Of a DNA stretch of 64,000 nt, positions 1 through 64,000 are shown in pieces. The stretch lies in contig NW_027138407.1 of assembly GCF_035084215.1 (NCBI RefSeq), positions 1,550,001-1,614,000 of the forward strand, given 5' to 3'. The translations under genes were made by a program, and so were the position numbers. The notes beneath the pieces are model-generated. The model was given only the letters and a program-made list of their open reading frames with translations, made no database searches and was not told the DNA's origin. Numbering within the stretch: position 1 is the stretch's first letter; the number at the start of each line of letters is the position of its first letter. The DNA comes from Heptranchias perlo (lineage: Eukaryota).

Positions 1-171
1 TCAGGCGGATCCTGGGACACTGTGTCTTTGCCATTCGTTCCTGTAACAAAATACAGAATGGGTCAAAATTCTGGGAGTAAATATATCCCATGAAACACAC
101 ACTGACCATTTAAACATAGACTCACCGGGCAGCACGATCATTATTATCAGTAAGGAACACGGAGAGCACAT
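1..171 (-). CDS. TCR alpha/delta-type V segment, family 1 (V1-1), truncated by window edge
   Basis: Leader exon 126-171 (MCSPCSLLIIMIVLP-G, donor G|GTGAGT). V exon begins at 40 after TTACAG (GTNGKDTVSQDPPE) and runs off the window. Confidence 0.85.
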   Translation of the reverse strand: MCSPCSLLIIMIVLPGESMFKWSVCVSWDIFTPRILTHSVFCYRNEWQRHSVPGSA

Positions 172-229
172 GGTGTGTGGTTTAGAGTTCGACAGAAAAT
201 AACGGAATGTTTTCAATATGTTGACGCTT

Positions 230-380
230 CTTGTCTGGTATTAAAGAGTAAACTCAGATCAGGGGCAGGATTCACTTATTGGAAAACTAAGGGGCGTTTC
301 CCAGGGACCGGATTGGCTGATCTCTCAGCATTGATGCCAGCTGTGCACCAATCACAGTTAGTTGTGGACGAATTAACTGA
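230..380 (-). promoter_or_regulatory. Family-1 V promoter (representative copy, repeated upstream of each V1 leader)
   Basis: Conserved block 60-210 bp upstream of the ATG with two opposed CCAAT boxes, GGGGCGTTTCCC and an E-box. No Ig octamer ATGCAAAT, consistent with TCR rather than Ig. Confidence 0.55.
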
Positions 381-1340
381 TGGCTCTCTCCCAACGCTTT
401 CCTCCCCTGTCTGTGTCTGTCAGCCTCATTTTCTTTCTCTGTGTCTCTCTGTCAATCTTTCTGTCTCCCTCTCTTTCTCTCTTTCTGTGTGCTTACCTCT
501 GTGTCTTTATCCCTATACCGCACTCTGTCTCTATTTCCGTTTCTGTCCCTCTCTCTCGATCTCTCTCTGTCCGTGACACTCTATTTCTCTGCCATTCACT
601 AATTCTGTCTGTTACTCTGTTTTTCTCTTTCAGTTTCTATGCCTCCCTCTGTCTCAATCTCTTCCTCCCCTTTCTCGCTCCAAATCTCTCTGTGTGTCCC
701 AATCTCTTTCTTTATTTCTCTCCCTCTCTCTCTTTCTTTCTCTCTTTCACTCTCTCTCTCACTCTTTCTATCTCTCTCTCATTAAGGTGACAAGTAAAAA
801 ATATCCGAATCAGTCTCGATCCCCGGTATGACGGAGTTCTCGCCACAATCAATGAGCTCCATTCATAGTCACCCAGTCTTAAGGTCACGAGGGACACGAG
901 AAGTAGAGAAATCTCTTCAAAGCTGCCGGCGGATTTGAACTTGTACCAGTAAAGTGCTGATTTCAGTCAGTCACAATTTCTAACGCTTCGGATCCCAGGG
1001 GCTTTGATGAGTGAAGTCCCTGAGGCCTCCCTTTGAGATGAGACAGTTTCTGAACGATGAGACCCGATGGATCTGCACCAGATCCAGGACTTTTACTTGT
1101 ACAGATTGATTATGCTCTTCATTCCAGAGGTCTGCAAGTCGGTGATAACAGGGGGCTGGAAATGTCTGAATCCGGCACTGAACTAATTGGTTGAGAAATG
1201 TCACATTTCCCAACACTGACAGCACTGACTTTAACGAGAGAAAACCGCTTGAATCAGCCTGGGATGAATCAGCTGGAGAAGAAGATGGGAAAATGTTTTA
1301 GGTTTGGGGAATATTATTGGAAGGTTCCAATATCACCGAC

Positions 1341-1385
1341 CTGTGAACAGGGCAATAAGTAGATCAGGCAAAGTTTCACGTCCAC
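1341..1385 (-). pseudogene. Orphan family-2 leader exon (decayed)
   Basis: Homologous to 40553-40598. ATG lost and frameshifted, with no V2 exon downstream. Confidence 0.75.
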
Positions 1386-2457
1386 TATTTCAGTCTAAAC
1401 TCCAGAAAAAAAGAGACTGTCTTTAAGGGGCCTACGACGGAAGGCGCTAAAACAGCGGAGGGATCTGATCAGATGTTCTGCGATTTATTTTTGTTCAAAT
1501 CAGCCTCGATCCCCAATATCACGGGGATTTGTGTCTCTCTGAACAATCATTTCCTGCATATGGCTATCAGAGAGCGCCCTCCTGTGGACAGTACAAGCCT
1601 CACACAGTTCATTGCAAATACAAACACAACAGATACACTCATAAACACGCACATGGAGACATTGAGAGATTAACACACACAAATACAGACAAACATATAT
1701 TTGCATACACGCCAACATAAACACAGATGCACCTAATGGTTGATATCTGTGGAGATGATTGATGTGCATTCAGCTCTAAGTTGTGCAAAATGACAGATCT
1801 TTAACAAATGATCAGAGAACGCCCACCTATGTGTACAATAATCCTCCCACAAAACATTCAACACACAGGTACAACCACGGACAGAGAGGCACTAACTGCT
1901 TGATTGTACCTCTCACATCAAGAAAATGCAAAGACCAGCCAAAATATGACACATGAACGGTTTTGACAGTGAAAATAAGGAGAATTTGTTTCCAATTGGA
2001 GAAGGAGCGGTAACCAGAGGACACAGATTTAAGGTGATCTGCAAAATTGCCGGAGGCGGCATGAGGAAACTTTATTTTTACGCACCGGGTTGTAATGATC
2101 TGGAATGCACTGCGTGAAAGGGTGGTGGAAGCAGATTCAATGGTAACTTTCAAAATGGAAGTCGATAAATACATAAAGGGGAAATATTTAAAGTAATATG
2201 AGGAAAGAGCAGGGGAATGGGAATAATTGGATAGTTCTTTTAAAGAGCCAGCACAGGCAGGATGGGCTGAATGGCGTCCTCATGTGCTGTGCCGACTCTG
2301 AGACATTATGTCTGTCGGTGCCGTTGCCTCTGTCTATCTGGCTGTCTTTCTTTCTTCCTATCTACATATTAGTTCACGAGCGCACCAATTGATTGAGAGG
2401 AGGTGAGTGACCTTTGTTCGTTTTTGTACAGTCTGACTGCGTCCCTGTAACAGTGTG

Positions 2458-2895
2458 GGCTGCATGGCACAGAGATACACGGCAGAGTCAGAGACAAGAG
2501 CCCCGGTGATACTTAAAGAAACCGTTTTGTTGGCTTTGTTCAAATTAGCAGAGAACCGATCTATGAAATCTGAAGACTTATCGACCTTCCCCGAGCTAAA
2601 GATCTTCATTAAATATCTCGGCGCACCCCCGGGATATTGGATGTACCAGAAGAGAGTTGGGTTATTGAATGTTGTCTCATAACTGCAGTCCAACATTACG
2701 GTCTGTTCTTCCTGAAACGTTAATTCAGGCGGATCCTGGGACACTGAGTCTTCGCCATTCGTTCCTGTAACAAAATACAGAATGTGTCAAAAGTATGGGA
2801 GTAAATGCAATCCATGAAACACACACTGACTTTGTAAACATAGACTCACCGAGCAGCACCATCATTAGTATCAGTAAGGAACATGGAGAGCGCAT
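2458..2895 (-). CDS. TCR alpha/delta V segment, family 1 (V1-2)
   Basis: Leader 2850-2895. V exon 2458-2764 with Cys23, Trp41 (WYIQ) and DSAVYLC. 23-RSS 2419-2457: CACACTG, 23-nt spacer, ACAAAAACG. Confidence 0.93.
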
Positions 2896-3618
2896 GGTGT
2901 GTGGTTTAGAGTTCGACAGAAAATAGCGGAATATTTACAATATGTTGACACTTCTGGCCTGATATCAAAGAGTAAACTCAGATCAGAGGAAGGATTCATT
3001 TCTTGGATAACTATGGGGCGTTTCCCAGAGACCGGATTGGGTGGTCTCTCAGAACGGATGCCAGATGAGCACCAATCACAGTTAATTGTGGACGAATTAA
3101 CTGATGGCTCTCGACAAACGCTTTCTTTCCCTGTCGGTGTCTGCCTGTCTCATTTTCTTTCTCTGTGTCTCTCTCTGTCATCTTTCTGCCTCCGTCTCGC
3201 TTTTTCTCTCTTTCTATCTGCTTACCTCTGTGTCCCCATCTCCATACGCCACTCTGTCTCTGTCTCCTTCTCTATCCGGCTGCTTCTCTCCCTCTGCCTG
3301 TGACACTCAATTTCTCTGTCTCTATTTCTGTCTCTGCCTACTGCTTTCTTTATCTCAGTCAGTCTCTGTGCCTTTCTCTGAATCACTCGCTTCCCGTCTT
3401 CCTCTCTCATTCTGTCTGGCCCAGTCTCTTTCTCTGTCTGTGTCTCTCTCTGTCTCTCGGTCTTTTTCTCCCTCTCTCTCACATTTCGCAACACTAACAA
3501 CACTGACCATAACGAGCGAAAACCGTTTGAATCCGCCAGTGAATAATCATCCGGAGATGGAGATGGGAAAATGTATCAGGATTGGGGAATATTGTTGGTA
3601 GATTCGAATATCACCGAC

Positions 3619-3663
3619 CTGTGATCAGAACAATAAGCAGATTCAGGCAGAGTTCACCTCCAT
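3619..3663 (-). pseudogene. Orphan family-2 leader exon (frameshifted)
   Basis: 45 nt long. A 1-nt deletion gives MEVNSA*, and a LINE is inserted just upstream of the ATG. Confidence 0.8.
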
Positions 3664-3667
3664 GATT

Positions 3668-5245
3668 TTTTTTATCAGTTCACGGGATGTGGGCTTCGCT
3701 GGCAAGGCCAGCATTAATTGCCCATCCCGAATTGCCCTTGAGAAGGTGGTGGTGAGCCGCCTTCTTGAACCGCTGCAGTCCGTGTGGTGACGGTTCTCCC
3801 ACAGTGCTGTTAGGAAGGGAGTTCCAGGATTTTGACCCAGCGACGATGAAGGAACGGCGACATATTTCCACGTCGGTATGGTGTGTGGCTTGGAGGGGAA
3901 CGTGCAGGTGGTGTTGTTCCCATGTGCCTGCTGCTCTTGTCCGTCTAGGTGGTAGAGGTCGTGGGTTTGGGAGGTGCTGTCGAAGAAGCCTTGGCGAGTT
4001 GCTGTAGTGCATCCTGTGGATGGTACACACTGCAGCCACAGTGCGCCGGTGGTGAAGGGAGTGAATGTTTAGGGTGGTGGATGGGGTGCCAATCAAGCGG
4101 GCTGCTTTATCTTGGATGGTGTCGAGCTTCTTGAGTGTTGTTGGAGCTGCACTCATCCAAGCAAGTGGAGAGTATTCCATCACACTCCTGACTTGTGCCT
4201 TGTAGATGGTGGAAAGGCTTTGGGGAGTCAGGAGGTGAGTCACTCGCCGCAGAATACCCAGCCTCTGACCTGCTCTCGTAGCCACAGTATTTATATGGCT
4301 GGTCCAGTTCAGTTTCTGGTCAATGGTGACCCCCAGGATGTTGATGGTGGGGGATTCGGCGATGGTAATGCCGTTGAATGTCAAGGGGAGGTGGTGAGAC
4401 TCTCCCTTGTTGAAGATGGTCATTGCCTGGCACTTATCTGGCACGAATGTTACTTGCCACTTATGAGCCCAAGCCTGGATGTTGTTCAGGTCTTGCTGCA
4501 TGTGGGCTCGGACTGCTTCATTATTTGAGGGGTTGCGAATGGAACTGAACACTATGCAGTCATCAGCGAACATCCCCATTTCTGACCTTATGATGGAGGG
4601 AAGGTCATTGATGAAGCAACTGAAGATGGTTGGGCCTAGGACACTGCCCTGAGTAACTCCTGCAGCAATGTCCTGGGGCTGAGATGATTGGCCTCCAACA
4701 ACCACTGCCATCTTCCTTTGTGCTAGGTATGACTCCAGCCACTGGAGAGTTTTCTCCCTGATTCTCATTGACTTCAATTTTACTAGGGCTCCTTGGTGCC
4801 ACACTCGGTCAAATGCTGCCTTGATGTCAAGGGCAGTCACTCTCACCTCACCTCTGGAATTCAGCTCTTTTGTCCATGTTTGGACCAAGGCTGTAATGAG
4901 GTTTGGAGCCGAGTGGTCCTGGTGGAACCCAAACTTAGCATCGGTGAGCAGGTTATTGGTGAGTAAGTGCCGCTTGATAGCACTGTCGACGACACCTTCC
5001 ATCATTTTGCTGATGATTGAGAGTAGACTGATGGGGCGGTAATTGGCCGGATTGGATTTGTCCTGCTTTTTGTGGACAGGACATACCTGGGCAATTTTCC
5101 ACATTGTCTGGTAGATGCCAGTGTTGTAGCTGTACTGGAACAGATTGGCTAGAGGCGCAGCTAGTTCTGGAGCACAAGTCTTCAGCACTACAGCTGAGAT
5201 GATGTCGGGGCCCATAGCCTTCGCTGTATCCAGTGCGCTCAGCCG
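3668..5245 (-). mobile_element. 5'-truncated non-LTR retrotransposon (CR1/L2 group), open RT domain
   Basis: ORF 3680-5326 contains NYRPISLLS, DIKAAFDRV, GVTQGSVLGP and FADD. It ends in an A-rich 3' tail and interrupts the unit sequence catga|ttccagtctgaactcc. Confidence 0.95.
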
Positions 5246-5400
5246 TTCCAGTCTGAACTCCAGAAGCAAGAGACTGCTTTCATCGGGCCTGGGATTGGAG
5301 ACGCTAAAATAGCAAACGGAACTCATCAGATGTTCTGGGATTCCTTTTTCTGCCCATTTCTGTCTCTCTTAACAATCATTTCCTGAAGATGATGATCAGG

Positions 5401-5420
5401 GAGCGCCCTCCTGTGGACAG
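5401..5420 (-). promoter_or_regulatory. CTCF-like site (representative of about 20 same-orientation copies)
   Basis: Minus strand TGTCCACAGGAGGGCGCTC resembles the CTCF core CCASYAGRKGGCRS. In units without the LINE insertion it lies about 150-190 bp upstream of the family-2 or orphan leader. Confidence 0.6.
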
Positions 5421-6235
5421 CACCAGGCACACACAGTTCATTGGAAATAAAAATACAGCTGATCCGCTCATCAACACACTGCGAGAGAGAGAGAGATTAA
5501 CACACGCAAACACAGACACACATACAAATGCAGGTGCATACACGACAAAATAAACCCAGATACATGTAATGGTTGATATCTGTGGAGATTATTGATGTGC
5601 ATTCAGCTGTAAATTGTTAAAAATGACTGATATTGAACACGTGATCAGAGAACGCCCTCCTGTGTATATTATAATCCTCACATAGCATTCGACACACACA
5701 CAACCATGGACTAGACGGGCACAAACGGTTTGACTGTGCCTCCCACATGAAGAAAATGGAAGACCAGCTATTACATGACTTATGAACGGTTTTGATAGTG
5801 TAAGTAAGGAGAAATCGTTTCCAGTGGTTGATGGGTCGGAAACCAGAGGACACAGAATTAAGGTGATCCGCAAAATTGTCAGAGGCGACATGAGGAAACA
5901 TGTTTTTATTTAGCGAGTTCAAATGATCTGGAATGCACTGCCTGAAAGGGTGGTGGAAGCAGATTCAATGGTACATTCAAAAGGGAATTCGATAAATGCA
6001 TGAAGGGAAAATATGTATCGCGCTTTGGGGAAAGAGCAGGGTAATGGGACTATTTGCATAGCCTTTTTAAAGAGCCGCCACAGGCACGACGGGCCGAATA
6101 GCATGCTCCTGTGCATGACTTGCTCTGATACTGTGATACTGTGTCTGTCGGTGCCTCAATATCTATCTTTCTTTCGATCCACCTATCAGTTCACCTGCGC
6201 ACCAATTCCGTGAGAGGAGGTGAGAGACCATTGTG

Positions 6236-6262
6236 GGTTTTTGTACGGTCTGGTGAGCGCAT
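6236..6262 (-). pseudogene. Deletion scar of a family-1 V gene
   Basis: Nonamer 6236-6244 plus 8 nt of spacer is joined directly to the first codons of the leader (ATG at 6262-6260). Heptamer, V exon, intron and most of the leader are missing, while both flanks are intact. Confidence 0.85.
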
Positions 6263-7416
6263 GTGGTGTGGCTTAGAGTTCACAGAAAATCGGGGAATGA
6301 TTTCAATATGTTGACCCTTCTGTTCTGATATTAAAGAGTAAACTCAGATCCGGGGCAGGATTCACTTATTGGAAAATTAAGGGGCGTTTCCCAGTGACCG
6401 GATTGGCTGGTCTCTCATAACTGATGCCAGCTGTGCACCAATCACAGTTAGTTGTGGACTAATTAACTGATGGCTCTCTCCCAACGCTTTCCTTCCCTGT
6501 CTGTGTCTGTCTGTCTCATTTTCTTTCTCTGTGTCTCTCTGTCAATCTTTCTGTCTCACCCTCGCTTTTTCTCTCTTTCTGTCTGCTTACCTCTGTGTCT
6601 TTATCCCTATACCACACGCTGTCTCTATTTCCGTTTCTGTCCCTCTCTCTCTCTCTCTCTGTGACACTCTATTTCTCTGTCTCTTACTACTTCTGTCTGT
6701 TGCTCTGTTTTTCTCTTTCATTTTCGATGCCTCCCTCTGCCTCAATCTCTTCCTCCCTTTCTCGCTCTATCTCTCTTTCTCTCTGTCCCAATCTCTTTCA
6801 TTGTTTCTCTCCATTTCTCTCTTTCACTCTCTTCTCTATCTCTCTCTCATTAAGGTGACAAGTGAAAAATATCTGAATCAGTCTCGATCCCCGGTATCAC
6901 GGAGTTCTCTCCACAATCAATGAGCTCCATTAATAGTCACCCAGTCTTAAGGTAACGAGGGACACGACAATTAGACAAATCTCTTCAAAGCTGCAAGCGC
7001 TAGCAATGGATTTGAACTTACACCAGTAAAGTGCTGATTTCAGTCAGTCACTACTTCAAACCCTTCGGATTCCAGGAGCTTTGAAGAGTGAAGCCCCTGA
7101 GGCCGCCTTTTGAGATGAGACAGTTTCTGAACGATGTGACCCGATGGATCTGCACCAGATCCAGGAATTTACTTGTACAGATGGATCCTGTTATTCACCC
7201 CAGAGATCTGCAAGTCGGTGCTAACACGGGGCCGGAAATGTCTGAATTTGAAACTGGATGAAGTGGTTGAGAACTGTCACATTTCCCAACACTGACAGCA
7301 CTGACCTCAACGAGAGAAAACCGCTTGAATCAGACTGAGAGTAATCATCCGGAGATGGAGATGGGAAAAAGTATCAGGATTGGGGAATATTGATGGAAGG
7401 TTCAAATATCACCGGC

Positions 7417-7462
7417 CTATGATCAGGACAATATCCAGAGTCAGGCAGAGTTTCACCTCCAT
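7417..7462 (-). pseudogene. Orphan family-2 leader exon (GC donor)
   Basis: MEVKLCLTLDIVLII-G followed by GCCGGT. Confidence 0.8.
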
Positions 7463-8000
7463 GTTTCCAGTCTGAACTCCAGAAACACGAGACTGCCTTT
7501 GCCTGACCTGCGATGGAAGATGCTGAAAGAGCAAAGGGTTCTGATGTGATGTTCTGGGATTTCCTTTTCTCTGCGTTTGTGTTTCGCGAAACAATCATTT
7601 CCTGCAGATGGTGTTCAGAGAGCGCCCTCCTGTGGACAACCGAAGCATCAAAAAGTTCATTGCAAGTACGAACACAACAGATATCTTCTGAACACACTTG
7701 GAGAGACAGAGAGATTAACACACACAAATACAGACACAGACACATGCATGTGCAATCACGTCAACATAAACCCAGATACACTTAATGGTTGATATCTGTG
7801 GAGATTATTGATGTGCATTCAGCTCTAAGTTGTTGAAGATGACTGATGTTTAACAAGTGATCAGGGAACGCCCCCCTGTGTATATTGTGATCCTCACATA
7901 CAGCATTCGACACACTCACACAACCACGGACAGACGGACACTAACGGCTTGACTGTGCCTCTCACATGAAGAAAATGCAAAGACCAGCCATTACATGACT

Positions 8001-8360
8001 CATGGACGGTTTTGATAGTGTAACTAAGGAGAAATTGTTTCCAATGGTAGAAGGTTCGGTAACCAGAGGACACAGATATAAGGTGATCTGCAAAATTGCC
8101 AGAGGCAACATGAGGAAACATTTTTTTATGCAGCGAGTTTTTATGATCAGGAATGCACTGCCTGAAAGGGCGGAGGAAGCAAATTCAGTGGTAACTTTCA
8201 AAAGGGAATTCGATAAATACTGGAAGGGAAAATGTTTAAAGGGTTATATGGAAAGAGCAGGATAATGGGACAAAGTGGGTCGTTCTTTCAAATAGCCAGC
8301 ACAGGCAAGATGGGCTGAATGGCCTCCTCATGTGCTGTGCCCACTCTGATATTATGATGC
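8001..8360 (+). mobile_element. CR1 LINE 3' fragment co-amplified in every family-1 unit (representative copy)
   Basis: Translates as GFDSVTKEKLFPMVEGSVTRGHRYK...FFMQRV...NALPE...GYMERAG (CR1 ORF2 C-terminus) plus the 3'UTR. Other copies start near 1953, 5781, 10856, 12057, 14338, 17050, 19270, 21750, 23945, 26145, 28610, 30808, 33275, 35480 and 37957. Confidence 0.85.
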
Positions 8361-8674
8361 GGTGATGTTATTTCTGTCGGTGCCTCTGTCCAACTAGCTT
8401 TCTTTCTTTCGTTCTATCTCTCCACATATCAGTTCACGAGCGCACCAATTCATTAAACAGCCGGCATAGTCACGACGGGCGGAATGGCCTCCTCATGTGC
8501 AGTGCCTACTCTCACACCATGATACTATGATACTTTGTCTGTCGGTGCCTCAATATATCTATTTATCTTTCCTTCTATCTACATGTCAGATCACCAGCGC
8601 ACCAATTCAGTGAGAGGGGTTGAGAGACCTTTGCTGGTTTTTGTACGGTCTGACTGCGATCCTGTAACAGTGTG

Positions 8675-9112
8675 GGCTGCATGGCACAGAGATACACGGC
8701 AGAGTCAGAGACAAGAGCCCCGGTGATATTTAAAGGAACCGTTTTGTTGGCTTTATCCAAATTAGCAGAGAACCGGTCTGCGAAATCTGAAGATGTGTCT
8801 CCCTGCCCGGCGCTATATATCTTCAATAAATATCTCGGAGCTTCCCCGGGATACTGGATGTACCAGAAGAGAGCGGGGTTCCTATCTGTTGTCGAGTAAC
8901 TGCAGTTCAGTGATACAGTCTGTCCTTCCTGAACCGTTAATTCAGGCGGATCCTGGGACACTGTGTCTTTGCCACTCGTTCCTGTAACAAAATACAGAAT
9001 GGGTCAAAATTCTGGGAGTAAATATAATCCATGAAACACAACATGACCATTTAAACATAGACTCACCGGGCAGCACGATCATTATTATCAGTAAGGAACA
9101 TGGGGAGCACAT
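8675..9112 (-). CDS. TCR alpha/delta V segment, family 1 (V1-3)
   Basis: Leader 9067-9112. V exon 8675-8981 open. RSS 8636-8674 CACACTG-23-ACAAAAACC. Confidence 0.93.
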
Positions 9113-10270
9113 GGTGTTTGGTTTAGAGTTCGACAGAAATAAACGGAATGTTTTCAATATGTTGACACTTCTAGTCTGATATTAAAGAGTAAACTCAGAT
9201 CCGGGGCAGGATTCACTTATTGGAAAACTAAGGGGCGTTTCCCAGGGACCGGATTGGCTGATCTCTCATAACTGATACCAGCTGTGCACCAATAACAGTT
9301 AGTTGTGGACTAATTAACTGATGGCTCTCTCCCAACGCTTTCCTTCCCTGTCTGTGTCTGCCTGTCTCATTTTCTTTCTCTGTGTCTCTCTGTCAATCTT
9401 TCTGTCTCACCCTCGCTTTTTCTCTCTTTCTGTCTGCTTACCTCTGTGTCTTTATCCCTATAGCACACGCTGTCTCTATTTCCGTTTCTGTCCCTCTCTC
9501 TCTCTCTCTCTCTGTGACACTCTATTTCTCTGTCTCTTACTACTTCTGTCTGTTGCTCTGTTTTTCTCTTTCATTTTCGATGCCTCCCTCTGCCTCAATC
9601 TCTTCCTCCCTTTCTCGCTCTATCTCTCTTTCTCTCTGTCCCAATCTCCTTCATTGTTTCTCTCCATTTCTCTCTTTCACTCTCTTCTCTATCTCTCTCT
9701 CATTAAGGTGACAAGTGAAAAATATCTGAATCAGTCTCGATCCCCGGTATCACGGAGTTCTCTCCACAATCAATGAGCTCCATTAATAGTCACCCAGTCT
9801 TAAGGTAACGAGGGACACGACAAGTAGACAAATCTCTTCAAAGCTGCAAGCGCTAGCAATGGATTTGAACTTACACCAGTAAAGTGCTGATTTCAGTCAG
9901 TCGCTAATTCTACCCCTTCAGATTCCAGGAGCTTTGAAGAGTGACGCCCCTGAGGCCGCCATTTCAGATGAGACAGTTTCTGAACGATGTGACCCGATGG
10001 ATCTGCACCAGATCCAGGAATTTTACTTGTACAGATGGATCCTGTTATTCATCCCAGAGATCTGCAAGTCGGTGCTAACAGGGGGCTGGAATTGTCTGAA
10101 TTTGAAACTGGATAAAGTGGTTGAGAAATGTCACATTTCCCAACACTGACAGCACTGACCTCAACGAGAGAAAACCGCTTGAATCAGACTGAGAGTAATC
10201 ATCCGGAGATGGAGATGGGAAAAAGTATCAGGATTGGGGAATAATGATGGAAGGTTCAAATATCACCGGC

Positions 10271-10316
10271 CTATGATCAGGACAATATCCAGAGTCAGGC
10301 AGAGTTTCACCTCCAT
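10271..10316 (-). pseudogene. Orphan family-2 leader exon (GC donor)
   Basis: Duplicate of 7417-7462. Confidence 0.8.
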
Positions 10317-11269
10317 GTTTCCAGTCTGAACTCCAGAAACACGAGACTGCCTTTGCCTGACCTGCGATGGAAGATGCTGAAAGAGCAAAGGGTTCTGATG
10401 TGATGTTCTGGGATTTCCTTTTCTCTGCGTTTGTGTTTCGCGAAACAATCATTTCCTGCAGATGGTGTTCAGAGAGCGCCCTCCTGTGGACAACCGAAGC
10501 ATCAAAAAGTTCATTGCAAATACGAACACAACAGATATCTTCTGAACACACTTGGAGAGACAGAGAGATTAACACACACAAATACAGACACAGACACATG
10601 CATGTGCAATCACGTCATCATAAACCCAGATACACTTAATGGTTGATATCTGTGGAGATTATTGATGTGCATTCAGCTCTAAGTTGTTGAAGATGACTGG
10701 TGTTTAACAAGTGATCGAAGAACGCCCTCCTGTGTATGTTGTAATCCTCACATACAGCATTCGACACACTCACACAACCACGGACAGACGGACACTAACG
10801 GCTTGACTGTGCCTCTCACATGAAGAAAATGCAAAGACCAGCCATTACATGACTCATGGACGGATTTGATAGTGTCAATAAGGAGAAATTGTTTCCAATG
10901 GTAGAAGGTTCGGTAACCAGAGGACACAGATATAAGGTGATCTGCAAAATTGCCAGAGGCAACATGAGGAAACATTTTTTACGCAGCGAGTTTTTATGAT
11001 CAGGAATGCACTGCCTGAAAGGGCGGAGGAAGCAAATTCAGTGGTAACTTTCAAAAGGCAATTCGATAAATACTGGAAGGGAAAATATATAAAGGGTTAT
11101 ATGGAAAGAGCAGGATAATGGGACTAAGTGGGTCGTTCTTTAAAAGAGCCAGCACAGGCAAGATGGGCTGAATGGCCTCCTCGTGTGCTGTGCCCACTCT
11201 GATATTATGATGCGATGATGTTATGTCTGTCGGTGCCTCTGTCCATCTAGATTTCTTTCTTTCCTTCAA

Positions 11270-11522
11270 TCTATCTGCATATCAGGACAATAACCAGAGT
11301 TACATCATTAAATAAATGTAAAACAGAAGTTGACAGTTTCCTAGAAGTAAAGGGAATTAGGGGTTACGGGGAGCGGGCAGGTAATTGGACATGAATTTAA
11401 ATTTGAGGTGAGGATCAGATCAGCCATGATCTTATTGAATGGCGGAGCAGGCTCGAGGGGCCCATTGGCCTACTCCTGCTCCTATTTCTTATGTTCTTAG
11501 TCAGGCAGAGCTTCATCTCCAT
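11270..11522 (-). pseudogene. Deletion scar removing a whole family-1 V gene, fused to a disrupted orphan family-2 leader
   Basis: The V1 3' flank (...catATCAG) joins the middle of the orphan leader (ATCAGgacaataacc) at an ATCAG microhomology. The leader is also interrupted by a CR1 tail. Confidence 0.8.
11301..11498 (+). mobile_element. CR1-type LINE 3' end inserted in an orphan leader
   Basis: Ends in ...ggcctactcctgctcctatttcttatgttctt, is flanked by AGT on both sides, and is absent from all other units. Confidence 0.85.
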
Positions 11523-12577
11523 GATTCCAGTCTGAATTCCAGAAACAAGAGACTGCCTTTATAGGGTCTGGGTTGGGAGACGCTAAAACAGCAAACGGAT
11601 CTCATCAGATGTTCTGGGATTTCTTTTTCTGCCCATTTGTGTCTCTCTGAACAATCAGTTCCTTCAGATGGCGTTCAGAGAGCGCCCTCCTGTGGACAGC
11701 ACAAGCCTCACAGAATTCATTGCAATTACAAATACAGCAGATCTGCTCATAAACACACAGAGAGATATAGAGAGATTAACACACTCAAATAGAGACACAC
11801 ACATATGCATACACGTTAACATAAACTCAGATACACATAATGGTTGATATCTGTAGACATTATTGATGTGCATTCAGCTGTAAATTCTTAAAGATGACTG
11901 ATCTGTAACAAGTGATCAGAGAACGCTCCCCTGTGTTTATTATGATCATCACATGCAGCATTCGACACGCAGACACAATGAATGACAAACGGACACTAAC
12001 GGATTGCCTGTGCCTCTCACATGAAGAAAATGCAAAGACCAGCCATGACATGAATCATGAACGGTTTTGATAGTGTAAATAAGGAGAAATTGCTTCCAAT
12101 GGTGGAAGGGTTGGCAGCCAAAGGACACAGATTTAAGATGATCAGCAAAATTGCCAGAAGCTACAAGACGAAATATTTTATATGCAGCGAATTCTTATGA
12201 TCTGGGATGCACTGCCTGAAAGGGTGGTGGAAGCAGATTGAATCGTAACTTTCAGAAGGGAATTGGATAAATACATAAAGGGAATATATTTAATGGGTTA
12301 CGGGGAAAGAGCAGGATAATGGGACAAAGTGGGTCGTTCTTTTAAAGAGCCAACACAGGCAAGATGGGTTGAATGGCCTCCTCATGTGCTGTGCCCACTC
12401 TGATGCTATGGTACTGTGATATTATGTCTGTCGGTGCCGGTGTCTCTGTCTATCTGGCTGCCTTTCTTTCTATCTATCTCTCTACATATCAGTTTACTTA
12501 GGCACGAATTCAGTGAGTGGAGGTGAGAGACCTTTGCTGGTTTTTGTACGGACTGACTGCGCCCCTCTAACAGTGTG

Positions 12578-13014
12578 GGCTGCATGGCACAGAGATATAT
12601 GGCAGAATCAGAGACGAGAACTCTGGTGATATTTAAAGGAACCGTTTTGTTGGCTTTGTCCAAATTAGCAGAGAACCGGTCTGCGAAATCTGAAGATTTA
12701 TCTCCCTTCTCCCCGCTATATCTCCTCAGTAAATATCTCGGAGCTTCCCCGGGATACTGGATGTACCAGAAGAGAGTTGGGCCACTGTCAGTTGTCGAGT
12801 AACGACAGTTCAGTATTACAGTCTGTCCTTCCAGAACCGTTAATTCAGGCGGATCCTGGAACACGGAGTCTTTGCCACTCGTTCCTGTAAAAAAATACAG
12901 AATGTGTCAAAATCTGCGGATAAATGTAATCCATGAAACACACACTGACCATTTAAACATAAACTCACCGGGCAGCACGATCATTATTATCAGTAAGGAA
13001 CATGGGGAGCACAT
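12578..13014 (-). CDS. TCR alpha/delta V segment, family 1 (V1-4)
   Basis: Leader 12969-13014. V exon 12578-12884. RSS 12539-12577 CACACTG-23-ACAAAAACC. Confidence 0.93.
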
Positions 13015-13584
13015 GGTGTGTGGTTCAGAGTTCGACAGAAAATAGCGGAATATTTTAAATACGTTGCCACTTCTATTCTGATATTAAAGAGTAAACTCAG
13101 ATCAGGGGCAGGATTCACTTATTGTAAAACTAAGGGGCGTTTCCGAGGGACCCGATTGGCTGGTCTATCGGAACTGATGCCAAATGTGCACCAATCACAG
13201 TTCGTTGTGGACGAATTAACTGATAGCTCTCTCCCAACGCTTTTCTTCCCTGTCTGCCTGTCTGATTTTCGTTCTGTGTCTCTCTGTCAATCTTCCCGTC
13301 TCCCTCTCGCTTTTTCTCTCTTTCTGTCTGCTTACCTCTGTGTCTCTCCCTCTATACCCCACTCTGTCTCTGTCTCCGTCTTCATCCGGTTGTCTCCATC
13401 CCTCTGCCTGTGACACTCTATTTCTCAGGCACTATTTCTGTCTCTGTCTATTACTGTCTTCATCTCTGTCAGTTTCTATGCATTTCACTTCCTCTCTTTC
13501 TCTCCCTTTCTGTCTGTCTCACTTTGTTTCTCTGTCTCTCCCTTTCTCGCGCTCTCTCTTTCTCTTTCTCTCTCTCTCTATCTT

Positions 13585-13618
<34 letters not shown>

Positions 13619-13746
13619 ACAGTAGCAGCACTGACCTTAACGAGAGAAAACCGCTTGAATCAGCCTGGGAATAAACATCCGGAGATGGAGATGGGAAAAT
13701 GTATCTGGATTGGGGAATATTGTTGCAAGATTTCAATATCACCGAC

Positions 13747-13792
13747 CTGTGAACAGGACAATAACCAGAGTCAGGCAGAGTTTCACCTCCAT
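13747..13792 (-). other. Orphan family-2 leader exon, intact
   Basis: MEVKLCLTLVIVLFT-G|GTCGGT, with no V2 exon downstream. Confidence 0.85.
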
Positions 13793-14865
13793 GATTCCAG
13801 TCTGAACTCCAGAAACACGAGACTGCCTTTAGCGGGCCTTGGATTGGAGACGCTAAAACAGCAAACGGATCTCATCAGATGTTCTGGGATTTCTTTTTTT
13901 GCCCATTTGTGTCTTTCCAATAATCATTTCCTGCAGGTAGCGTTCAGAGAGCTCCCTCCTGTGGACAGCACAAGCCTCACATAGTTCATTGCAACTACAA
14001 ACACAACAGATATACTCAGAAACACACACAGAGAGACAGAGAGATTAACACAAACAAATAAAGACACACACACACACGTATGCATAGGCATACAGGCCAA
14101 CATAAACCCAGATACACATAATGGTTGATATCTGTGAAGATTTTTGATGTGCATTTAGCTGTAAGTTGTTGAAGATGTCTGAGCTTTAACAAGTGATCAG
14201 AGAACGCCCTCCTGTGTATATTATAATCCTCACACACAGCATTCGACACAAAGACACAAACACGGACAGACGGACACTAACGGCTTGACTGTGCCTCTCA
14301 CATGAAGAAAATGCAAAGGTCAGCCATTACATGACTCATGAACGATTTTGATCGTGTAATTAATGAGAAGTTGTTTCCAATGGTAGAAGGTCGCCAAAGG
14401 ACACAGATTTAAGGTGATCAGCGAAATTGCCAGACTCGACAAGACGAAACATTTTTCATGCAGCGAGTTGTGATCATCTGGAATTTACTGCCTGAAAGGG
14501 TGGTGGAAGCTGATTCAATCGTAACTTTCAAAAGAAAGTTAGATAATTCATGAAGGGAAAATATTTAAAATGCTATAGGAAAAGAGGAGGCTAATGGGAC
14601 TAATTGGTTAATTATTTCAAAGAGCCGGCACAGGCACGATGGGCGGAATGGCCTCCTCATGTCCTGTGCCTGCTCTGATATTATGACACCATGATAATAT
14701 AACACCATGATACCATGATACTATATACTATGTCGGTGCCTCCATATATCTTTCCATCTTTCGTTCTATCTATCTATCAGATCACGAGCGCAACAATTCA
14801 GTGAGAGAAGGTGAGAGACCTTTGCTGGTTTTTGTACGGTCTGACTGCGCCCCTGTAACAGTGTG

Positions 14866-15302
14866 GGCTCCATGGCACAGAGATACACGGCAGAGTCAGA
14901 GACAAGAGCCCCGGTGATGGATAAAGGAACCGTTTTCTTGGCTTTGTCCAAATTAGCAGAGAACCGATCTGCGAAATCTGAAGATTTATCTCCCTGCCCC
15001 GAGCTATATATCTTCAATAAATATCTCGGAGCTTCCCCGGGATACTGGATGTACCAGAAGAGAGTTCGGACACTGCTTGTTGTCGAGTAACTACAGTTCA
15101 GTATTATGGTCTGTCCTTCCTGAACCGTTAATTCAGGCGGATCCTGGAACACTGAGTCTTTGCCACTCGTTCCTGTAACAAAATACAGAATGTGTCACAA
15201 TCTGCGAGTAAATGAAATGCATGAAACAAGCACTGATCATTAAAACATAGACTCACCGGGCAGTACGATCATTATTATCAGTAAGGAACATGGGGAGCAC
15301 AT
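14866..15302 (-). CDS. TCR alpha/delta V segment, family 1 (V1-5)
   Basis: Leader 15257-15302. V exon 14866-15172. RSS 14827-14865 CACACTG-23-ACAAAAACC. Confidence 0.93.
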
Positions 15303-16477
15303 GGTGTGTGGTTTAGAGTTAGATAGAGAAGAACCGAATGTTATCAATATGTTGCCACTTCTTCTCTGATATTAAGGAGTAATCTCAGATCAGGGGCAGG
15401 ATTCACTTCTTGTAAAACTAAGGGCCGTTTCCCAGGGACCGAATTGGCTGGTCTCTCAGCACTGATGCCAAATGTGCACCAATCACAGTTAGTTGTGGGC
15501 TAATTAACTGATAGCTCTCTCCCAACGCTTTCCTTCCCTGTCTGTCTCTGCCTGTCTCATTGCCTTTCTCTGCCTCTCTCTGTGAATCTTTCTGACTCCC
15601 TCTCGCTTTTTCTCTCTTTCTGTCTGCTTACCGCTGTGTCGCGAACCCTACACCCCGTCCCCGTCTCTAACTCTGCTCCTTCTCTCTCAGTCTGTCTCTC
15701 TCTGTCTGTGACACTCTATTTCTCTGTCTTTCTCTATGTCTGTCTGTTTCCCCCTTTTTCTCTGTCGGCTTCTATGTCTCTCTCTGCCTCAATCTCTTCC
15801 TCACTTTCTCGCTCTCTCTCTCTCTCTCTTTGTCCCACTCTATTTCTCCATTTCTCCCTATGGCTCTCCCTCTCCTCGATCTCTCTCTCTCCCTTTCTCT
15901 CTCTCTCTCTCATTAAGGTGACAAATGAAAAATATCTGAATCAGTCTCGATCCCCGGTATCACGGAGTGCTCTCCACAATCAATGAGCTCCATTAATAGT
16001 CACAGACTTAGGGTCACGAGTGACATCACAATTTGACATATCTCTTGAAAGCTTCCGGTGGTACCACTGGATTTGAACTTGTACCAGTAAAGTGCTGATT
16101 TCAGTCACTCACTATTTCTAACCGTTCGGTCCCCAGGAGCTTTGAAGAATGAAGCCCCTAAGGCTGCCCTTTGAGATTAGACAGCTTCTGAACGATGTGA
16201 CCCGACGGATCTGCACCAGTTACAACGTTTTAGTTGCACAGATGGATCCTGTTATTCATCCCAGAGATCTGCAAGTCGGCGCTAACAGTGGCCTGGAAAT
16301 GTCTGAATTTGACCCTGGATTAAGTGGTTGAGAAATGTCACATTTCCCAACACTGACAGGACTGACGTCAACTGGAGAAAACCGCTTGAATCAGCCAGGG
16401 AATATTCATCCGGAGAGGAAGATCGGAAAATGTATCAGGATTCGGAAATATTGTTGGTAGTTTCCAATATCACCGAC

Positions 16478-16523
16478 CTGTGATCAGGACAATAACCAGA
16501 GTCAGGCAAAGTTTCACCTGCAT
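16478..16523 (-). other. Orphan family-2 leader exon, intact
   Basis: MQVKLCLTLVIVLIT-G|GTCGGT. Confidence 0.85.
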
Positions 16524-17534
16524 GATTCCAGTCTGAACTCCGGAAACATGAGACTGCCTTTACCGGGCCTGGGATGCGAGGCGCCAAAACAGCAAAATGA
16601 TCACATCAGATGTTCTGCGATTTCATTTGTGTTTCTCGAAACAATCATTTCCGGTAGATGGCGTTCAGAGTGCCCCCTCCTGTGGACAGCACAAGCCTCA
16701 CACCGTTCATTCGAAATACAAATACAACAGATTCACTCACAAACCTGCACAGAGAGACAGAGAGATTAACACACACAAATACAGACACACACACATACGC
16801 ATACAGGCCAACATCAACCTAGATAGACATAATGGTTGAAATCTGTGGAGACGATTGATGTGCATTCAGCTCTAAATTGTTAAAGGTGCCTGATCTTTAA
16901 CAAGTGATCAGAGAACGCCCTCCTGTGTATATTGTAATCCTCACACAGAATTCGACATGCAGACACAACCCCGGACAGACGGACACTGACTGCTTGACTG
17001 TGCCTCTCACATGAAGAAAATGCAAAGACCAGCCATTACATGACTTATTTTTCATAGAGTAAATAAGGAGAAATTGTTTCCAATGGTAGAAGGGTCGGTA
17101 ACCAGAGGACAAAGATTGAAGGTGATCTGCAAAAGTGCCAGAGGCGACATGAGGAAACATTTTTTACGCAGCGAGTTTTAATTATCTGGAATGCCCCGGA
17201 AGAGTGGTGGCAGTAGATTGAATGGTAACTTTCAAAAGAGAATTCGATAGACACACAATGGGATAATATTTAAAGCGTTATGGGGAAAGAGCAGGCGCAT
17301 GGGATTACTTGAATAGCTCTTTTAAAGAGCGGGCACTGGCACGATGGCAAAATGGCCTTCTGATGTGCTGTAACGACACTGATACTATGATACTATGTCT
17401 GTCGGTGTCTCTATATATCCATCTATCTTTCCTTCTATCTACCTATCAGTTCACGAGCGCACCAATTCAGTGAGAGGAGGTGAGAGACTTTTGATGGTTT
17501 TTGTACGGTCTGACTGCGTCCCTGTCACAGTGTG

Positions 17535-17971
17535 GGCTGCATGGCACAGAGATACACGGCAGAGTCAGAGACAAGAGCCCAGGTGATACGTAAAGGAACC
17601 GTTTTCTTGGCTTTGTCCAAATTAGCAGAGAACCGGTCAGCGAAATCTGAAGATTTATCTCCCTGCTCCCCGCTATATCTCCTCAGTAAATATCGCGGAG
17701 CTTCCCCGGGATACTGGATGTACCAGAAGAGAGTTGGGTTATTGAATGTTGTCGAATAACTGCAGTCCAACATTACGGTCTGTTCTTCCTGAACCGTTAA
17801 TTCAGGCGGATCCTGGGACACTGAGTCTTCGCCATTCGTTGCTGTAACAAAATACAGAATGTGTCAAAAGTTTGGGAGTTAATATAATCCATGAAACACA
17901 CACTGATCATTAAACATAGACTCACCGGGCAGCACCATCATTATTATCAGTAAGGAACATGGGGAGCGCAT
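17535..17971 (-). CDS. TCR alpha/delta V segment, family 1 (V1-6)
   Basis: Leader 17926-17971. V exon 17535-17841. RSS 17496-17534 CACACTG-23-ACAAAAACC. Confidence 0.93.
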
Positions 17972-18696
17972 GCTGTGTGATTTACAGTTCGACAGAAAAT
18001 AGCGGAATGTTTACAATATGTTGACACTTCGAGCCTGATATTAAAGAGTAAACTCAAATCAGGGGCAGGATTCACTTATTGGGAAACTAAGGGGCGTTTC
18101 CCACGGACCGAATTGGGTGGTCTCTCGGAAATGATGCCAGATGAGCACCAATCACAGTTAATTGTGGACGAATTAACTGATGGCTCTCGCCAAACGCTTT
18201 CCTTCCCTGTTTGTGTCCGTCTGTCTGTCTCATTTTCTTTCTCTGTGTCTCTCTCTGTCATCTTTCTGTCTCCCTCTCGCTTTTTCTCTTTTTCTGTCTG
18301 TTTACCTCTGTGTCTAGCTCCATACCCCATTCTGTCTCTGTCTCCTTCTCCATCCGGCTGCTTCTCTCCCTCTGCCTGTGACATTCCATTTCTCTATCTC
18401 TATTTCTCTCTCTGTCTATTGCTCTCTTTATCTCGATCAGTTTCTGTGCCTTCCTCTGAATCGCTCGCTTCCTGTCTTTCTCTCTCATTCTGCCTGTCCC
18501 AGTCTGTTTCTCTGTCTGTGTCTCTCTCTGTCTCTCTGTCTTTTTCTCCCTCTCTCTCTCATTTCGCAACACTAACGACACTGACCATAACGAGAAAAAA
18601 CCGCTTGAATCCGCCAGTGAATAATCATCCTGAGATGGAGATGGGAAAATGTATCAGGATTGGGGAATATTGTTGGAAGGTTCCAATATCACCGAC

Positions 18697-18741
18697 CTGT
18701 GATCAGGACAATAACCAGATTCAGGCAGAGTTCACCGCCAT
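18697..18741 (-). pseudogene. Orphan family-2 leader exon (frameshifted)
   Basis: Same 1-nt deletion as 3619-3663. Confidence 0.8.
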
Positions 18742-19792
18742 GATTCCAGTCTGGAATCCAGAAACACGAGACTGCCTTTAGCGGGCCTGGGATTGGAGAC
18801 GCTAGAATAGCCAACGGAACTCATCAGATGTTCTCGGATTTCTTTTTATGCCCATTTGTGTCTCTCGAAACAATCATTTCCTGCAGATGACGATCAGGGA
18901 GCGGCCTCCTGTGGACAGCACAAGCCACACACAGTTCATTGGAAATACAAACACAACAGAAACACTCATTAACACACACATGGAGACACGGAGAGATTGA
19001 CACACACAAATACAGACAAACATACATTTGCATACACCCCAACATCAACACAGATGCACATAATGGTTGATATCTGTGGAGATTATTGATGTGCGTTCAG
19101 CTCAAAGTTACTGATCTTTAACAAATGATCAGAGAACGCCCTCCTGTGTATATTATAATCCGCCCATATAGCATTCAACACACAGACACAACCACGGACA
19201 GACAGGCACTAACTGCTTGATTGTACCTCTCACATCAAGAAAATGCAAAGACCAGCCAAGATATGACGCATGAACGGTTTTGACAGTGAAAATGAGGACA
19301 ATTTGTTTCCAATTGGAGAAGGAGCGCTAACCAGAGGACACAGATTTAAGGTGATCTGCAAAATTGCCGGAGGCGACATGAGGAAACATTATTTTTACGC
19401 ACCGAGTTGTAATGATCTGGAATGCACTGCGTGAAAGGGTGGTGGAAGAAGATTCAATGGTAACTTTCAAAATGGAATTCGATAAATTCATAAAGGGAAA
19501 ATATTTAAAGGGAAATGAGGAAAGAGCAGGGGAATGGGAATAATTGGATAGTTCTTTTAAAGAGCCAGCACAGGAAGGATGGGCTGAATGGCCTACTCAT
19601 GTGCTGTGCCTACTCTGATACTATGATACTGTGATATTATGTCTGTCGGTGCCGTTGCCTCTGTCCATCTGGCTGTCTTTCCTTCTTTCTATTTCTCTAC
19701 ATATCAGTTCATGAGGGCAACAATTCAGTGAGAGGAGGTGAGTGACCTTTGCTGGTTTTTGTACAGTCCGACTGCGTCCCTGTCACAGTATG

Positions 19793-20230
19793 GGCTTCAA
19801 GGCACAGAGATACACGGCAGAGTCAGAGACAAGAGCTCCGCTGATATTGAAAGGAACCGTTTTGTTTGCTTTGTCCAAATTAGCAGAGAACCGATCTGAA
19901 AAGTCTGAAGATTTATCTCCCTGCCCCCAGCTATATCTCCTCAGTAAATATCTCGGAGCTTCCCCGGGATACTGGATGTACCAGAAGAGAGTCGGGGTAT
20001 TGTCTGTTGTCGAGTAACTACAGTTCAGTATTAAAGTCTGTCCTTCCTGAACCGTTAATTCAGGCGGATCCTGGGACACTGAGTCTTTGCCACTCGTTCC
20101 TGTAACAAAATACAGAATGTGTCAAAAGTCAGGGAGTAAATATAATCCATGAAACACACACTGACCATTTAAACATAGACTCACCGGGCAGCACCATCAT
20201 TATTATCAGTAAGGAACATGGGGAGCACAT
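19793..20230 (-). CDS. TCR alpha/delta V segment, family 1 (V1-7), open frame but defective RSS heptamer
   Basis: Leader 20185-20230. V exon 19793-20099 open. RSS 19754-19792 reads CATACTG-23-ACAAAAACC, so the invariant CAC is lost. Confidence 0.88.
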
Positions 20231-20704
20231 GGTGTGTGGTTTAGATTCGACAGAAAATAGCCGAATGTTTTCAATACGTTGCCACTTCTATTCTGATATT
20301 AAAGAGTAAACTCAGATCAGGGGCAGGATTCACTTATTGGAAAACTAAGGCGCGTTTCCCGAGGGACGCAATTGGCTGGTCTCTCAGAACTGATGCCAAA
20401 TCTGCACCAATCACAGTTAGTTGTCGACTAATTAACTGATAGCTCTCTCCCAACGTTTTCCTTCCCTGTCTGTGTCTGTCTGTCTGTCTCATTTTCGTTC
20501 TCTGTGTCTCTCTGTCAATCTTTTTGTCTCCCTCTCGCTTTTTCTCTCTTTCTGTCTGCTTACCTCTCTGTCTCTATCCACATAACCCACTCTGTCTCTG
20601 TCTCCGTCTTCATCAAGCTGTCTCTATCCCTCTGCCTGTGACACTCTATTTCTCAGTCTCTATTTCTGTCTCTGTCGATTGCTCTTTTCATCTCTGTCAG
20701 TTTC

Positions 20705-20917
20705 CATCAATAATCTCCGCAGATATCAACCATTATGTGTATCTGGGTTTATGTTAACATGTATGCATATGCATATGTGTGTTTGCCTGTGTTTGTGTGT
20801 GTGAATCTCTCTGTCTCTCTGGATGTGTTCATGCGTGTATCTGTTGTGTTTGTATTTGCAATTAACTCTGTGAGGCTTGTGCTGTCCACAGGAGGGCGCT
20901 CTCTGACCGACACCTGC
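20705..20917 (+). repeat. Inverted copy (213 bp) of the CTCF-like/CA segment
   Basis: Reverse complement of about 21350-21560. Confidence 0.9.
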
Positions 20918-21162
20918 TTCCTCTCTTTCTCTCCCTTTCTGTCTGTCTCACTTTGTTTCCCTCTCTCTCTCTCTGTTTCTCTTTCTCTCTCTCTCTCTAT
21001 CCGTCTCTCTATCTCTATCTTTCTCTCATTTCCCAACACTAACAGCACTGGCCTTACCTAGAGAAATCCGCGTGAATCACCCAGGGAATAATCATCCGGA
21101 GATGGAGATGGGAAAATCGAACAGGATTGGGAATATTGTTGGAAGGTTCCAATATCACCGAC

Positions 21163-21208
21163 CTGTGATCAGGACAATAACCAGAGTCAGGCACAGTTTC
21201 ACCTCCAT
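21163..21208 (-). other. Orphan family-2 leader exon, intact
   Basis: MEVKLCLTLVIVLIT-G|GTCGGT. Confidence 0.85.
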
Positions 21209-22194
21209 GATTCCAGTCTGAACTCCAGAAACTCGAGGCTGCCTTTGCCGGGCCTGGGAATGGAGACGCTAAAAGAGCAATGGAATCTCATCAGATGTTC
21301 TTCGATTTCTTTTTCTGCCCATTTGTGTCTCTCGAAACAATCATTTCCCGCAGGTGGCGTTCAGAGGGCGCCCTCCTGTGGACAGCACAAGCCTCACACA
21401 ATTCATTGGAAATACAAACACAACAGATATACACATAAAAACACAGAGAGACAGAGAGATTAACACACACAAATACAGACACACACACATTTGCATAGGC
21501 AAACACGTTAACATAAACACAGATAAACATAATGGTCCATATCTGTGGAGATTATTGATGTGCATTTAGCAGTAATTGTTAAAAATAACTGATCTTTAAC
21601 AATTGATCAGAGAACGCCCTCCTGTGTATATTATAATCCTCACACACAGCATTCGACACAAAGACACAAACACAGACAGACCGACACTCACCGCTTGACT
21701 ATGCCTCTCACATGAAGAAAATGCAAAGGCCAGCCATTACATGACTCATGATTGTTTCCAGTGGCAGAGGACACAGATTTAAGGTGATCTGCAAAATTGC
21801 CAGAGGCAACTTGACGAAACATCTTTTAGGCAGCGAGTTGTGATGATCTGGAATGCGCTGCCTGAGAGGGCGGTGGAAGAAGATTCAAAAATAACTTTCA
21901 AAAGGGAATTCGATAAATACTTGAAGGCAAAATATTTAAAGGGCCATGGGAAAAGAGGAGGGCAATGGGACTAATTGGATGGATCTTTTAATGATCCAGC
22001 ACAGGCACGATGGGCCGAATGCCCTCCTCTTCTGCTGTGCCTAATCTGATACCACGATACTGTGATACAATGTCTATCGGTGCGTCTATATATCGATTAT
22101 ATCTTTCACTACACCAGCGCACCAATTCAGTGACAGGAGGTGAGAGGCCTTTGCTGATTTTTGTACTGTCTGAATGCGCCCCTGTAACAGTGTG

Positions 22195-22631
22195 GGCTTC
22201 ATGGCACAGAGATACACGGCAGAGTCAGAGACCAGAGCCCCGGTGATGTTTAAAGGAACCGTTTTCTTGGCTTTGTCCAAATTAGCAGAGAACCGGTCTG
22301 CAAAATCTGAAGATTTATCTCCCTGCCCCGAGCTATATATCTTCAATAAATATCTCGGAGCTTCCCCGGGATACTGGATGTACCAGAAGAGAGTTCGGAC
22401 ACTGCTTGTTGTCGAGCAGCTGCAGTTCAGTATTATGGTCTGTCCTTCCTGAACCGTTAATTCAGGCGGAGCCTGGGACACGGAGTCTTTGCCACTCGTT
22501 GCTGTAACAAAATACAGGATGTGTCAAAATCTGCGAGTAAATGTAATGCATGAAACATACACTGACCATTTAAACATAGACTCACCGGGCAGCGTGATCA
22601 TTATTATCAGTAAGAACCATGGAGAGCACAT
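22195..22631 (-). CDS. TCR alpha/delta V segment, family 1 (V1-8, A-type, extra Cys in CSC)
   Basis: Leader 22586-22631. V exon 22195-22501. RSS 22156-22194 CACACTG-23-ACAAAAATC. Confidence 0.92.
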
Positions 22632-23361
22632 GGTGTGTGGTTTAGAGTTAGACAGAAAATAGCCGAATGTTTTCAATATGTTGACCCTTCTCGTCTGATA
22701 TTAAAGAGTAAACTCAGATCAGGGGCAGGATTCACTTATTGGGAAACTAAGGGGCGTTTCCGAGGGACCCGATTGGCTGCTCTCTCAGAACTGATGCCAA
22801 ATCTGCACCAATCACAGTTAGTTGTGGACTAATTAACTGATAGCTCTCTCCCAACGCTTTCCTTCCCTGTCTGTGTCTCGCTACTTGTCTCATTTTCGTT
22901 CTCTGTGTCTCTCTGTCAATCTTCCCATCTTCCTCTCGCTGTTTCTCTCTTTCTGTCTGCTTACCTCTGTGTCTCTATCTCCAGACCCCACACTGTCTCT
23001 GTCTGTCTTCATCCGGCTGTCTCTATCCCTCTGCCTGTGACATTCTATTCCTCAGTCTCTGTTTCTGTCTCTGTCTATTACTCTCTTCATCTCCGTCAGT
23101 TCTTATGCATTTCGGTTCCTCTCTTTCTCACCCTTTCTGTCTGTTTCACTTTGTTTCTCTCTCACACACACTCGTTCTCTCTATCTATCTCTCTCTCTCT
23201 CTGTCTTTCTCTCTCTCGCTCCCTCGTCTCCCAACACTAACAGCACTGACCTTAACGAGAGAAAACCGCTTGAATCATCCAGAGAATAAACATCCGGAGA
23301 TGGAGATGGGAAAATCTAACAGGATTGGGGAATATTGTTGGAAGATTTCAATATCACCGAC

Positions 23362-23407
23362 GTTTGTTCAGGACAATAACCAGAGTCAGGCAAAGTTTCA
23401 CCTCCAT
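23362..23407 (-). other. Orphan family-2 leader exon, open frame, weakened donor
   Basis: MEVKLCLTLVIVLNK-C|GTCGGT. Confidence 0.8.
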
Positions 23408-24390
23408 GATTCCAGTCTGAACTCCAGAAACACGAGACTGCCTTTACAGGGCCTGGGATGGGAGACGCTGAAACAGCAAACGGATCTCAACAGATGTTCT
23501 GGGATTTCTTTTTCTGCCCATTTGTGTCTCTCTGAACAATCATTTCCTGCAGGTAGCGATCAGAGAGCGCCCTCCTGTGGACAGCACAAGCCCCACAGAG
23601 TTCATTGCAAATACAAACACAAAAGATATACTAATAAACACACAGAGACAGAGAGATTAACACACTCAAATACAGACACACACATATGAATGTCCATTCA
23701 CTTTAACATAACCCCAGATACAATTAATGGTTGACATCTGTGGAGATTATTGATGTGCATTCAGCTGTAAGTTTTTGAAGATGACTGATCTTGAACAAGT
23801 GATCAGAGAACGCCCTCCTGTGTATTTTATAATCCTCATAGTCAGCATTCGTCACAGAGAAACAACCACGGACAGACGGACACTAACGGCTTGACTGTGC
23901 CTCTCACATGAAGAAAATGCAAAGGCCAGCCATTACATGACTCATGATTGTTTCCTGTGCCAGAGGACACAGATTTACGGTGATCTGCAAAATTGCCAGA
24001 GGCAACTTGACGAAACATCTTTTCGGCAGCGAGTTCTCATGATCTGGAATGCGCTGCCTGAGAGGGCGGTGGAAGAAGATTCAAAAATAACTTTCAAAAG
24101 GGAATTCGATAAATACTTGAAGGCAAAATATTTAAAGGACCATGGGAAAATAGGAGGGCAATGGGACTAATTGGATAGATCTTTTAATGATCCAGCACAG
24201 GCACGATGGGCCGAATGCCCTCCTCTTCTGCTGTGCCTAATCTGATACTACGATACTGTGATACAATGTCTGTCGGTGCCTCTATATATCAATTATATCT
24301 TTCACTGCACCAGCGCACCAATTCAGTGACAGGAGGTGAGAGGCCTTTGTTGGTTTTTGTACTGTCTGACTGCGCCCCTGTAACAGTGTG

Positions 24391-24827
24391 GGCTCCATGG
24401 CACAGAGATACAGAGCAGAGTCAGAGACCAGAACCCCGGTGATGTTTAAAGGAACGGTTTTCTTGGCTTTGTCCAAATTAGCAGAGAACCGGTCTGCAAA
24501 ATCTGAAGATTTATCTCCCTGCCCCGAGCTATATATCTTCAATAAATATCTCGGAGCTTCCCCGGGATACTGGATGTACCAGAAGAGAGTTCGGACACTG
24601 CTTGTTGTCGAGCAGCTGCAGTTCAGTATTATGGTCTGTCCTTCCTGAACCGTTAATTCAGGCGGAGCCTGGGACACGGAGTCTTTGCCACTCGTTGCTG
24701 TAACAAAATACAGGATGTGTCAAAATCTGCGAGTAAATGTAATGCATGAAACATACACTGACCATTTAAACATAGACTCACCGGGCAGCGTGATCATTAT
24801 TATCAGTAAGAACCATGGAGAGCACAT
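24391..24827 (-). CDS. TCR alpha/delta V segment, family 1 (V1-9, A-type)
   Basis: Leader 24782-24827. V exon 24391-24697. RSS 24352-24390 CACACTG-23-ACAAAAACC. Confidence 0.92.
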
Positions 24828-25557
24828 GGTGTGTGGTTCAGAGTTAGACAGAAAATAGCCCAATGTTTTCAATATGTTGACCCTTCTCGTCTCATATTAA
24901 AGAGTAAACTCAGATCAGGGGCAGGATTCACTTATTGGGAAACTAAGGGGCGTTTCCGAGGGACCCGATTGGCTGGTCTCTCAGAACTGATGCCAAATCT
25001 GCACCAATCACAGTTAGTTGTGGACTAATTAACTGATATCTCTCTCCCAACGCTTTCCTTCCCTGTCTGTGTCTCGCTACTTGTCTCATTTTCGTTCTCT
25101 GTGTGTCTCTGTCAATCTTCCCGTCTTCCTCTCGCTGTTTCTCTCTTTCTGTCTGCTTACCTCTGTGTCTCTATCTCCAGACCCCACTCTGCATCTGTCT
25201 GTCTTCATCCGGCTGTCTCTATCCCTCTGCCTGTGACATTCTATTCCTCAGTCTCTGTTTCTGTCTCTGTCTATTACACTCTTCATCTCCGTCAGTTCTT
25301 ATGCATTTCGGTTCCTCTCTTTCTCACCCTTTCTGTCTGTTTCACGTTGTTCCTCTCTCACACACACTCGTTCTCTCCATCTATCTCTTTCTCTCTCTGT
25401 CTTTCTCTCTCTCGCTCTCTCGTCTCCCAACACTAACAGAACTGACCTTAACGAGAGAAAACTGCTTGCATCATCCAGAGAATAAACATCCGGAGATGGA
25501 GATGGGAAAATATATCAGGATTGGGGAATATTGTTGGAAGATTTCAATATCACCGAC

Positions 25558-25603
25558 GTTTGTTCAGGACAATAACCAGAGTCAGGCAGAGTTTCACCTC
25601 CAT
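25558..25603 (-). other. Orphan family-2 leader exon, open frame, weakened donor
   Basis: As 23362-23407. Confidence 0.8.
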
Positions 25604-26663
25604 GATTCCAGTCTGAACTCCAGAAACACGAGACTGCCTTTACAGGGCCTGGGATAGGATACGCTGAAACAGCAAACGGATCTCATCAGATGTTCTGGGA
25701 TTTCTTTTTCTGCCCATTTGTGTCTCTCTGAACAATCATTTCCTGCAGGTAGCGTTCAGAGAGCGCCCTCCTGTGGACAGCACAAGCCCCACAGAGTTCA
25801 TTGCAAATACAAACACAACAGATATACCAATAAACACACAGAGAGAGACAGAGAGATTAACACACACAAATACTGACACACACATATGAATGTGCATTCA
25901 CTTTAACATAACCCCAGATACAATTAATGGTTGACATCTGTGGAGATTATTGATGTGCATTCAGCTGTAAGTTTTTGAAGATGACTGATCTTTAACAAGT
26001 GATCAGAGAACGCCCTCCTGTGTATATTATAATCCTCACAGTCAGCATTCGTCACAGAGAAACAACCACGGACAGACGGACACTAACGGCTTGACTGTGC
26101 CTCTCACATGAAGAAAATGCAAAGACCAGCCATTACATGACTCATGAACGGTTTTGATAGTGTAAATTAGGAGAAATTGTTTCCAATGGGAGAAGGGTCG
26201 GTAACCTGAGGACACAGATTGAAGATGATCTGAAAAATTGCCAGAGGCGACATGAGGAAGCATTTTTTTACACAGCGAGTTGTGATGATCTGGAATGCAC
26301 TGCCTGAGGGGATTGTGGAATCAGATTCAATAGTAACTTTCAAAAGGGAATTCGATAAATACCTCAAGGGAAAATATTTAAAATGCTATGGGGAAAGACC
26401 AGGTTAATGGGACTAACTGTGTAGCTATTTTAAAGAGCCAGCACGGGCAAGATGGGCTAAAAGGCCTATTCATGAGTTGTGCCCACTGATATTATGATAC
26501 TGTGTTATTATGTCTGTCGGTGACGGTACCTCTGTCCATCTCTCTGTCTGTCCTTCTTTCTATCTCTCTACATATCAGTTCATGAGGGCAACAATTCAGT
26601 GAGTGGAGGTGAGTGACCTTTGCTGGTTTTTGTACGGTCTGACTGAGCCCCTGTCACAGTGTG

Positions 26664-27101
26664 GGCTGCATGGCACAGAGATACACGGCAGAGTCAGAGA
26701 CAAGAGCCCCACTGATATTTAAAGGAACCGTTTTGTTTGCTTTGTCAAAATTAGCAGAGAACCGATCTGCAATGTCTGAAGATTTATCTCCCTGCTCCCA
26801 GCTATATCTCCTCAGTAAATATCTTGGATCTTCCCCGGGACACTGGATGTACCAGAAGAGAGTTGGGCCACTGTCAGTTGTCGAGTAACGACAGTTCAGT
26901 ATTACAGTCTGTCCTTCCTGAACCGTTAATTCAGGCGGATCCTGGAACACGGAGTCTTTGCCACTCGTTCCTGTAACAAAATACAGAATGTGTCAAAAGT
27001 CTGGGAGTAAATATAATCCATGAAATACACAATGACCATTTAAACATAGACTTACCGGGCAGCACGATCATTATTATCAGTAAGAAACATGGGGAGCACA
27101 T
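26664..27101 (-). CDS. TCR alpha/delta V segment, family 1 (V1-10, B-type, extra Cys in WYIQC)
   Basis: Leader 27056-27101 (donor GTAAGT). V exon 26664-26970. RSS 26625-26663 CACACTG-23-ACAAAAACC. Confidence 0.92.
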
Positions 27102-27574
27102 GGTGTGTTGTTTAGATTGGACAGAAAATAGCGGAATGTTTTCAATACGTTGCCACTTCTATTCTGATATTAAAGAGTAAACACAGATCAGGGGCAGGAT
27201 TCACTTATTGGAAAACTAAGGCGCGTTTCCGAGGGACCGGATTGGCTGGTCTCTCAGAACTGATGCCAAATGTGCCCCAATCACAGTTAGTTGTGGACTA
27301 ATTAACTGATGGCTCTCTCCCAACGCTTTCCTTCCCTGTCTGTGTCTGTCTGTCTGTCTCATTTTTGGTTCTCTGCGTCTCTCTGTCAGTCGTTTTGTCT
27401 GCCTCTCGTTTTTCTCTCTTTCCGTCTGCTTACCTCTGTGTCTCTCTCCACATACCCCACTCTGTCTCTGTCTCCGTCTTCATCCGGCTGTCTCTATCCC
27501 TCTGCCTGTGACACTCTATTTCTCAGTCTCTATTTCTGTCTCTGTCGATTGCTCTTTTCATCTCTGTCAGTTTC

Positions 27575-27787
27575 CATCAATAATCTCCGCAGATATCAAC
27601 CATTATGTGTATCTGGGTTTATGTTAACATGTATGCATATGCATATGTGTGTTTGTCTGTGTTTGTGTGTGTTCATCTCTCTGTCTCTCTGGATGTGTTC
27701 ATGCGTGCATCTGTTGTGTTTGTATTTGCAATTAACTCTGTGAGGCTTGTGCTGTCCACAGGAGGGCGCTCTCTGACCGACACCTGC
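27575..27787 (+). repeat. Inverted copy of the CTCF-like/CA segment
   Basis: Same junctions as 20705-20917. Confidence 0.9.
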
Positions 27788-28032
27788 TTCCTCTCTTTCT
27801 CTCCCTTTCTGTCTGTCTCACTTTGTTTCCCTCTCTCTCTCTCTGTTTCTCTTTCTCTCTCTCTCTCTATCCGTCTCTCTATCTCTATCTTTCTCTCATT
27901 TCCCAACACTAACAGCACTGGCCTTACCTAGAGAAATCCGCTTGAATCACCCAGGGAATAATCATCCGGAGATGGAGATGGGAAAATCGAACAGGATTGG
28001 GAATATTGTTGGAATGTTCCAATATCACCGAC

Positions 28033-28078
28033 CTGTGATCAGGACAATAACCAGAGTCAGGCACAGTTTCACCTCCAT
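28033..28078 (-). other. Orphan family-2 leader exon, intact
   Basis: MEVKLCLTLVIVLIT-G|GTCGGT. Confidence 0.85.
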
Positions 28079-29057
28079 GATTCCAGTCTGAACTCCAGAA
28101 ACTCGAGGCTGCCTTTGCCGGTCCTGGGATTGGAGACGCTAAAAGAGCAATGGAATCTCATCAGATGTTCTGGGATTTCTTTTTCTGCCCATTTGTGTCT
28201 CTCGAAACAATCATTTCCCGCAGGTGGCGTTCAGAGGGCGCCCTCCTGTGGACAGCACAAGCCTCACACAATTCATTGGAAATACAAACACAACAGATTT
28301 ACTCAGAGAGAGACAGAGAGATTAACAAACACAAATACAGACACACACACATTTGCATAGGCAAACACGTTAACATAAACACAGATAAACATAATGGTCC
28401 ATATCTGTGGAGATTATTGATGTGCATTTAGCAGTAAGTTGTTAAAAATAACTGATCTTTAACAATTGATCAGAGAACGCCCTCCTGTGTATATTATAAT
28501 CCTCACACACAGCATTCGACACAAAGACACAAACACAGACAGACCGACACTCACCGCTTGACTATGCCTCTCACATGAAGAAAATGCAAAGGCCAGCCTT
28601 TACATGACTCATGATTGTTTCCAGTGCCAGAGGACACAGATTTAAGGTGATCTGCAAAATTGCCAGAGGCAACTTGACGAAACATCTTTTAGGCAGCGAG
28701 TTGTGATGATCTGGAATGCGCTGCCTGAGAGGGCGGTGGAAGAAGATTCAAAAATAACTTTCAAAAGGGAATTCGATAAATACTTGAAGGCAAAATATTT
28801 AAAGGGCCATGGGAAAAGAGGAGGGCAATGGGACTAATTGGATGGATCTTTTAATGATCCAGCACAGGCACGATGGGCCGAATGCCCTCCTCTTCGGCTG
28901 TGCCTAATCTGATACTACGATACTGTGATACAATGTCTGTCGGTGCCTCTATATATCGATTATATCTTTCACTACACCAGCGCACCAATTCAGTGACAGG
29001 AGGTGAGAGGCCTTTGTTGGTTTTTGTACTGTCTGACTGCGCCCCTGTAACAGTGTG

Positions 29058-29494
29058 GGCTCCATGGCACAGAGATACACGGCAGAGTCAGAGACCAGAG
29101 CCCCGGTGATGTTTAAAGGAACCGTTTTCTTGGCTTTGTCCAAATTAGCAGAGAACCGGTCTGCGAAATCTGAAGATTTATCTCCCTGCCCCGAGCTATA
29201 TATCTTCAATAAATATCTCGGAGCTTCTCCGGGATACTGGATGTACCAGAAGAGAGTTCGGACACTGCTTGTTGTCGAGCAGCTGCAGTTCAGTATTATG
29301 GTCTGTCCTTCCTGAACCGTTAATTCAGGCGGAGCCTGGGACACGGAGTCTTTGCCACTCGTTGCTGTAACAAAATACAGGATGTGTCAAAATCTGCGAG
29401 TAAATGTAATGCATGAAACACACACTGACCATTTAAACATAGACTCACCGGGCAGCATGATCATTATTATCAGTAAGGAACACGGGGAGCACAT
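29058..29494 (-). CDS. TCR alpha/delta V segment, family 1 (V1-11, A-type)
   Basis: Leader 29449-29494. V exon 29058-29364. RSS 29019-29057 CACACTG-23-ACAAAAACC. Confidence 0.92.
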
Positions 29495-30224
29495 GCTGTG
29501 TGGTTCAGAGTTAGACAGAAAATAGCCGAATGTTTTCAATATGTTGACCCTTCTCGTCTGATATTAAAGAGTAAACTCAGATCAGGGGCAAGATTCACTT
29601 ATTGGAAAACTAAGGGCCGTTTCCGAGGGACCCGATTGGCTGGTCTCTCAGAACTGATGCCAAATCTGCACCAATCACAGTTAGTTGTGGACTAATTAAC
29701 TGATATCTCTCTCCCAACGCTTTCCTTCCCTGTCTGTGTCTCGCTACTTGTCTCATTTTCGTTCTCTGTGTGTCTCTGTCAATCTTCCCGTCTTCCTCTC
29801 GCTGTTTCTCTCTTTCTGTCTGCTTAACTCTGTGTCTCTATCTCTATAACCCACACTGTCTCTGTCTGTCTTCATCCGGCTGTCTCTATCCCTCTGTCTG
29901 TGACATTCTATTCCTCAGTCTCTGTTTCTGTCTCTGTCTATTACTCTCTTCATCTCCGTCAGTTCTTATGCATTTCGGTTCCTCTCTTTCCCACCCTTTC
30001 TGTCTGTTTCACGTTGTTCCTCTCTCACACACACTCGTTCTCTCTATCTATCTCTCTCTCTCTCTGTCTTTCTCTCTCTCGCTCTCTCGTCTCCCAACAC
30101 TAACAGAACTGACCTTAACGAGAGAAAACTGCTTGCATCATCCAGAGAATAAACATCCGGAGATGGAGATGGGAAAATATATCAGGATTGGGGAATATTG
30201 TTGGAAGATTTCAATATCACCGAC

Positions 30225-30270
30225 GTTTGTTCAGGACAATAACCAGAGTCAGGCAGAGTTTCACCTCCAT
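30225..30270 (-). other. Orphan family-2 leader exon, open frame, weakened donor
   Basis: As 23362-23407. Confidence 0.8.
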
Positions 30271-31326
30271 GATTCCAGTCTGAACTCCAGAAACACGAGA
30301 CTGCCTTTACAGGGCCTGGGATAGGATACGCTGAAACAGCAAACGGATCTCATCAGATGTTCTGGGATTTCTTTTTCTGCCCATTTGTGTCTCTCTGAAC
30401 AATCATTTCCTGCAGGTAGCGTTCAGAGAGCGCCCTCCTGTGGACAGCACAAGCCCCACAGAGTTCATTGCAAATACAAACACAACAGATATCCCAATAA
30501 ACACACAGAGACAGAGAGATTAACACACACAAATACAGACACACACATATGAATGTGCATTCACTTTAACATAACCCCAGATACAATTAATGGTTGACAT
30601 CTGTGGAGATTATTCATGTGCATTCAACTGTAAGATTTTGAAGATCACTGATCTTGAACAAGTGATCAGAGAACGCCCTCCTGTGTATTTTATAATCCTC
30701 ATAGTCAGCATTCGTCACAGAGAAACAACCACGGACAGACGGACACTAACGGCTTGACTGTGCCTCTCACATGAAGAAAATGCAAAGATCAGCCATTACA
30801 TGACTCATGAACGGTTTTGATAGTGTAAATTAGGAGAAATTGTTTCCAATGGGAGAAGGGTCGGTAACCTGAGGACACAGATTGAAGTTGATCTGAAAAA
30901 TTGCCAGAGGCGACATGAGGAAACATTTTTTTACACAGCGAGTTGTGATGATCTGGAATGCACTGCCTGAGGGGATTGTGGAATCAGATTCAATAGTAAC
31001 TTTCAAAAGGGAATTCGATAAATACCTCAAGGGAAAATATTTAAAGTGCTATAGGGAAAGACCAGGTTAATGGGACTAACTGGGTAGTTCTTTTAAAGAG
31101 CCAGCACGGGCAAGATGGGCTGAATGGCCTATTCATGAGTTGTGCCCACTGATATTATGATACTGTGTTATTATGTCTGTCGGTGACGGTACCTCTGTCC
31201 ATCTCGCTGTCTGTCCTTCTTTCTATCTGTCCACATATCAGTTCATGAGGGCAACAATTCAGTGAGTGGAGGTGAGTGACCTTTGCTGGTTTTTGTACGG
31301 TCTGACTGAGCCCCTGTCACAGTGTG

Positions 31327-31764
31327 GGCTGCATGGCACAGAGATACACGGCAGAGTCAGAGACAAGAGCCCCACTGATATTTAAAGGAACCGTTTTGTT
31401 TGCTTTGTCAAAATTAGCAGAGAACCGATCTGCAATGTCTGAAGATTTATCTCCCTGCTCCCATCTATATCTCCTCAGTAAATATCTTGGATCTTCCCCG
31501 GGATACTGGATGTACCAGAAGAGAGTTGGGCCACTGTCAGTTGTCGAGTAATGACAGTTCAGTATTACAGTCTGTCCTTCCTGAACCGTTAATTCAGGCG
31601 GATCCTGGGACACTGAGTCTTTGCCACTCGTTCCTGTAACAAAATACAGAATGTGTCAAAAGTCTGGGAGTAAATATAACCCATGAAATACACACTGACC
31701 ATTTAAACATAGACTCACCGGGCAGCACGGTCATTATTATCAGTAAGAAACATGGAGAGCACAT
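31327..31764 (-). CDS. TCR alpha/delta V segment, family 1 (V1-12, B-type)
   Basis: Leader 31719-31764. V exon 31327-31633. RSS 31288-31326 CACACTG-23-ACAAAAACC. Confidence 0.92.
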
Positions 31765-32237
31765 GGTGTGTGGTTTAGATTCGACAGAAAATAGCGGATA
31801 GTTTTCAATACGTTGCCACTTCTATTCTGATATTAAAGAGTAAACTCAGATCAGGGGCAGGATTCACTTATTGTAAAACTAAGGGGCGTTTCCGAGGGAC
31901 CGGATTGGCTGGTCTCACAGAACTGATGCCAAATCTGCACCAATCACAGTTAGTTATCGACTAATTAACTGATAGCTCTCTCCCAACGTTTTCCTTCCCT
32001 GTCTGTGTCTGTCTGTCTGTCTCATTTTCGGTTCTCTGCGTCTCTCTGTCAGCCGTTTTGTCTGCCTCTCGTTTTTCTCTCTTTCCGTCTGCTTACCTCT
32101 GTGTCTCTCTCCACATACCCCACTCTGTCTCTGTCTCCGTCTTCATCCGGCTGTCTCTATCCCTCTGCCTGTGACACTCTATTTCTCAGTCTCTATTTCT
32201 GTCTCTGTCGATTGCTCTTTTCATCTCTGTCAGTTTC

Positions 32238-32450
32238 CATCAATAATCTCCGCAGATATCAACCATTATGTGTATCTGGGTTTATGTTAACATGTATGCA
32301 TATGCATATGTGTGTTTGTCTGTGTTTGTGTGTGTTCATCTCTCTGTCTCTCTGGATGTGTTCATGCGTGCATCTGTTGTGTTTGTATTTGCAATGAACT
32401 CTGTGAGGCTTGTGCTGTCCACAGGAGGGCGCTCTCTGACCGACACCTGC
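32238..32450 (+). repeat. Inverted copy of the CTCF-like/CA segment
   Basis: Same junctions as 20705-20917. Confidence 0.9.
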
Positions 32451-32695
32451 TTCCTCTCTTTCTCTCCCTTTCTGTCTGTCTCACTTTGTTTCCCTCTCTC
32501 TCTCTCTGTTTCTCTTTCTCTCTCTCTCTCTATCCTTCTCTCTATCTCTATCTTTCTCTCATTTCCCAACACTAACAGCACTGGCCTTACCTAGAGAAAG
32601 CCGCTTGAATCACCCAGGGAATAATCATCCGGAGATGGAGATGGGAAAATCGAACAGGATTGGGAATATTGTTGGAAGGTTCCAATATCACCGAC

Positions 32696-32741
32696 CTGTG
32701 ATCAGGACAATAACCAGAGTCAGGCAGAGTTTCACCTCCAT
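32696..32741 (-). other. Orphan family-2 leader exon, intact
   Basis: MEVKLCLTLVIVLIT-G|GTCGGT. Confidence 0.85.
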
Positions 32742-33720
32742 GATTCCAGTCTGAACTCCAGAAACTCGAGGCTGCCTTTGCCGGTCCTGGGATTGGAGAC
32801 GCTAAAAGAGCAATGGAATCTCATCAGATGTTCTGGGATTTCTTTTTCTGCCCATTTGTGTCTCTCGAAACAATCATTTCCCGCAGGTGGCGTTCAGAGG
32901 GCGCCCTCCTGTGGACAGCACAAGCCTCACACAATTCATTGGAAATACAAACACAACAGATTTACTCAGAGAGAGACAGAGAGATTAACAAACACAAATA
33001 CAGACACACACGCATTTGCATAGGCAAACACGTCAACATAAACACAGATAAACATAATGGTCCATATCTGTGGAGATTATTGATGTGCATTTAGCAGTAA
33101 GTTGTTAAAAATAACTGATCTTTAACAATTGATCAGAGAACGCCCTCCTGTGTATATTATAATCCTCACACACAGCATTCGACACAAAGACACAAACACA
33201 GACAGACCGACACTCACCGCTTGACTATGCCTCTCACATGAAGAAAATGCAAAGGCCAGCCTTTACATGACTCATGATTGTTTCCAGTGCCAGAGGACAC
33301 AGATTTAAGGTGATCTGCAAAATTGCCAGAGGCAACTTGACGAAACATCTTTTAGGCAGCGAGTTGTGATGATCTGGAATGCGCTGCCTGAGAGGGCGGT
33401 GGAAGAAGATTCAAAAATAACTTTCAAAAGGGAATTCGATAAATACTTGAAGGCAAAATATTTAAAGGGCCATGGGAAAAGAGGAGGGCAATGGGACTAA
33501 TTGGATGGATCTTTTAATGATCCAGCACAGGCACGATGGGCCGAATGCCCTCCTCTTCGGCTGTGCCTAATCTGATACTACGATACTGTGATACAATGTC
33601 TGTCGGTGCCTCTATATATCGATTATATCTTTCACTACACCAGCGCACCAATTCAGTGACAGGAGGTGAGAGGCCTTTGTTGGTTTTTGTACTGTCTGAC
33701 TGCGCCCCTGTAACAGTGTG

Positions 33721-34157
33721 GGCTCCATGGCACAGAGATACACGGCAGAGTCAGAGACCAGAGCCCCGGTGATGTTTAAAGGAACCGTTTTCTTGGCTTT
33801 GTCCAAATTAGCAGAGAACCGGTCTGCAAAATCTGAAGATTTATCTCCCTGCCCCGAGCTATATATCTTCAATAAATATCTCGGAGCTTCCCCGGGATAC
33901 TGGATGTACCAGAAGAGAGTTCCGACACTGCTTGTTGTCGAGCAGCTGCAGTTCAGTATTATGGTCTGTCCTTCCTGAACCGTTAATTCAGGCGGAGCCT
34001 GGGACACGGAGTCTTTGCCACTCGTTGCTGTAACAAAATACAGGATGTGTCAAAATCTGCGAGTAAATGTAATGCATGAAACATACACTGACCATTTAAA
34101 CATAGACTCACCGGGCAGCGTGATCATTATTATCAGTAAGAACCATGGAGAGCACAT
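33721..34157 (-). CDS. TCR alpha/delta V segment, family 1 (V1-13, A-type)
   Basis: Leader 34112-34157. V exon 33721-34027. RSS 33682-33720 CACACTG-23-ACAAAAACC. Confidence 0.92.
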
Positions 34158-34897
34158 GGTGTGTGGTTTAGAGTTAGACAGAAAATAGCCGAATGTTTTC
34201 AATATGTTGACCCTTCTCGTCTGATATTAAAGAGTGAACTCAGATCAGGGGCAGGATTCACTTATTGGGAAACTAAGGGGCGTTTCCGAGGGACCCGATT
34301 GGCTGCTCTCTCAGAACTGATGCCAAATCTGCACCAATCACAGTTAGTTGTGGACTAATTAACTGATAGCTCTCTCCCAACGCTTTCCTTCCCTGTCCGT
34401 GTCTCGCTACTTGTCTCATTTTCGTTCTCTGTGTGTCTCTGTCAATCTTCCCGTCTTCCTCTCGCTGTTTCTCTCTTTCTGTCTGCTTACCTCTGTGTCT
34501 CTATCTCCATACCCCACACTGTCTCTGTCTCTGTCTACATCCGGCTGCCTCTATCCCTCTGCCTGCGACACTCTATTTCTCAGTCTCTGTTTCTGTCTCT
34601 GTCTATTACTCTCTTCATCTCCGTCAGTTCTTATGCATTTCGGTTCCTCTCTTTCTGACCCTTTCTGTCTGTTTCACTTTGTTTCTCTCTCACACACACT
34701 CGTTCTCTCTATCTATTTCTTTCTCTCTCTCTCTCTCTATCTTTCTCTCTCTCGCTCTCTCGACTCCCAACAGTAACAGCACTGACCTTAACGAGAGAAA
34801 ACCGCTTGAATCATCCAGAGAATAATCATCCGGAGATGGAGATGGGAAAATATATCAGGATTGGGGAATATTGTTGGAAGATTTCAATATCACCGAC

Positions 34898-34943
34898 GTT
34901 TGTTCAGGACAATAACCAGAGTCAGGCAGAGTTTCACCTCCAT
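34898..34943 (-). other. Orphan family-2 leader exon, open frame, weakened donor
   Basis: As 23362-23407. Confidence 0.8.
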
Positions 34944-35999
34944 GATTCCAGTCTGAACTCCAGAAACACGAGACTGCCTTTACAGGGCCTGGGATGGGAG
35001 ACGCTGAAACAGCAAACGGATCTCAGCAGATGTTCTGGGATTTCTTTTTCTGCCCATTTGTGTCTCTCTGAACAATCATTTCCTGCAGGTAGCGTTCAGA
35101 GAGCGCCCTCCTGTGGACAGCACAAGCCCCACAGAGTTCATTGCAAATACAAACACAACAGATATACCAATAAACACACAGAGACAGAGAGATTAACACA
35201 CACAAATACAGACACACACATATGAATGTCCATTCACTTTAACATAACCCCAGATACAATTAATGGTTGACATCTGTGGAGATTATTCATGTGCATTCAA
35301 CTGTAAGATTTTGAAGATGACTGATCTTGAACAAGTGATCAGAGAACGCCCTCCTGTGTATATTATAATCCTCACAGTCAGCATTCGTCACAGAGAAACA
35401 ACCACGGACAGACGGACACTAACGGCTTGACTGTGCCTCTCACATGAAGAAAATGCAAAGACCAGCCATTACATGACTCATGAACGGTTTTGATAGTGTA
35501 AATTAGGAGACATTGTTTCCAATGGGAGAAGGGTCGGTAACCTGAGGACACAGATTGAAGATGATCTGAAAAATTGCCAGAGGCGACATGAGGAAACATT
35601 TTTTTACACAGCGAGTTGTGATGATCTGGAATGCACTGCCTGAGGGGGTTGTGGAATCAGATTCAATAGTAACTTTCAAAAGGGAATTCGATAAATACCT
35701 CAAGGGAAAATATTTAAAGTGCTATAGGGAAAGACCAGGTTAATGGGACTAACTGGGTAGTTCTTTTAAAGAGCCAGCACGGGCAAGATGGGCTGAATGG
35801 CCTATTCATGAGTTGTGCCCACTGATATTATGATACTGTGTTATTATGTCTGTCGGTGACGGTACCTCTGTCCATCTCGCTGTCTTTCCTTCTTTCTATC
35901 TGTCCACATATCAGTTCATGAGGGCAACAATTCAGTGAGTGGAGGTGAGTGACCTTTGCTGGTTTTTGTACGGTCTGACTGAGCCCCTGTCACAGTGTG

Positions 36000-36437
36000 G
36001 GCTGCATGGCACAGAGATACACGGCAGAGTCAGAGACAAGAGCCCCACTGATATTTAAAGGAACCGTTTTGTTTGCTTTGTCAAAATTAGCAGAGAACCG
36101 ATCTGCAATGTCTGAAGATTTATCTCCCTGCTCCCAGCTATATCTCCTCAGTAAATATCTTGGATCTTCCCCGGGACACTGGATGTACCAGAAGAGAGTT
36201 GGGCCACTGTCAGTTGTCGAGTAACGACAGTTCAGTATTACAGTCTGTCCTTCCTGAACCGTTAATTCAGGCGGATCCTGGAACACGGAGTCTTTGCCAC
36301 TCGTTCCTGTAACAAAATACAGAATGTGTCAAAAGTCTGGGAGTAAATATAATCCATGAAATACACAATGACCATTTAAACATAGACTCACCGGGCAGCA
36401 CGATCATTATTATCAGTAAGAAACATGGGGAGCACAT
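36000..36437 (-). CDS. TCR alpha/delta V segment, family 1 (V1-14, B-type, extra Cys in WYIQC)
   Basis: Leader 36392-36437. V exon 36000-36306, same translated V region as V1-10. RSS 35961-35999 CACACTG-23-ACAAAAACC. Confidence 0.92.
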
Positions 36438-36910
36438 GGTGTGTTGTTTAGATTGGACAGAAAATAGCGGAATGTTTTCAATACGTTGCCACTTCTATTC
36501 TGATATTAAAGAGTAAACTCAGATCAGGGGCAGGATTCACTTATTGGAAAACGAAGGCGCGTTTCCGAGGGACCGGATTGGCTGGTCTCTCAGAACTGAT
36601 GCCAAATGTGCCCCAATCACAGTTAGTTGTGGACTAATTAACTGATGGCTCTCTCCCAACGCTTTCCTTCCCTGTCTGTGTCTGTCTGTCTGTCTCATTT
36701 TTGGTTCTCTGCGTCTCTCTGTCAGTCGTTTTGTCTGCCTCTCGTTTTTCTCTCTTTCCGTCTGCTTACCTCTGAGTCTCTCCCCAAATACCCCACTCTG
36801 TCTCTGTCTCCGTCTTCATCAAGCTGTCTCTATCCCTCTGCCTGTGACACTCTATTTCTCAGTCTCTATTTCTGTCTCTGTCGATTGCTCTTTTCATCTC
36901 TGTCAGTTTC

Positions 36911-37123
36911 CATCAATAATCTCCGCAGATATCAACCATTATGTGTATCTGGGTTTATGTTAACATGTATGCATATGCATATGTGTGTTTGCCTGTGTTT
37001 GTGTGTGTGAATCTCTCTGTCTCTCTGGATGTGTTCATGCGTGTATCTGTTGTGTTTGTATTTGCAATTAACTCTGTGAGGCTTGTGCTGTCCACAGGAG
37101 GGCGCTCTCTGACCGACACCTGC
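36911..37123 (+). repeat. Inverted copy of the CTCF-like/CA segment
   Basis: Same junctions as 20705-20917. Confidence 0.9.
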
Positions 37124-37369
37124 TTCCTCTCTTTCTCTCCCTTTCTGTCTGTCTCACTTTGTTTCCCTCTCTCTCTCTCTGTTTCTCTTTCTCTCTCTCT
37201 CTCTATCCGTCTCTCTATCTCTATCTTTCTCTCATTTCCCAACACTAACAGCACTGGCCTTACCTAGAGAAATCCGCTTGAATCACCCAGGGAATAATCA
37301 TCCGGAGATGGAGATGGGAAAATCTAACAGGATTGGGGAATATTGATGGAAGGTTCCAATATCACCGAC

Positions 37370-37415
37370 CTGTGATCAGGACAATAACCAGAGTCAGGCA
37401 CAGTTTCACCTCCAT
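37370..37415 (-). other. Orphan family-2 leader exon, intact
   Basis: MEVKLCLTLVIVLIT-G|GTCGGT. Confidence 0.85.
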
Positions 37416-38451
37416 GATTCCAGTCTGAACTCCAGAAACACGAGACTGCCTTTGCCAGGCCTGGGAATGGAGACGCTAAAAGAGCAATGGAATCTCATCA
37501 GATGTTCTGGGATTTCTTTTTCTGCCCATTTGTGTCTCTCGAAACAATCATTTCCTGCAGGTGGCGTTCAGAGGGCGCCCTCCTGTGGACAGCACAAGCC
37601 TCACACAATTCATTGGAAATACAAAAACAACAGATTTACTCATAAACACACAGAGAGACAGAGAGATTAACACACACAAATACAGACACACACACATTTG
37701 CATATGGATACACGTTAACATAAACCCAGATAAACATAATGGTCCATATCTGTGGAGATTATTGATGTGCATTTAGCTGTAAGTTGTTAAAAATTACTGA
37801 TCTTTAACAAGTGATCAGAGAACGCCCTCCTGTGTATATTATAATCCTCACACACAGCATTCGACACACAGACACAACCACGGACAGACGGACACTAACG
37901 GCTTGACTGTGCCTCACATATGAAGAAAATGCAAAGACCAGCCATTACATGACTCATGGTCGGTTTTGATAGTGTAAATAAGGAGAAATTCTTTCCAATG
38001 GTAGAAGTGTCAGAAACCAGAGGACACAGATTTCAGGTGATCAGCAAAATTGCTCGAGGCCACAAGACGAAACATTTTTAACGCAGCGAGTTGTGATGAT
38101 CTGGAATGCACGGCCTGAAAGGGTGGTGGAAGCAGATTCAATAGTAACTTGCAAAAGAAAATTAGATAAATTCATGAAGGGAAAATATTTAAAGGGCTAT
38201 AGGGAAGGAGCAGGATAATGGGACTAATTGGTTAGCTCTTTTAAACAGCCGGCACAGGCATCTTTGGGCGGAATGGCCTCCTCTTGTGATGTGCCTACTC
38301 TGATACCATGATACCATGATACAATGTCTGTCGGTGCTTCCATATATCTATCTATCTTTCTTTCTATCTACATATCTGTTCACTAGCGCATCAATTCAGT
38401 GAGAGGAGGTGAGGCTTTTGTACAGTCTGGCTGCGGCCCTGTAACAATGTG

Positions 38452-38889
38452 GTCTCCATGGCACAGAGATACACGGCAGAGTCAGAGACAAGAGACCCGC
38501 TGATATTTAAAGGAACCGTTTTCTTGGCTTTGTCCAAATTAGCAGAGAACCGGCCTGGGAAATCTGAAGATTTATCTCCCTGCCCGGAGATATATCTCCT
38601 CAGTAAATATCTCGGAGCTTCCCCGGGATACTGGATGTACCAGAAGAGAGTTGGGCCACTGTCAGTTGTCGAGTAACTGCAGTTCAGTATTACGGTCTGT
38701 CCTTCCTCAACCGTTAATTCAGGCGGATCCTGGGACACTGAGTCTTTGCCACTCGTTCCTGTAACAAAATACAGAATGTGTCAAAAGTCTGGGAGCAAAT
38801 ATAACCCATGAAACACACACTGACCATTTAAACATAGACTCACCGGGCAGCATGATCATTATTATCAGTAAGGAACATGGGGAGCACAT
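38452..38889 (-). CDS. TCR alpha/delta V segment, family 1 (V1-15)
   Basis: Leader 38844-38889. V exon 38452-38758. Weaker RSS 38413-38451 CACATTG-23-ACAAAAGCC. Confidence 0.9.
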
Positions 38890-40114
38890 GGTGTGTGGTT
38901 TAGATTTCGACAGAAAATAGCGGATAGTTTTCAATATGTTGAACCTTCTAGTCTGATATTAAAGATTAAACTCAGATCAGGGGCAGGATTCACTTATTGG
39001 GAAACTAAGGGCCGTTTCCCAGGGACCGAATTGGCTGGTCTCTCAGAACTGATGCCAAATGAGCACCAATCACAGTTAGTTGTGGACTAATTAACTGATG
39101 GCTCTCACCCAACGCTTTCCTTCCCTGTCTGTGTCTGTCTGTCTCATTTTCTTTCTCTGTGTCTCTCTGTCAATCTTTTTGTCTCCCTCTCGCTTTTTCT
39201 CTCTTTCTGTATGCTTACCCCTGTGTCTCTAATCCTATACCCGTCCCTTTCTCTAAATCTATCTCCGTCTCTGTCCATCTGTCTCTCTCTCCCTGTCTGT
39301 GACACTCTATTTCTCTGTCTTTCTCGATTTCTGTCTGTTACTCTCTGTATCTCTCTCAGTTTCGATGCCTCTCTCTGTCTCAATCTCTTCCTTTCTTTCT
39401 CGCTCTGTCTCTCTCTCTCTCTCTCTGTCCCACTCTTTGTCTCTCTCTGGATCTCCCGCTTTTTTTCTCTCTCTCTTTCTCTCTCTCTCTTTCTCTTTCG
39501 CTCTCTCACTCATTAAGGTGACAAGTGGAAAATATCTGAATCAGTTTCGATCCCCGGTCCCACGGAATTCCCTCCACAATCAATGAGCTCCATTAATAGT
39601 CACAGTCTTAATATCACCAATGACATGACAAGTAGACATATCTCTTCAAAGCTGCCGGCCGTACCAATGGATTTGAACTTGTACCAGTAAAGTGCTGATT
39701 TCAGTCATTCACTATTTCTAACCCAGGAGCTTTGAACAGTGAACCCCTGAGGCCGCCCTTTGAGATCAGACAGTTTCTGAGCGATGTGACCCGACGGAGC
39801 TGCACCAGATCCAGGAATTTTACTTGTACAGGTGGATCCTGTTATTCGTCCCAGAGGTCAGCAAGTCGGTGCGAACAGGGGGCTGGAAATGTCTGAATTT
39901 GACACTGGATTAAGTGGTTGAGAAATGTCACATTTCCCAACACTGACAGCACTGACCTTAACTGGAGAAAACCGCTCGGAACAGGGTGTATTTTCGCATT
40001 AATCTCCTGTAAAATACTCTGGGATACAATCCCTGGTATTTTCCCGGATCCCACCTTTGACGCCGACCTGTGCCCTGTTTTTGTATGAGTCCCGAGGGAC
40101 CCTTATTCACTGTG

Positions 40115-40598
40115 GGTCTCAGTGCACAGTAATACACGGCGCTGTCTGTGATCTTCAAGCGTTTCACGGATAAGTGAAAAGTGCCCTCTTTCTGGTTGAG
40201 ATGCGCTCTGAAGTGTTGAAAGCCTGAAGCCGTGTCGTTATACCCATAACTGTCGGCTCTGAGCATATACTGAGGGACTCGGTGGGGATACTGGCGGTAC
40301 CAGAACAGGTAATAGTCTGTAGCTGAACCCGATACAGAGTAACTACAGGTTATTGCTGAATCTGCATCCTCTTCTGATTCGACTCCTTGTTCTGACTGGG
40401 ACACCGAGTCTCCGTTACTCATCTCTGCAAATAAACAGTGGAGACAAGGCGGGTTATACAGAGGGACAGACAGTGAATAATCCCCTGGAGAAGGAGATAG
40501 GAGTTTGCATGAGAATTGGAGAATATTGTCGGAAGTTTCCAATATCACCGACCTGTGATCAGGACAATAACCAGAGTCAGGCAAAGTTTCATCTCCAT
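40115..40598 (-). CDS. TCR alpha/delta V segment, family 2 (V2-1)
   Basis: Leader 40553-40598 MEMKLCLTLVIVLIT-G (donor AG|GTCGGT). V exon 40115-40424 after TTTGCAG (EMSNGDSVSQ...TC...FWYRQ...DSAVYYCALR). RSS 40076-40114 CACAGTG-23-ACAAAAACA. Confidence 0.93.
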
Positions 40599-40837
40599 GG
40601 TATCAGTCACACCTCCAGAAACAAGGGGCTGTGATCACTGCCTTCACCGGGTCTGGAATGGGAGAAACTAAAACTCAGCGGGGATGTCATCCGATGTTCT
40701 GGGATTTCTTCTCCCCGCCCATTTATGTTTCTCCGAACAGTCACTTCCTGTAGATGGGGATCATGATCTTTAATAAGTGATCAGAGAGCGCCCTCCTGTG
40801 AACAGCACAAGCCGCACTCAGAGCTTTGGAAATAAAC

Positions 40838-41965
40838 CCACACAAACACAGACACAGATAAACACACACACACACAGACACAGATAAACACACACAAACA
40901 CACAAATAACACAAACACAGATAAAGACACACAAACGCATAACACATACACAGATACACAAACTCAAACGCAGATAAACAAACACAAACACAGATAAACA
41001 AACACAAACACACGTAACACAAACACAGATAAACAAACACACAGACGCAGATAAACACAAACACATAACACAAACACAGATGCACAAACACAAACGCAGA
41101 TAAACAAACACAAACACAGATAAAGACACACAAAAACACACATAACACAAACACAGATAAACACACACAAACACAGAACACAAACACAGATAAACAAACA
41201 CAAACACACGTAACACAAACACAGATAAACAAACACACAAACACAGGTAAAGACACACAAACACATAACACAAACACAGATACACAAACACAAACGCAGA
41301 TAAACAAACACAAACACAGATAAACACAAACAAACACACATAACACAAACACAGATAAACAAACACACAGACACAGATAAACACAAACACATAACACAAA
41401 CACAGATAAACAAACATACAAACACAGATAAACACACACAAACACATATAACACAAACACAAATACACAAACACAAACACAGGTAAAGAAACACAAACAC
41501 AGATAAACAATCACAAACACAGATAAACAAACGCAATTACACATAACACACACAAATGCACATAACAGACATAAACACACATAACACACACAAACAAGGA
41601 TAAACACACAGACACGCAAACAGACAGATAAACACATACACACATACAAACTCAGGCAGATAAACACACACACAACCACATAGACAGATACGCAAACACA
41701 CACGCACACACAGCCACAAACACGGACAAACACACATTAACACAGATAAACACACACAAACACAGATAAACACACACCAACACACATAACACAAACACAG
41801 ATAAACAAACACACGGACACAGATAAACACAAACAGACACAGACAGATAAACACATATAGACACACACACACCAACATAAACGCATATACACACACAGTG
41901 ACACTCAGGGACACACACAGCTACACACTAACTGAGACACATACACACAAACTCAGACACACACA
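40838..41965. repeat. CA-rich compound VNTR (ACACAGATAAACAC-type units)
   Basis: Visible low-complexity array. Confidence 0.95.
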
Positions 41966-42414
41966 ATGGATTGTCATCATGTGGACGGTCCTGGTGTATA
42001 TTGAATTGTAACTTTCTTGAGATGCAAGGACACCGAATCTCTGCAAACGATCAAACACGAGTATTAATTACGTCTCTCAGAAACGCATCAAAAAACTTTC
42101 CAAACAGTCGGTCTAGTCATGAGGTTCAGCGACTCGCTGCACCCACTCGGTGCCTCTCTCAGCCCGGAGTCAGAGGTTGTCCATTTGAGTCCCATTTTCA
42201 GGACTCGGAGACCGCAGTGAGCCTGGTGGGAGACGAGGTGAACTCAATCCAGCAGATGCGCCCCCTGTAGACATTAGCCGAAGTGCATCGATACCATTTT
42301 CTACTGAGCAATGAGCGATGCGACCAACTTGCACAGTCCATCTCTGGGACTCCAGCTTACATTTCTCAATGAATGGGAAATGGCTGCCGCAACATGCAGT
42401 AGTAATGCTGCAAT

Positions 42415-42954
42415 CAACAACAATAGCAACAGCTTGCATTTATATAGCGCCTTTGATGTAGTAAAAAAGTCCCAAGGCGGTTCACAGGACCGTTATCGGC
42501 GAAAATTTGACACCGAGACACATAAGGAGATATTAGGACAGGTGAGCTGAAGTTTCGCCAAAGAGGTAGGTTTTAGGGAGCGTCTTAAAGAAGGAGAGAG
42601 AGGTAAAGAGTTGGAGAGGGTCAGGGAGGGAATTCCATAGCTTAGGACCGAGACGGCTGAAGGCACGGCCGCCAATGGTGGAGCGATTACAATCGGGGAA
42701 TGGGCAAGAGGCAAGAATTGGAGGAGCACAGAGATATGAGAGGGTTGTAGGGGCTGGGGGAGGTTCCAGAGATAGAGAGGAGGCGAGGCCATAGAGGGGT
42801 TTGAACATGAGGATAAGAATTTTATAATCGAAGTGTCCCCTGTCCGGGAGCCAATGTTGGTCAGCGATCACAGGGGGTGATGGGTGAACGGGACTTGATG
42901 CGAGTTAGGATACGGGGGCAGCAGAGTTTAGGATGAGATCAAGTTTAAGGAGGG
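42415..42954 (-). mobile_element. L2-clade LINE 3' fragment
   Basis: HWLP...DYKILILMFK...GGRAFSRLGPKLWNSLP...KTYLF, with tail ggcgctatataaatgcaag(tgt)n. Confidence 0.85.
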
Positions 42955-43143
42955 TGTCACATTTCCCAACACTGACAGCACTGACCTTAACTGGAGAAAA
43001 CCGCTCGGAACAGGGTGTATTTTCGCATTAATCTCCTGTAAAACACTCTGGGATTCAATCCCTGGTATTTTCCCAGATCCCACCCTTGACGCCGACCTGT
43101 GCCCTGTTTTTGTATGAGTCCCGAGGGACCCCTATTCACTGTG

Positions 43144-43627
43144 GGTCTCAGTGCACAGTAATACACGGCGCTGTCTGTGATCTTCAAGCGTTTCACGGAT
43201 AAGTGAAAAGTGCCCTCTTTCTGGTTGAGATTCGCTCTGAAGTGTTGAAAGCCTGAAGCCGTGTCGTTATACCCATAACTATCGGCCCTGAGTATATACT
43301 GAGGGACTCGGTGGGGATACTGGCGGTACCAGAACAGGCAATAGTTTGTAGCTGAATCCGATACAGAGTAACTACAGGTTATTGCTGAATCTGCATCCTC
43401 TTCTGATCCGACTCCTTGTTCTGACTGGGACACCGAGTCTCCGTTACTCATCTCTGCGAATAAACAGTGGAGACAAGGCGGGTTATACGGAGGGACAGAC
43501 AGTGAATAATCCCCTGGAGAAGGAGATAGGAGTTTGCATGAGAATTGGAGAATATTGTCGGAAGTTTCCAATATCACCGACCTGTGATCAGGACAATAAC
43601 CAGAGTCAGGCAAAGTTTCAACTCCAT
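43144..43627 (-). CDS. TCR alpha/delta V segment, family 2 (V2-2, extra Cys at end of CDR1)
   Basis: Leader 43582-43627. V exon 43144-43453. RSS 43105-43143 CACAGTG-23-ACAAAAACA. Confidence 0.92.
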
Positions 43628-43865
43628 GGTATCAGTCACACCTCCAGAAACAAGGGGCTGTGATCACTGCCTTCACCGGGTCTGAAATGGGAGAAACTAA
43701 AACTCAGCGGGGATGTCATCCGATGTGCTGGGATTTCTTCTCCCCGCCCATTTATGTTTCTCCGAACAGTCACTTCCTGTAGATGGGGATCATGATCTTT
43801 AATAAGTGATCAGAGAGCGCCCTCCTGTGAACAGCACAAGCCGCACTCAGAGCTTTGGAAATAAA

Positions 43866-44480
43866 CCCACACAAACACAGACACAGATAAACACACACAA
43901 ACACAAATAAACCCACACACACAGACACAGATAAACACACACAAACACAGACACAGATAAACACACACAAACACAGACACAGATAAACACACAGAAACAC
44001 AGATAAACACACACAAACACAGATAAACACACACAAACACAGACACAGATAAACACACAGAAACACAGATAAACACACACAAACACACAGACACAGATAA
44101 ACACACACACAGACACAGATAAACACACAGAAAAACACACACAGATAAACACACACAAACACAGACACAGAGAAACACACACAAAAACACACAAAACACA
44201 AACACAGATAAACAAACAGAAACACAGATAAACACACAGAAACACAGATAAACACACACCAACACACACAACACAAACACAGATAAACACACACCAACAC
44301 ACACAACACAAACACAGATAAACAAACACGCGGACACAGATAAATACAAACAGACACAGACAGGTAAACATATATAGACACACACACCCCAACATAAACG
44401 CATACACACACAGTGACACTCGGGGACACACACAGCTACACACTAACTGAGACACATACACACAAACTCAGACACACACA
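43866..44480. repeat. CA-rich compound VNTR
   Basis: Visible low-complexity array. Confidence 0.95.
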
Positions 44481-44929
44481 ATGGATTGTCATCATGTGGA
44501 CGGTCCTGGTGTATATTGAATTGTAACTTTCTTGAGATGCAAGGACACTGAATCTCTGCAAAGGATCAAACACGAGTATTAATTACGTCTCTCAGAAACG
44601 CATCAAAAAACTTTCCAAACAGTCGGTCTAGTCATGAGGTTCAGCGACTCGCTGCACCCACTCGGTGCCTCTCTCAGCCCGGAGTCAGAGGTTGTCCATT
44701 TGAGTCCCATTTTCAGGACTCGGAGACCGCAGTGAGCCTGGTGGGAGACGAGGTGAACTCAATCCAGCAGATGCGCCCCCTGTAGACATTAGCCGAAGTG
44801 CATCGATACCATTTTCTACTGAGCAATGAGCGATGCGACCAACTTGCACAGTCCATCTCTGGGACTCCAGCTTACATTTCTGAATGAATGGGGAATGGCT
44901 GCCGCAACATGCAGTAGTAATGCTGCAAT

Positions 44930-45468
44930 CAACAACAATAGCAACAGCTTGCATTTATATAGCGCCTTTAATGTAGTAAAATGTCCCAAGGCGGTTCACA
45001 GGAGCGTCATCGGCGAAAATTCGACACCGAGACACATAAGGAGATATTAGGACAGGTGAGTTGAAGTTTCGCCAAAGAGGTAGGTTTTAGGGAGCGTCTT
45101 AAAGAAGGAGAGAGAGGTCGAGAGTTGGAGAGGTTTAGGGAGGGAATTCCAGAGCTTAGGACCGAGACGGCTGAAGGCACGGCCGCCAATGGTGGAGCGA
45201 TTACAATCGGGGAATGGGCAAGAGGCAAGACTTGGAGGAGCACAGAGATCTGAGAGGGTTGTAGGGGCTGGGGGAGGTTCCAGAGATAGAGAGGAGGCGA
45301 GGCCATAGAGGGGTTTGAACATGAGGATAAGAATTTTATAATCGAAGTGTCCCCTGTCCGGGAGCCAATGTTGGTCAGCGATCACAGGGGGTGATGGGTG
45401 AACGGGACTTGATGCGAGTTAGGATACGGGGGCAGCAGAGTTTAGGATGAGATCAAGTTTAAGGAGGG
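44930..45468 (-). mobile_element. L2-clade LINE 3' fragment
   Basis: Duplicate of 42415-42954. Confidence 0.85.
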
Positions 45469-45657
45469 TGTCACATTTCCCAACACTGACAGCACTGACC
45501 TTAACTGGAGAAAACCGCTCGGAACAGGGTGTATTTTCGCATTAATCTCCTGTAAAATACTCTGGGATTCAATCCCTGGTATTTTCCCGGATCCCACCCT
45601 TGACGCCGACCCGTGCCCTGTTTTTGTGTGAGTCCCGAGGGACCCTTATTCACTGTG

Positions 45658-46141
45658 GGTCTCAGTGCACAGTAATACACGGCGCTGTCTGTGATCTTCA
45701 AGCGTTTCACGGATAAGTGAAAAGTGCCCTCTTTCTGGTTGAGATTCGCTCTGAAGTGTTGAAAGCCTGAAGCCGTGTCGTTATACCCATAACTATCGGC
45801 TCTGAGCATGTACTGAGGGGCTCGGTGGGGATACTGGCGGTACCAGAACAGGTAATAGCTTGTAGCTGAATCCGATACAGAGTAACTACAGGTTATTGCT
45901 GAATCTGCATCCTCTTCTGATCCGACTCCTTGTTCTGACTGGGACACCGAGTCTCCGTTACTCATCTCTGCAAATAAACAGTGGAGACAAGGCGGGTTAT
46001 ACAGAGGGACAGACAGTGAATAATCCCCTGGAGAAGGAGATAGGAGTTTGCATGAGAATTGGAGAATATTGTCGGAAGTTTCCAATATCACCGACCTGTG
46101 ATCAGGACAATAACCAGAGTCAGGCAAAGTTTCATCTCCAT
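45658..46141 (-). CDS. TCR alpha/delta V segment, family 2 (V2-3)
   Basis: Leader 46096-46141. V exon 45658-45967. RSS 45619-45657 CACAGTG-23-ACAAAAACA. Confidence 0.93.
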
Positions 46142-46380
46142 GGTATCAGTCACACCTCCAGAAACAAGGGGCTGTGATCACTGCCTTCACCGGGTCTGGA
46201 ATGGGAGAAACTAAAACTCAGCGGGGATGTCATCCGATGTTCTGGGATTTCTTCTCCCCGCCCATTTATGTTTCTCCGAACAGTCACTTCATGTAGATGG
46301 GGATCATGATGTTTAATAAGTGATCAGAGAGCGCCCTCCTGTGAACAGCACAAGCCGCACTCAGAGCTTTGGAAATAAAC

Positions 46381-48296
46381 CCACACAAACACAGACACAG
46401 ATAAACACACACAAACACACAGATAAACACACACAAACACAGACACAGATAAACACACACACACACAGACACAGATAAACACACACACACAGACACAGAT
46501 AAACACACACACACACAGACACAGATAAACACACACACACAGACACAGATAAACACACACAAACACACACACAGATAAACACACACACACAGATAAACAC
46601 ACACAAACACACACACAGATAAACACACACACACACAGACACAGATAAACACACACAAACACAGACACAGATAAACACACACAAACACAGATAAACACAC
46701 ACAAACACAGACACAGATAAACACACACAAACACAGACACAGATAAACACACACAAACACAGACACAGATAAACACACAGAAGCACAGATAAACACACAG
46801 AAACACAGACACAGATAAACACACAGAAGCACAGATAAACACACACAAAAACACAGACACAGATAAACACACACAAACACAGATAAACACACACAAACAC
46901 AGACACAGATAAACACACACAAACACAGACACAGATAAACACACACAAACACAGACACAGATAAACACACAGAAGCACAGATAAACACACAGAAACACAG
47001 ACACAGATAAACACACAGAAGCACAGATAAACACACACAAAAACACAGACACAGATAAAAACACACAAACACAGAAAAACACACACAAACACACATAACA
47101 AAAACGCAGATAAACACACACAAACACAGATAAAGACACACAAAAACACACATAACACAAACACAGATAAACACACACAAACACAGATAAAGACACACAA
47201 ACGCATAACACATACACAGATACACAAACACAAACGCAGATAAACAAACACAAACGCAGATAAACACACACAAAAACACACGTAACACAAACACAGATAA
47301 ACACACACAAACAAAGATAAACACACACATAAACACACATAACACAAACACAGATAAACACACACAAACACAAATAAACCCCACGCAAACACAGACACAG
47401 ATAAAAACACACACAAAAACACACATAACACAAACACAGATAAACACACACAAACGCAGATAAAGACACACAAACACGTAACACAAACACAGATAAACAA
47501 ACACAAACACAGATAAACACACACAAAAACACACATAACACAAACACAGATAAACACACACAAACACAGATAAAGACACACAAACACGTAACACAAACAC
47601 AGATAAACAAACACAAACACACGTAACACAAACACAGATAAACACACACAAACGCATAACACATACGCAGATACACAAACACAAACACAGATAAACACAC
47701 ACAAAACACACATAACACAAACACAGATAAACAAACACAAACACAGATAAACACACACAAACACATATAACACAAACACAGATACACAAACACAGGTAAA
47801 CAAACACAAACACAGATAAACAATCACAAACACAGATAAACAAACGCAATTGCACATAACACACACAAATGCACATAACACACATAAACACACATAATAC
47901 GCACAAACACAGACAAACACACAGACACGCAAACAGACAGATAAACACATACACACATACAAACTCAGGCAGGTAAACACACACACAACCACATAGACAG
48001 ATACACAAACACAGATGCACACAGCCACAAACACGGACAAACACACATTAACACAGATAAACAACACACAAACACAGATAAACACACACAAACACAGATA
48101 AACACACACCAACACACATAACACAAACACAGATAAACAAACACACGGACACAGATAAACACAAACAGACACAGACAGATAAACATAAATAGACACACAC
48201 ACCCCAACATAAACGCATACACACACAGTGACACTCAGGGACACACACAGCTACACACTAACTGAGACACATACACACAAACTCAGACACACACAA
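46381..48296. repeat. CA-rich compound VNTR
   Basis: Visible low-complexity array. Confidence 0.95.
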
Positions 48297-48744
48297 TGGA
48301 TTGTCATCATGTGGAGGGTCCTGGTGTATATTGAATTGTAACTTTCTTGAGATGCTGGAATACCGAATCTCTGCAAAGGATCAAACACGAGTATTAATTA
48401 CGTCTCTCAGAAACGCATCAAAAAACTTTCCAAACAGTCGGTCTAGTCATGAGGTTCAGCGACTCGCTGCACCCACTCGGTGCCTCTCTCAGCCCGGAGT
48501 CAGAGGTTGTCCATTTGAGTCCCATTTTCAGGACTCGGAGACCGCAGTGAGCCTGGTGGGAGACGAGGTGAACTCAATCCAGCAGATGCGCCCCCTGTAG
48601 ACATTAGCCGAAGTGCATCGATACCATTTTCTACTGAGCAATGAGCGATGCGACCAACTTGCACAGTCCATCTCTGGGACTCCAGCTTACATTTCTGAAT
48701 GAATGGGGAATGGCTGCCGCAACATGCAGTAGTAATGCTGCAAT

Positions 48745-49283
48745 CAACAACAATAGCAACAGCTTGCATTTATATAGCGCCTTTGATGTAGTAAAATGTC
48801 CCAAGGCGGTTCACAGGAGCGTCATCGGCGAAAATTTGACACCGAGACACATAAGGAGATATTAGGACAGGTGAGCTGAAGTTTCGCCAAAGAGGTAGGT
48901 TTTAGGGAGTGTCTTAAAGAAGGAGAGAGAGGTAGAGAGTTGGAGAGGTTTAGGGAGGGAATTCCAGAGCTTAGGACCGAGACGGCTGAAGGCACGGCCG
49001 CCAATGGTGGAGCGATTACAATCGGGGAATGGGCAAGAGGCAAGAATTGGAGGAGCACAGAGATCTGAGAGGGTTGTAGGGGCTGGGGGAGGTTCCAGAG
49101 ATAGAGAGGAGGCGAGGCCATAGAGGGGTTTGAACATGAGGATAAGAATTTTATAATCGAAGTGTCCCCTGTCCGGGAGCCAATGTAGGTCAGCGATCAC
49201 AGGGGGTGATGGGTGAACGGGACTTGGTGCGAGTTAGGATACGGGGGCAGCAGAGTTTAGGATGAGCTCAAGTTTAAGGAGGG
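48745..49283 (-). mobile_element. L2-clade LINE 3' fragment
   Basis: Duplicate of 42415-42954. Confidence 0.85.
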
Positions 49284-49472
49284 TGTCACATTTCCCAACA
49301 CTGACAGCACTGACCTTAACTGGAGAAAACCGCTCGGAACAGGGTGTATTTTCGCATTAATCTCCTGTAAAATACTCTGGGATTCAATCCCTGGTATTTT
49401 CCCGGATCCCACCCTTGACGCCGACCCGTGCCCTGTTTTTGTATGAGTCCCGAGGGACCCTTATTCACTGTG

Positions 49473-49956
49473 GGTCTCAGTGCACAGTAATACACGGCGC
49501 TGTCTGTGATCTTCAAGCGTTTCACGAATAAGTGAAAAGTGCCCTCTTTCTGGTTGAGATTCGCTCTGAAGTGTTGAAAGCCTGAAGCCGTGTCGTTATA
49601 CCCATAACTATCGGCCCTGAGTATATACTGAGGGACTCGGTGGGGATACTGGCGGTACCAGAACAGGTAATAGCTTGTAGCTGAATCCGATACAGAGTAA
49701 CTGCAGGTTATTACTGAATCTGCATCCTCTTCTGATCCGACTCCTTGTTCTGACTGGGACACCGAGTCTCCGTTACTCATCTCTGCAAATAAACAGTGGA
49801 GACAAGGCGGGTTATACAGAGGGACAGACAGTGAATAATCCCCTGGAGAAGGAGATAGGAGTTTGCATGAGAATTGGAGAATATTGTAGGAAGTTTCCAA
49901 TATCACCGACCTGTGATCAGGACAATAACCAGAGTCAGGCAAAGTTTCATCTCCAT
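49473..49956 (-). CDS. TCR alpha/delta V segment, family 2 (V2-4), most 5' V in the window
   Basis: Leader 49911-49956. V exon 49473-49782. RSS 49434-49472 CACAGTG-23-ACAAAAACA. Confidence 0.93.
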
Positions 49957-50194
49957 GGTATCAGTCACACCTCCAGAAACAAGGGGCTGTGATCACTGCC
50001 ATCACCGGGTCTGGAATGGGAGAAACTAAAACTCAGCGGGGATGTCATCCGATGTGCTGGGATTTCTTCTCCCCGCCCATTTATGTTTCTCCGAACAGTC
50101 ACTTCCTGTAGATGGGGATCATGATCTTTAATAAGTGATCAGAGAGCGCCCTCCTGTGAACAGCACAAGCCGCACTCAGAGCTTTGGAAATAAA

Positions 50195-51433
50195 CCCACA
50201 CAAACACAGACACAGATAAACACACACAAACACACACACAGATAAACACACACAAACACAGACACAGATAAACACACACAAACACAAAAAAACACACACA
50301 AACACAGACACAGATAAACACACAGAAACACAGATAAACACACACAAACACAGACACAGATAAACACACAGAAACACAGATAAACACACACAAACACACA
50401 GACACAGATAAACACACAGAAACACACACACAGATAAACACACAGAAACACAGATAAACACACACAAAAACACACACACAGATAAACACACACAACCACA
50501 AAAAAACCCACACAAACACACATAAAACAAATACAGATAAACACACACAAACACAGATAAAGACACACAAACGCATAACACATACACAGATACACAAACT
50601 CAAACGCAGATAAACAAACACAAACACAGATAAACACACACAAAAACACGCATAACACAAACACAGATAAACACACACAAACACAGATAAAGAAACACAA
50701 ACACGTAATACAAACACAGATAAACAAACACAAACACACATAACACAAACACAGATAAAGACACACAAACGCATAACACATACACAGATACACAAACACA
50801 AACGCAGATAAACAAACACAAACACAGATAAACACACACAAAACACACAGAACACAAACACAGATAAACAAACACAAACACAGATAAACACACACAAACA
50901 CATATAACACAAACACAGATACACAAACACAGGTAAACAAACACAAACACAGATAAACAATCACAAACACAGATAAACAAACGCAATTGCACATAACACA
51001 CACAAATGCACATAACACACATAAACACACATAATACGCACAAACACAGACAAACACACAGACACGCAAACAGACAGATAAACACATACACACATACAAA
51101 CTCAGGCAGGTAAACACACACACAACCACATAGACAGATACACAAACACAGACGCACACAGCCACAAACACGGACAAACACACATTAACACAGATAAACA
51201 ACACACAAACACAGATAAACACACACAAACACAGATAAACACACACCAACACACATAACACAAACACAGATAAACAAACACACGGACACAGATAAACACA
51301 AACAGACACAGACAGATAAACATATATAGACACACACACACCAACATAAACGCATATACACACACAGTGACACTCAGGGACACACACAGCTACACACTAA
51401 CTGAGACACATACACACAAACTCAGACACACAC
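50195..51433. repeat. CA-rich compound VNTR
   Basis: Visible low-complexity array. Confidence 0.95.
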
Positions 51434-51883
51434 AATGGATTGTCATCATGTGGACGGTCCTGGTGTATATTGAATTGTAACTTTCTTGAGATGCAAGGAC
51501 ACTGAATCTCTGCAAAGGATCAAACACGAGTATTAATTACGTCTCTCAGAAACGCATCAAAAAACTTTCCAAACAGTCGGTCTAGTCATGAGGTTCAGCG
51601 ACTCGCTGCACCCACTCGGTGCCTCTCTCAGCCCGGAGTCAGAGGTTGTCCATTTGAGTCCCATTTTCAGGACTCGGAGACCGCAGTGAGCCTGGTGGGA
51701 GACGAGGTGAACTCAATCCAGCAGATGCGCCCCCTGTGGACATGAGCCGAAGTGCATCGATACCATTTTCTACTGAGCAATGAGCGATGCGACCAACTTG
51801 CACAGCCCATCTCTGGGACTCCAGCTTACATTTCTGAATGAATGCGGAATGGCTGCCGCAACATGCAGTAGTAATGCTGCAAT

Positions 51884-52470
51884 CAACAACAATAGCAACC
51901 GCTTGCATTTATATAGCGCCTTTGATGTAGTAAAAAGTCCCAAGGCGGTTCACAGGAGCGTTATCGGCGAAAATTTGACACCGAGACACATAAGGAGATA
52001 TTAGGACAGGTGAGCTGAAGTTTCGCCAAAGAGGTAGGTTTTAGGGAGCGTCTTAAAGAAGGAGAGAGAGGTAGAGAGTTGGAGAGGTTTAGGGAGGGAA
52101 TTCCATAGCTTAGGACCGAGACGGCTGAAGGCACGGCCGCCAATGGTGGAGCGATTACAATCGGGGAATGGGCAAGAGGCAAGAATTGGAGGAGCACAGA
52201 GATCTGAGAGGGATGTAGGGGCTGGGGGAGGTTCCAGAGATAGAGAGGAGGCGAGGCCATAGAGGGGTTTGAAAATGAGGATAAGAATTTTATAATCGAA
52301 GTGTTCCCTGTCCGGCAGCCGATGTAGGTCAGCGATCACAGGGGGTGATGGGTGAACGGGACTTGATGCGAGTTAGGATACGGGGGCAGCAGAGTTTTGG
52401 ATGAGCTCAAGTTTAAGGAGGGTGGAGGAAGATGGGAGGCCAGACAGGAGAGCATTGGAATAGTTGAGTT
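51884..52470 (-). mobile_element. L2-clade LINE 3' fragment (original copy, extends past the duplication junction)
   Basis: Continues ...ggagggtggaggaagatgggaggccagacaggagagcattggaatag instead of joining the unit start. Confidence 0.85.
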
Positions 52471-52669
52471 GAGTAGTGTGCCAAATTTTGGTCCCTGGAC
52501 ATGGTGTCTTATATAGTGGTAGATAGGCAGGTAATTAGCTGGAGAGGATTGTTAGCTGGATAGTTGGGATGGTGTGTGGGTGGGTAGGTGGGTAAGTGGC
52601 TTGGACCGTATGTAGTTAGCTTGGTAGGTAGTTAGGTTGGTAGGTTGGTAGAGCGATGAGACTCACGTA

Positions 52670-52989
52670 TGGTAATATGGTGGTTATGTTCCTGGATTAG
52701 TACTCCAGAGGCCCGCACTAATAATCAAGTGTATATGAATTCAAATCCGACAGTGGCATTTTGAGAATTTGAACCAAGTTGAAGCTGTCAGATTGTCGTC
52801 AAACCCCAGCTTTCTTTTAGGCTCGGCCTATATGTGACTCCAGTCCCACGCCAAGATTGACTCTGAACTGCCCTTTGATGTGGCAGAGCAAGCCACACAA
52901 TTTTATCACTACAATTCTTAGGGCAACTCGGGATGGGCAATAAATGCCAGCCTCAGCAGAGACACCCACATCCCAAGAGTGAATTAAAC
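52670..52989 (+). mobile_element. tRNA-derived SINE with LINE-shared 3' tail
   Basis: B-box-like aattcaaatcc. The 3' end gggcaactcgggatgggcaataaatgccagcctcagcagagacacccacatccc matches the tail of the LINE at 3680-3740. Confidence 0.75.
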
Positions 52990-53339
52990 AGGTGGACAGA
53001 TAGCGATAATAATAGATAGATAATTAGATAGAAATGTAGCTGCACACAAAGATAGATAGATAGATAGATAGACAGATAGGTAGACAGGAAAATGTCACAT
53101 TGGATCTCAAAAAACAACAACAAGAAAGGAGACAGAAGGTCAATGAGTGACTTTGGATAGAAACCTATCTCTGTTTGCAGTTCGTGCTGAGAATGTGGAA
53201 AAAGCTCAGTGTCACTTTCAGGGTATGGAAATCTCAGTGTGTGCTGACACCTGATCTACTGCAGGGTGGGACTGGAGACCAGGGTCTATGATGATACATA
53301 TTTTCCTACCTATCCACCCACCTTCCTACTAGAGGATGA

Positions 53340-53750
53340 ACGGACAGTCTGGCTCACTCAATCACCCATCAGAAAGAGTAGCCCATCTTCCTCTACTTCT
53401 AGAGCTGGATTTGACCCCAGGGCCCACAGGGTGAAAGGTCAGTGTCTGACTCAAAACCCCATCCAGTCCTCCATCAGAGAGGGGAGACCTTCACCCATTT
53501 GCCTGGGGCTGGATTTGACCCCAGGTCCCTGAGAGAGAAAGGTCAGTGTTTGACCCACATCCCCACCCAGTCCCCCATCAGTAAGGGGAGACCTTCACCC
53601 ATTTGCCTGGGGCTGGACTTGACCCCAGGTCCCAGAGGAAGAAAGGTCAGTGTCTGACACACATTCCCAACCAGACACCCATCAGAGAGGGGAGACCTTC
53701 ACCCCTCTGTCTGGGGCTGGATTTGACCCCAGGTCTCCAGGGGTGAATGG
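53340..53750 (-). repeat. 104-bp tandem repeat (about 4 copies) with a tRNA-SINE head-like sequence
   Basis: ctgga(t/c)ttgacccc recurs at 53405, 53509, 53613 and 53717. Confidence 0.8.
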
Positions 53751-54202
53751 ACAATATACCACCCATCCCACCAATGCTGGAATTACACTGAGATTCCCAT
53801 CAGGAGTCCCATCGAATAGGGGTGGAGGGAGGAGCCTGAGCAGCCCATGTCACGGAGGAGCAGAGTAATTGCACCAACTGCAGCTCAGCATCTATGAAAG
53901 GTCGCTGATCCGAGCAGCTGCTTCTACCTGTTGAAAGGTGGGTGAAGGACTCCCTGAAATTTCTCCCTTCTCGCTTCTTCTTCTACTCGAGCCGACTCTC
54001 CACAATTAAACCGGGCTCTTCCCGAGAGTCCACACCGACAGTCCCAGACTCCGGCACGGTCTACGGGAAAAGATCCAATCGCTTGATTCCAAAACACCGA
54101 GACTGAGAGGGAGAGAGACAGGTGAGTGGATCTTTGAGAAGTTGAAGAGGCAGGGCCGGTTTGGATGGAGGTAATGTCACTGTTAGTGATGGAGAACGGG
54201 GA

Positions 54203-56432
54203 TGGGTGAGTGGAGAGTGGGGGTGGGTGTGTAGAGAGTGAGGGTGGGTGTGTAGAGAGTGGGGGTGGGTGTGTAGAGAGTGGGGGTGGGTGTGAAGAGA
54301 GTGGGGGTGGGGGTGGAGAGAGTGGGGGTGGGTGTGTAGAGAGTGGGGGTGGGTGTGTAGAGAGTGGGGGTGGGTGTGTAGAGAGTGGGGGTGGGTGTGT
54401 AGAGAGTGGGGGTGGGTGTGTAGAGAGTGGGGGTGGGTGTGTAGAGAGTGGGGGTGGGTGAGTAGAGAGTGGGGGTGGGTGAGTAGAGAGTGGGGGTGGG
54501 TGTGTAGAGAGTGGGGGTGGGTGAGTAGAGAGTGGGGGTGGGTGTGTAGAGAGTGGGGGTGGGTGTGTAGAGAGTGGGGGTGGGTGTGTAGAGAGTGGGG
54601 GTGGGTGTGTAGAGAGTGGGGGTGGGTGTGTAGAGAGTGGGGGTGGGTGTGTAGAGAGTGGGGGTGGGTGTGTAGAGAGTGGGGGTGGGTGTGTAGAGAG
54701 TGGGGGTGGGTGTGTAGAGAGTGGGGGCGGGTGTGTAGAGAGTGGGGGTGGGGGTGTAGAGAGTGGGGGTGGGTGTGTAGAGAGTGGGGGTGGGGGTGTA
54801 GAGAGTGGGGGTGGGTGTGGAGAGAGTGGGGGTGAGTGTGTAGAGAGTGGGGGTGGGTGTGTAGAGAGTGGGGGTGGGAGTGTAGAGAGTGGGGGTGGGT
54901 GTGGAGAGAGTGGGGGTGGGTGAGTAGAGAGTGGGGGTGGGGGTGTAGAGAGTGGGGGTGGGTGTGGAGAGAGTGGGGGTGGGTGAGTAGAGAGTGGGGG
55001 TGGGTGTGTAGAGAGTGGGGGTGGGTGTGGAGAGAGTGGGGGTGGGTGAGTAGAGAGTGGGGGTGGGTGTGTAGAGAGTGGGGGTGGGTGTGGAGAGAGT
55101 GGGGGTGGGTGAGTAGAGAGTGGGGGTGGGGGTGTAGAGAGTGGGGGTGGGGGTGTAGAGAGTGGGGGTGGGTGTGTAGAGAGTGGGGGTGGGTGTGTAG
55201 AGAGTGGGGGTGGGTGTGTAGAGAGTGGGGGTGGGTGTGTCGAGAGTGGGGGTGGGTGTGTCGAGAGTGGGGGTGGGTGTGTAGAGAGTGGGGGTGGGTG
55301 TGTAGAGAGTGGGGGTGGGTGTGTAGAGAGTGAGGGTGGGTGTGGAGAGAGTGGGGGTGGGTGTGTAGAGAGTGGGGGTGGGTGTGTAGAGAGTGGGGGT
55401 GGGTGTGTAGAGAGTGGGGGTGGGTGTGTAGAGAGTGGGGGTGGGTGTGTAGAGAGTGGGGGTGGGTGTGTAGAGAGTGGGGGTGGGTGTGTAGAGAGTG
55501 GGGGTGGGTGTGTAGAGAGTGGGGGTGGGTGTGTAGAGAGTGGGGGTGGGTGTGTAGAGAGTGGGGGTGGGTGTGTAGAGAGTGGGGGTGGGTGTGTAGA
55601 GAGTGGGGGTGGGTGTGTAGAGAGTGGGGGTGGGTGTGTAGAGAGTGGGGGTGGGTGTGTAGAGAGTGGGGGTGGGTGTGTAGAGAGTGGGGGTGGGTGT
55701 GTAGAGAGTGGGGGTGGGTGTGTAGAGAGTGGGGGTGGGTGTGTAGAGAGTGAGGGTGGGTGTGGAGAGAGTGGGGGTGGGTGTGTAGAGAGTGGGGGTG
55801 GGTGTGTAGAGAGTGGGGGTGGGTGTGTAGAGAGTGGGGGTGGGTGTGTAGAGAGTGGGGGTGGGTGTGTAGAGAGTGGGGGTGGGTGTGTAGAGAGTGG
55901 GGGTGGGTGTGAAGAGAGTGGGGGTGGGTGTGTAGAGAGTGGGGGTGGGTGTGTAGAGAGTGGGGGTGGGTGTGTAGAGAGTGGGGGTGGGTGTGTAGAG
56001 AGTGGGGGTGGGTGTGTAGAGAGTGGGGGTGGGTGTGTAGAGAGTTGGTGTGGGTGTGTAGAGAGTGGGGGTGGGTGTGTAGAGAGTGGGGGTGGGTGTG
56101 TAGAGAGTGGGGGTGGGTGTGTAGAGAGTGGGGGTGGGTGAGCAGAGAGTTGGTGTGGGTGAGTAGAGAGTGGGAGTGGGTGAGTAGAGAGTGGGGGTGG
56201 GTGTGGAGAGAGTGGGGGTGGGTGTGTAGAGAGTGGGGGTGGGTGTGAAGAGAGTGGGGGTGGGTGTGTAGAGAGTGGGGGTGGGTGTGTAGAGAGTGGG
56301 GGTGGGTGTGTAGAGAGTGGGGGTGGGTGTGTAGAGAGTGGGGGTGGGTGAGTAGAGAGTGGGGGTGGGTGTGGAGAGAGTGGGGAGAGGAGAGTAGAGA
56401 GTGGGGGTGGGTGAGCAGAGAGTGGGGATGGG
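54203..56432 (+). repeat. G-rich 21-bp minisatellite (GAGAGTGGGGGTGGGTGTGTA, about 105 copies)
   Basis: Visible tandem array. Confidence 0.97.
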
Positions 56433-57309
56433 CGAGTTCCCATTCTGATTTGGGCCTTCCTACTCTCTCCAGTGATTATTGTCTGAAGTTTAACTGAATG
56501 TCACCATGTAGCGGAGACTGGGAGTCAGTCAAACCTGGTTACTGGGGAAAGTGGAAATGCCCATGGACAGAAAAAGATAAAAGGGAGAGAATAAAACAGA
56601 AAAAAATGGTTGAATATGGACAGAAACAGAGAAAGAGGGAGAGGTCCAGCAGAGAGAGAGTTAATCAACGAGAGAGAAACAGCGAGTGGGCAGACACAGA
56701 CAGTGAGCGGGAGATAAATTGTTGGCAGAAGGAGAGAGTGAAAGACGTGGACAAAGTGCGGGCAGAGAAAGAGAGAGGGAGATACAGCGAGTGGACAGAG
56801 AAGAAAAGAGAGTTAACGTGCAGACAGAGCAAGACAGAGAGGGTGACACGGGCAGAGTGAGGGGAAGAGAGAGGGGAATTAGAATTAATTAGAGAGTGGG
56901 CAAAATCAAATTGGGAGGTAGAGATGAAGAGAGGGAAGAAACAAAAGGGAAAGAAGGGATAAGGAAGACTCATTGTATGAAGAGAGAGAGAGAGACAAGG
57001 GAGAAAGATGCACTGAAAGCTTAACTTTCCGTGTTTGGATTTGCTTTGTGATTTTTGCCAAAGCAAAGTCTGTCTCTGAATCGCTATTAATCCTTTATAT
57101 TTTCAGGTCCGACGAGATCTCTGGTGAGATGGATAGAGTGAGATTGACTAGGCGAGAGTGAATAGGAGAGGGAGAAGCATGCAGTAAAATACAAGATAGA
57201 TAAAGGATTGGTAGATGGGAAAATGGCGAGATGGAAAGGCAGAGTCAGAGAGGGAGGGGTTAGATTTTATCAGAGGGGTTGAATGGTGCGATATATAGTT
57301 ATCTCCCTG

Positions 57310-58705
57310 AAGGATTGGGACGGAGATGCCAGTCAGTGTACAGATATTTCCCTGAGAGAAAGGGACTGGGAGACACCAGTCAGTGTACAGATATCACCCT
57401 GAGAGAGAGGGACTGAGATACACCAGTCAGTGTCCAGATATCACCCTGAGGGAGAGGGACTGAGAGACACCAGTCAGTGTACAGATATCTCCCTGAGAGA
57501 GAGGGACTGAGAGACACCAGTCAGTGTACAGATATCTCCCTGAGAGAGAGGGACTGAGAGACACCAGTCAGTGTACAGATATCACCCTGAGAGAGAGGGA
57601 CTGAGACACACCAGTCAGTACACAGATATCTCCCTGAGGGAGAGGGGCTGAGAGTCACCAGTCAGTGTACAGATATCACCCCGAGAGAGGGACTGAGAGA
57701 CACCAGTCAGTGTACAGATATCACCCTGAGAGAGAGGGACTGAGAGACACCAGTCAGTGTACAGATATCACCCTGAGAGAGAGGGACTGAGAGACACCAG
57801 TCAGTGTACAGATATCACCCTGAGAGAGAGGGACTGAGAGACACCAGTCAGTGTACAGATATCACCCTGAGAGAGAGGGAATGAGAGACACCAGTCAGTG
57901 TACATATATCACACTGAGAGAGAGGGACTGAGAGACACCAGTCAGTGTACAGATGTCTCCCTGAGGGTGAGGGACTGAGAGACACCAGTCAGTGTACAGA
58001 TGTCTCCCTGAGAGAGAGGGACTGAGAGACACCAGTCAGTGTACAGATGTCTCCCTGAGGGTGAGGGACTGAGAGACACCAGTCAGTGTACAGATATCAC
58101 CCTGAGAGAGAGGGACTGAGAGACACCAGTCAGTGTACAGATATCTCCCGAGGGAGAGGGACTGAGAGACACCTGTCAGTGTACAGATATCACCCTGAGA
58201 GAGAGGGACTGAGAGACACCAGTCAGTGTACAGATATCACCCTGAGAGAGAGGGACTGAGAGACACCAGTCAGTTTATAGATATCACCCTGAGAGATAGG
58301 GACTGAGAGACACCAGTCAGTGTACAGATATCACCCTGAGAGAGAGGGACTGAGAGACACCAGTCAGTGTACAGATATCACCCTGAGAGAGAGGGACTGA
58401 GAGACACCAGTCAGTGTACAGATATCACCCTGAGAGAGAGGGACTGAGAGACACCAGTCAGTGTACAGATATCACCCTGAGAGAGAGGGACTGAGAGACA
58501 CCAGTCAGTTTATAGATATCACCCTGAGAGATAGGGACTGAGAGACACCAGTCAGTGTACAGATATCACCCTGAGAGAGAGGGACTGAGAGACACCAGTC
58601 AGTGTACAGATATCACCCTGAGAGAGAGGGACTGAGAGACACCAGTCAGTGCACAGATATCTCCCTGAGAGAGAGGGACTGAGAGACACCAGTCAGCGTG
58701 CAGAT
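57310..58705. repeat. 47-bp minisatellite (about 29 copies)
   Basis: Unit gagagagggactgagagacaccagtcagtgtacagatatcaccctga. Confidence 0.95.
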
Positions 58706-59040
58706 AGTTCACTTTCTAATGTATAGGATCACATTGTTTTGAATACATTAATAACTTTATTCATATCTGTCCATTTCCAGGCTTCAGAGTCCTACGTGAT
58801 CTCTGCAATTCTGCATCCTGGCACCGCAGCAATCTCTTGGGCCCATTGGTTTCCACAGGTTTCAGAGAAGAAGCTCACCCTGTCTGAACCCATGAGATAG
58901 GATTAACGTGTTGGAGAGCCAACTGAGACCTTCAAAAACCAATAATCTGACAGGGCGGTCTCAACTGATATTGAACAATATCGGATCTCATTCCCCGACA
59001 TTGATCATCCGTTGCTCTGTATTGTTTGGCATAACACCAA

Positions 59041-60030
59041 ATGGCCACTTTTCTGGGCTGGAATGCAACAGTCACCGAATTCTGGTTGGAGATCAATTCA
59101 ACCATTCAGGCTGGAAATGTAACTCTTGGGCCCTCGATGGAAAGCACTTTTGAAGCCAGTTTCATGAGGCAATTGTTCTTCCTTCCCATTATCCATTGCC
59201 CGATCCTTCTCTCCGGCATTATTGGGAACTCAATTGCACTGTGGCACATCGTACGATTTAAGAAGGTCTCATCACCAACTGATGTCCTCCTGCTTGACTT
59301 GATCATCATTGACCTCTTCGTCATCCTGGCTTCTTCAATCACCGTTCTGCAATACACCCTACAATATCGCTCAATGAAGTTTCTCGGTGAGCTCAGATTT
59401 ATCCTGAGTACAATCAACCTTTACGGCAACCCGCCCTTCATGACCTGCATTGCCATTGACCAATACATTGCGGTTGTCCACTCCATCAGGTCTCATTCCT
59501 GGAGAAGGCCTCGATACTATGTTGGCCTTTCCATCGCAACTTGGCTCATCGTGTTTTCCCTGAGTCTGGGGCATTTTTTCTTCACAAAAGGCACGTTAAA
59601 GGGCCCACTTTCATGCAAGGCTTTGGTTTCACTCTGGTCAGGTAGCCCAGTGCTTCACCTCTGCTCCGAAGTGGTCACATTTTTCGTCCCAATCGTGATC
59701 CTGTTGGCCTGCTATGCCCTGACAGCGAAGAAGATGATCGAAGTGGGAGCTGGGAAGGAATCCATGGAGCTGATGAAGAAGAAAGTGCTGAAGACCATTT
59801 GGGCAATCTTGGCTCTCCTCCTTTTCTGCTTTGCCCCATTTCACATCATTGAACTTTCTTTCGTGCTGAAGAACCTGTTGAGTCCCGAGTACAAAATCTC
59901 AATGTGGTATGTTTGTAATATTCGGCTGTATACCTGGACCCTCACTTTCCTCAGCATTATCCTCAACCCCCTGCTCTACATCTTCAGGTCCCAGAACTTT
60001 CAGTGGAGGCCATGTAGCTGCTGTGTGTAA
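59041..60030 (+). CDS. Class A (rhodopsin-like) GPCR, P2Y/LPAR/orphan delta group, single coding exon, 329 aa
   Basis: Three N-terminal N-glycosylation sequons. Seven hydrophobic helices with GN (TM1), LxxxD (TM2), NLYG..FMTCIAIDQY (TM3), W (TM4), FFVP..CY (TM5), FCFAPFH (TM6) and NPLLY (TM7). Confidence 0.9.
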   Translation: MATFLGWNATVTEFWLEINSTIQAGNVTLGPSMESTFEASFMRQLFFLPIIHCPILLSGIIGNSIALWHIVRFKKVSSPTDVLLLDLIIIDLFVILASSITVLQYTLQYRSMKFLGELRFILSTINLYGNPPFMTCIAIDQYIAVVHSIRSHSWRRPRYYVGLSIATWLIVFSLSLGHFFFTKGTLKGPLSCKALVSLWSGSPVLHLCSEVVTFFVPIVILLACYALTAKKMIEVGAGKESMELMKKKVLKTIWAILALLLFCFAPFHIIELSFVLKNLLSPEYKISMWYVCNIRLYTWTLTFLSIILNPLLYIFRSQNFQWRPCSCCV

Positions 60031-60267
60031 CACGCCACTGGCCCAGTGACCACCCCACTCCCCCCATCTCAATCCCACATTGACAAGAATCTCAATTAGA
60101 AAGCAGAGTCTCACTTACCATTTCCCACCACTGAATTGCAAAGTGGGTATGATGAAGAAAAGTCCACCAGCGGCACAAGTGATTGGAAATGGAGGTCACA
60201 TAATGGAAGACTCTGTAAATCAAACATGGTGAACTCAGGTTGGCTACATCAACTCTCAACCATCATG

Positions 60268-61422
60268 TGTATCTGTCTATCTATCTATCTATCTGTCGAT
60301 CTATCTGTCTATCCATCGCTTCATCCATCTTTCGCTCTCTCTATCTGTCTATCTATCTATCTATCTATCTAACAATCTATCTAACTATTTATCTCACTAT
60401 CCATCCCTCTATCGAGCTATCTCTCTATCTATCACTCCATCTATCTTTCTCTCTATTTATCCCTCTATCTAGCTATCTCTCTATCTATCACTCTACCTTG
60501 CTATCTCTCTATCGATCACTCTTTCTATCTCTCTCTATCTATCCCTCTATCTAGATAGCTCTCTATCTATCACTCTACCTAGCTATCTCTCTATCCATCA
60601 CTCTTTCTATCTCTCTCTTTCTATCCCTCTATCTAGCTATCTCTCTGTCTATCCCTCTATCTATCTATCTATCTATCTATCCCTCTATCTAGCAATCTCG
60701 CTATCTGTCTCTCTGTCTTTCTATCTATTTCTCTATCTAACTANNNNNNNNNNNNNNNNNNNNNNNNNNNNNNNNNNNNNNNNNNNNNNNNNNNNNNNNN
60801 NNNNNNNNNNNNNNNNNNNNNNNNNNNNNNNNNNNNNNNNNNNNNNNNNNNNNNNNNNNNNNNNNNNNNNNNNNNNNNNNNNNNNNNNNNNNNNNNNNNN
60901 NNNNNNNNNNNNNNNNNNNNNNNNNNNNNNNNNNNNNNNNNNNNNNNNNNGTCTAACAATATATCTCTTTATCTATCTATCTATTTCTCTATCTCTCTAT
61001 CTATCTATCTATCTCTCTAACTGTCGATCTGTCTATCTCTTTAGCTATCTATCTTTTCTCTCTAGCTATCTATCTATCTATAAGTCTAATTATCTATCTA
61101 TCTATATCTTTCATCCATCATTCTCTGTCTTTCTATCTATCTACCTCTATCTATCTATCTATGTATCTATTTGTCTCTCTCTATCTATCTACCTTTCTTC
61201 CCATCTATTTCTATCTATCTCTCTTTCTATCTATTATCGATCTATCTATCTATTATCTATCTGTCTATCTTTCTACCCGTCTATCTATCTTTCGATCATT
61301 CTCTCTATCATCTATCTCTCTATCTATCTATCTATCCATCTATCCATCTTGCTATCTATCATCTATCTCTCTCCATCTATCCATCTATCTATCTTCCTAT
61401 CTATCGTCTATCTATTTATTTC

Positions 61423-61462
<40 letters not shown>

Positions 61463-61735
61463 ACTATCTTTCTATGTCATGTATCTATCTCTCTTGCTCT
61501 CTATCAGTTCACCGATCAGTCTCTCTATCTATCTGTCATTCCATCTATCTATCTGTCTAACTCTATATCTATCTCTCTATTGATCTCTATCTATCTGTCT
61601 ATCTGTCTGTCTCCCTGTCTATCTGTCTGTCCATCTCTTTTTCTCTATCTCTTTCTTGTCTCTCGATGTAGCTCTCTATTTATCTCTCTAGCTCTCCACC
61701 TATCTCTCCATCTATCTCTCTCTCACTATCGATCA
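60268..61735. repeat. (TCTA)n/CT-rich microsatellite spanning an assembly gap
   Basis: Visible array with an N run at 60744-60950. Confidence 0.95.
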
Positions 61736-62289
61736 TGCCTTTCCTGTTTTACAAACCTCACCTCCTGCTGTCACCAATTTTGTTCACACTTTTCTCTTTG
61801 CATTTCCCAGTCTAAATTGAAAGGGCAACACTTCTCATTCAATGAACCCAACTCTGTCGCCATCTTGTGTATATATGTCAAAAACTTAGATTCGTCAACT
61901 GACCGTGGGTGACACGCAGAACAATTTACCAATTAATATAAAAAGGCAGGAGGAACCCTCGGAGCACATTGACTACATGGCTGGTGACATGGGTTAAATT
62001 TCCTGAGACTCCAACCCACCATTGGAGCTTCCCATGCAGTTGGCAGAGGGAACATCTCATATGAGACTCAATTATTTACAGATGTTACACCAGAAGACCC
62101 TAAATTTAGAGCATTAGGGTGGATGGGGGGTGCAGAAGGAAGACTGAAGTCTTGTGGGGAGTGGGATGGTTGGGATGTGGCGTGGGGACTTGATTTTTGC
62201 TAAGTTTCCTCCCGTTTTCCTAAATTGTGAAATTTTGACTGGGTGGAGCGGGTACTTGTGTTCACTCCCTTGCATCATGCTGTGGCAGC

Positions 62290-62731
62290 AGGATTAGTTT
62301 GGGGATTGATACAGGGCTATGGGGAGATAGAGGGACAGTGGGATTAGTTTGGGATTGAGACAGGGCTATGGGGAGAGAGCGGGGCAGTGGGATTAGTTTG
62401 GGATTGATACAGGACTATGGGGAGAGAGTGGGGCAGTGGGATTAGTTTGGGATTGATACAGGGCTATGGGGAGAGAGTGAGGTAGTGGGATTAGTTTGGG
62501 ATTGATACAGGGCTATGGGGAGAGAGCGGGGCAGTGGGATTAGTTTGGGATTGATACAGGGCTATGGGGAGAGAGCGGGGCAGTGGGATTAGTTTGGGAT
62601 TGATACAGGGCTATGGGGAGAGAGCAGGGCAGTGGGATTAGTTTGGGGATTGGTACAGGGCTATGGGGAGAGAGTGGGGCAGTGGGATTAGTTTGGGGAT
62701 TGATCCAGTCTATGGGGAGAGAATGGGGCAG
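62290..62731 (+). repeat. 49-bp minisatellite (about 9 copies)
   Basis: Unit gggattagtttgggattgatacagggctatggggagagagcggggcagt. Confidence 0.93.
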
Positions 62732-63117
62732 GTTCACACTAGCGACACCACAGCAACCAGCAGTTCGGAGGTTTATGCTTTGGTTTGTGTCAGTTAACTT
62801 CTACATGCTGCAGATTCTCTTTCTTTACACTCAGCTATGTTCAGAATTAACAATTAATGAATTAATTGCTTCTTCAAGGAGAAACTCAAAAAAATACCTG
62901 TCACTGTACCCCCACTTATTCGTGACAAGTTAGAATTGGCCAATTTCTTTCTTAATGGCCGCAGGAGAAATCCAATCCCCATTGTTACAATACTCATCAT
63001 TTCTGGGATCCAATCACCAACTTGTCCTTTTGGGTTTTGGGTGGGGGAATGGAATGGGGAGAACTATGGAAAGATAGATCAGCATATTATTGATGGGCAT
63101 GACAGGTGGAAAGGGTA

Positions 63118-63480
63118 CATAAGAACATCAGGACATAAGAAATGATAGCAGGAGTAGGCCATACGGCCCCTCGGGCCTGCTCCACCAGTCAATCAGATCA
63201 TGGCTGATCTTCCACCTCAACTCCACTTTCCCACCCGGTCCCCATATCCCTTGATTCCCCTCGAGTCTAAAAATCCTAATTGCTTGCTGTACCAGCATGC
63301 TAACCTTTTCTGTCTCTTATGCGCGGTCACCCAAATCTCTCTGAACACCAACAATTAATCATTTCTCACCATTTAAAAATATTCTGTTTTTCTGTTCTTC
63401 CTACCAAAGTAAATAACCTCACATTTCCCCACATTATACTCCATCTGCCACCTTCTTGCCCTCTGACTTAACATGTCTAG
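63118..63480 (-). mobile_element. CR1-type LINE fragments
   Basis: Reverse complement of the same tail type as 11301-11498, followed by a degenerate internal ORF2 piece. Confidence 0.75.
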
Positions 63481-63492
63481 TGGGAGAGTAAT

Positions 63493-64000
63493 GGGGGTCA
63501 CCATTGACCAGAAACTTAACTGGACCAGCCACATAAATATCGTGGCTACAAGAGCAGGTCAGAGGCTGGGTATTCTGCAGCGAGTGACTCACCTCTTGAA
63601 TCCCCAAAGCCTTTCCACCATCTACAAGGCACAAGTCAGGAGTGTGATGGAATACTCTTCACTTGCCTGGATGAGTGCAGCTCCAACAACACTCAAGAAG
63701 CTCAACACCATCCAGGACAAAGCAGCCCGCTTGATTGGCACCCCATCCACCACCTTAAACATTCACTCCCTTCACCATCGGCGCACCGTGGCTGCAGTGT
63801 GTACCATCCATAGGATGCACTGCAGCAACTCGCCAAGGCTTCTTCGACAGCACCTCTCAAACCTGCAACCTCTACCACCTAGAAGGACAAGGGCAGCAGG
63901 AACATGGGAACAACACCACCTGCACGTTCCCCTCCAAGTCACACACCATCCCGACTTGGAAATATATCGGCCGTTCCTTCATCGTCGCTGGGTCAAAATC
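63493..64000 (+). mobile_element. 5'-truncated LINE, same family as 3668-5245
   Basis: Closely similar to the reverse complement of about 3826-4333 (GVTIDQKLNWTSHIN...). Confidence 0.93.

What the first reader, a model, noticed from the sequence alone, without database searches (positions are those of the whole stretch)
1200..40600. Sixteen V1 units carry an orphan promoter and leader exon of the other V family: possible dual-leader V genes
Seen: the intact V2-1 unit reads ...gaaaaccgct [about 490 bp: 3' flank, RSS, V exon, acceptor; about 39977-40466] cagacagtgaataatc...leader. In 15 of the 16 family-1 units the two flanks are directly joined (e.g. 3520-3550, 18595-18630); in the unit at 11281 a later deletion removed the junction. 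The V2 exon was therefore lost once in an ancestral V2-V1 pair, which then amplified, and V2-1/V1-15 preserves the ancestral layout. Six orphan leaders are fully intact (13747, 16478, 21163, 28033, 32696, 37370) and four more keep the frame and the GT. Both leader families are 46 nt with phase-1 donors. Inference: an orphan leader could splice in frame to the V1 exon 0.9-1.3 kb downstream, giving those V genes a second promoter and signal peptide, or a germline transcript running across the V1 RSS.
Basis: partly seen in the sequence, partly recalled or inferred. Interest (0 to 1): 0.85.

Follow-up and report, generated by a model that had tools for sequence, protein, structure and literature searches.

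The report
Leader-only V-gene relics in shark array
Each repeat of a shark T-cell-receptor V-gene array carries the leftover front end of a second V gene whose main exon was deleted, and the evidence says these leftovers are passive passengers of recent duplication, not a second working start for the neighbouring gene.

Summary
On the minus strand, 16 copies of a V2-type upstream region, 46-nt leader and about 81 nt of intron lack the V2 exon and RSS. In all 15 copies that keep the splice donor, the intron stub joins the V2 3' flank at one shared junction.

The single deletion followed by cassette amplification is supported. The dual-leader reading is not.

- **RNA:** in the only RNA-like runs on offer (contigs, one sample), V1 and V2-1 splice from their own leaders. 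No contig covers a relic and no joint leaves one.
- **Lesions:** 10 of 16 relic leaders carry a lesion or a weakened donor, against 1 of 16 V1 own leaders.
- **Neutral expectation:** 7.9 of 15 should keep ATG, frame and GT; 10 do.
- **Variation:** relic leaders vary no less than adjacent non-coding DNA (Fisher p 0.26 and 0.21). They do vary less than the transposon-derived flank (p 0.019).

Splicing of an upstream V leader to a downstream V exon is known in mouse TRBV12-2/TRBV13-2, so the idea remains possible but unobserved here. An earlier scan note (s1-883245) reports the same kind of relic 54 kb before this window.

The parts
37288..37570 (-). Reference V2 relic. Leader 37370-37415 (intact), intron stub 37292-37369, junction about 37280-37291, V2 3'-flank remnant 37226-37279, upstream region to about 37700.
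1267..1489 (-). V2 relic. Leader 1341-1385: ATG changed to GTG plus a 1-nt deletion.
3537..3667 (-). V2 relic. Leader 3619-3663 with a 1-nt deletion that creates a stop. Its upstream region (5246-5398) is separated by a LINE insertion.
7331..7617 (-). V2 relic. Leader 7417-7462 in frame, donor GT changed to GC. It lies upstream of the exon-less V1 remnant at 6251-6321.
10185..10471 (-). V2 relic. Leader 10271-10316 in frame, donor GT changed to GC.
11281..11677 (-). V2 relic with a split leader (11499-11523 and 11281-11300). A transposon piece sits at about 11301-11498. Donor, junction and the whole V1 are deleted.
13661..13936 (-). V2 relic, leader 13747-13792 intact.
16392..16667 (-). V2 relic, leader 16478-16523 intact.
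18615..18896 (-). V2 relic, leader 18697-18741 with a 1-nt deletion (frameshift); GT kept.
21082..21363 (-). V2 relic, leader 21163-21208 intact.
23280..23562 (-). V2 relic, leader 23362-23407. Frame and GT kept; exon end AAC instead of CAG.
25476..25748 (-). V2 relic, leader 25558-25603. Frame and GT kept; exon end AAC.
27952..28233 (-). V2 relic, leader 28033-28078 intact.
30143..30415 (-). V2 relic, leader 30225-30270. Frame and GT kept; exon end AAC.
32615..32896 (-). V2 relic, leader 32696-32741 intact.
34816..35088 (-). V2 relic, leader 34898-34943. Frame and GT kept; exon end AAC.
35961..36437 (-). Reference V1 gene. Own leader 36392-36437, intron 36307-36391, V exon 36000-36306, heptamer 35993-35999, 23-nt spacer, nonamer 35961-35969.
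1..38889 (-). The other 14 V1 genes, given by the first base of the ATG: 171 (cut by the window start), 2895, 9112, 13014, 15302, 17971, 20230, 22631, 24827, 27101, 29494, 31764, 34157, 38889. Each spans about 476 nt downward from its ATG. All own leaders are intact with GT donors.
6251..6321 (-). V1 remnant: V1 upstream region and the first 9 or so leader bases, fused to the V1 RSS spacer and nonamer. The V exon is deleted.
40076..40598 (-). Intact V2-1. Leader 40553-40598, intron 40425-40552, V exon 40115-40424, heptamer 40108-40114, nonamer 40076-40084. The stretch missing from the relics corresponds to about 39985-40471.
43105..49956 (-). Three further V2 genes at about 43105-43627, 45619-46141 and 49434-49956 (97-99% identical to V2-1).
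3680..5326 (-). Reverse-transcriptase ORF of a LINE (548 aa, RVT_1), inserted just upstream of the relic ATG at 3663.

Best explanation
The 16 'orphan' units are leader-only remnants of a V2-type TCR alpha/delta V gene.

In one ancestral V2-V1 pair, a roughly 487-bp deletion removed the 3' part of the leader intron, the V exon, the RSS and about 90 nt (40076 to about 39985) beyond the nonamer. Its ends lie at short similar motifs in the intron and in the 3' flank. The resulting relic-plus-V1 cassette (2.2-2.7 kb) was then copied in tandem many times, most recently as 4.6-kb double cassettes that are 97% alike.

The relics ride along with the selected V1 genes. They look well kept because the copies are young, and they decay about as fast as the DNA beside them. 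V1 genes are expressed from their own promoter and own 46-nt leader.

Shown here: the anatomy, the single junction, the lesions, and own-leader splicing. Inferred: that the relic promoters are silent and the relics have no function.
For: 1. **Anatomy and single origin.** 16 relic hits, with the V2 exon found only in the 4 V2 genes. The same junction is present in 15 of 15 relics that keep the donor. The relic units are colinear with V2-1/V1-15.
2. **Young tandem copies.** Double cassettes are 97% identical and older units 80-91%.
3. **Lesions.** 10 of 16 relic leaders are damaged or weakened, from at least 5 separate events. Among V1 own leaders, 15 of 16 are intact and the one loss is a large deletion. 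Fisher p = 0.002 for fully intact copies, though the copies are not independent.
4. **V1 does not depend on the relic.** Three frame-shifted relics keep their GT donor (1341, 3619, 18697) and all three lie upstream of V1 genes whose own leader is intact (ATG 171, cut by the window start; 2895; 17971).
5. **Neutral simulation.** At each copy's own flank rate, 7.9 of 15 relics should keep ATG, frame and GT; 10 of 15 do.
6. **Variation.** In the 11-unit alignment, 8 of 46 leader sites vary against 62 of 236 in the adjacent upstream region and intron stub (p 0.26). In the 15-relic alignment, 16 of 48 sites vary against 160 of 364 non-CpG flank sites (p 0.21).
7. **RNA.** Run X1 shows GT..AG joints for the V1 own-leader intron (38757 to 38843; 2 contigs in X1, 1 in X2) and for the V2-1 leader intron (40424 to 40553). 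A third contig shows an own-leader joint of another V1 copy. Depth is 0 in every bin from 36518 to 37853 in all 3 runs, and no joint involves 37370. At the 88% setting, 10 of the 14 relics compared, including 5 of the 6 intact ones, are at least 90% like the laid copy.
Against: - The relic leader lies at the conserved end of the unit. Mean pairwise difference is 0.063, and the lowest 50-nt window of the whole unit (0.035) spans the relic ATG (37436-37387).
- It has fewer variable sites than the transposon-derived flank: 8 of 46 against 128 of 362, p 0.019.
- Derived states run at 0.375 per site against 0.568 in the flanks (Poisson p 0.04; 0.054 against non-CpG flank sites).
- Its reduction relative to its flanks (about 0.66) resembles that of the real V1 leader (about 0.6).
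- The intact relic donor has the same sequence as the V2-1 donor that is spliced in X1. Phase and frame fit the V1 exon.
- The RNA evidence is weak. It comes from contigs only, one sample, unknown tissue. The tool skipped some repeat stretches between relic and V1 and warns that holes prove nothing.
Confidence: 0.72

Rival explanations
1. Dual-leader V genes. In the six units with an intact relic, the relic promoter fires in some T-cell stage and its leader splices in frame to the V1 exon 0.86-1.3 kb downstream. This would give V1 a second promoter and a second signal peptide.
For: - Six leaders have ATG, an open 46-nt frame, and the same donor sequence as the expressed V2-1.
- The phase is the same as for the V1 leader.
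- With its own V2 exon gone, the donor's next known acceptor downstream is the V1 exon's; other AG sites in between were not scanned.
- Mouse precedent: the TRBV12-2 L-PART1 is spliced to the TRBV13-2 V-EXON in 46,029 of 69,248 transcripts (bioRxiv 10.64898/2026.01.30.702900, passages).
- Variation in the relic leader is somewhat low.
Against: - No contig over any relic and no such joint in X1-X3, while own-leader joints are present.
- 10 of 16 relics are damaged or weakened, as expected without selection.
- Frame-shifted relics with intact donors are tolerated upstream of V1 genes with intact own leaders.
Confidence: 0.1
2. Regulatory relic. The retained V2 upstream region serves the array without coding. 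It could be a binding site for an architectural factor (the CTCF-like motif about 160 nt upstream of the relic ATG) or a source of sterile transcripts that open the V1 RSS.
For: - The upstream region and leader of the relic vary less than the spacer and the 3' flank (0.06-0.10 against 0.125-0.167).
- There is a second trough of variation around -214 to -166, where the motif lies.
- Germline transcription across an RSS does occur here: an X1 contig covers 39956-40202 across the V2-1 RSS with 2 mismatches.
- V genes are known to be transcribed before rearrangement (PMC7555362, passage).
Against: - Zero depth over the relic and the spacer in all 3 runs.
- The 15-nt motif has 3 of 15 variable sites, like its surroundings.
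- It matches the CTCF consensus as I recall it at 13 of 15 positions, with mismatches in the core. That consensus was recalled, not tested by any tool.
- The spacer and 3' flank are rich in simple repeats, which inflates their apparent variation.
Confidence: 0.12
3. The relic exon is an internal exon, not a first exon. V2-type mRNAs would start at a further upstream exon and enter the 'leader exon' through an acceptor at the motif (...ttcacag|GAGGG), so the reader's 'orphan promoter' is mostly 5' UTR.
For: The X1 contig that carries the V2-1 leader splice matches 40553-40794 with no mismatch and then has about 30 letters that do not fit the window. All four V2 copies appear to share the genomic sequence just upstream of 40794, judged by eye from the ORF translations. 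Position 40795 follows a pyrimidine-rich ...cacag.
Against: This rests on one contig. The unmatched letters could equally be a library adapter at a true 5' end, or a graph artefact at a repeated word.
Confidence: 0.06

Closest known systems
V-gene remnants (5'-end-only V fragments) in TCR alpha/delta loci, for example channel catfish TRAD (PMC8656973)
   Same: Partial V genes that keep only the 5' end, scattered among functional V genes of an alpha/delta locus and classed as non-functional remnants (passages).
   Different: Here a single remnant was copied at least 16 times as part of a tandem cassette, always in the same position and orientation upstream of a working V gene. Six copies still have an intact leader and donor.
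Mouse TRBV12-2 L-PART1 spliced to TRBV13-2 V-EXON (chimeric leader usage in interleaved, duplicated V pairs)
   Same: Two V families alternate in a duplicated pair layout. The upstream gene's leader exon can replace the downstream gene's leader, in frame (bioRxiv 10.64898/2026.01.30.702900, passages). The original 1980s report is recalled only; I did not see it.
   Different: In the mouse the upstream V is a complete gene and the chimeric RNA is abundant. Here the upstream V exon is deleted and no chimeric RNA was found.
Human germline VH transcripts in T cells that carry a novel 5' exon (ET) in place of the leader (PMC2189686)
   Same: An exon lying next to a pseudo-V gene is spliced to the V exon of another, unrearranged V segment and replaces its leader (abstract).
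   Different: The ET exon does not encode a hydrophobic leader, and those transcripts were observed. Here the exon would encode a leader, but no transcripts were observed.

Membership tests
Germline TCR alpha/delta-type V gene segment (V1 and V2 families) | V-set immunoglobulin domain encoded by the V exon | tested here: met
   Pfam V-set: E 1.4e-16 for V1 and 8e-10 for V2. The best single-domain PDB matches are TCR alpha V domains.
Germline TCR alpha/delta-type V gene segment (V1 and V2 families) | Split leader: a short first exon, a phase-1 intron, then the V exon | tested here: met
   46-nt leaders. Introns are 84-85 nt (V1) and 128 nt (V2). Both introns are seen spliced in X1.
Germline TCR alpha/delta-type V gene segment (V1 and V2 families) | RSS with a 23-nt spacer directly 3' of the V exon | tested here: met
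   V1: CACACTG, 23 nt, ACAAAAACC. My pattern matched 6 of the 8 V1 genes it reached; the 2 misses are variants (CATACTG at the gene with ATG 20230; CACATTG and ACAAAAGCC at ATG 38889). Seven further V1 genes failed an earlier step of the script and their RSS was not examined. V2-1: CACAGTG, 23 nt, ACAAAAACA, read.
Germline TCR alpha/delta-type V gene segment (V1 and V2 families) | Location in the alpha/delta locus (linked J and C genes) | not testable with these tools
   Only an unchecked scan note places a NAR-TCR cluster with C-delta 339 kb before the window (s1-882942).
V-gene remnant or truncated pseudogene (leader-only) | Homology to the 5' part of a functional V gene of the same locus | tested here: met
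   Relic consensus against V2-1: upstream region 82%, leader 44 of 46, intron bases 1-33 30 of 33. 16 BLAST hits.
V-gene remnant or truncated pseudogene (leader-only) | V exon and RSS absent | tested here: met
   The V2 exon plus RSS query finds nothing below 40100. The junction is read in 15 of 15 relics that keep the donor.
V-gene remnant or truncated pseudogene (leader-only) | No selective maintenance: lesions accumulate at about the neutral rate | tested here: inconclusive
   Lesions match the neutral expectation (10 of 15 against 7.9 expected) and variation matches adjacent DNA (p 0.21-0.26). But the leader varies less than the transposon flank (p 0.019).
Chimeric upstream-leader usage (mouse TRBV12-2/TRBV13-2 type) | An upstream leader exon in the same orientation and phase, with a usable donor | tested here: met
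   Met for 6 of 16 relics. 4 more have a weakened donor context.
Chimeric upstream-leader usage (mouse TRBV12-2/TRBV13-2 type) | mRNA that joins the upstream leader to the downstream V exon | tested here: not met
   No such joint and no coverage of relics in X1-X3. These are contig-level data from one sample, so this is a weak negative.

The most novel reading that the evidence does not exclude
In thymocytes of this shark, the six intact relic leaders, and perhaps the four with a weakened donor, act as alternative first coding exons for their V1 genes. The pattern would resemble mouse TRBV12-2 to TRBV13-2 splicing, but fixed by loss of the upstream V exon. A whole subfamily of V genes would then have two promoters and two signal peptides. 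The slightly low variation around the relic ATG would be the trace of that use.
Probability: 0.1. Interest if true: 0.5.

Novelty: new member of a known kind. Interest (0 to 1): 0.25.

Why it matters
As it stands, this is a clear example of how antigen-receptor V arrays grow. A two-gene cassette lost one exon by a small deletion, and the scarred cassette was then amplified, so one pseudogene fragment became at least 16. That matters for annotation, because these leaders would otherwise be called as first exons or as hidden genes. It also helps date the duplications.

If the relic leaders were used after all, they would show that the leader swapping known from mouse TRBV12/13 is old and can become hard-wired. 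That would be of moderate interest to people who study V-gene regulation.

Tried and rejected
- **Discordant divergence between the two halves of the V2-1/V1-15 unit.** I first read the 73-77% identity of V2-1 to the relic upstream regions, against 86% for the V1 half, as a sign that V2-1's 5' half was brought in later. I dropped this. Against consensus sequences, V2-1's upstream region is 82% identical, and so is the neutral spacer of V1-15's unit.
- **RAG-made deletion.** The deleted stretch starts in the intron and ends about 90 nt beyond the nonamer. The second deletion, at 6251-6262, runs from leader base 9 or so into the RSS spacer. Neither ends at a heptamer border, so I rejected this.
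- **Protein evidence for the chimeric leader.** A search with the V1 exon alone found only 2 proteins, at 60% and 47% identity, so that collection holds nothing from this species.
- **Rfam.** No match on 35600-43000.
- **Repeat search at 10900-11700.** Nothing found.
- **Literature searches for shark alpha/delta locus structure and for leader-only relics.** Searches gave no paper on this shark array. The papers read did not bear on the question. Supplementary tables of the mouse preprint (S5K, S5L) were not open to me and hold the per-gene counts.
- Its segment table used leader coordinates 9 nt off. It is replaced and should be ignored.
- **Joined junction search.** Exons were handled apart.

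Full report
**What is there**

The window's first 40 kb hold a tandem array of V gene units on the minus strand. Both V families encode V-set domains (Pfam E 1.4e-16 and 8e-10). Their best single-domain matches among solved structures are TCR alpha V domains.

A V1 gene has four parts:
- a 46-nt leader (reference copy 36392-36437);
- an 84-85-nt phase-1 intron;
- a V exon of about 307 nt;
- an RSS: CACACTG, 23 nt, ACAAAAACC.

Four V2 genes lie at 40076-49956 and are 97-100% alike. Scan notes call the genome a shark and place a NAR-TCR cluster with C-delta 339 kb before the window. I did not check those notes.

**The observation**

A BLAST of the V2-1 upstream region plus leader (40467-40800) finds 16 further copies between 1267 and 37570, at 73-83% identity. 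The V2 exon plus RSS (40100-40466) is found only in the four V2 genes.

In all 15 relics that keep the donor, about 81 nt of intron run directly into sequence that in V2-1 lies 3' of the RSS. In V2-1 coordinates, the relics lack roughly 39985-40471. The ends of the missing stretch carry short similar motifs, and neither end sits at the heptamer.

The 16th relic (11281-11523) has a transposon piece of about 198 nt inside the leader and a later deletion that removed the donor, the junction and the whole V1 gene.

Would-be introns from relic donor to V1 acceptor measure 854-1305 nt.

- 14 relics precede a V1 with an intact own leader. One of those V1 genes is cut by the window start.
- One relic precedes a V1 remnant that has itself lost its exon (6251-6321).
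- One relic has no V1.
- The 16th V1 gene follows the intact V2-1.

**History**

The single shared junction means one deletion that came before the amplification. The unit repeats every 2.2-2.7 kb. The three youngest 4.6-kb double units are 97% alike and the older units 80-91%.

From its 3' flank onward, V2-1/V1-15 is colinear with the older relic units at 85-86% identity over about 1.75 kb. So the V2-V1 pair layout is the likely ancestral cassette.

Whether this particular copy is a surviving ancestor is open. In a maximum-likelihood tree of the V1 halves (14 rows; the V1 at the window edge was left out), V1-15 groups with two relic-bearing units at 99/97 support. The tree has no outgroup.

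I first thought the two halves of the V2-1 unit had diverged by different amounts. That idea fell away when I compared against consensus sequences: 82% for the V2-1 upstream region and 82% for the spacer of V1-15's unit.

**Is the relic leader under selection?**

Evidence pointing towards selection:
- Across 11 regular units, the relic leader has 8 of 46 variable sites (mean pairwise difference 0.063). That is fewer than the transposon-derived flank (128 of 362; p 0.019).
- The lowest 50-nt window of the unit (0.035) spans the relic ATG.
- Across 15 relics, derived states run at 0.375 per site against 0.568 in the flanks (Poisson p 0.04; 0.054 against non-CpG flank sites).

Evidence pointing against:
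- The leader does not differ from the adjacent upstream region and intron stub (62 of 236; p 0.26).
- It does not differ from non-CpG flank sites in the 15-relic set (16 of 48 against 160 of 364; p 0.21).
- It ranks only at the 12th to 16th percentile of sliding windows.
- The kind of change matters most. At least five separate events damaged or weakened relic leaders: two single-base deletions, a start-codon loss, a donor loss and a transposon insertion, plus the clustered change at the exon end.
- By contrast, 15 of 16 V1 own leaders have no indel, no lost ATG and no lost GT.
- A simulation that mutates the commonest relic leader at each copy's own flank rate predicts 7.9 of 15 copies keeping ATG, frame and GT; 10 of 15 do.
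- V2-1 and the relic consensus differ at 2 of 46 leader bases. This is unremarkable if only the relic branch was free to change (P 0.20 at 9%).

Copies share ancestry, so all of these p-values are rough.

**RNA**

I laid them on 35850-40850 at 88% likeness.

Run X1 is clearly RNA. It carries GT..AG joints, read on the minus strand, at three places:
- the V1 own-leader intron (38757 to 38843; 2 contigs in X1, 1 in X2);
- the V2-1 leader intron (40424 to 40553);
- a third V1 own-leader joint from another copy (36305 to 38844, with one letter between).

X1 also holds a contig across the V2-1 RSS (39956-40202, 2 mismatches), which is a germline transcript.

Every bin from 36518 to 37853, covering the relic and the spacer, has depth 0 in all three runs. 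No joint touches the relic donor. At this setting, 10 of the 14 relics compared, including five of the six intact ones, are at least 90% like the laid copy, so their transcripts should have been laid.

Limits: these are contigs, not reads; the tissue is unknown; the tool skipped some repeat stretches; and the tool itself warns that a hole proves nothing.

**Comparison with what is known**

- V remnants made of only the 5' end of a V gene are reported in the catfish TRAD locus (PMC8656973, passages).
In mouse, the L-PART1 of TRBV12-2 is spliced to the V-EXON of TRBV13-2 in 46,029 of 69,248 transcripts, in a region where the two families interleave (bioRxiv 10.64898/2026.01.30.702900, passages).
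- Human germline VH transcripts in T cells carry a foreign 5' exon in place of the leader (PMC2189686, abstract).
- So the idea is reasonable and not new in kind. What is missing here is any sign that it happens.

**Verdict**

The deletion-then-amplification history is supported. The dual-leader function is unsupported, though not excluded.

The best reading is passive leader-only V remnants carried along by recent cassette duplication (confidence 0.72). Interest is low to moderate. An earlier scan note (s1-883245) reports the same kind of orphan leader 54 kb before this window, so the array probably extends well beyond it. I could not check that.

Noticed in passing
window 6251-6321: A second, independent loss of a V exon. 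A V1 upstream region with the first 9 or so leader bases is fused to the V1 RSS spacer and nonamer, so only promoter and nonamer remain.
   Followed up: partly
window 40553-40794: The X1 contig that carries the V2-1 leader splice matches up to 40794 with no mismatch, giving a 5' UTR of at least 196 nt. It then has about 30 letters that do not fit the window. The break falls inside the CTCF-like motif, right after a ...ttcacag that could be a splice acceptor. It may be a true start site with an adapter, or an upstream exon.
   Followed up: no
window 39956-40202: An X1 contig runs from the V2-1 exon across its RSS into the 3' flank with 2 mismatches. This is a germline (unrearranged) V2-1 transcript. 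Depth fades over about 500 nt further downstream.
   Followed up: partly
window 38843-39141: Contigs from V1 copies about 88% like V1-15 extend to 252 nt upstream of the V1 ATG. V1 transcripts therefore have long 5' UTRs or start further upstream than expected.
   Followed up: no
window 37854-38354: A transposon-derived piece between each V1 3' flank and the next relic shows very high contig depth in all three runs (up to about 290,000 in the bin 38021-38187). It is an abundant expressed repeat family. No Rfam match.
   Followed up: partly
window 36914-37124 and 37575-37770: In the four youngest intact-relic units (relic donors 21162, 28032, 32695, 37369), a roughly 210-nt copy of the relic's upstream region lies inverted between the relic and the V1 promoter.
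   Followed up: partly
window 3680-5326: A LINE with a 548-aa reverse-transcriptase ORF (RVT_1, E 1.7e-35) is inserted a few bases upstream of a relic ATG, cutting that relic off from its upstream region.
   Followed up: partly
window 40830-41900, 43830-44460, 46340-48240, 50160-51390: Long arrays of an 18-nt-type microsatellite (ACACAAACACAGATAAAC-like) lie upstream of every V2 gene. They give many spurious long ORFs.
   Followed up: no
window 53924-56443: An 839-aa ORF made almost wholly of PPPLSTH-type repeats, with mirror ORFs on the other strand. It looks like a minisatellite, not a gene.
   Followed up: no
window 59041-60030: An intronless 329-aa rhodopsin-family GPCR ORF (7tm_1, E 2.1e-30) beside the V array.
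   Followed up: partly
window 19754-20230: The V1 gene with ATG at 20230 has the heptamer CATACTG, with the third base changed from the CAC core. It may recombine poorly even though its reading frame is intact.
   Followed up: no

What the first reader, a model, noticed from the sequence alone, without database searches (positions are those of the whole stretch)
1550..50170. Periodic ladder of same-orientation CTCF-like sites, one set per V unit
Seen: minus-strand TGTCCACAGGAGGGCGCTC or a close variant occurs near 1572, 5401, 7620, 10474, 11680, 13949, 16668, 18899, 21366, 23565, 25761, 28236, 30428, 32899, 35101, 37573, 40786, 43815, 46329 and 50144. Family-1 units have a second copy (ACACAGGAGGGCGTTC) about 250 bp away, and often an abutting plus-strand CC(T/C)GCAG(G/A)TGGCGT. 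Established: mammalian Tcra/d V promoters carry oriented CTCF sites used in cohesin looping and RAG access. Inference: the same architecture exists in this lineage, with sites pointing in the V transcription direction. This could explain why the orphan V2 promoter block was kept in each unit.
Basis: partly seen in the sequence, partly recalled or inferred. Interest (0 to 1): 0.7.

Follow-up and report, generated by a model that had tools for sequence, protein, structure and literature searches.

The report
Copied CTCF site in shark TCR
The evenly spaced ladder is one promoter motif copied along with tandemly duplicated T-cell-receptor gene segments of a shark-like fish; it is likely a docking site for the genome-folding protein CTCF, one of many such motifs in this locus, which would make part of the mouse folding layout ancient, but binding is untested.

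Summary
All 20 listed sites are real, but four exact opposite-strand copies were missed, spacing is 1.2-3.8 kb, and the ladder is one motif amplified by tandem duplication at the distal end of a cartilaginous-fish TCR alpha/delta locus. The ladder alone is no evidence: shuffled matrices do as well in 5-9 of 60 trials. The main site scores 16.7 bits (p about 1e-6, recalled matrix) with an off-consensus core; the second copy mostly fails. Both cores are conserved across 33 units (changes 0.36 and 0.27 of expected), but not in a CTCF-specific pattern. The real support lies outside the window. The rest of the V region holds 13 unrelated strong motif families (null 0.8), their changes spare the matrix, 11 of 12 strong V-linked families follow V transcription, and V-facing sites sit at a TEA-like position and behind both C-alpha genes. 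Unlike mouse (129 of 144 facing J-C), the sites flip with inverted V genes (29 of 52 face J-C). Likely a promoter CTCF site kept after its V was deleted; binding and function untested. This scan noted similar sites in other shark genomes. New member of a known kind.

The parts
1572..1590 (-). main CTCF-like 19-mer, orphan family-2 promoter block, 16.7 bits
5401..5419 (-). main site, 16.7 bits; block split from its leader by a LINE-like insertion
7620..7638 (-). main site, 16.7 bits; unit has lost its V exon
10474..10492 (-). main site, 16.7 bits
11680..11698 (-). main site, 16.7 bits; extra block with no V of its own, leader truncated
13949..13967 (-). main site, 13.6 bits
16668..16688 (-). 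main site, altered (two mismatches), best frame 13.1 bits
18899..18917 (-). main site with a damaging core change, 10.1 bits
21366..21384 (-). main site, 16.7 bits
23565..23583 (-). main site, 16.7 bits
25761..25779 (-). main site, 16.7 bits
28236..28254 (-). main site, 16.7 bits
30428..30446 (-). main site, 16.7 bits
32899..32917 (-). main site, 16.7 bits
35101..35119 (-). main site, 16.7 bits
37573..37591 (-). main site, 16.7 bits
40786..40804 (-). site in the promoter of an intact family-2 V, about 190 bp before the ATG, 12.0 bits
43815..43833 (-). family-2 promoter site, 12.0 bits
46329..46347 (-). family-2 promoter site, 12.0 bits
50144..50162 (-). family-2 promoter site, 12.0 bits; most distal site of this motif family
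20705..20917 (+).
   Evidence: left junction bridged by run contigs
27575..27787 (+). inverted duplicate, exact plus-strand site at 27753
32238..32450 (+). inverted duplicate, exact plus-strand site at 32416
36911..37123 (+). inverted duplicate, exact plus-strand site at 37089
14202..14220 (-). second (upstream) copy, example; also at 5650, 7866, 10720, 16913, 19134, 21612, 23808, 26008, 28475, 30671, 33138, 35344, 37820; usually 7.1 bits, yet its core is conserved
13927..13945 (+). abutting plus-strand CTCF-like word, example; 8.1-14.6 bits in 13 of 16 blocks; no clear conservation
13747..13792 (-). orphan family-2 leader exon, example; ATG, 15 codons and GT donor intact in 10 of 16 blocks
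   Evidence: 9 by pattern, 16670 read by eye
2460..38747 (-). 14 family-1 TCR-alpha-type V exons (2460, 8677, 12580, 14868, 17537, 19798, 22197, 24393, 26666, 29060, 31329, 33723, 36002, 38454), open frames; 13 with a recognisable 23-RSS
40117..49771 (-). 4 intact family-2 V exons (40117, 43146, 45660, 49475) with 23-RSS

Best explanation
The ladder is one motif from the promoter of a TCR alpha/delta V gene, copied with each tandem duplication of the unit, and it is likely a CTCF-binding site that would tether these most distal V genes to the V-facing CTCF-like sites at the J-C end of the locus. Shown: the ancestral unit was a family-2 V in front of a family-1 V (still intact at 38454-40804 and alternating at C240:1.30-1.35 Mb); the family-2 exon was lost while its promoter, leader and motif stayed; the unit was then amplified; one fragment was inverted and amplified four times. 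Shown: the motif core is conserved about threefold over its surroundings, and the locus carries many unrelated, selected CTCF motifs. Inferred: CTCF binds this off-consensus form in thymocytes. Inferred: bound sites stall cohesin and raise contact with the recombination centre. Inferred: because sites flip with their V, they act mainly as local promoter or accessibility anchors in a contracted locus, not as a one-way scanning track. Least sure: that selection for this site is why the orphan block was kept.
For: Matrix score 16.7 bits, p about 1e-6. Among 33 array-only copies (median identity 86%) the core shows 7 changes against 19.3 expected (resampling p 0.004; 13 of 660 background windows as low), similar to the RSS heptamer (0.38); no CpG transition in the motif against 1.3 per background CpG column. 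Rest of V region: 52 sites in 13 unrelated flank families at p<=1e-6, against 0.8+/-1.0 families for 60 shuffled matrices (0 of 60 reach it); none in 278 kb of flanks. In 10 chosen families, 64 of 74 flank-found copies stay strong and core changes cost -2.5 bits against -4.1 at random (p 5e-5). 11 of 12 strong V-linked families follow V transcription (p 0.003). All 3 sites at p<=1e-6 in the C-J region face the V genes, one 650 bp before the first J-alpha. The CTCF consensus is enriched genome-wide (549 against 25 reversed), and the window's variant about 1.6-fold outside C240 (60 against 37). Skate has ctcf, cohesin and oriented motifs at TAD borders (PMC10115646, passages).
Against: No binding data. 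The core departs from consensus at positions 8-9, and the intact family-2 promoters carry a weaker 12-bit form. Changes within this motif are not matrix-sparing (p 0.44, n=29). The sub-threshold second copy is as conserved (5 seen, 18.5 expected), which fits another factor reading the shared core equally well. Over all 49 copies the raw footprint is modest (15% of windows as conserved). No upstream CTCF module (0 of 47). Several intact-V units carry damaged sites. Only 29 of 52 strong sites outside the array face J-C. 15 of 37 V families have no strong upstream site. Gene conversion between units weakens the tree-based counts, and the 10 families were picked for strong seeds.
Confidence: 0.6

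Rival explanations
1. Hitch-hiking: the motif was a promoter element of the family-2 V and is now a passive passenger of recent tandem duplication, unbound or bound without consequence.
For: All 20 sites are one family; shuffled matrices match the array count in 5-9 of 60 trials; blocks persist where the V is gone (7620, 11680); damaged sites sit beside intact V genes; inverted copies were tolerated and amplified.
Against: Core changes are 0.36 of expected among array-only copies, all later than the loss of the family-2 exon, while the spacer (1.06) and the promoter DNA between site and leader (1.00) drift at background rate.
Confidence: 0.17
2. The conserved word shared by both copies is read by another factor (a GC-box or zinc-finger protein) and acts as an upstream promoter or enhancer element for the family-1 V genes.
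For: Both copies share and conserve the same core although one fails the CTCF matrix; position 4 differs between the three forms; the substitution pattern is not CTCF-shaped.
Against: The main copy matches 17 bits of the CTCF matrix, two lineages changed position 9 to the consensus base, and the locus is full of clear CTCF motifs at the same kind of place.
Confidence: 0.13
3. The block was kept as a working alternative promoter and leader that splices onto the downstream family-1 V exon; the motif is preserved as part of that promoter.
For: Leader ATG, frame and GT donor intact in 10 of 16 window blocks; leader changes 0.70 of expected, close to the family-1 leader's 0.63; same intron phase by the sequence.
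Against: The leader signal is weak (64 of 560 background windows as low); the DNA between site and leader drifts at background rate; 4 of 16 leaders are broken and 2 have a GC donor.
Confidence: 0.1

Closest known systems
CTCF sites of the mouse Tcra-Tcrd V region (Loguercio et al. 2018, PMC5859386; abstract, section 20 and passages read)
   Same: Same locus type; many sites upstream of V promoters; window sites point to J-C; a V-facing site just 5' of the J-alpha array, like the TEA site.
   Different: Mouse: ChIP-bound, 129 of 144 face J-C. Here: motifs only; 29 of 52 strong sites outside the array face J-C because sites invert with their V; most window sites sit in a promoter whose V exon is gone.
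INT1-2/TEA loop and EACBE of mouse Tcra-Tcrd (PMC7515734 and PMC8679779, passages)
   Same: A J-facing site at C240:829933 and V-facing sites at 773303 and 767865 would enclose D-J-C-delta in 57-62 kb (mouse 80 kb); V-facing sites lie 13-16 kb behind C-alpha.
   Different: Outside the window; one INT-like site, not two; two J-alpha/C-alpha blocks, each with its own 3' site; DAD1 is on another contig; no loop data; orthology to the mouse elements not shown.
Mouse Ig-kappa V region (PMC5859386, section read)
   Same: V genes and CTCF sites in both orientations, so many joins go by inversion (40 of 133 intact V are inverted here).
   Different: In Ig-kappa site orientation does not follow V orientation; here it does (11 of 12 strong families).
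RSS-proximal CTCF elements of mouse Igh proximal VH genes (recalled)
   Same: One site repeated per V by duplication, facing the recombination centre.
   Different: Window sites lie 815-910 bp from the nearest V 3' end in regular units, not directly behind the RSS; only another V family of this locus has an RSS-side site.

Membership tests
Vertebrate CTCF-binding element | Significant match to the CTCF core matrix | tested here: met
   Main site 16.7 bits, p about 1e-6; family-2 form 12.0 bits; all 20 pass p<=1e-4 (recalled MA0139.1). Second copy does not (1 of 14).
Vertebrate CTCF-binding element | Purifying selection on the core | tested here: met
   7 changes against 19.3 expected in 33 array copies, p 0.004; 20 against 39.6 in 49 copies.
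Vertebrate CTCF-binding element | Changes spare the positions CTCF reads | tested here: inconclusive
   Window motif p 0.44, n=29; ten other families of the locus p 5e-5, n=44.
Vertebrate CTCF-binding element | Upstream module for zinc fingers 9-11 (optional; consensus recalled) | tested here: not met
   0 of 47 members; 1 of 15 strong families in the locus.
Vertebrate CTCF-binding element | Occupancy by CTCF in vivo or in vitro | not testable with these tools
   The run search listed no library on record as ChIP or ATAC.
Vertebrate CTCF-binding element | CTCF protein with conserved DNA-reading fingers in this species | not tested
   Indirect only: consensus 549 against 25 reversed in this genome (the reversed control has one more CpG); ctcf present in skate (PMC10115646).
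Mouse-type Tcra/Tcrd CTCF architecture | Locus is a TCR alpha/delta translocon | tested here: met
   220 V-like segments, J-delta, C-delta, J-alpha arrays and C-alpha on C240.
Mouse-type Tcra/Tcrd CTCF architecture | Sites upstream of many V promoters | tested here: met
   22 of 37 V families have a strong site within 2 kb upstream: 16 sense, 4 antisense, 2 tied.
Mouse-type Tcra/Tcrd CTCF architecture | About 90% of V-region sites face J-C | tested here: not met
   29 of 52 (p<=1e-6) and 54 of 103 (p<=1e-5) outside the array; 20 of 24 main-type sites in the window.
Mouse-type Tcra/Tcrd CTCF architecture | [quoted passage not shown] | tested here: met
   C240:767865, plus strand, 19.4 bits, 650 bp before the first J-alpha; sequence only.
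Mouse-type Tcra/Tcrd CTCF architecture | Convergent INT-TEA pair and 3' boundary site forming loops | tested here: inconclusive
   Motifs at matching places and orientations; single instances, no contact data.
Mouse-type Tcra/Tcrd CTCF architecture | Effect on V usage or rearrangement | not testable with these tools
   Needs repertoire or perturbation data.
RSS-proximal Igh-type element | Site directly behind the RSS (distance recalled as under about 150 bp) | tested here: not met
   815-910 bp from the upstream V 3' end in regular units.
Motif spread by a transposable element | Copies dispersed across the genome | tested here: not met
   29 of 30 exact 16-mer matches lie on C240 in the V region.

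The most novel reading that the evidence does not exclude
The whole CTCF grammar of the mouse Tcra-Tcrd locus (V-promoter sites, a V-facing TEA site, an INT-like partner looping out D-J-C-delta, a boundary behind C-alpha) dates from the ancestor of jawed vertebrates, and this shark's distal array kept the CTCF site of a deleted V gene as a stand-alone capture element for the V family it then amplified, while V-plus-site inversions elsewhere show that sharks reach V genes without one-way scanning.
Probability: 0.35. Interest if true: 0.65.

Novelty: new member of a known kind. Interest (0 to 1): 0.42.

Why it matters
CTCF control of V(D)J recombination has been worked out almost only in mouse. 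A matching set of motifs in a cartilaginous fish would date that control to the origin of rearranging receptors. The shark locus also offers natural experiments: V genes inverted together with their site, and sister units with intact or damaged sites, whose use can be read from a repertoire. The ladder itself matters little: it is what tandem duplication does to any motif.

Tried and rejected
The ladder as statistical evidence: rejected (one family). Uniform orientation: rejected. The abutting plus-strand word as a selected second site: no support over 49 copies, weak in the array (0.58 of expected, but 83 of 640 windows as low). The first leader test was inflated by copies lacking the region and was replaced. 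A first flank-only footprint over 19 families was marginal (13 of 19, Wilcoxon p 0.049), since weak families in repeats were included. Transposon origin: rejected. RSS-proximal type: rejected. Upstream CTCF module: absent. Sequencing runs: no RNA holder listed, so expression and leader splicing were not examined; contigs of three DNA runs of one sample bridge the left junction of the inverted block, which is not independent support. A C-alpha family search found nothing; C exons were found by local search instead. DAD1 is not on C240. 100 kb of C1079 with seven TCR-alpha-type V genes has only 2 sites of 12 bits or more. Literature: no paper on CTCF in a cartilaginous-fish TCR locus in the listings of searches; PMC12227049 has no mention of CTCF; a search for the core letters gave one unrelated plant paper. 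Three primary papers (a shark TCR/Ig review, Shih 2012, Chen 2015) were not held, so their content is known here only through citing papers; subscription journals and supplements were not searched.
Full report
What the window is. It is G000:C240:1550001-1614000 of a 3.25-Gb genome. It holds 14 V exons of one family and 4 of another, all on the minus strand; the family-2 protein's best single-domain matches in the PDB include TCR alpha chains. I fetched C240 from 450 kb to 1714 kb. It holds 220 V-like segments between 817 and 1600 kb, J-delta at 793-804 kb, C-delta at 792 kb, two J-alpha arrays (723-767 and 644-678 kb) each followed by a C-alpha (718 and 635 kb), V-J-C-delta cassettes and IgH-like mini-clusters among the V genes. 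NARTCR-like cassettes and IgH-like V genes in a TCR alpha/delta locus mark a cartilaginous fish (PMC12227049, passages). The window is the distal end of the V region, and minus points towards J-C.

The observation. All 20 sites exist (9 exact, 10 with one mismatch, 1 with two), with second copies in 14 of 16 family-1 blocks. Four exact plus-strand copies were missed (20883, 27753, 32416, 37089); each lies in the same 213-bp inverted fragment. Spacing is 1206-3829 bp, and two blocks have no V of their own. All sites fall in one flank family of 47 strong copies on C240, and 29 of 30 exact 16-mer matches in the genome are on this contig. So the ladder is one motif times the number of duplicated units.

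Anatomy and history. In the four intact family-2 genes the motif lies about 190 bp before the leader ATG. In family-1 units it lies about 157 bp before an orphan copy of that leader, 1.1-1.5 kb upstream of the next V exon and 815-910 bp beyond the previous V in regular units. Family-1 and family-2 V genes alternate at C240:1.30-1.35 Mb and at window 38454-40413. The simplest history is a two-V unit, loss of the family-2 exon, then amplification. The two motif copies share only 38 aligned bases at 79% identity.

Matrix scores. With JASPAR MA0139.1 recalled from memory (column sums 908-913), the main form scores 16.7 of 27.4 bits (p about 1.1e-6), the family-2 form 12.0, the usual second copy 7.1 (cut for p=1e-4: 7.85), and the abutting plus word 8.1-14.6 in 13 of 16 blocks. 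The main form is off consensus at positions 8-9. Genome-wide the canonical consensus occurs 549 times against 25 reversed (the reversed control has an extra CpG). The window's variant class occurs 60 times outside the fetched C240 stretch against 37 for a control broken at position 10, so it is at most a minor variant. No upstream module was found (0 of 47).

Is it more than chance? In the array, no: one family seen, and 5 of 60 (strict) or 9 of 60 (looser) shuffled matrices also give one. In the other 680 kb of V region, yes: 52 sites in 13 unrelated families at p<=1e-6, against a null of 0.8+/-1.0 (maximum 4); 3 sites in the C-J region against 0.1; none in 165 kb of 5' flank or 113 kb of distal flank.

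Selection. Across 49 copies the raw footprint is modest (1.43 changes per column against 2.10; 15% of windows as low), and with base-matched expectation 20 against 39.6 (p 0.003). In 33 array-only copies the main core shows 7 changes against 19.3 (p 0.004), the second core 5 against 18.5 (p 0.001), the abutting word 14 against 24.3, the orphan leader 37 against 52.8, while spacer and promoter DNA drift at 1.06 and 1.00 of expected; for scale, the V exon is 0.69 and the RSS heptamer 0.38 in 22 copies. Against the CTCF reading: the 29 changes in the main motif cost no less score than random placement (p 0.44), and the failing second copy is as conserved. For ten other families (10 of 33, chosen for strong seeds and 3 or more members, which biases towards conservation), 64 of 74 copies found by flanks stay above p=1e-5, core columns carry 3.1 alternative alleles against 7.4 in flanks, and changes spare the matrix (p 5e-5). 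Gene conversion makes all tree counts approximate.

Orientation. Of 37 V families, 16 have a sense site within 2 kb upstream, 4 antisense, 2 tied and 15 none. Of 15 site families with a seed of 16 bits or more, 11 follow the nearest V, 1 opposes it and 3 are far from any V (p 0.003); at the looser cut 16 against 7, with 10 far (p 0.047). But 40 of 133 intact V genes are inverted, 13 of 16 multi-copy site families occur on both strands, and only 29 of 52 strong sites outside the array face J-C. In mouse 129 of 144 bound sites face J-C (PMC5859386, section 20). The rule here is 'with my V', not 'towards J-C'.

The J-C end. All 3 sites at p<=1e-6 between 615 and 810 kb face the V genes: 767865 (19.4 bits, 650 bp before the first J-alpha), 773303 (22.1) and 622248 (17.7). 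A J-facing site at 829933 (20.7) lies just beyond the IgH-like V-delta genes, so a convergent pair 57-62 kb apart would enclose D-J-C-delta, like the 80-kb INT1-2/TEA loop (PMC8679779, passage). Sites 13-16 kb behind each C-alpha resemble each other and recall EACBE (PMC7515734, passages). These are single motifs, with no contact data and no shown orthology; 622248 lies in CpG-rich, promoter-like DNA and could serve a neighbouring gene.

Mechanism. Most likely (0.6) CTCF binds the main site in thymocytes, stalls cohesin and helps these V genes, about 0.8 Mb from J-alpha, contact the recombination centre; the duplication history and the conservation are shown, binding and looping are inferred. 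Skate has the machinery and oriented motifs at TAD borders (PMC10115646, passages). Rivals: passive hitch-hiking (0.17), another factor reading the shared core (0.13), a working alternative promoter and leader (0.10).

Novelty. The architecture is known from mouse. The listings of searches showed no paper on CTCF sites in a cartilaginous-fish TCR locus; the library lacks most subscription journals. This scan has noted CTCF motifs beside V genes in other shark genomes (37 notes in at least 10 genomes held the search words), including sites that flip with their V; those are unchecked AI notes and not support. A word search for the TEA-like convergent pair returned no note. Verdict: new member of a known kind; interest 0.42.

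Noticed in passing
G000:C240:767865, 773303 (plus) and 829933 (minus); L131, L132, L068: Strong CTCF motifs at TEA-like and INT-like places, convergent around D-J-C-delta (57-62 kb). Homologues of the 773303 site lie behind the C-delta copies of the NARTCR-like cassettes and face back towards them.
   Followed up: partly
G000:C240:635-767 kb: Two J-alpha arrays, each with its own C-alpha (717835 and 635452) and a related V-facing motif 13-16 kb behind it: a duplicated J-alpha/C-alpha block.
   Followed up: partly
G000:C240:852729, 866367, 976159, 1041019: One V family carries a CTCF motif about 21 bp behind its RSS nonamer, the Igh-like RSS-proximal layout.
   Followed up: partly
G000:C240:817-1489 kb: 40 of 95 intact V genes outside the distal array are inverted relative to J-C; several divergent V pairs share one strong CTCF motif between them.
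   Followed up: partly
window 13747-13792 and homologues: Orphan family-2 leader exons keep ATG, frame and GT donor in 10 of 16 blocks: a possible alternative leader for family-1 V exons.
   Followed up: partly
window 19798-20085: Family-1 V with an open frame but no recognisable RSS heptamer behind it.
   Followed up: no
window 42240-42270, 44765-44790, 48590-48605, 51719-51745: A near-palindromic CTCF-like word upstream of each family-2 unit; it stays under the p=1e-4 cut.
   Followed up: no
G000:C1079:397-444 kb (L123-L128): Seven TCR-alpha-type V exons on another contig, no J found in the 100 kb read, and only two motifs of 12 bits or more.
   Followed up: partly
G000:C3:73376317-73380525: DAD1, the neighbour of C-alpha in mouse, is on another contig, so that linkage is not seen here.
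   Followed up: no
window 54198-62731: The V region ends at about 50.2 kb and is followed by satellite arrays (21-, 47- and 49-bp units, TATC runs).
   Followed up: no
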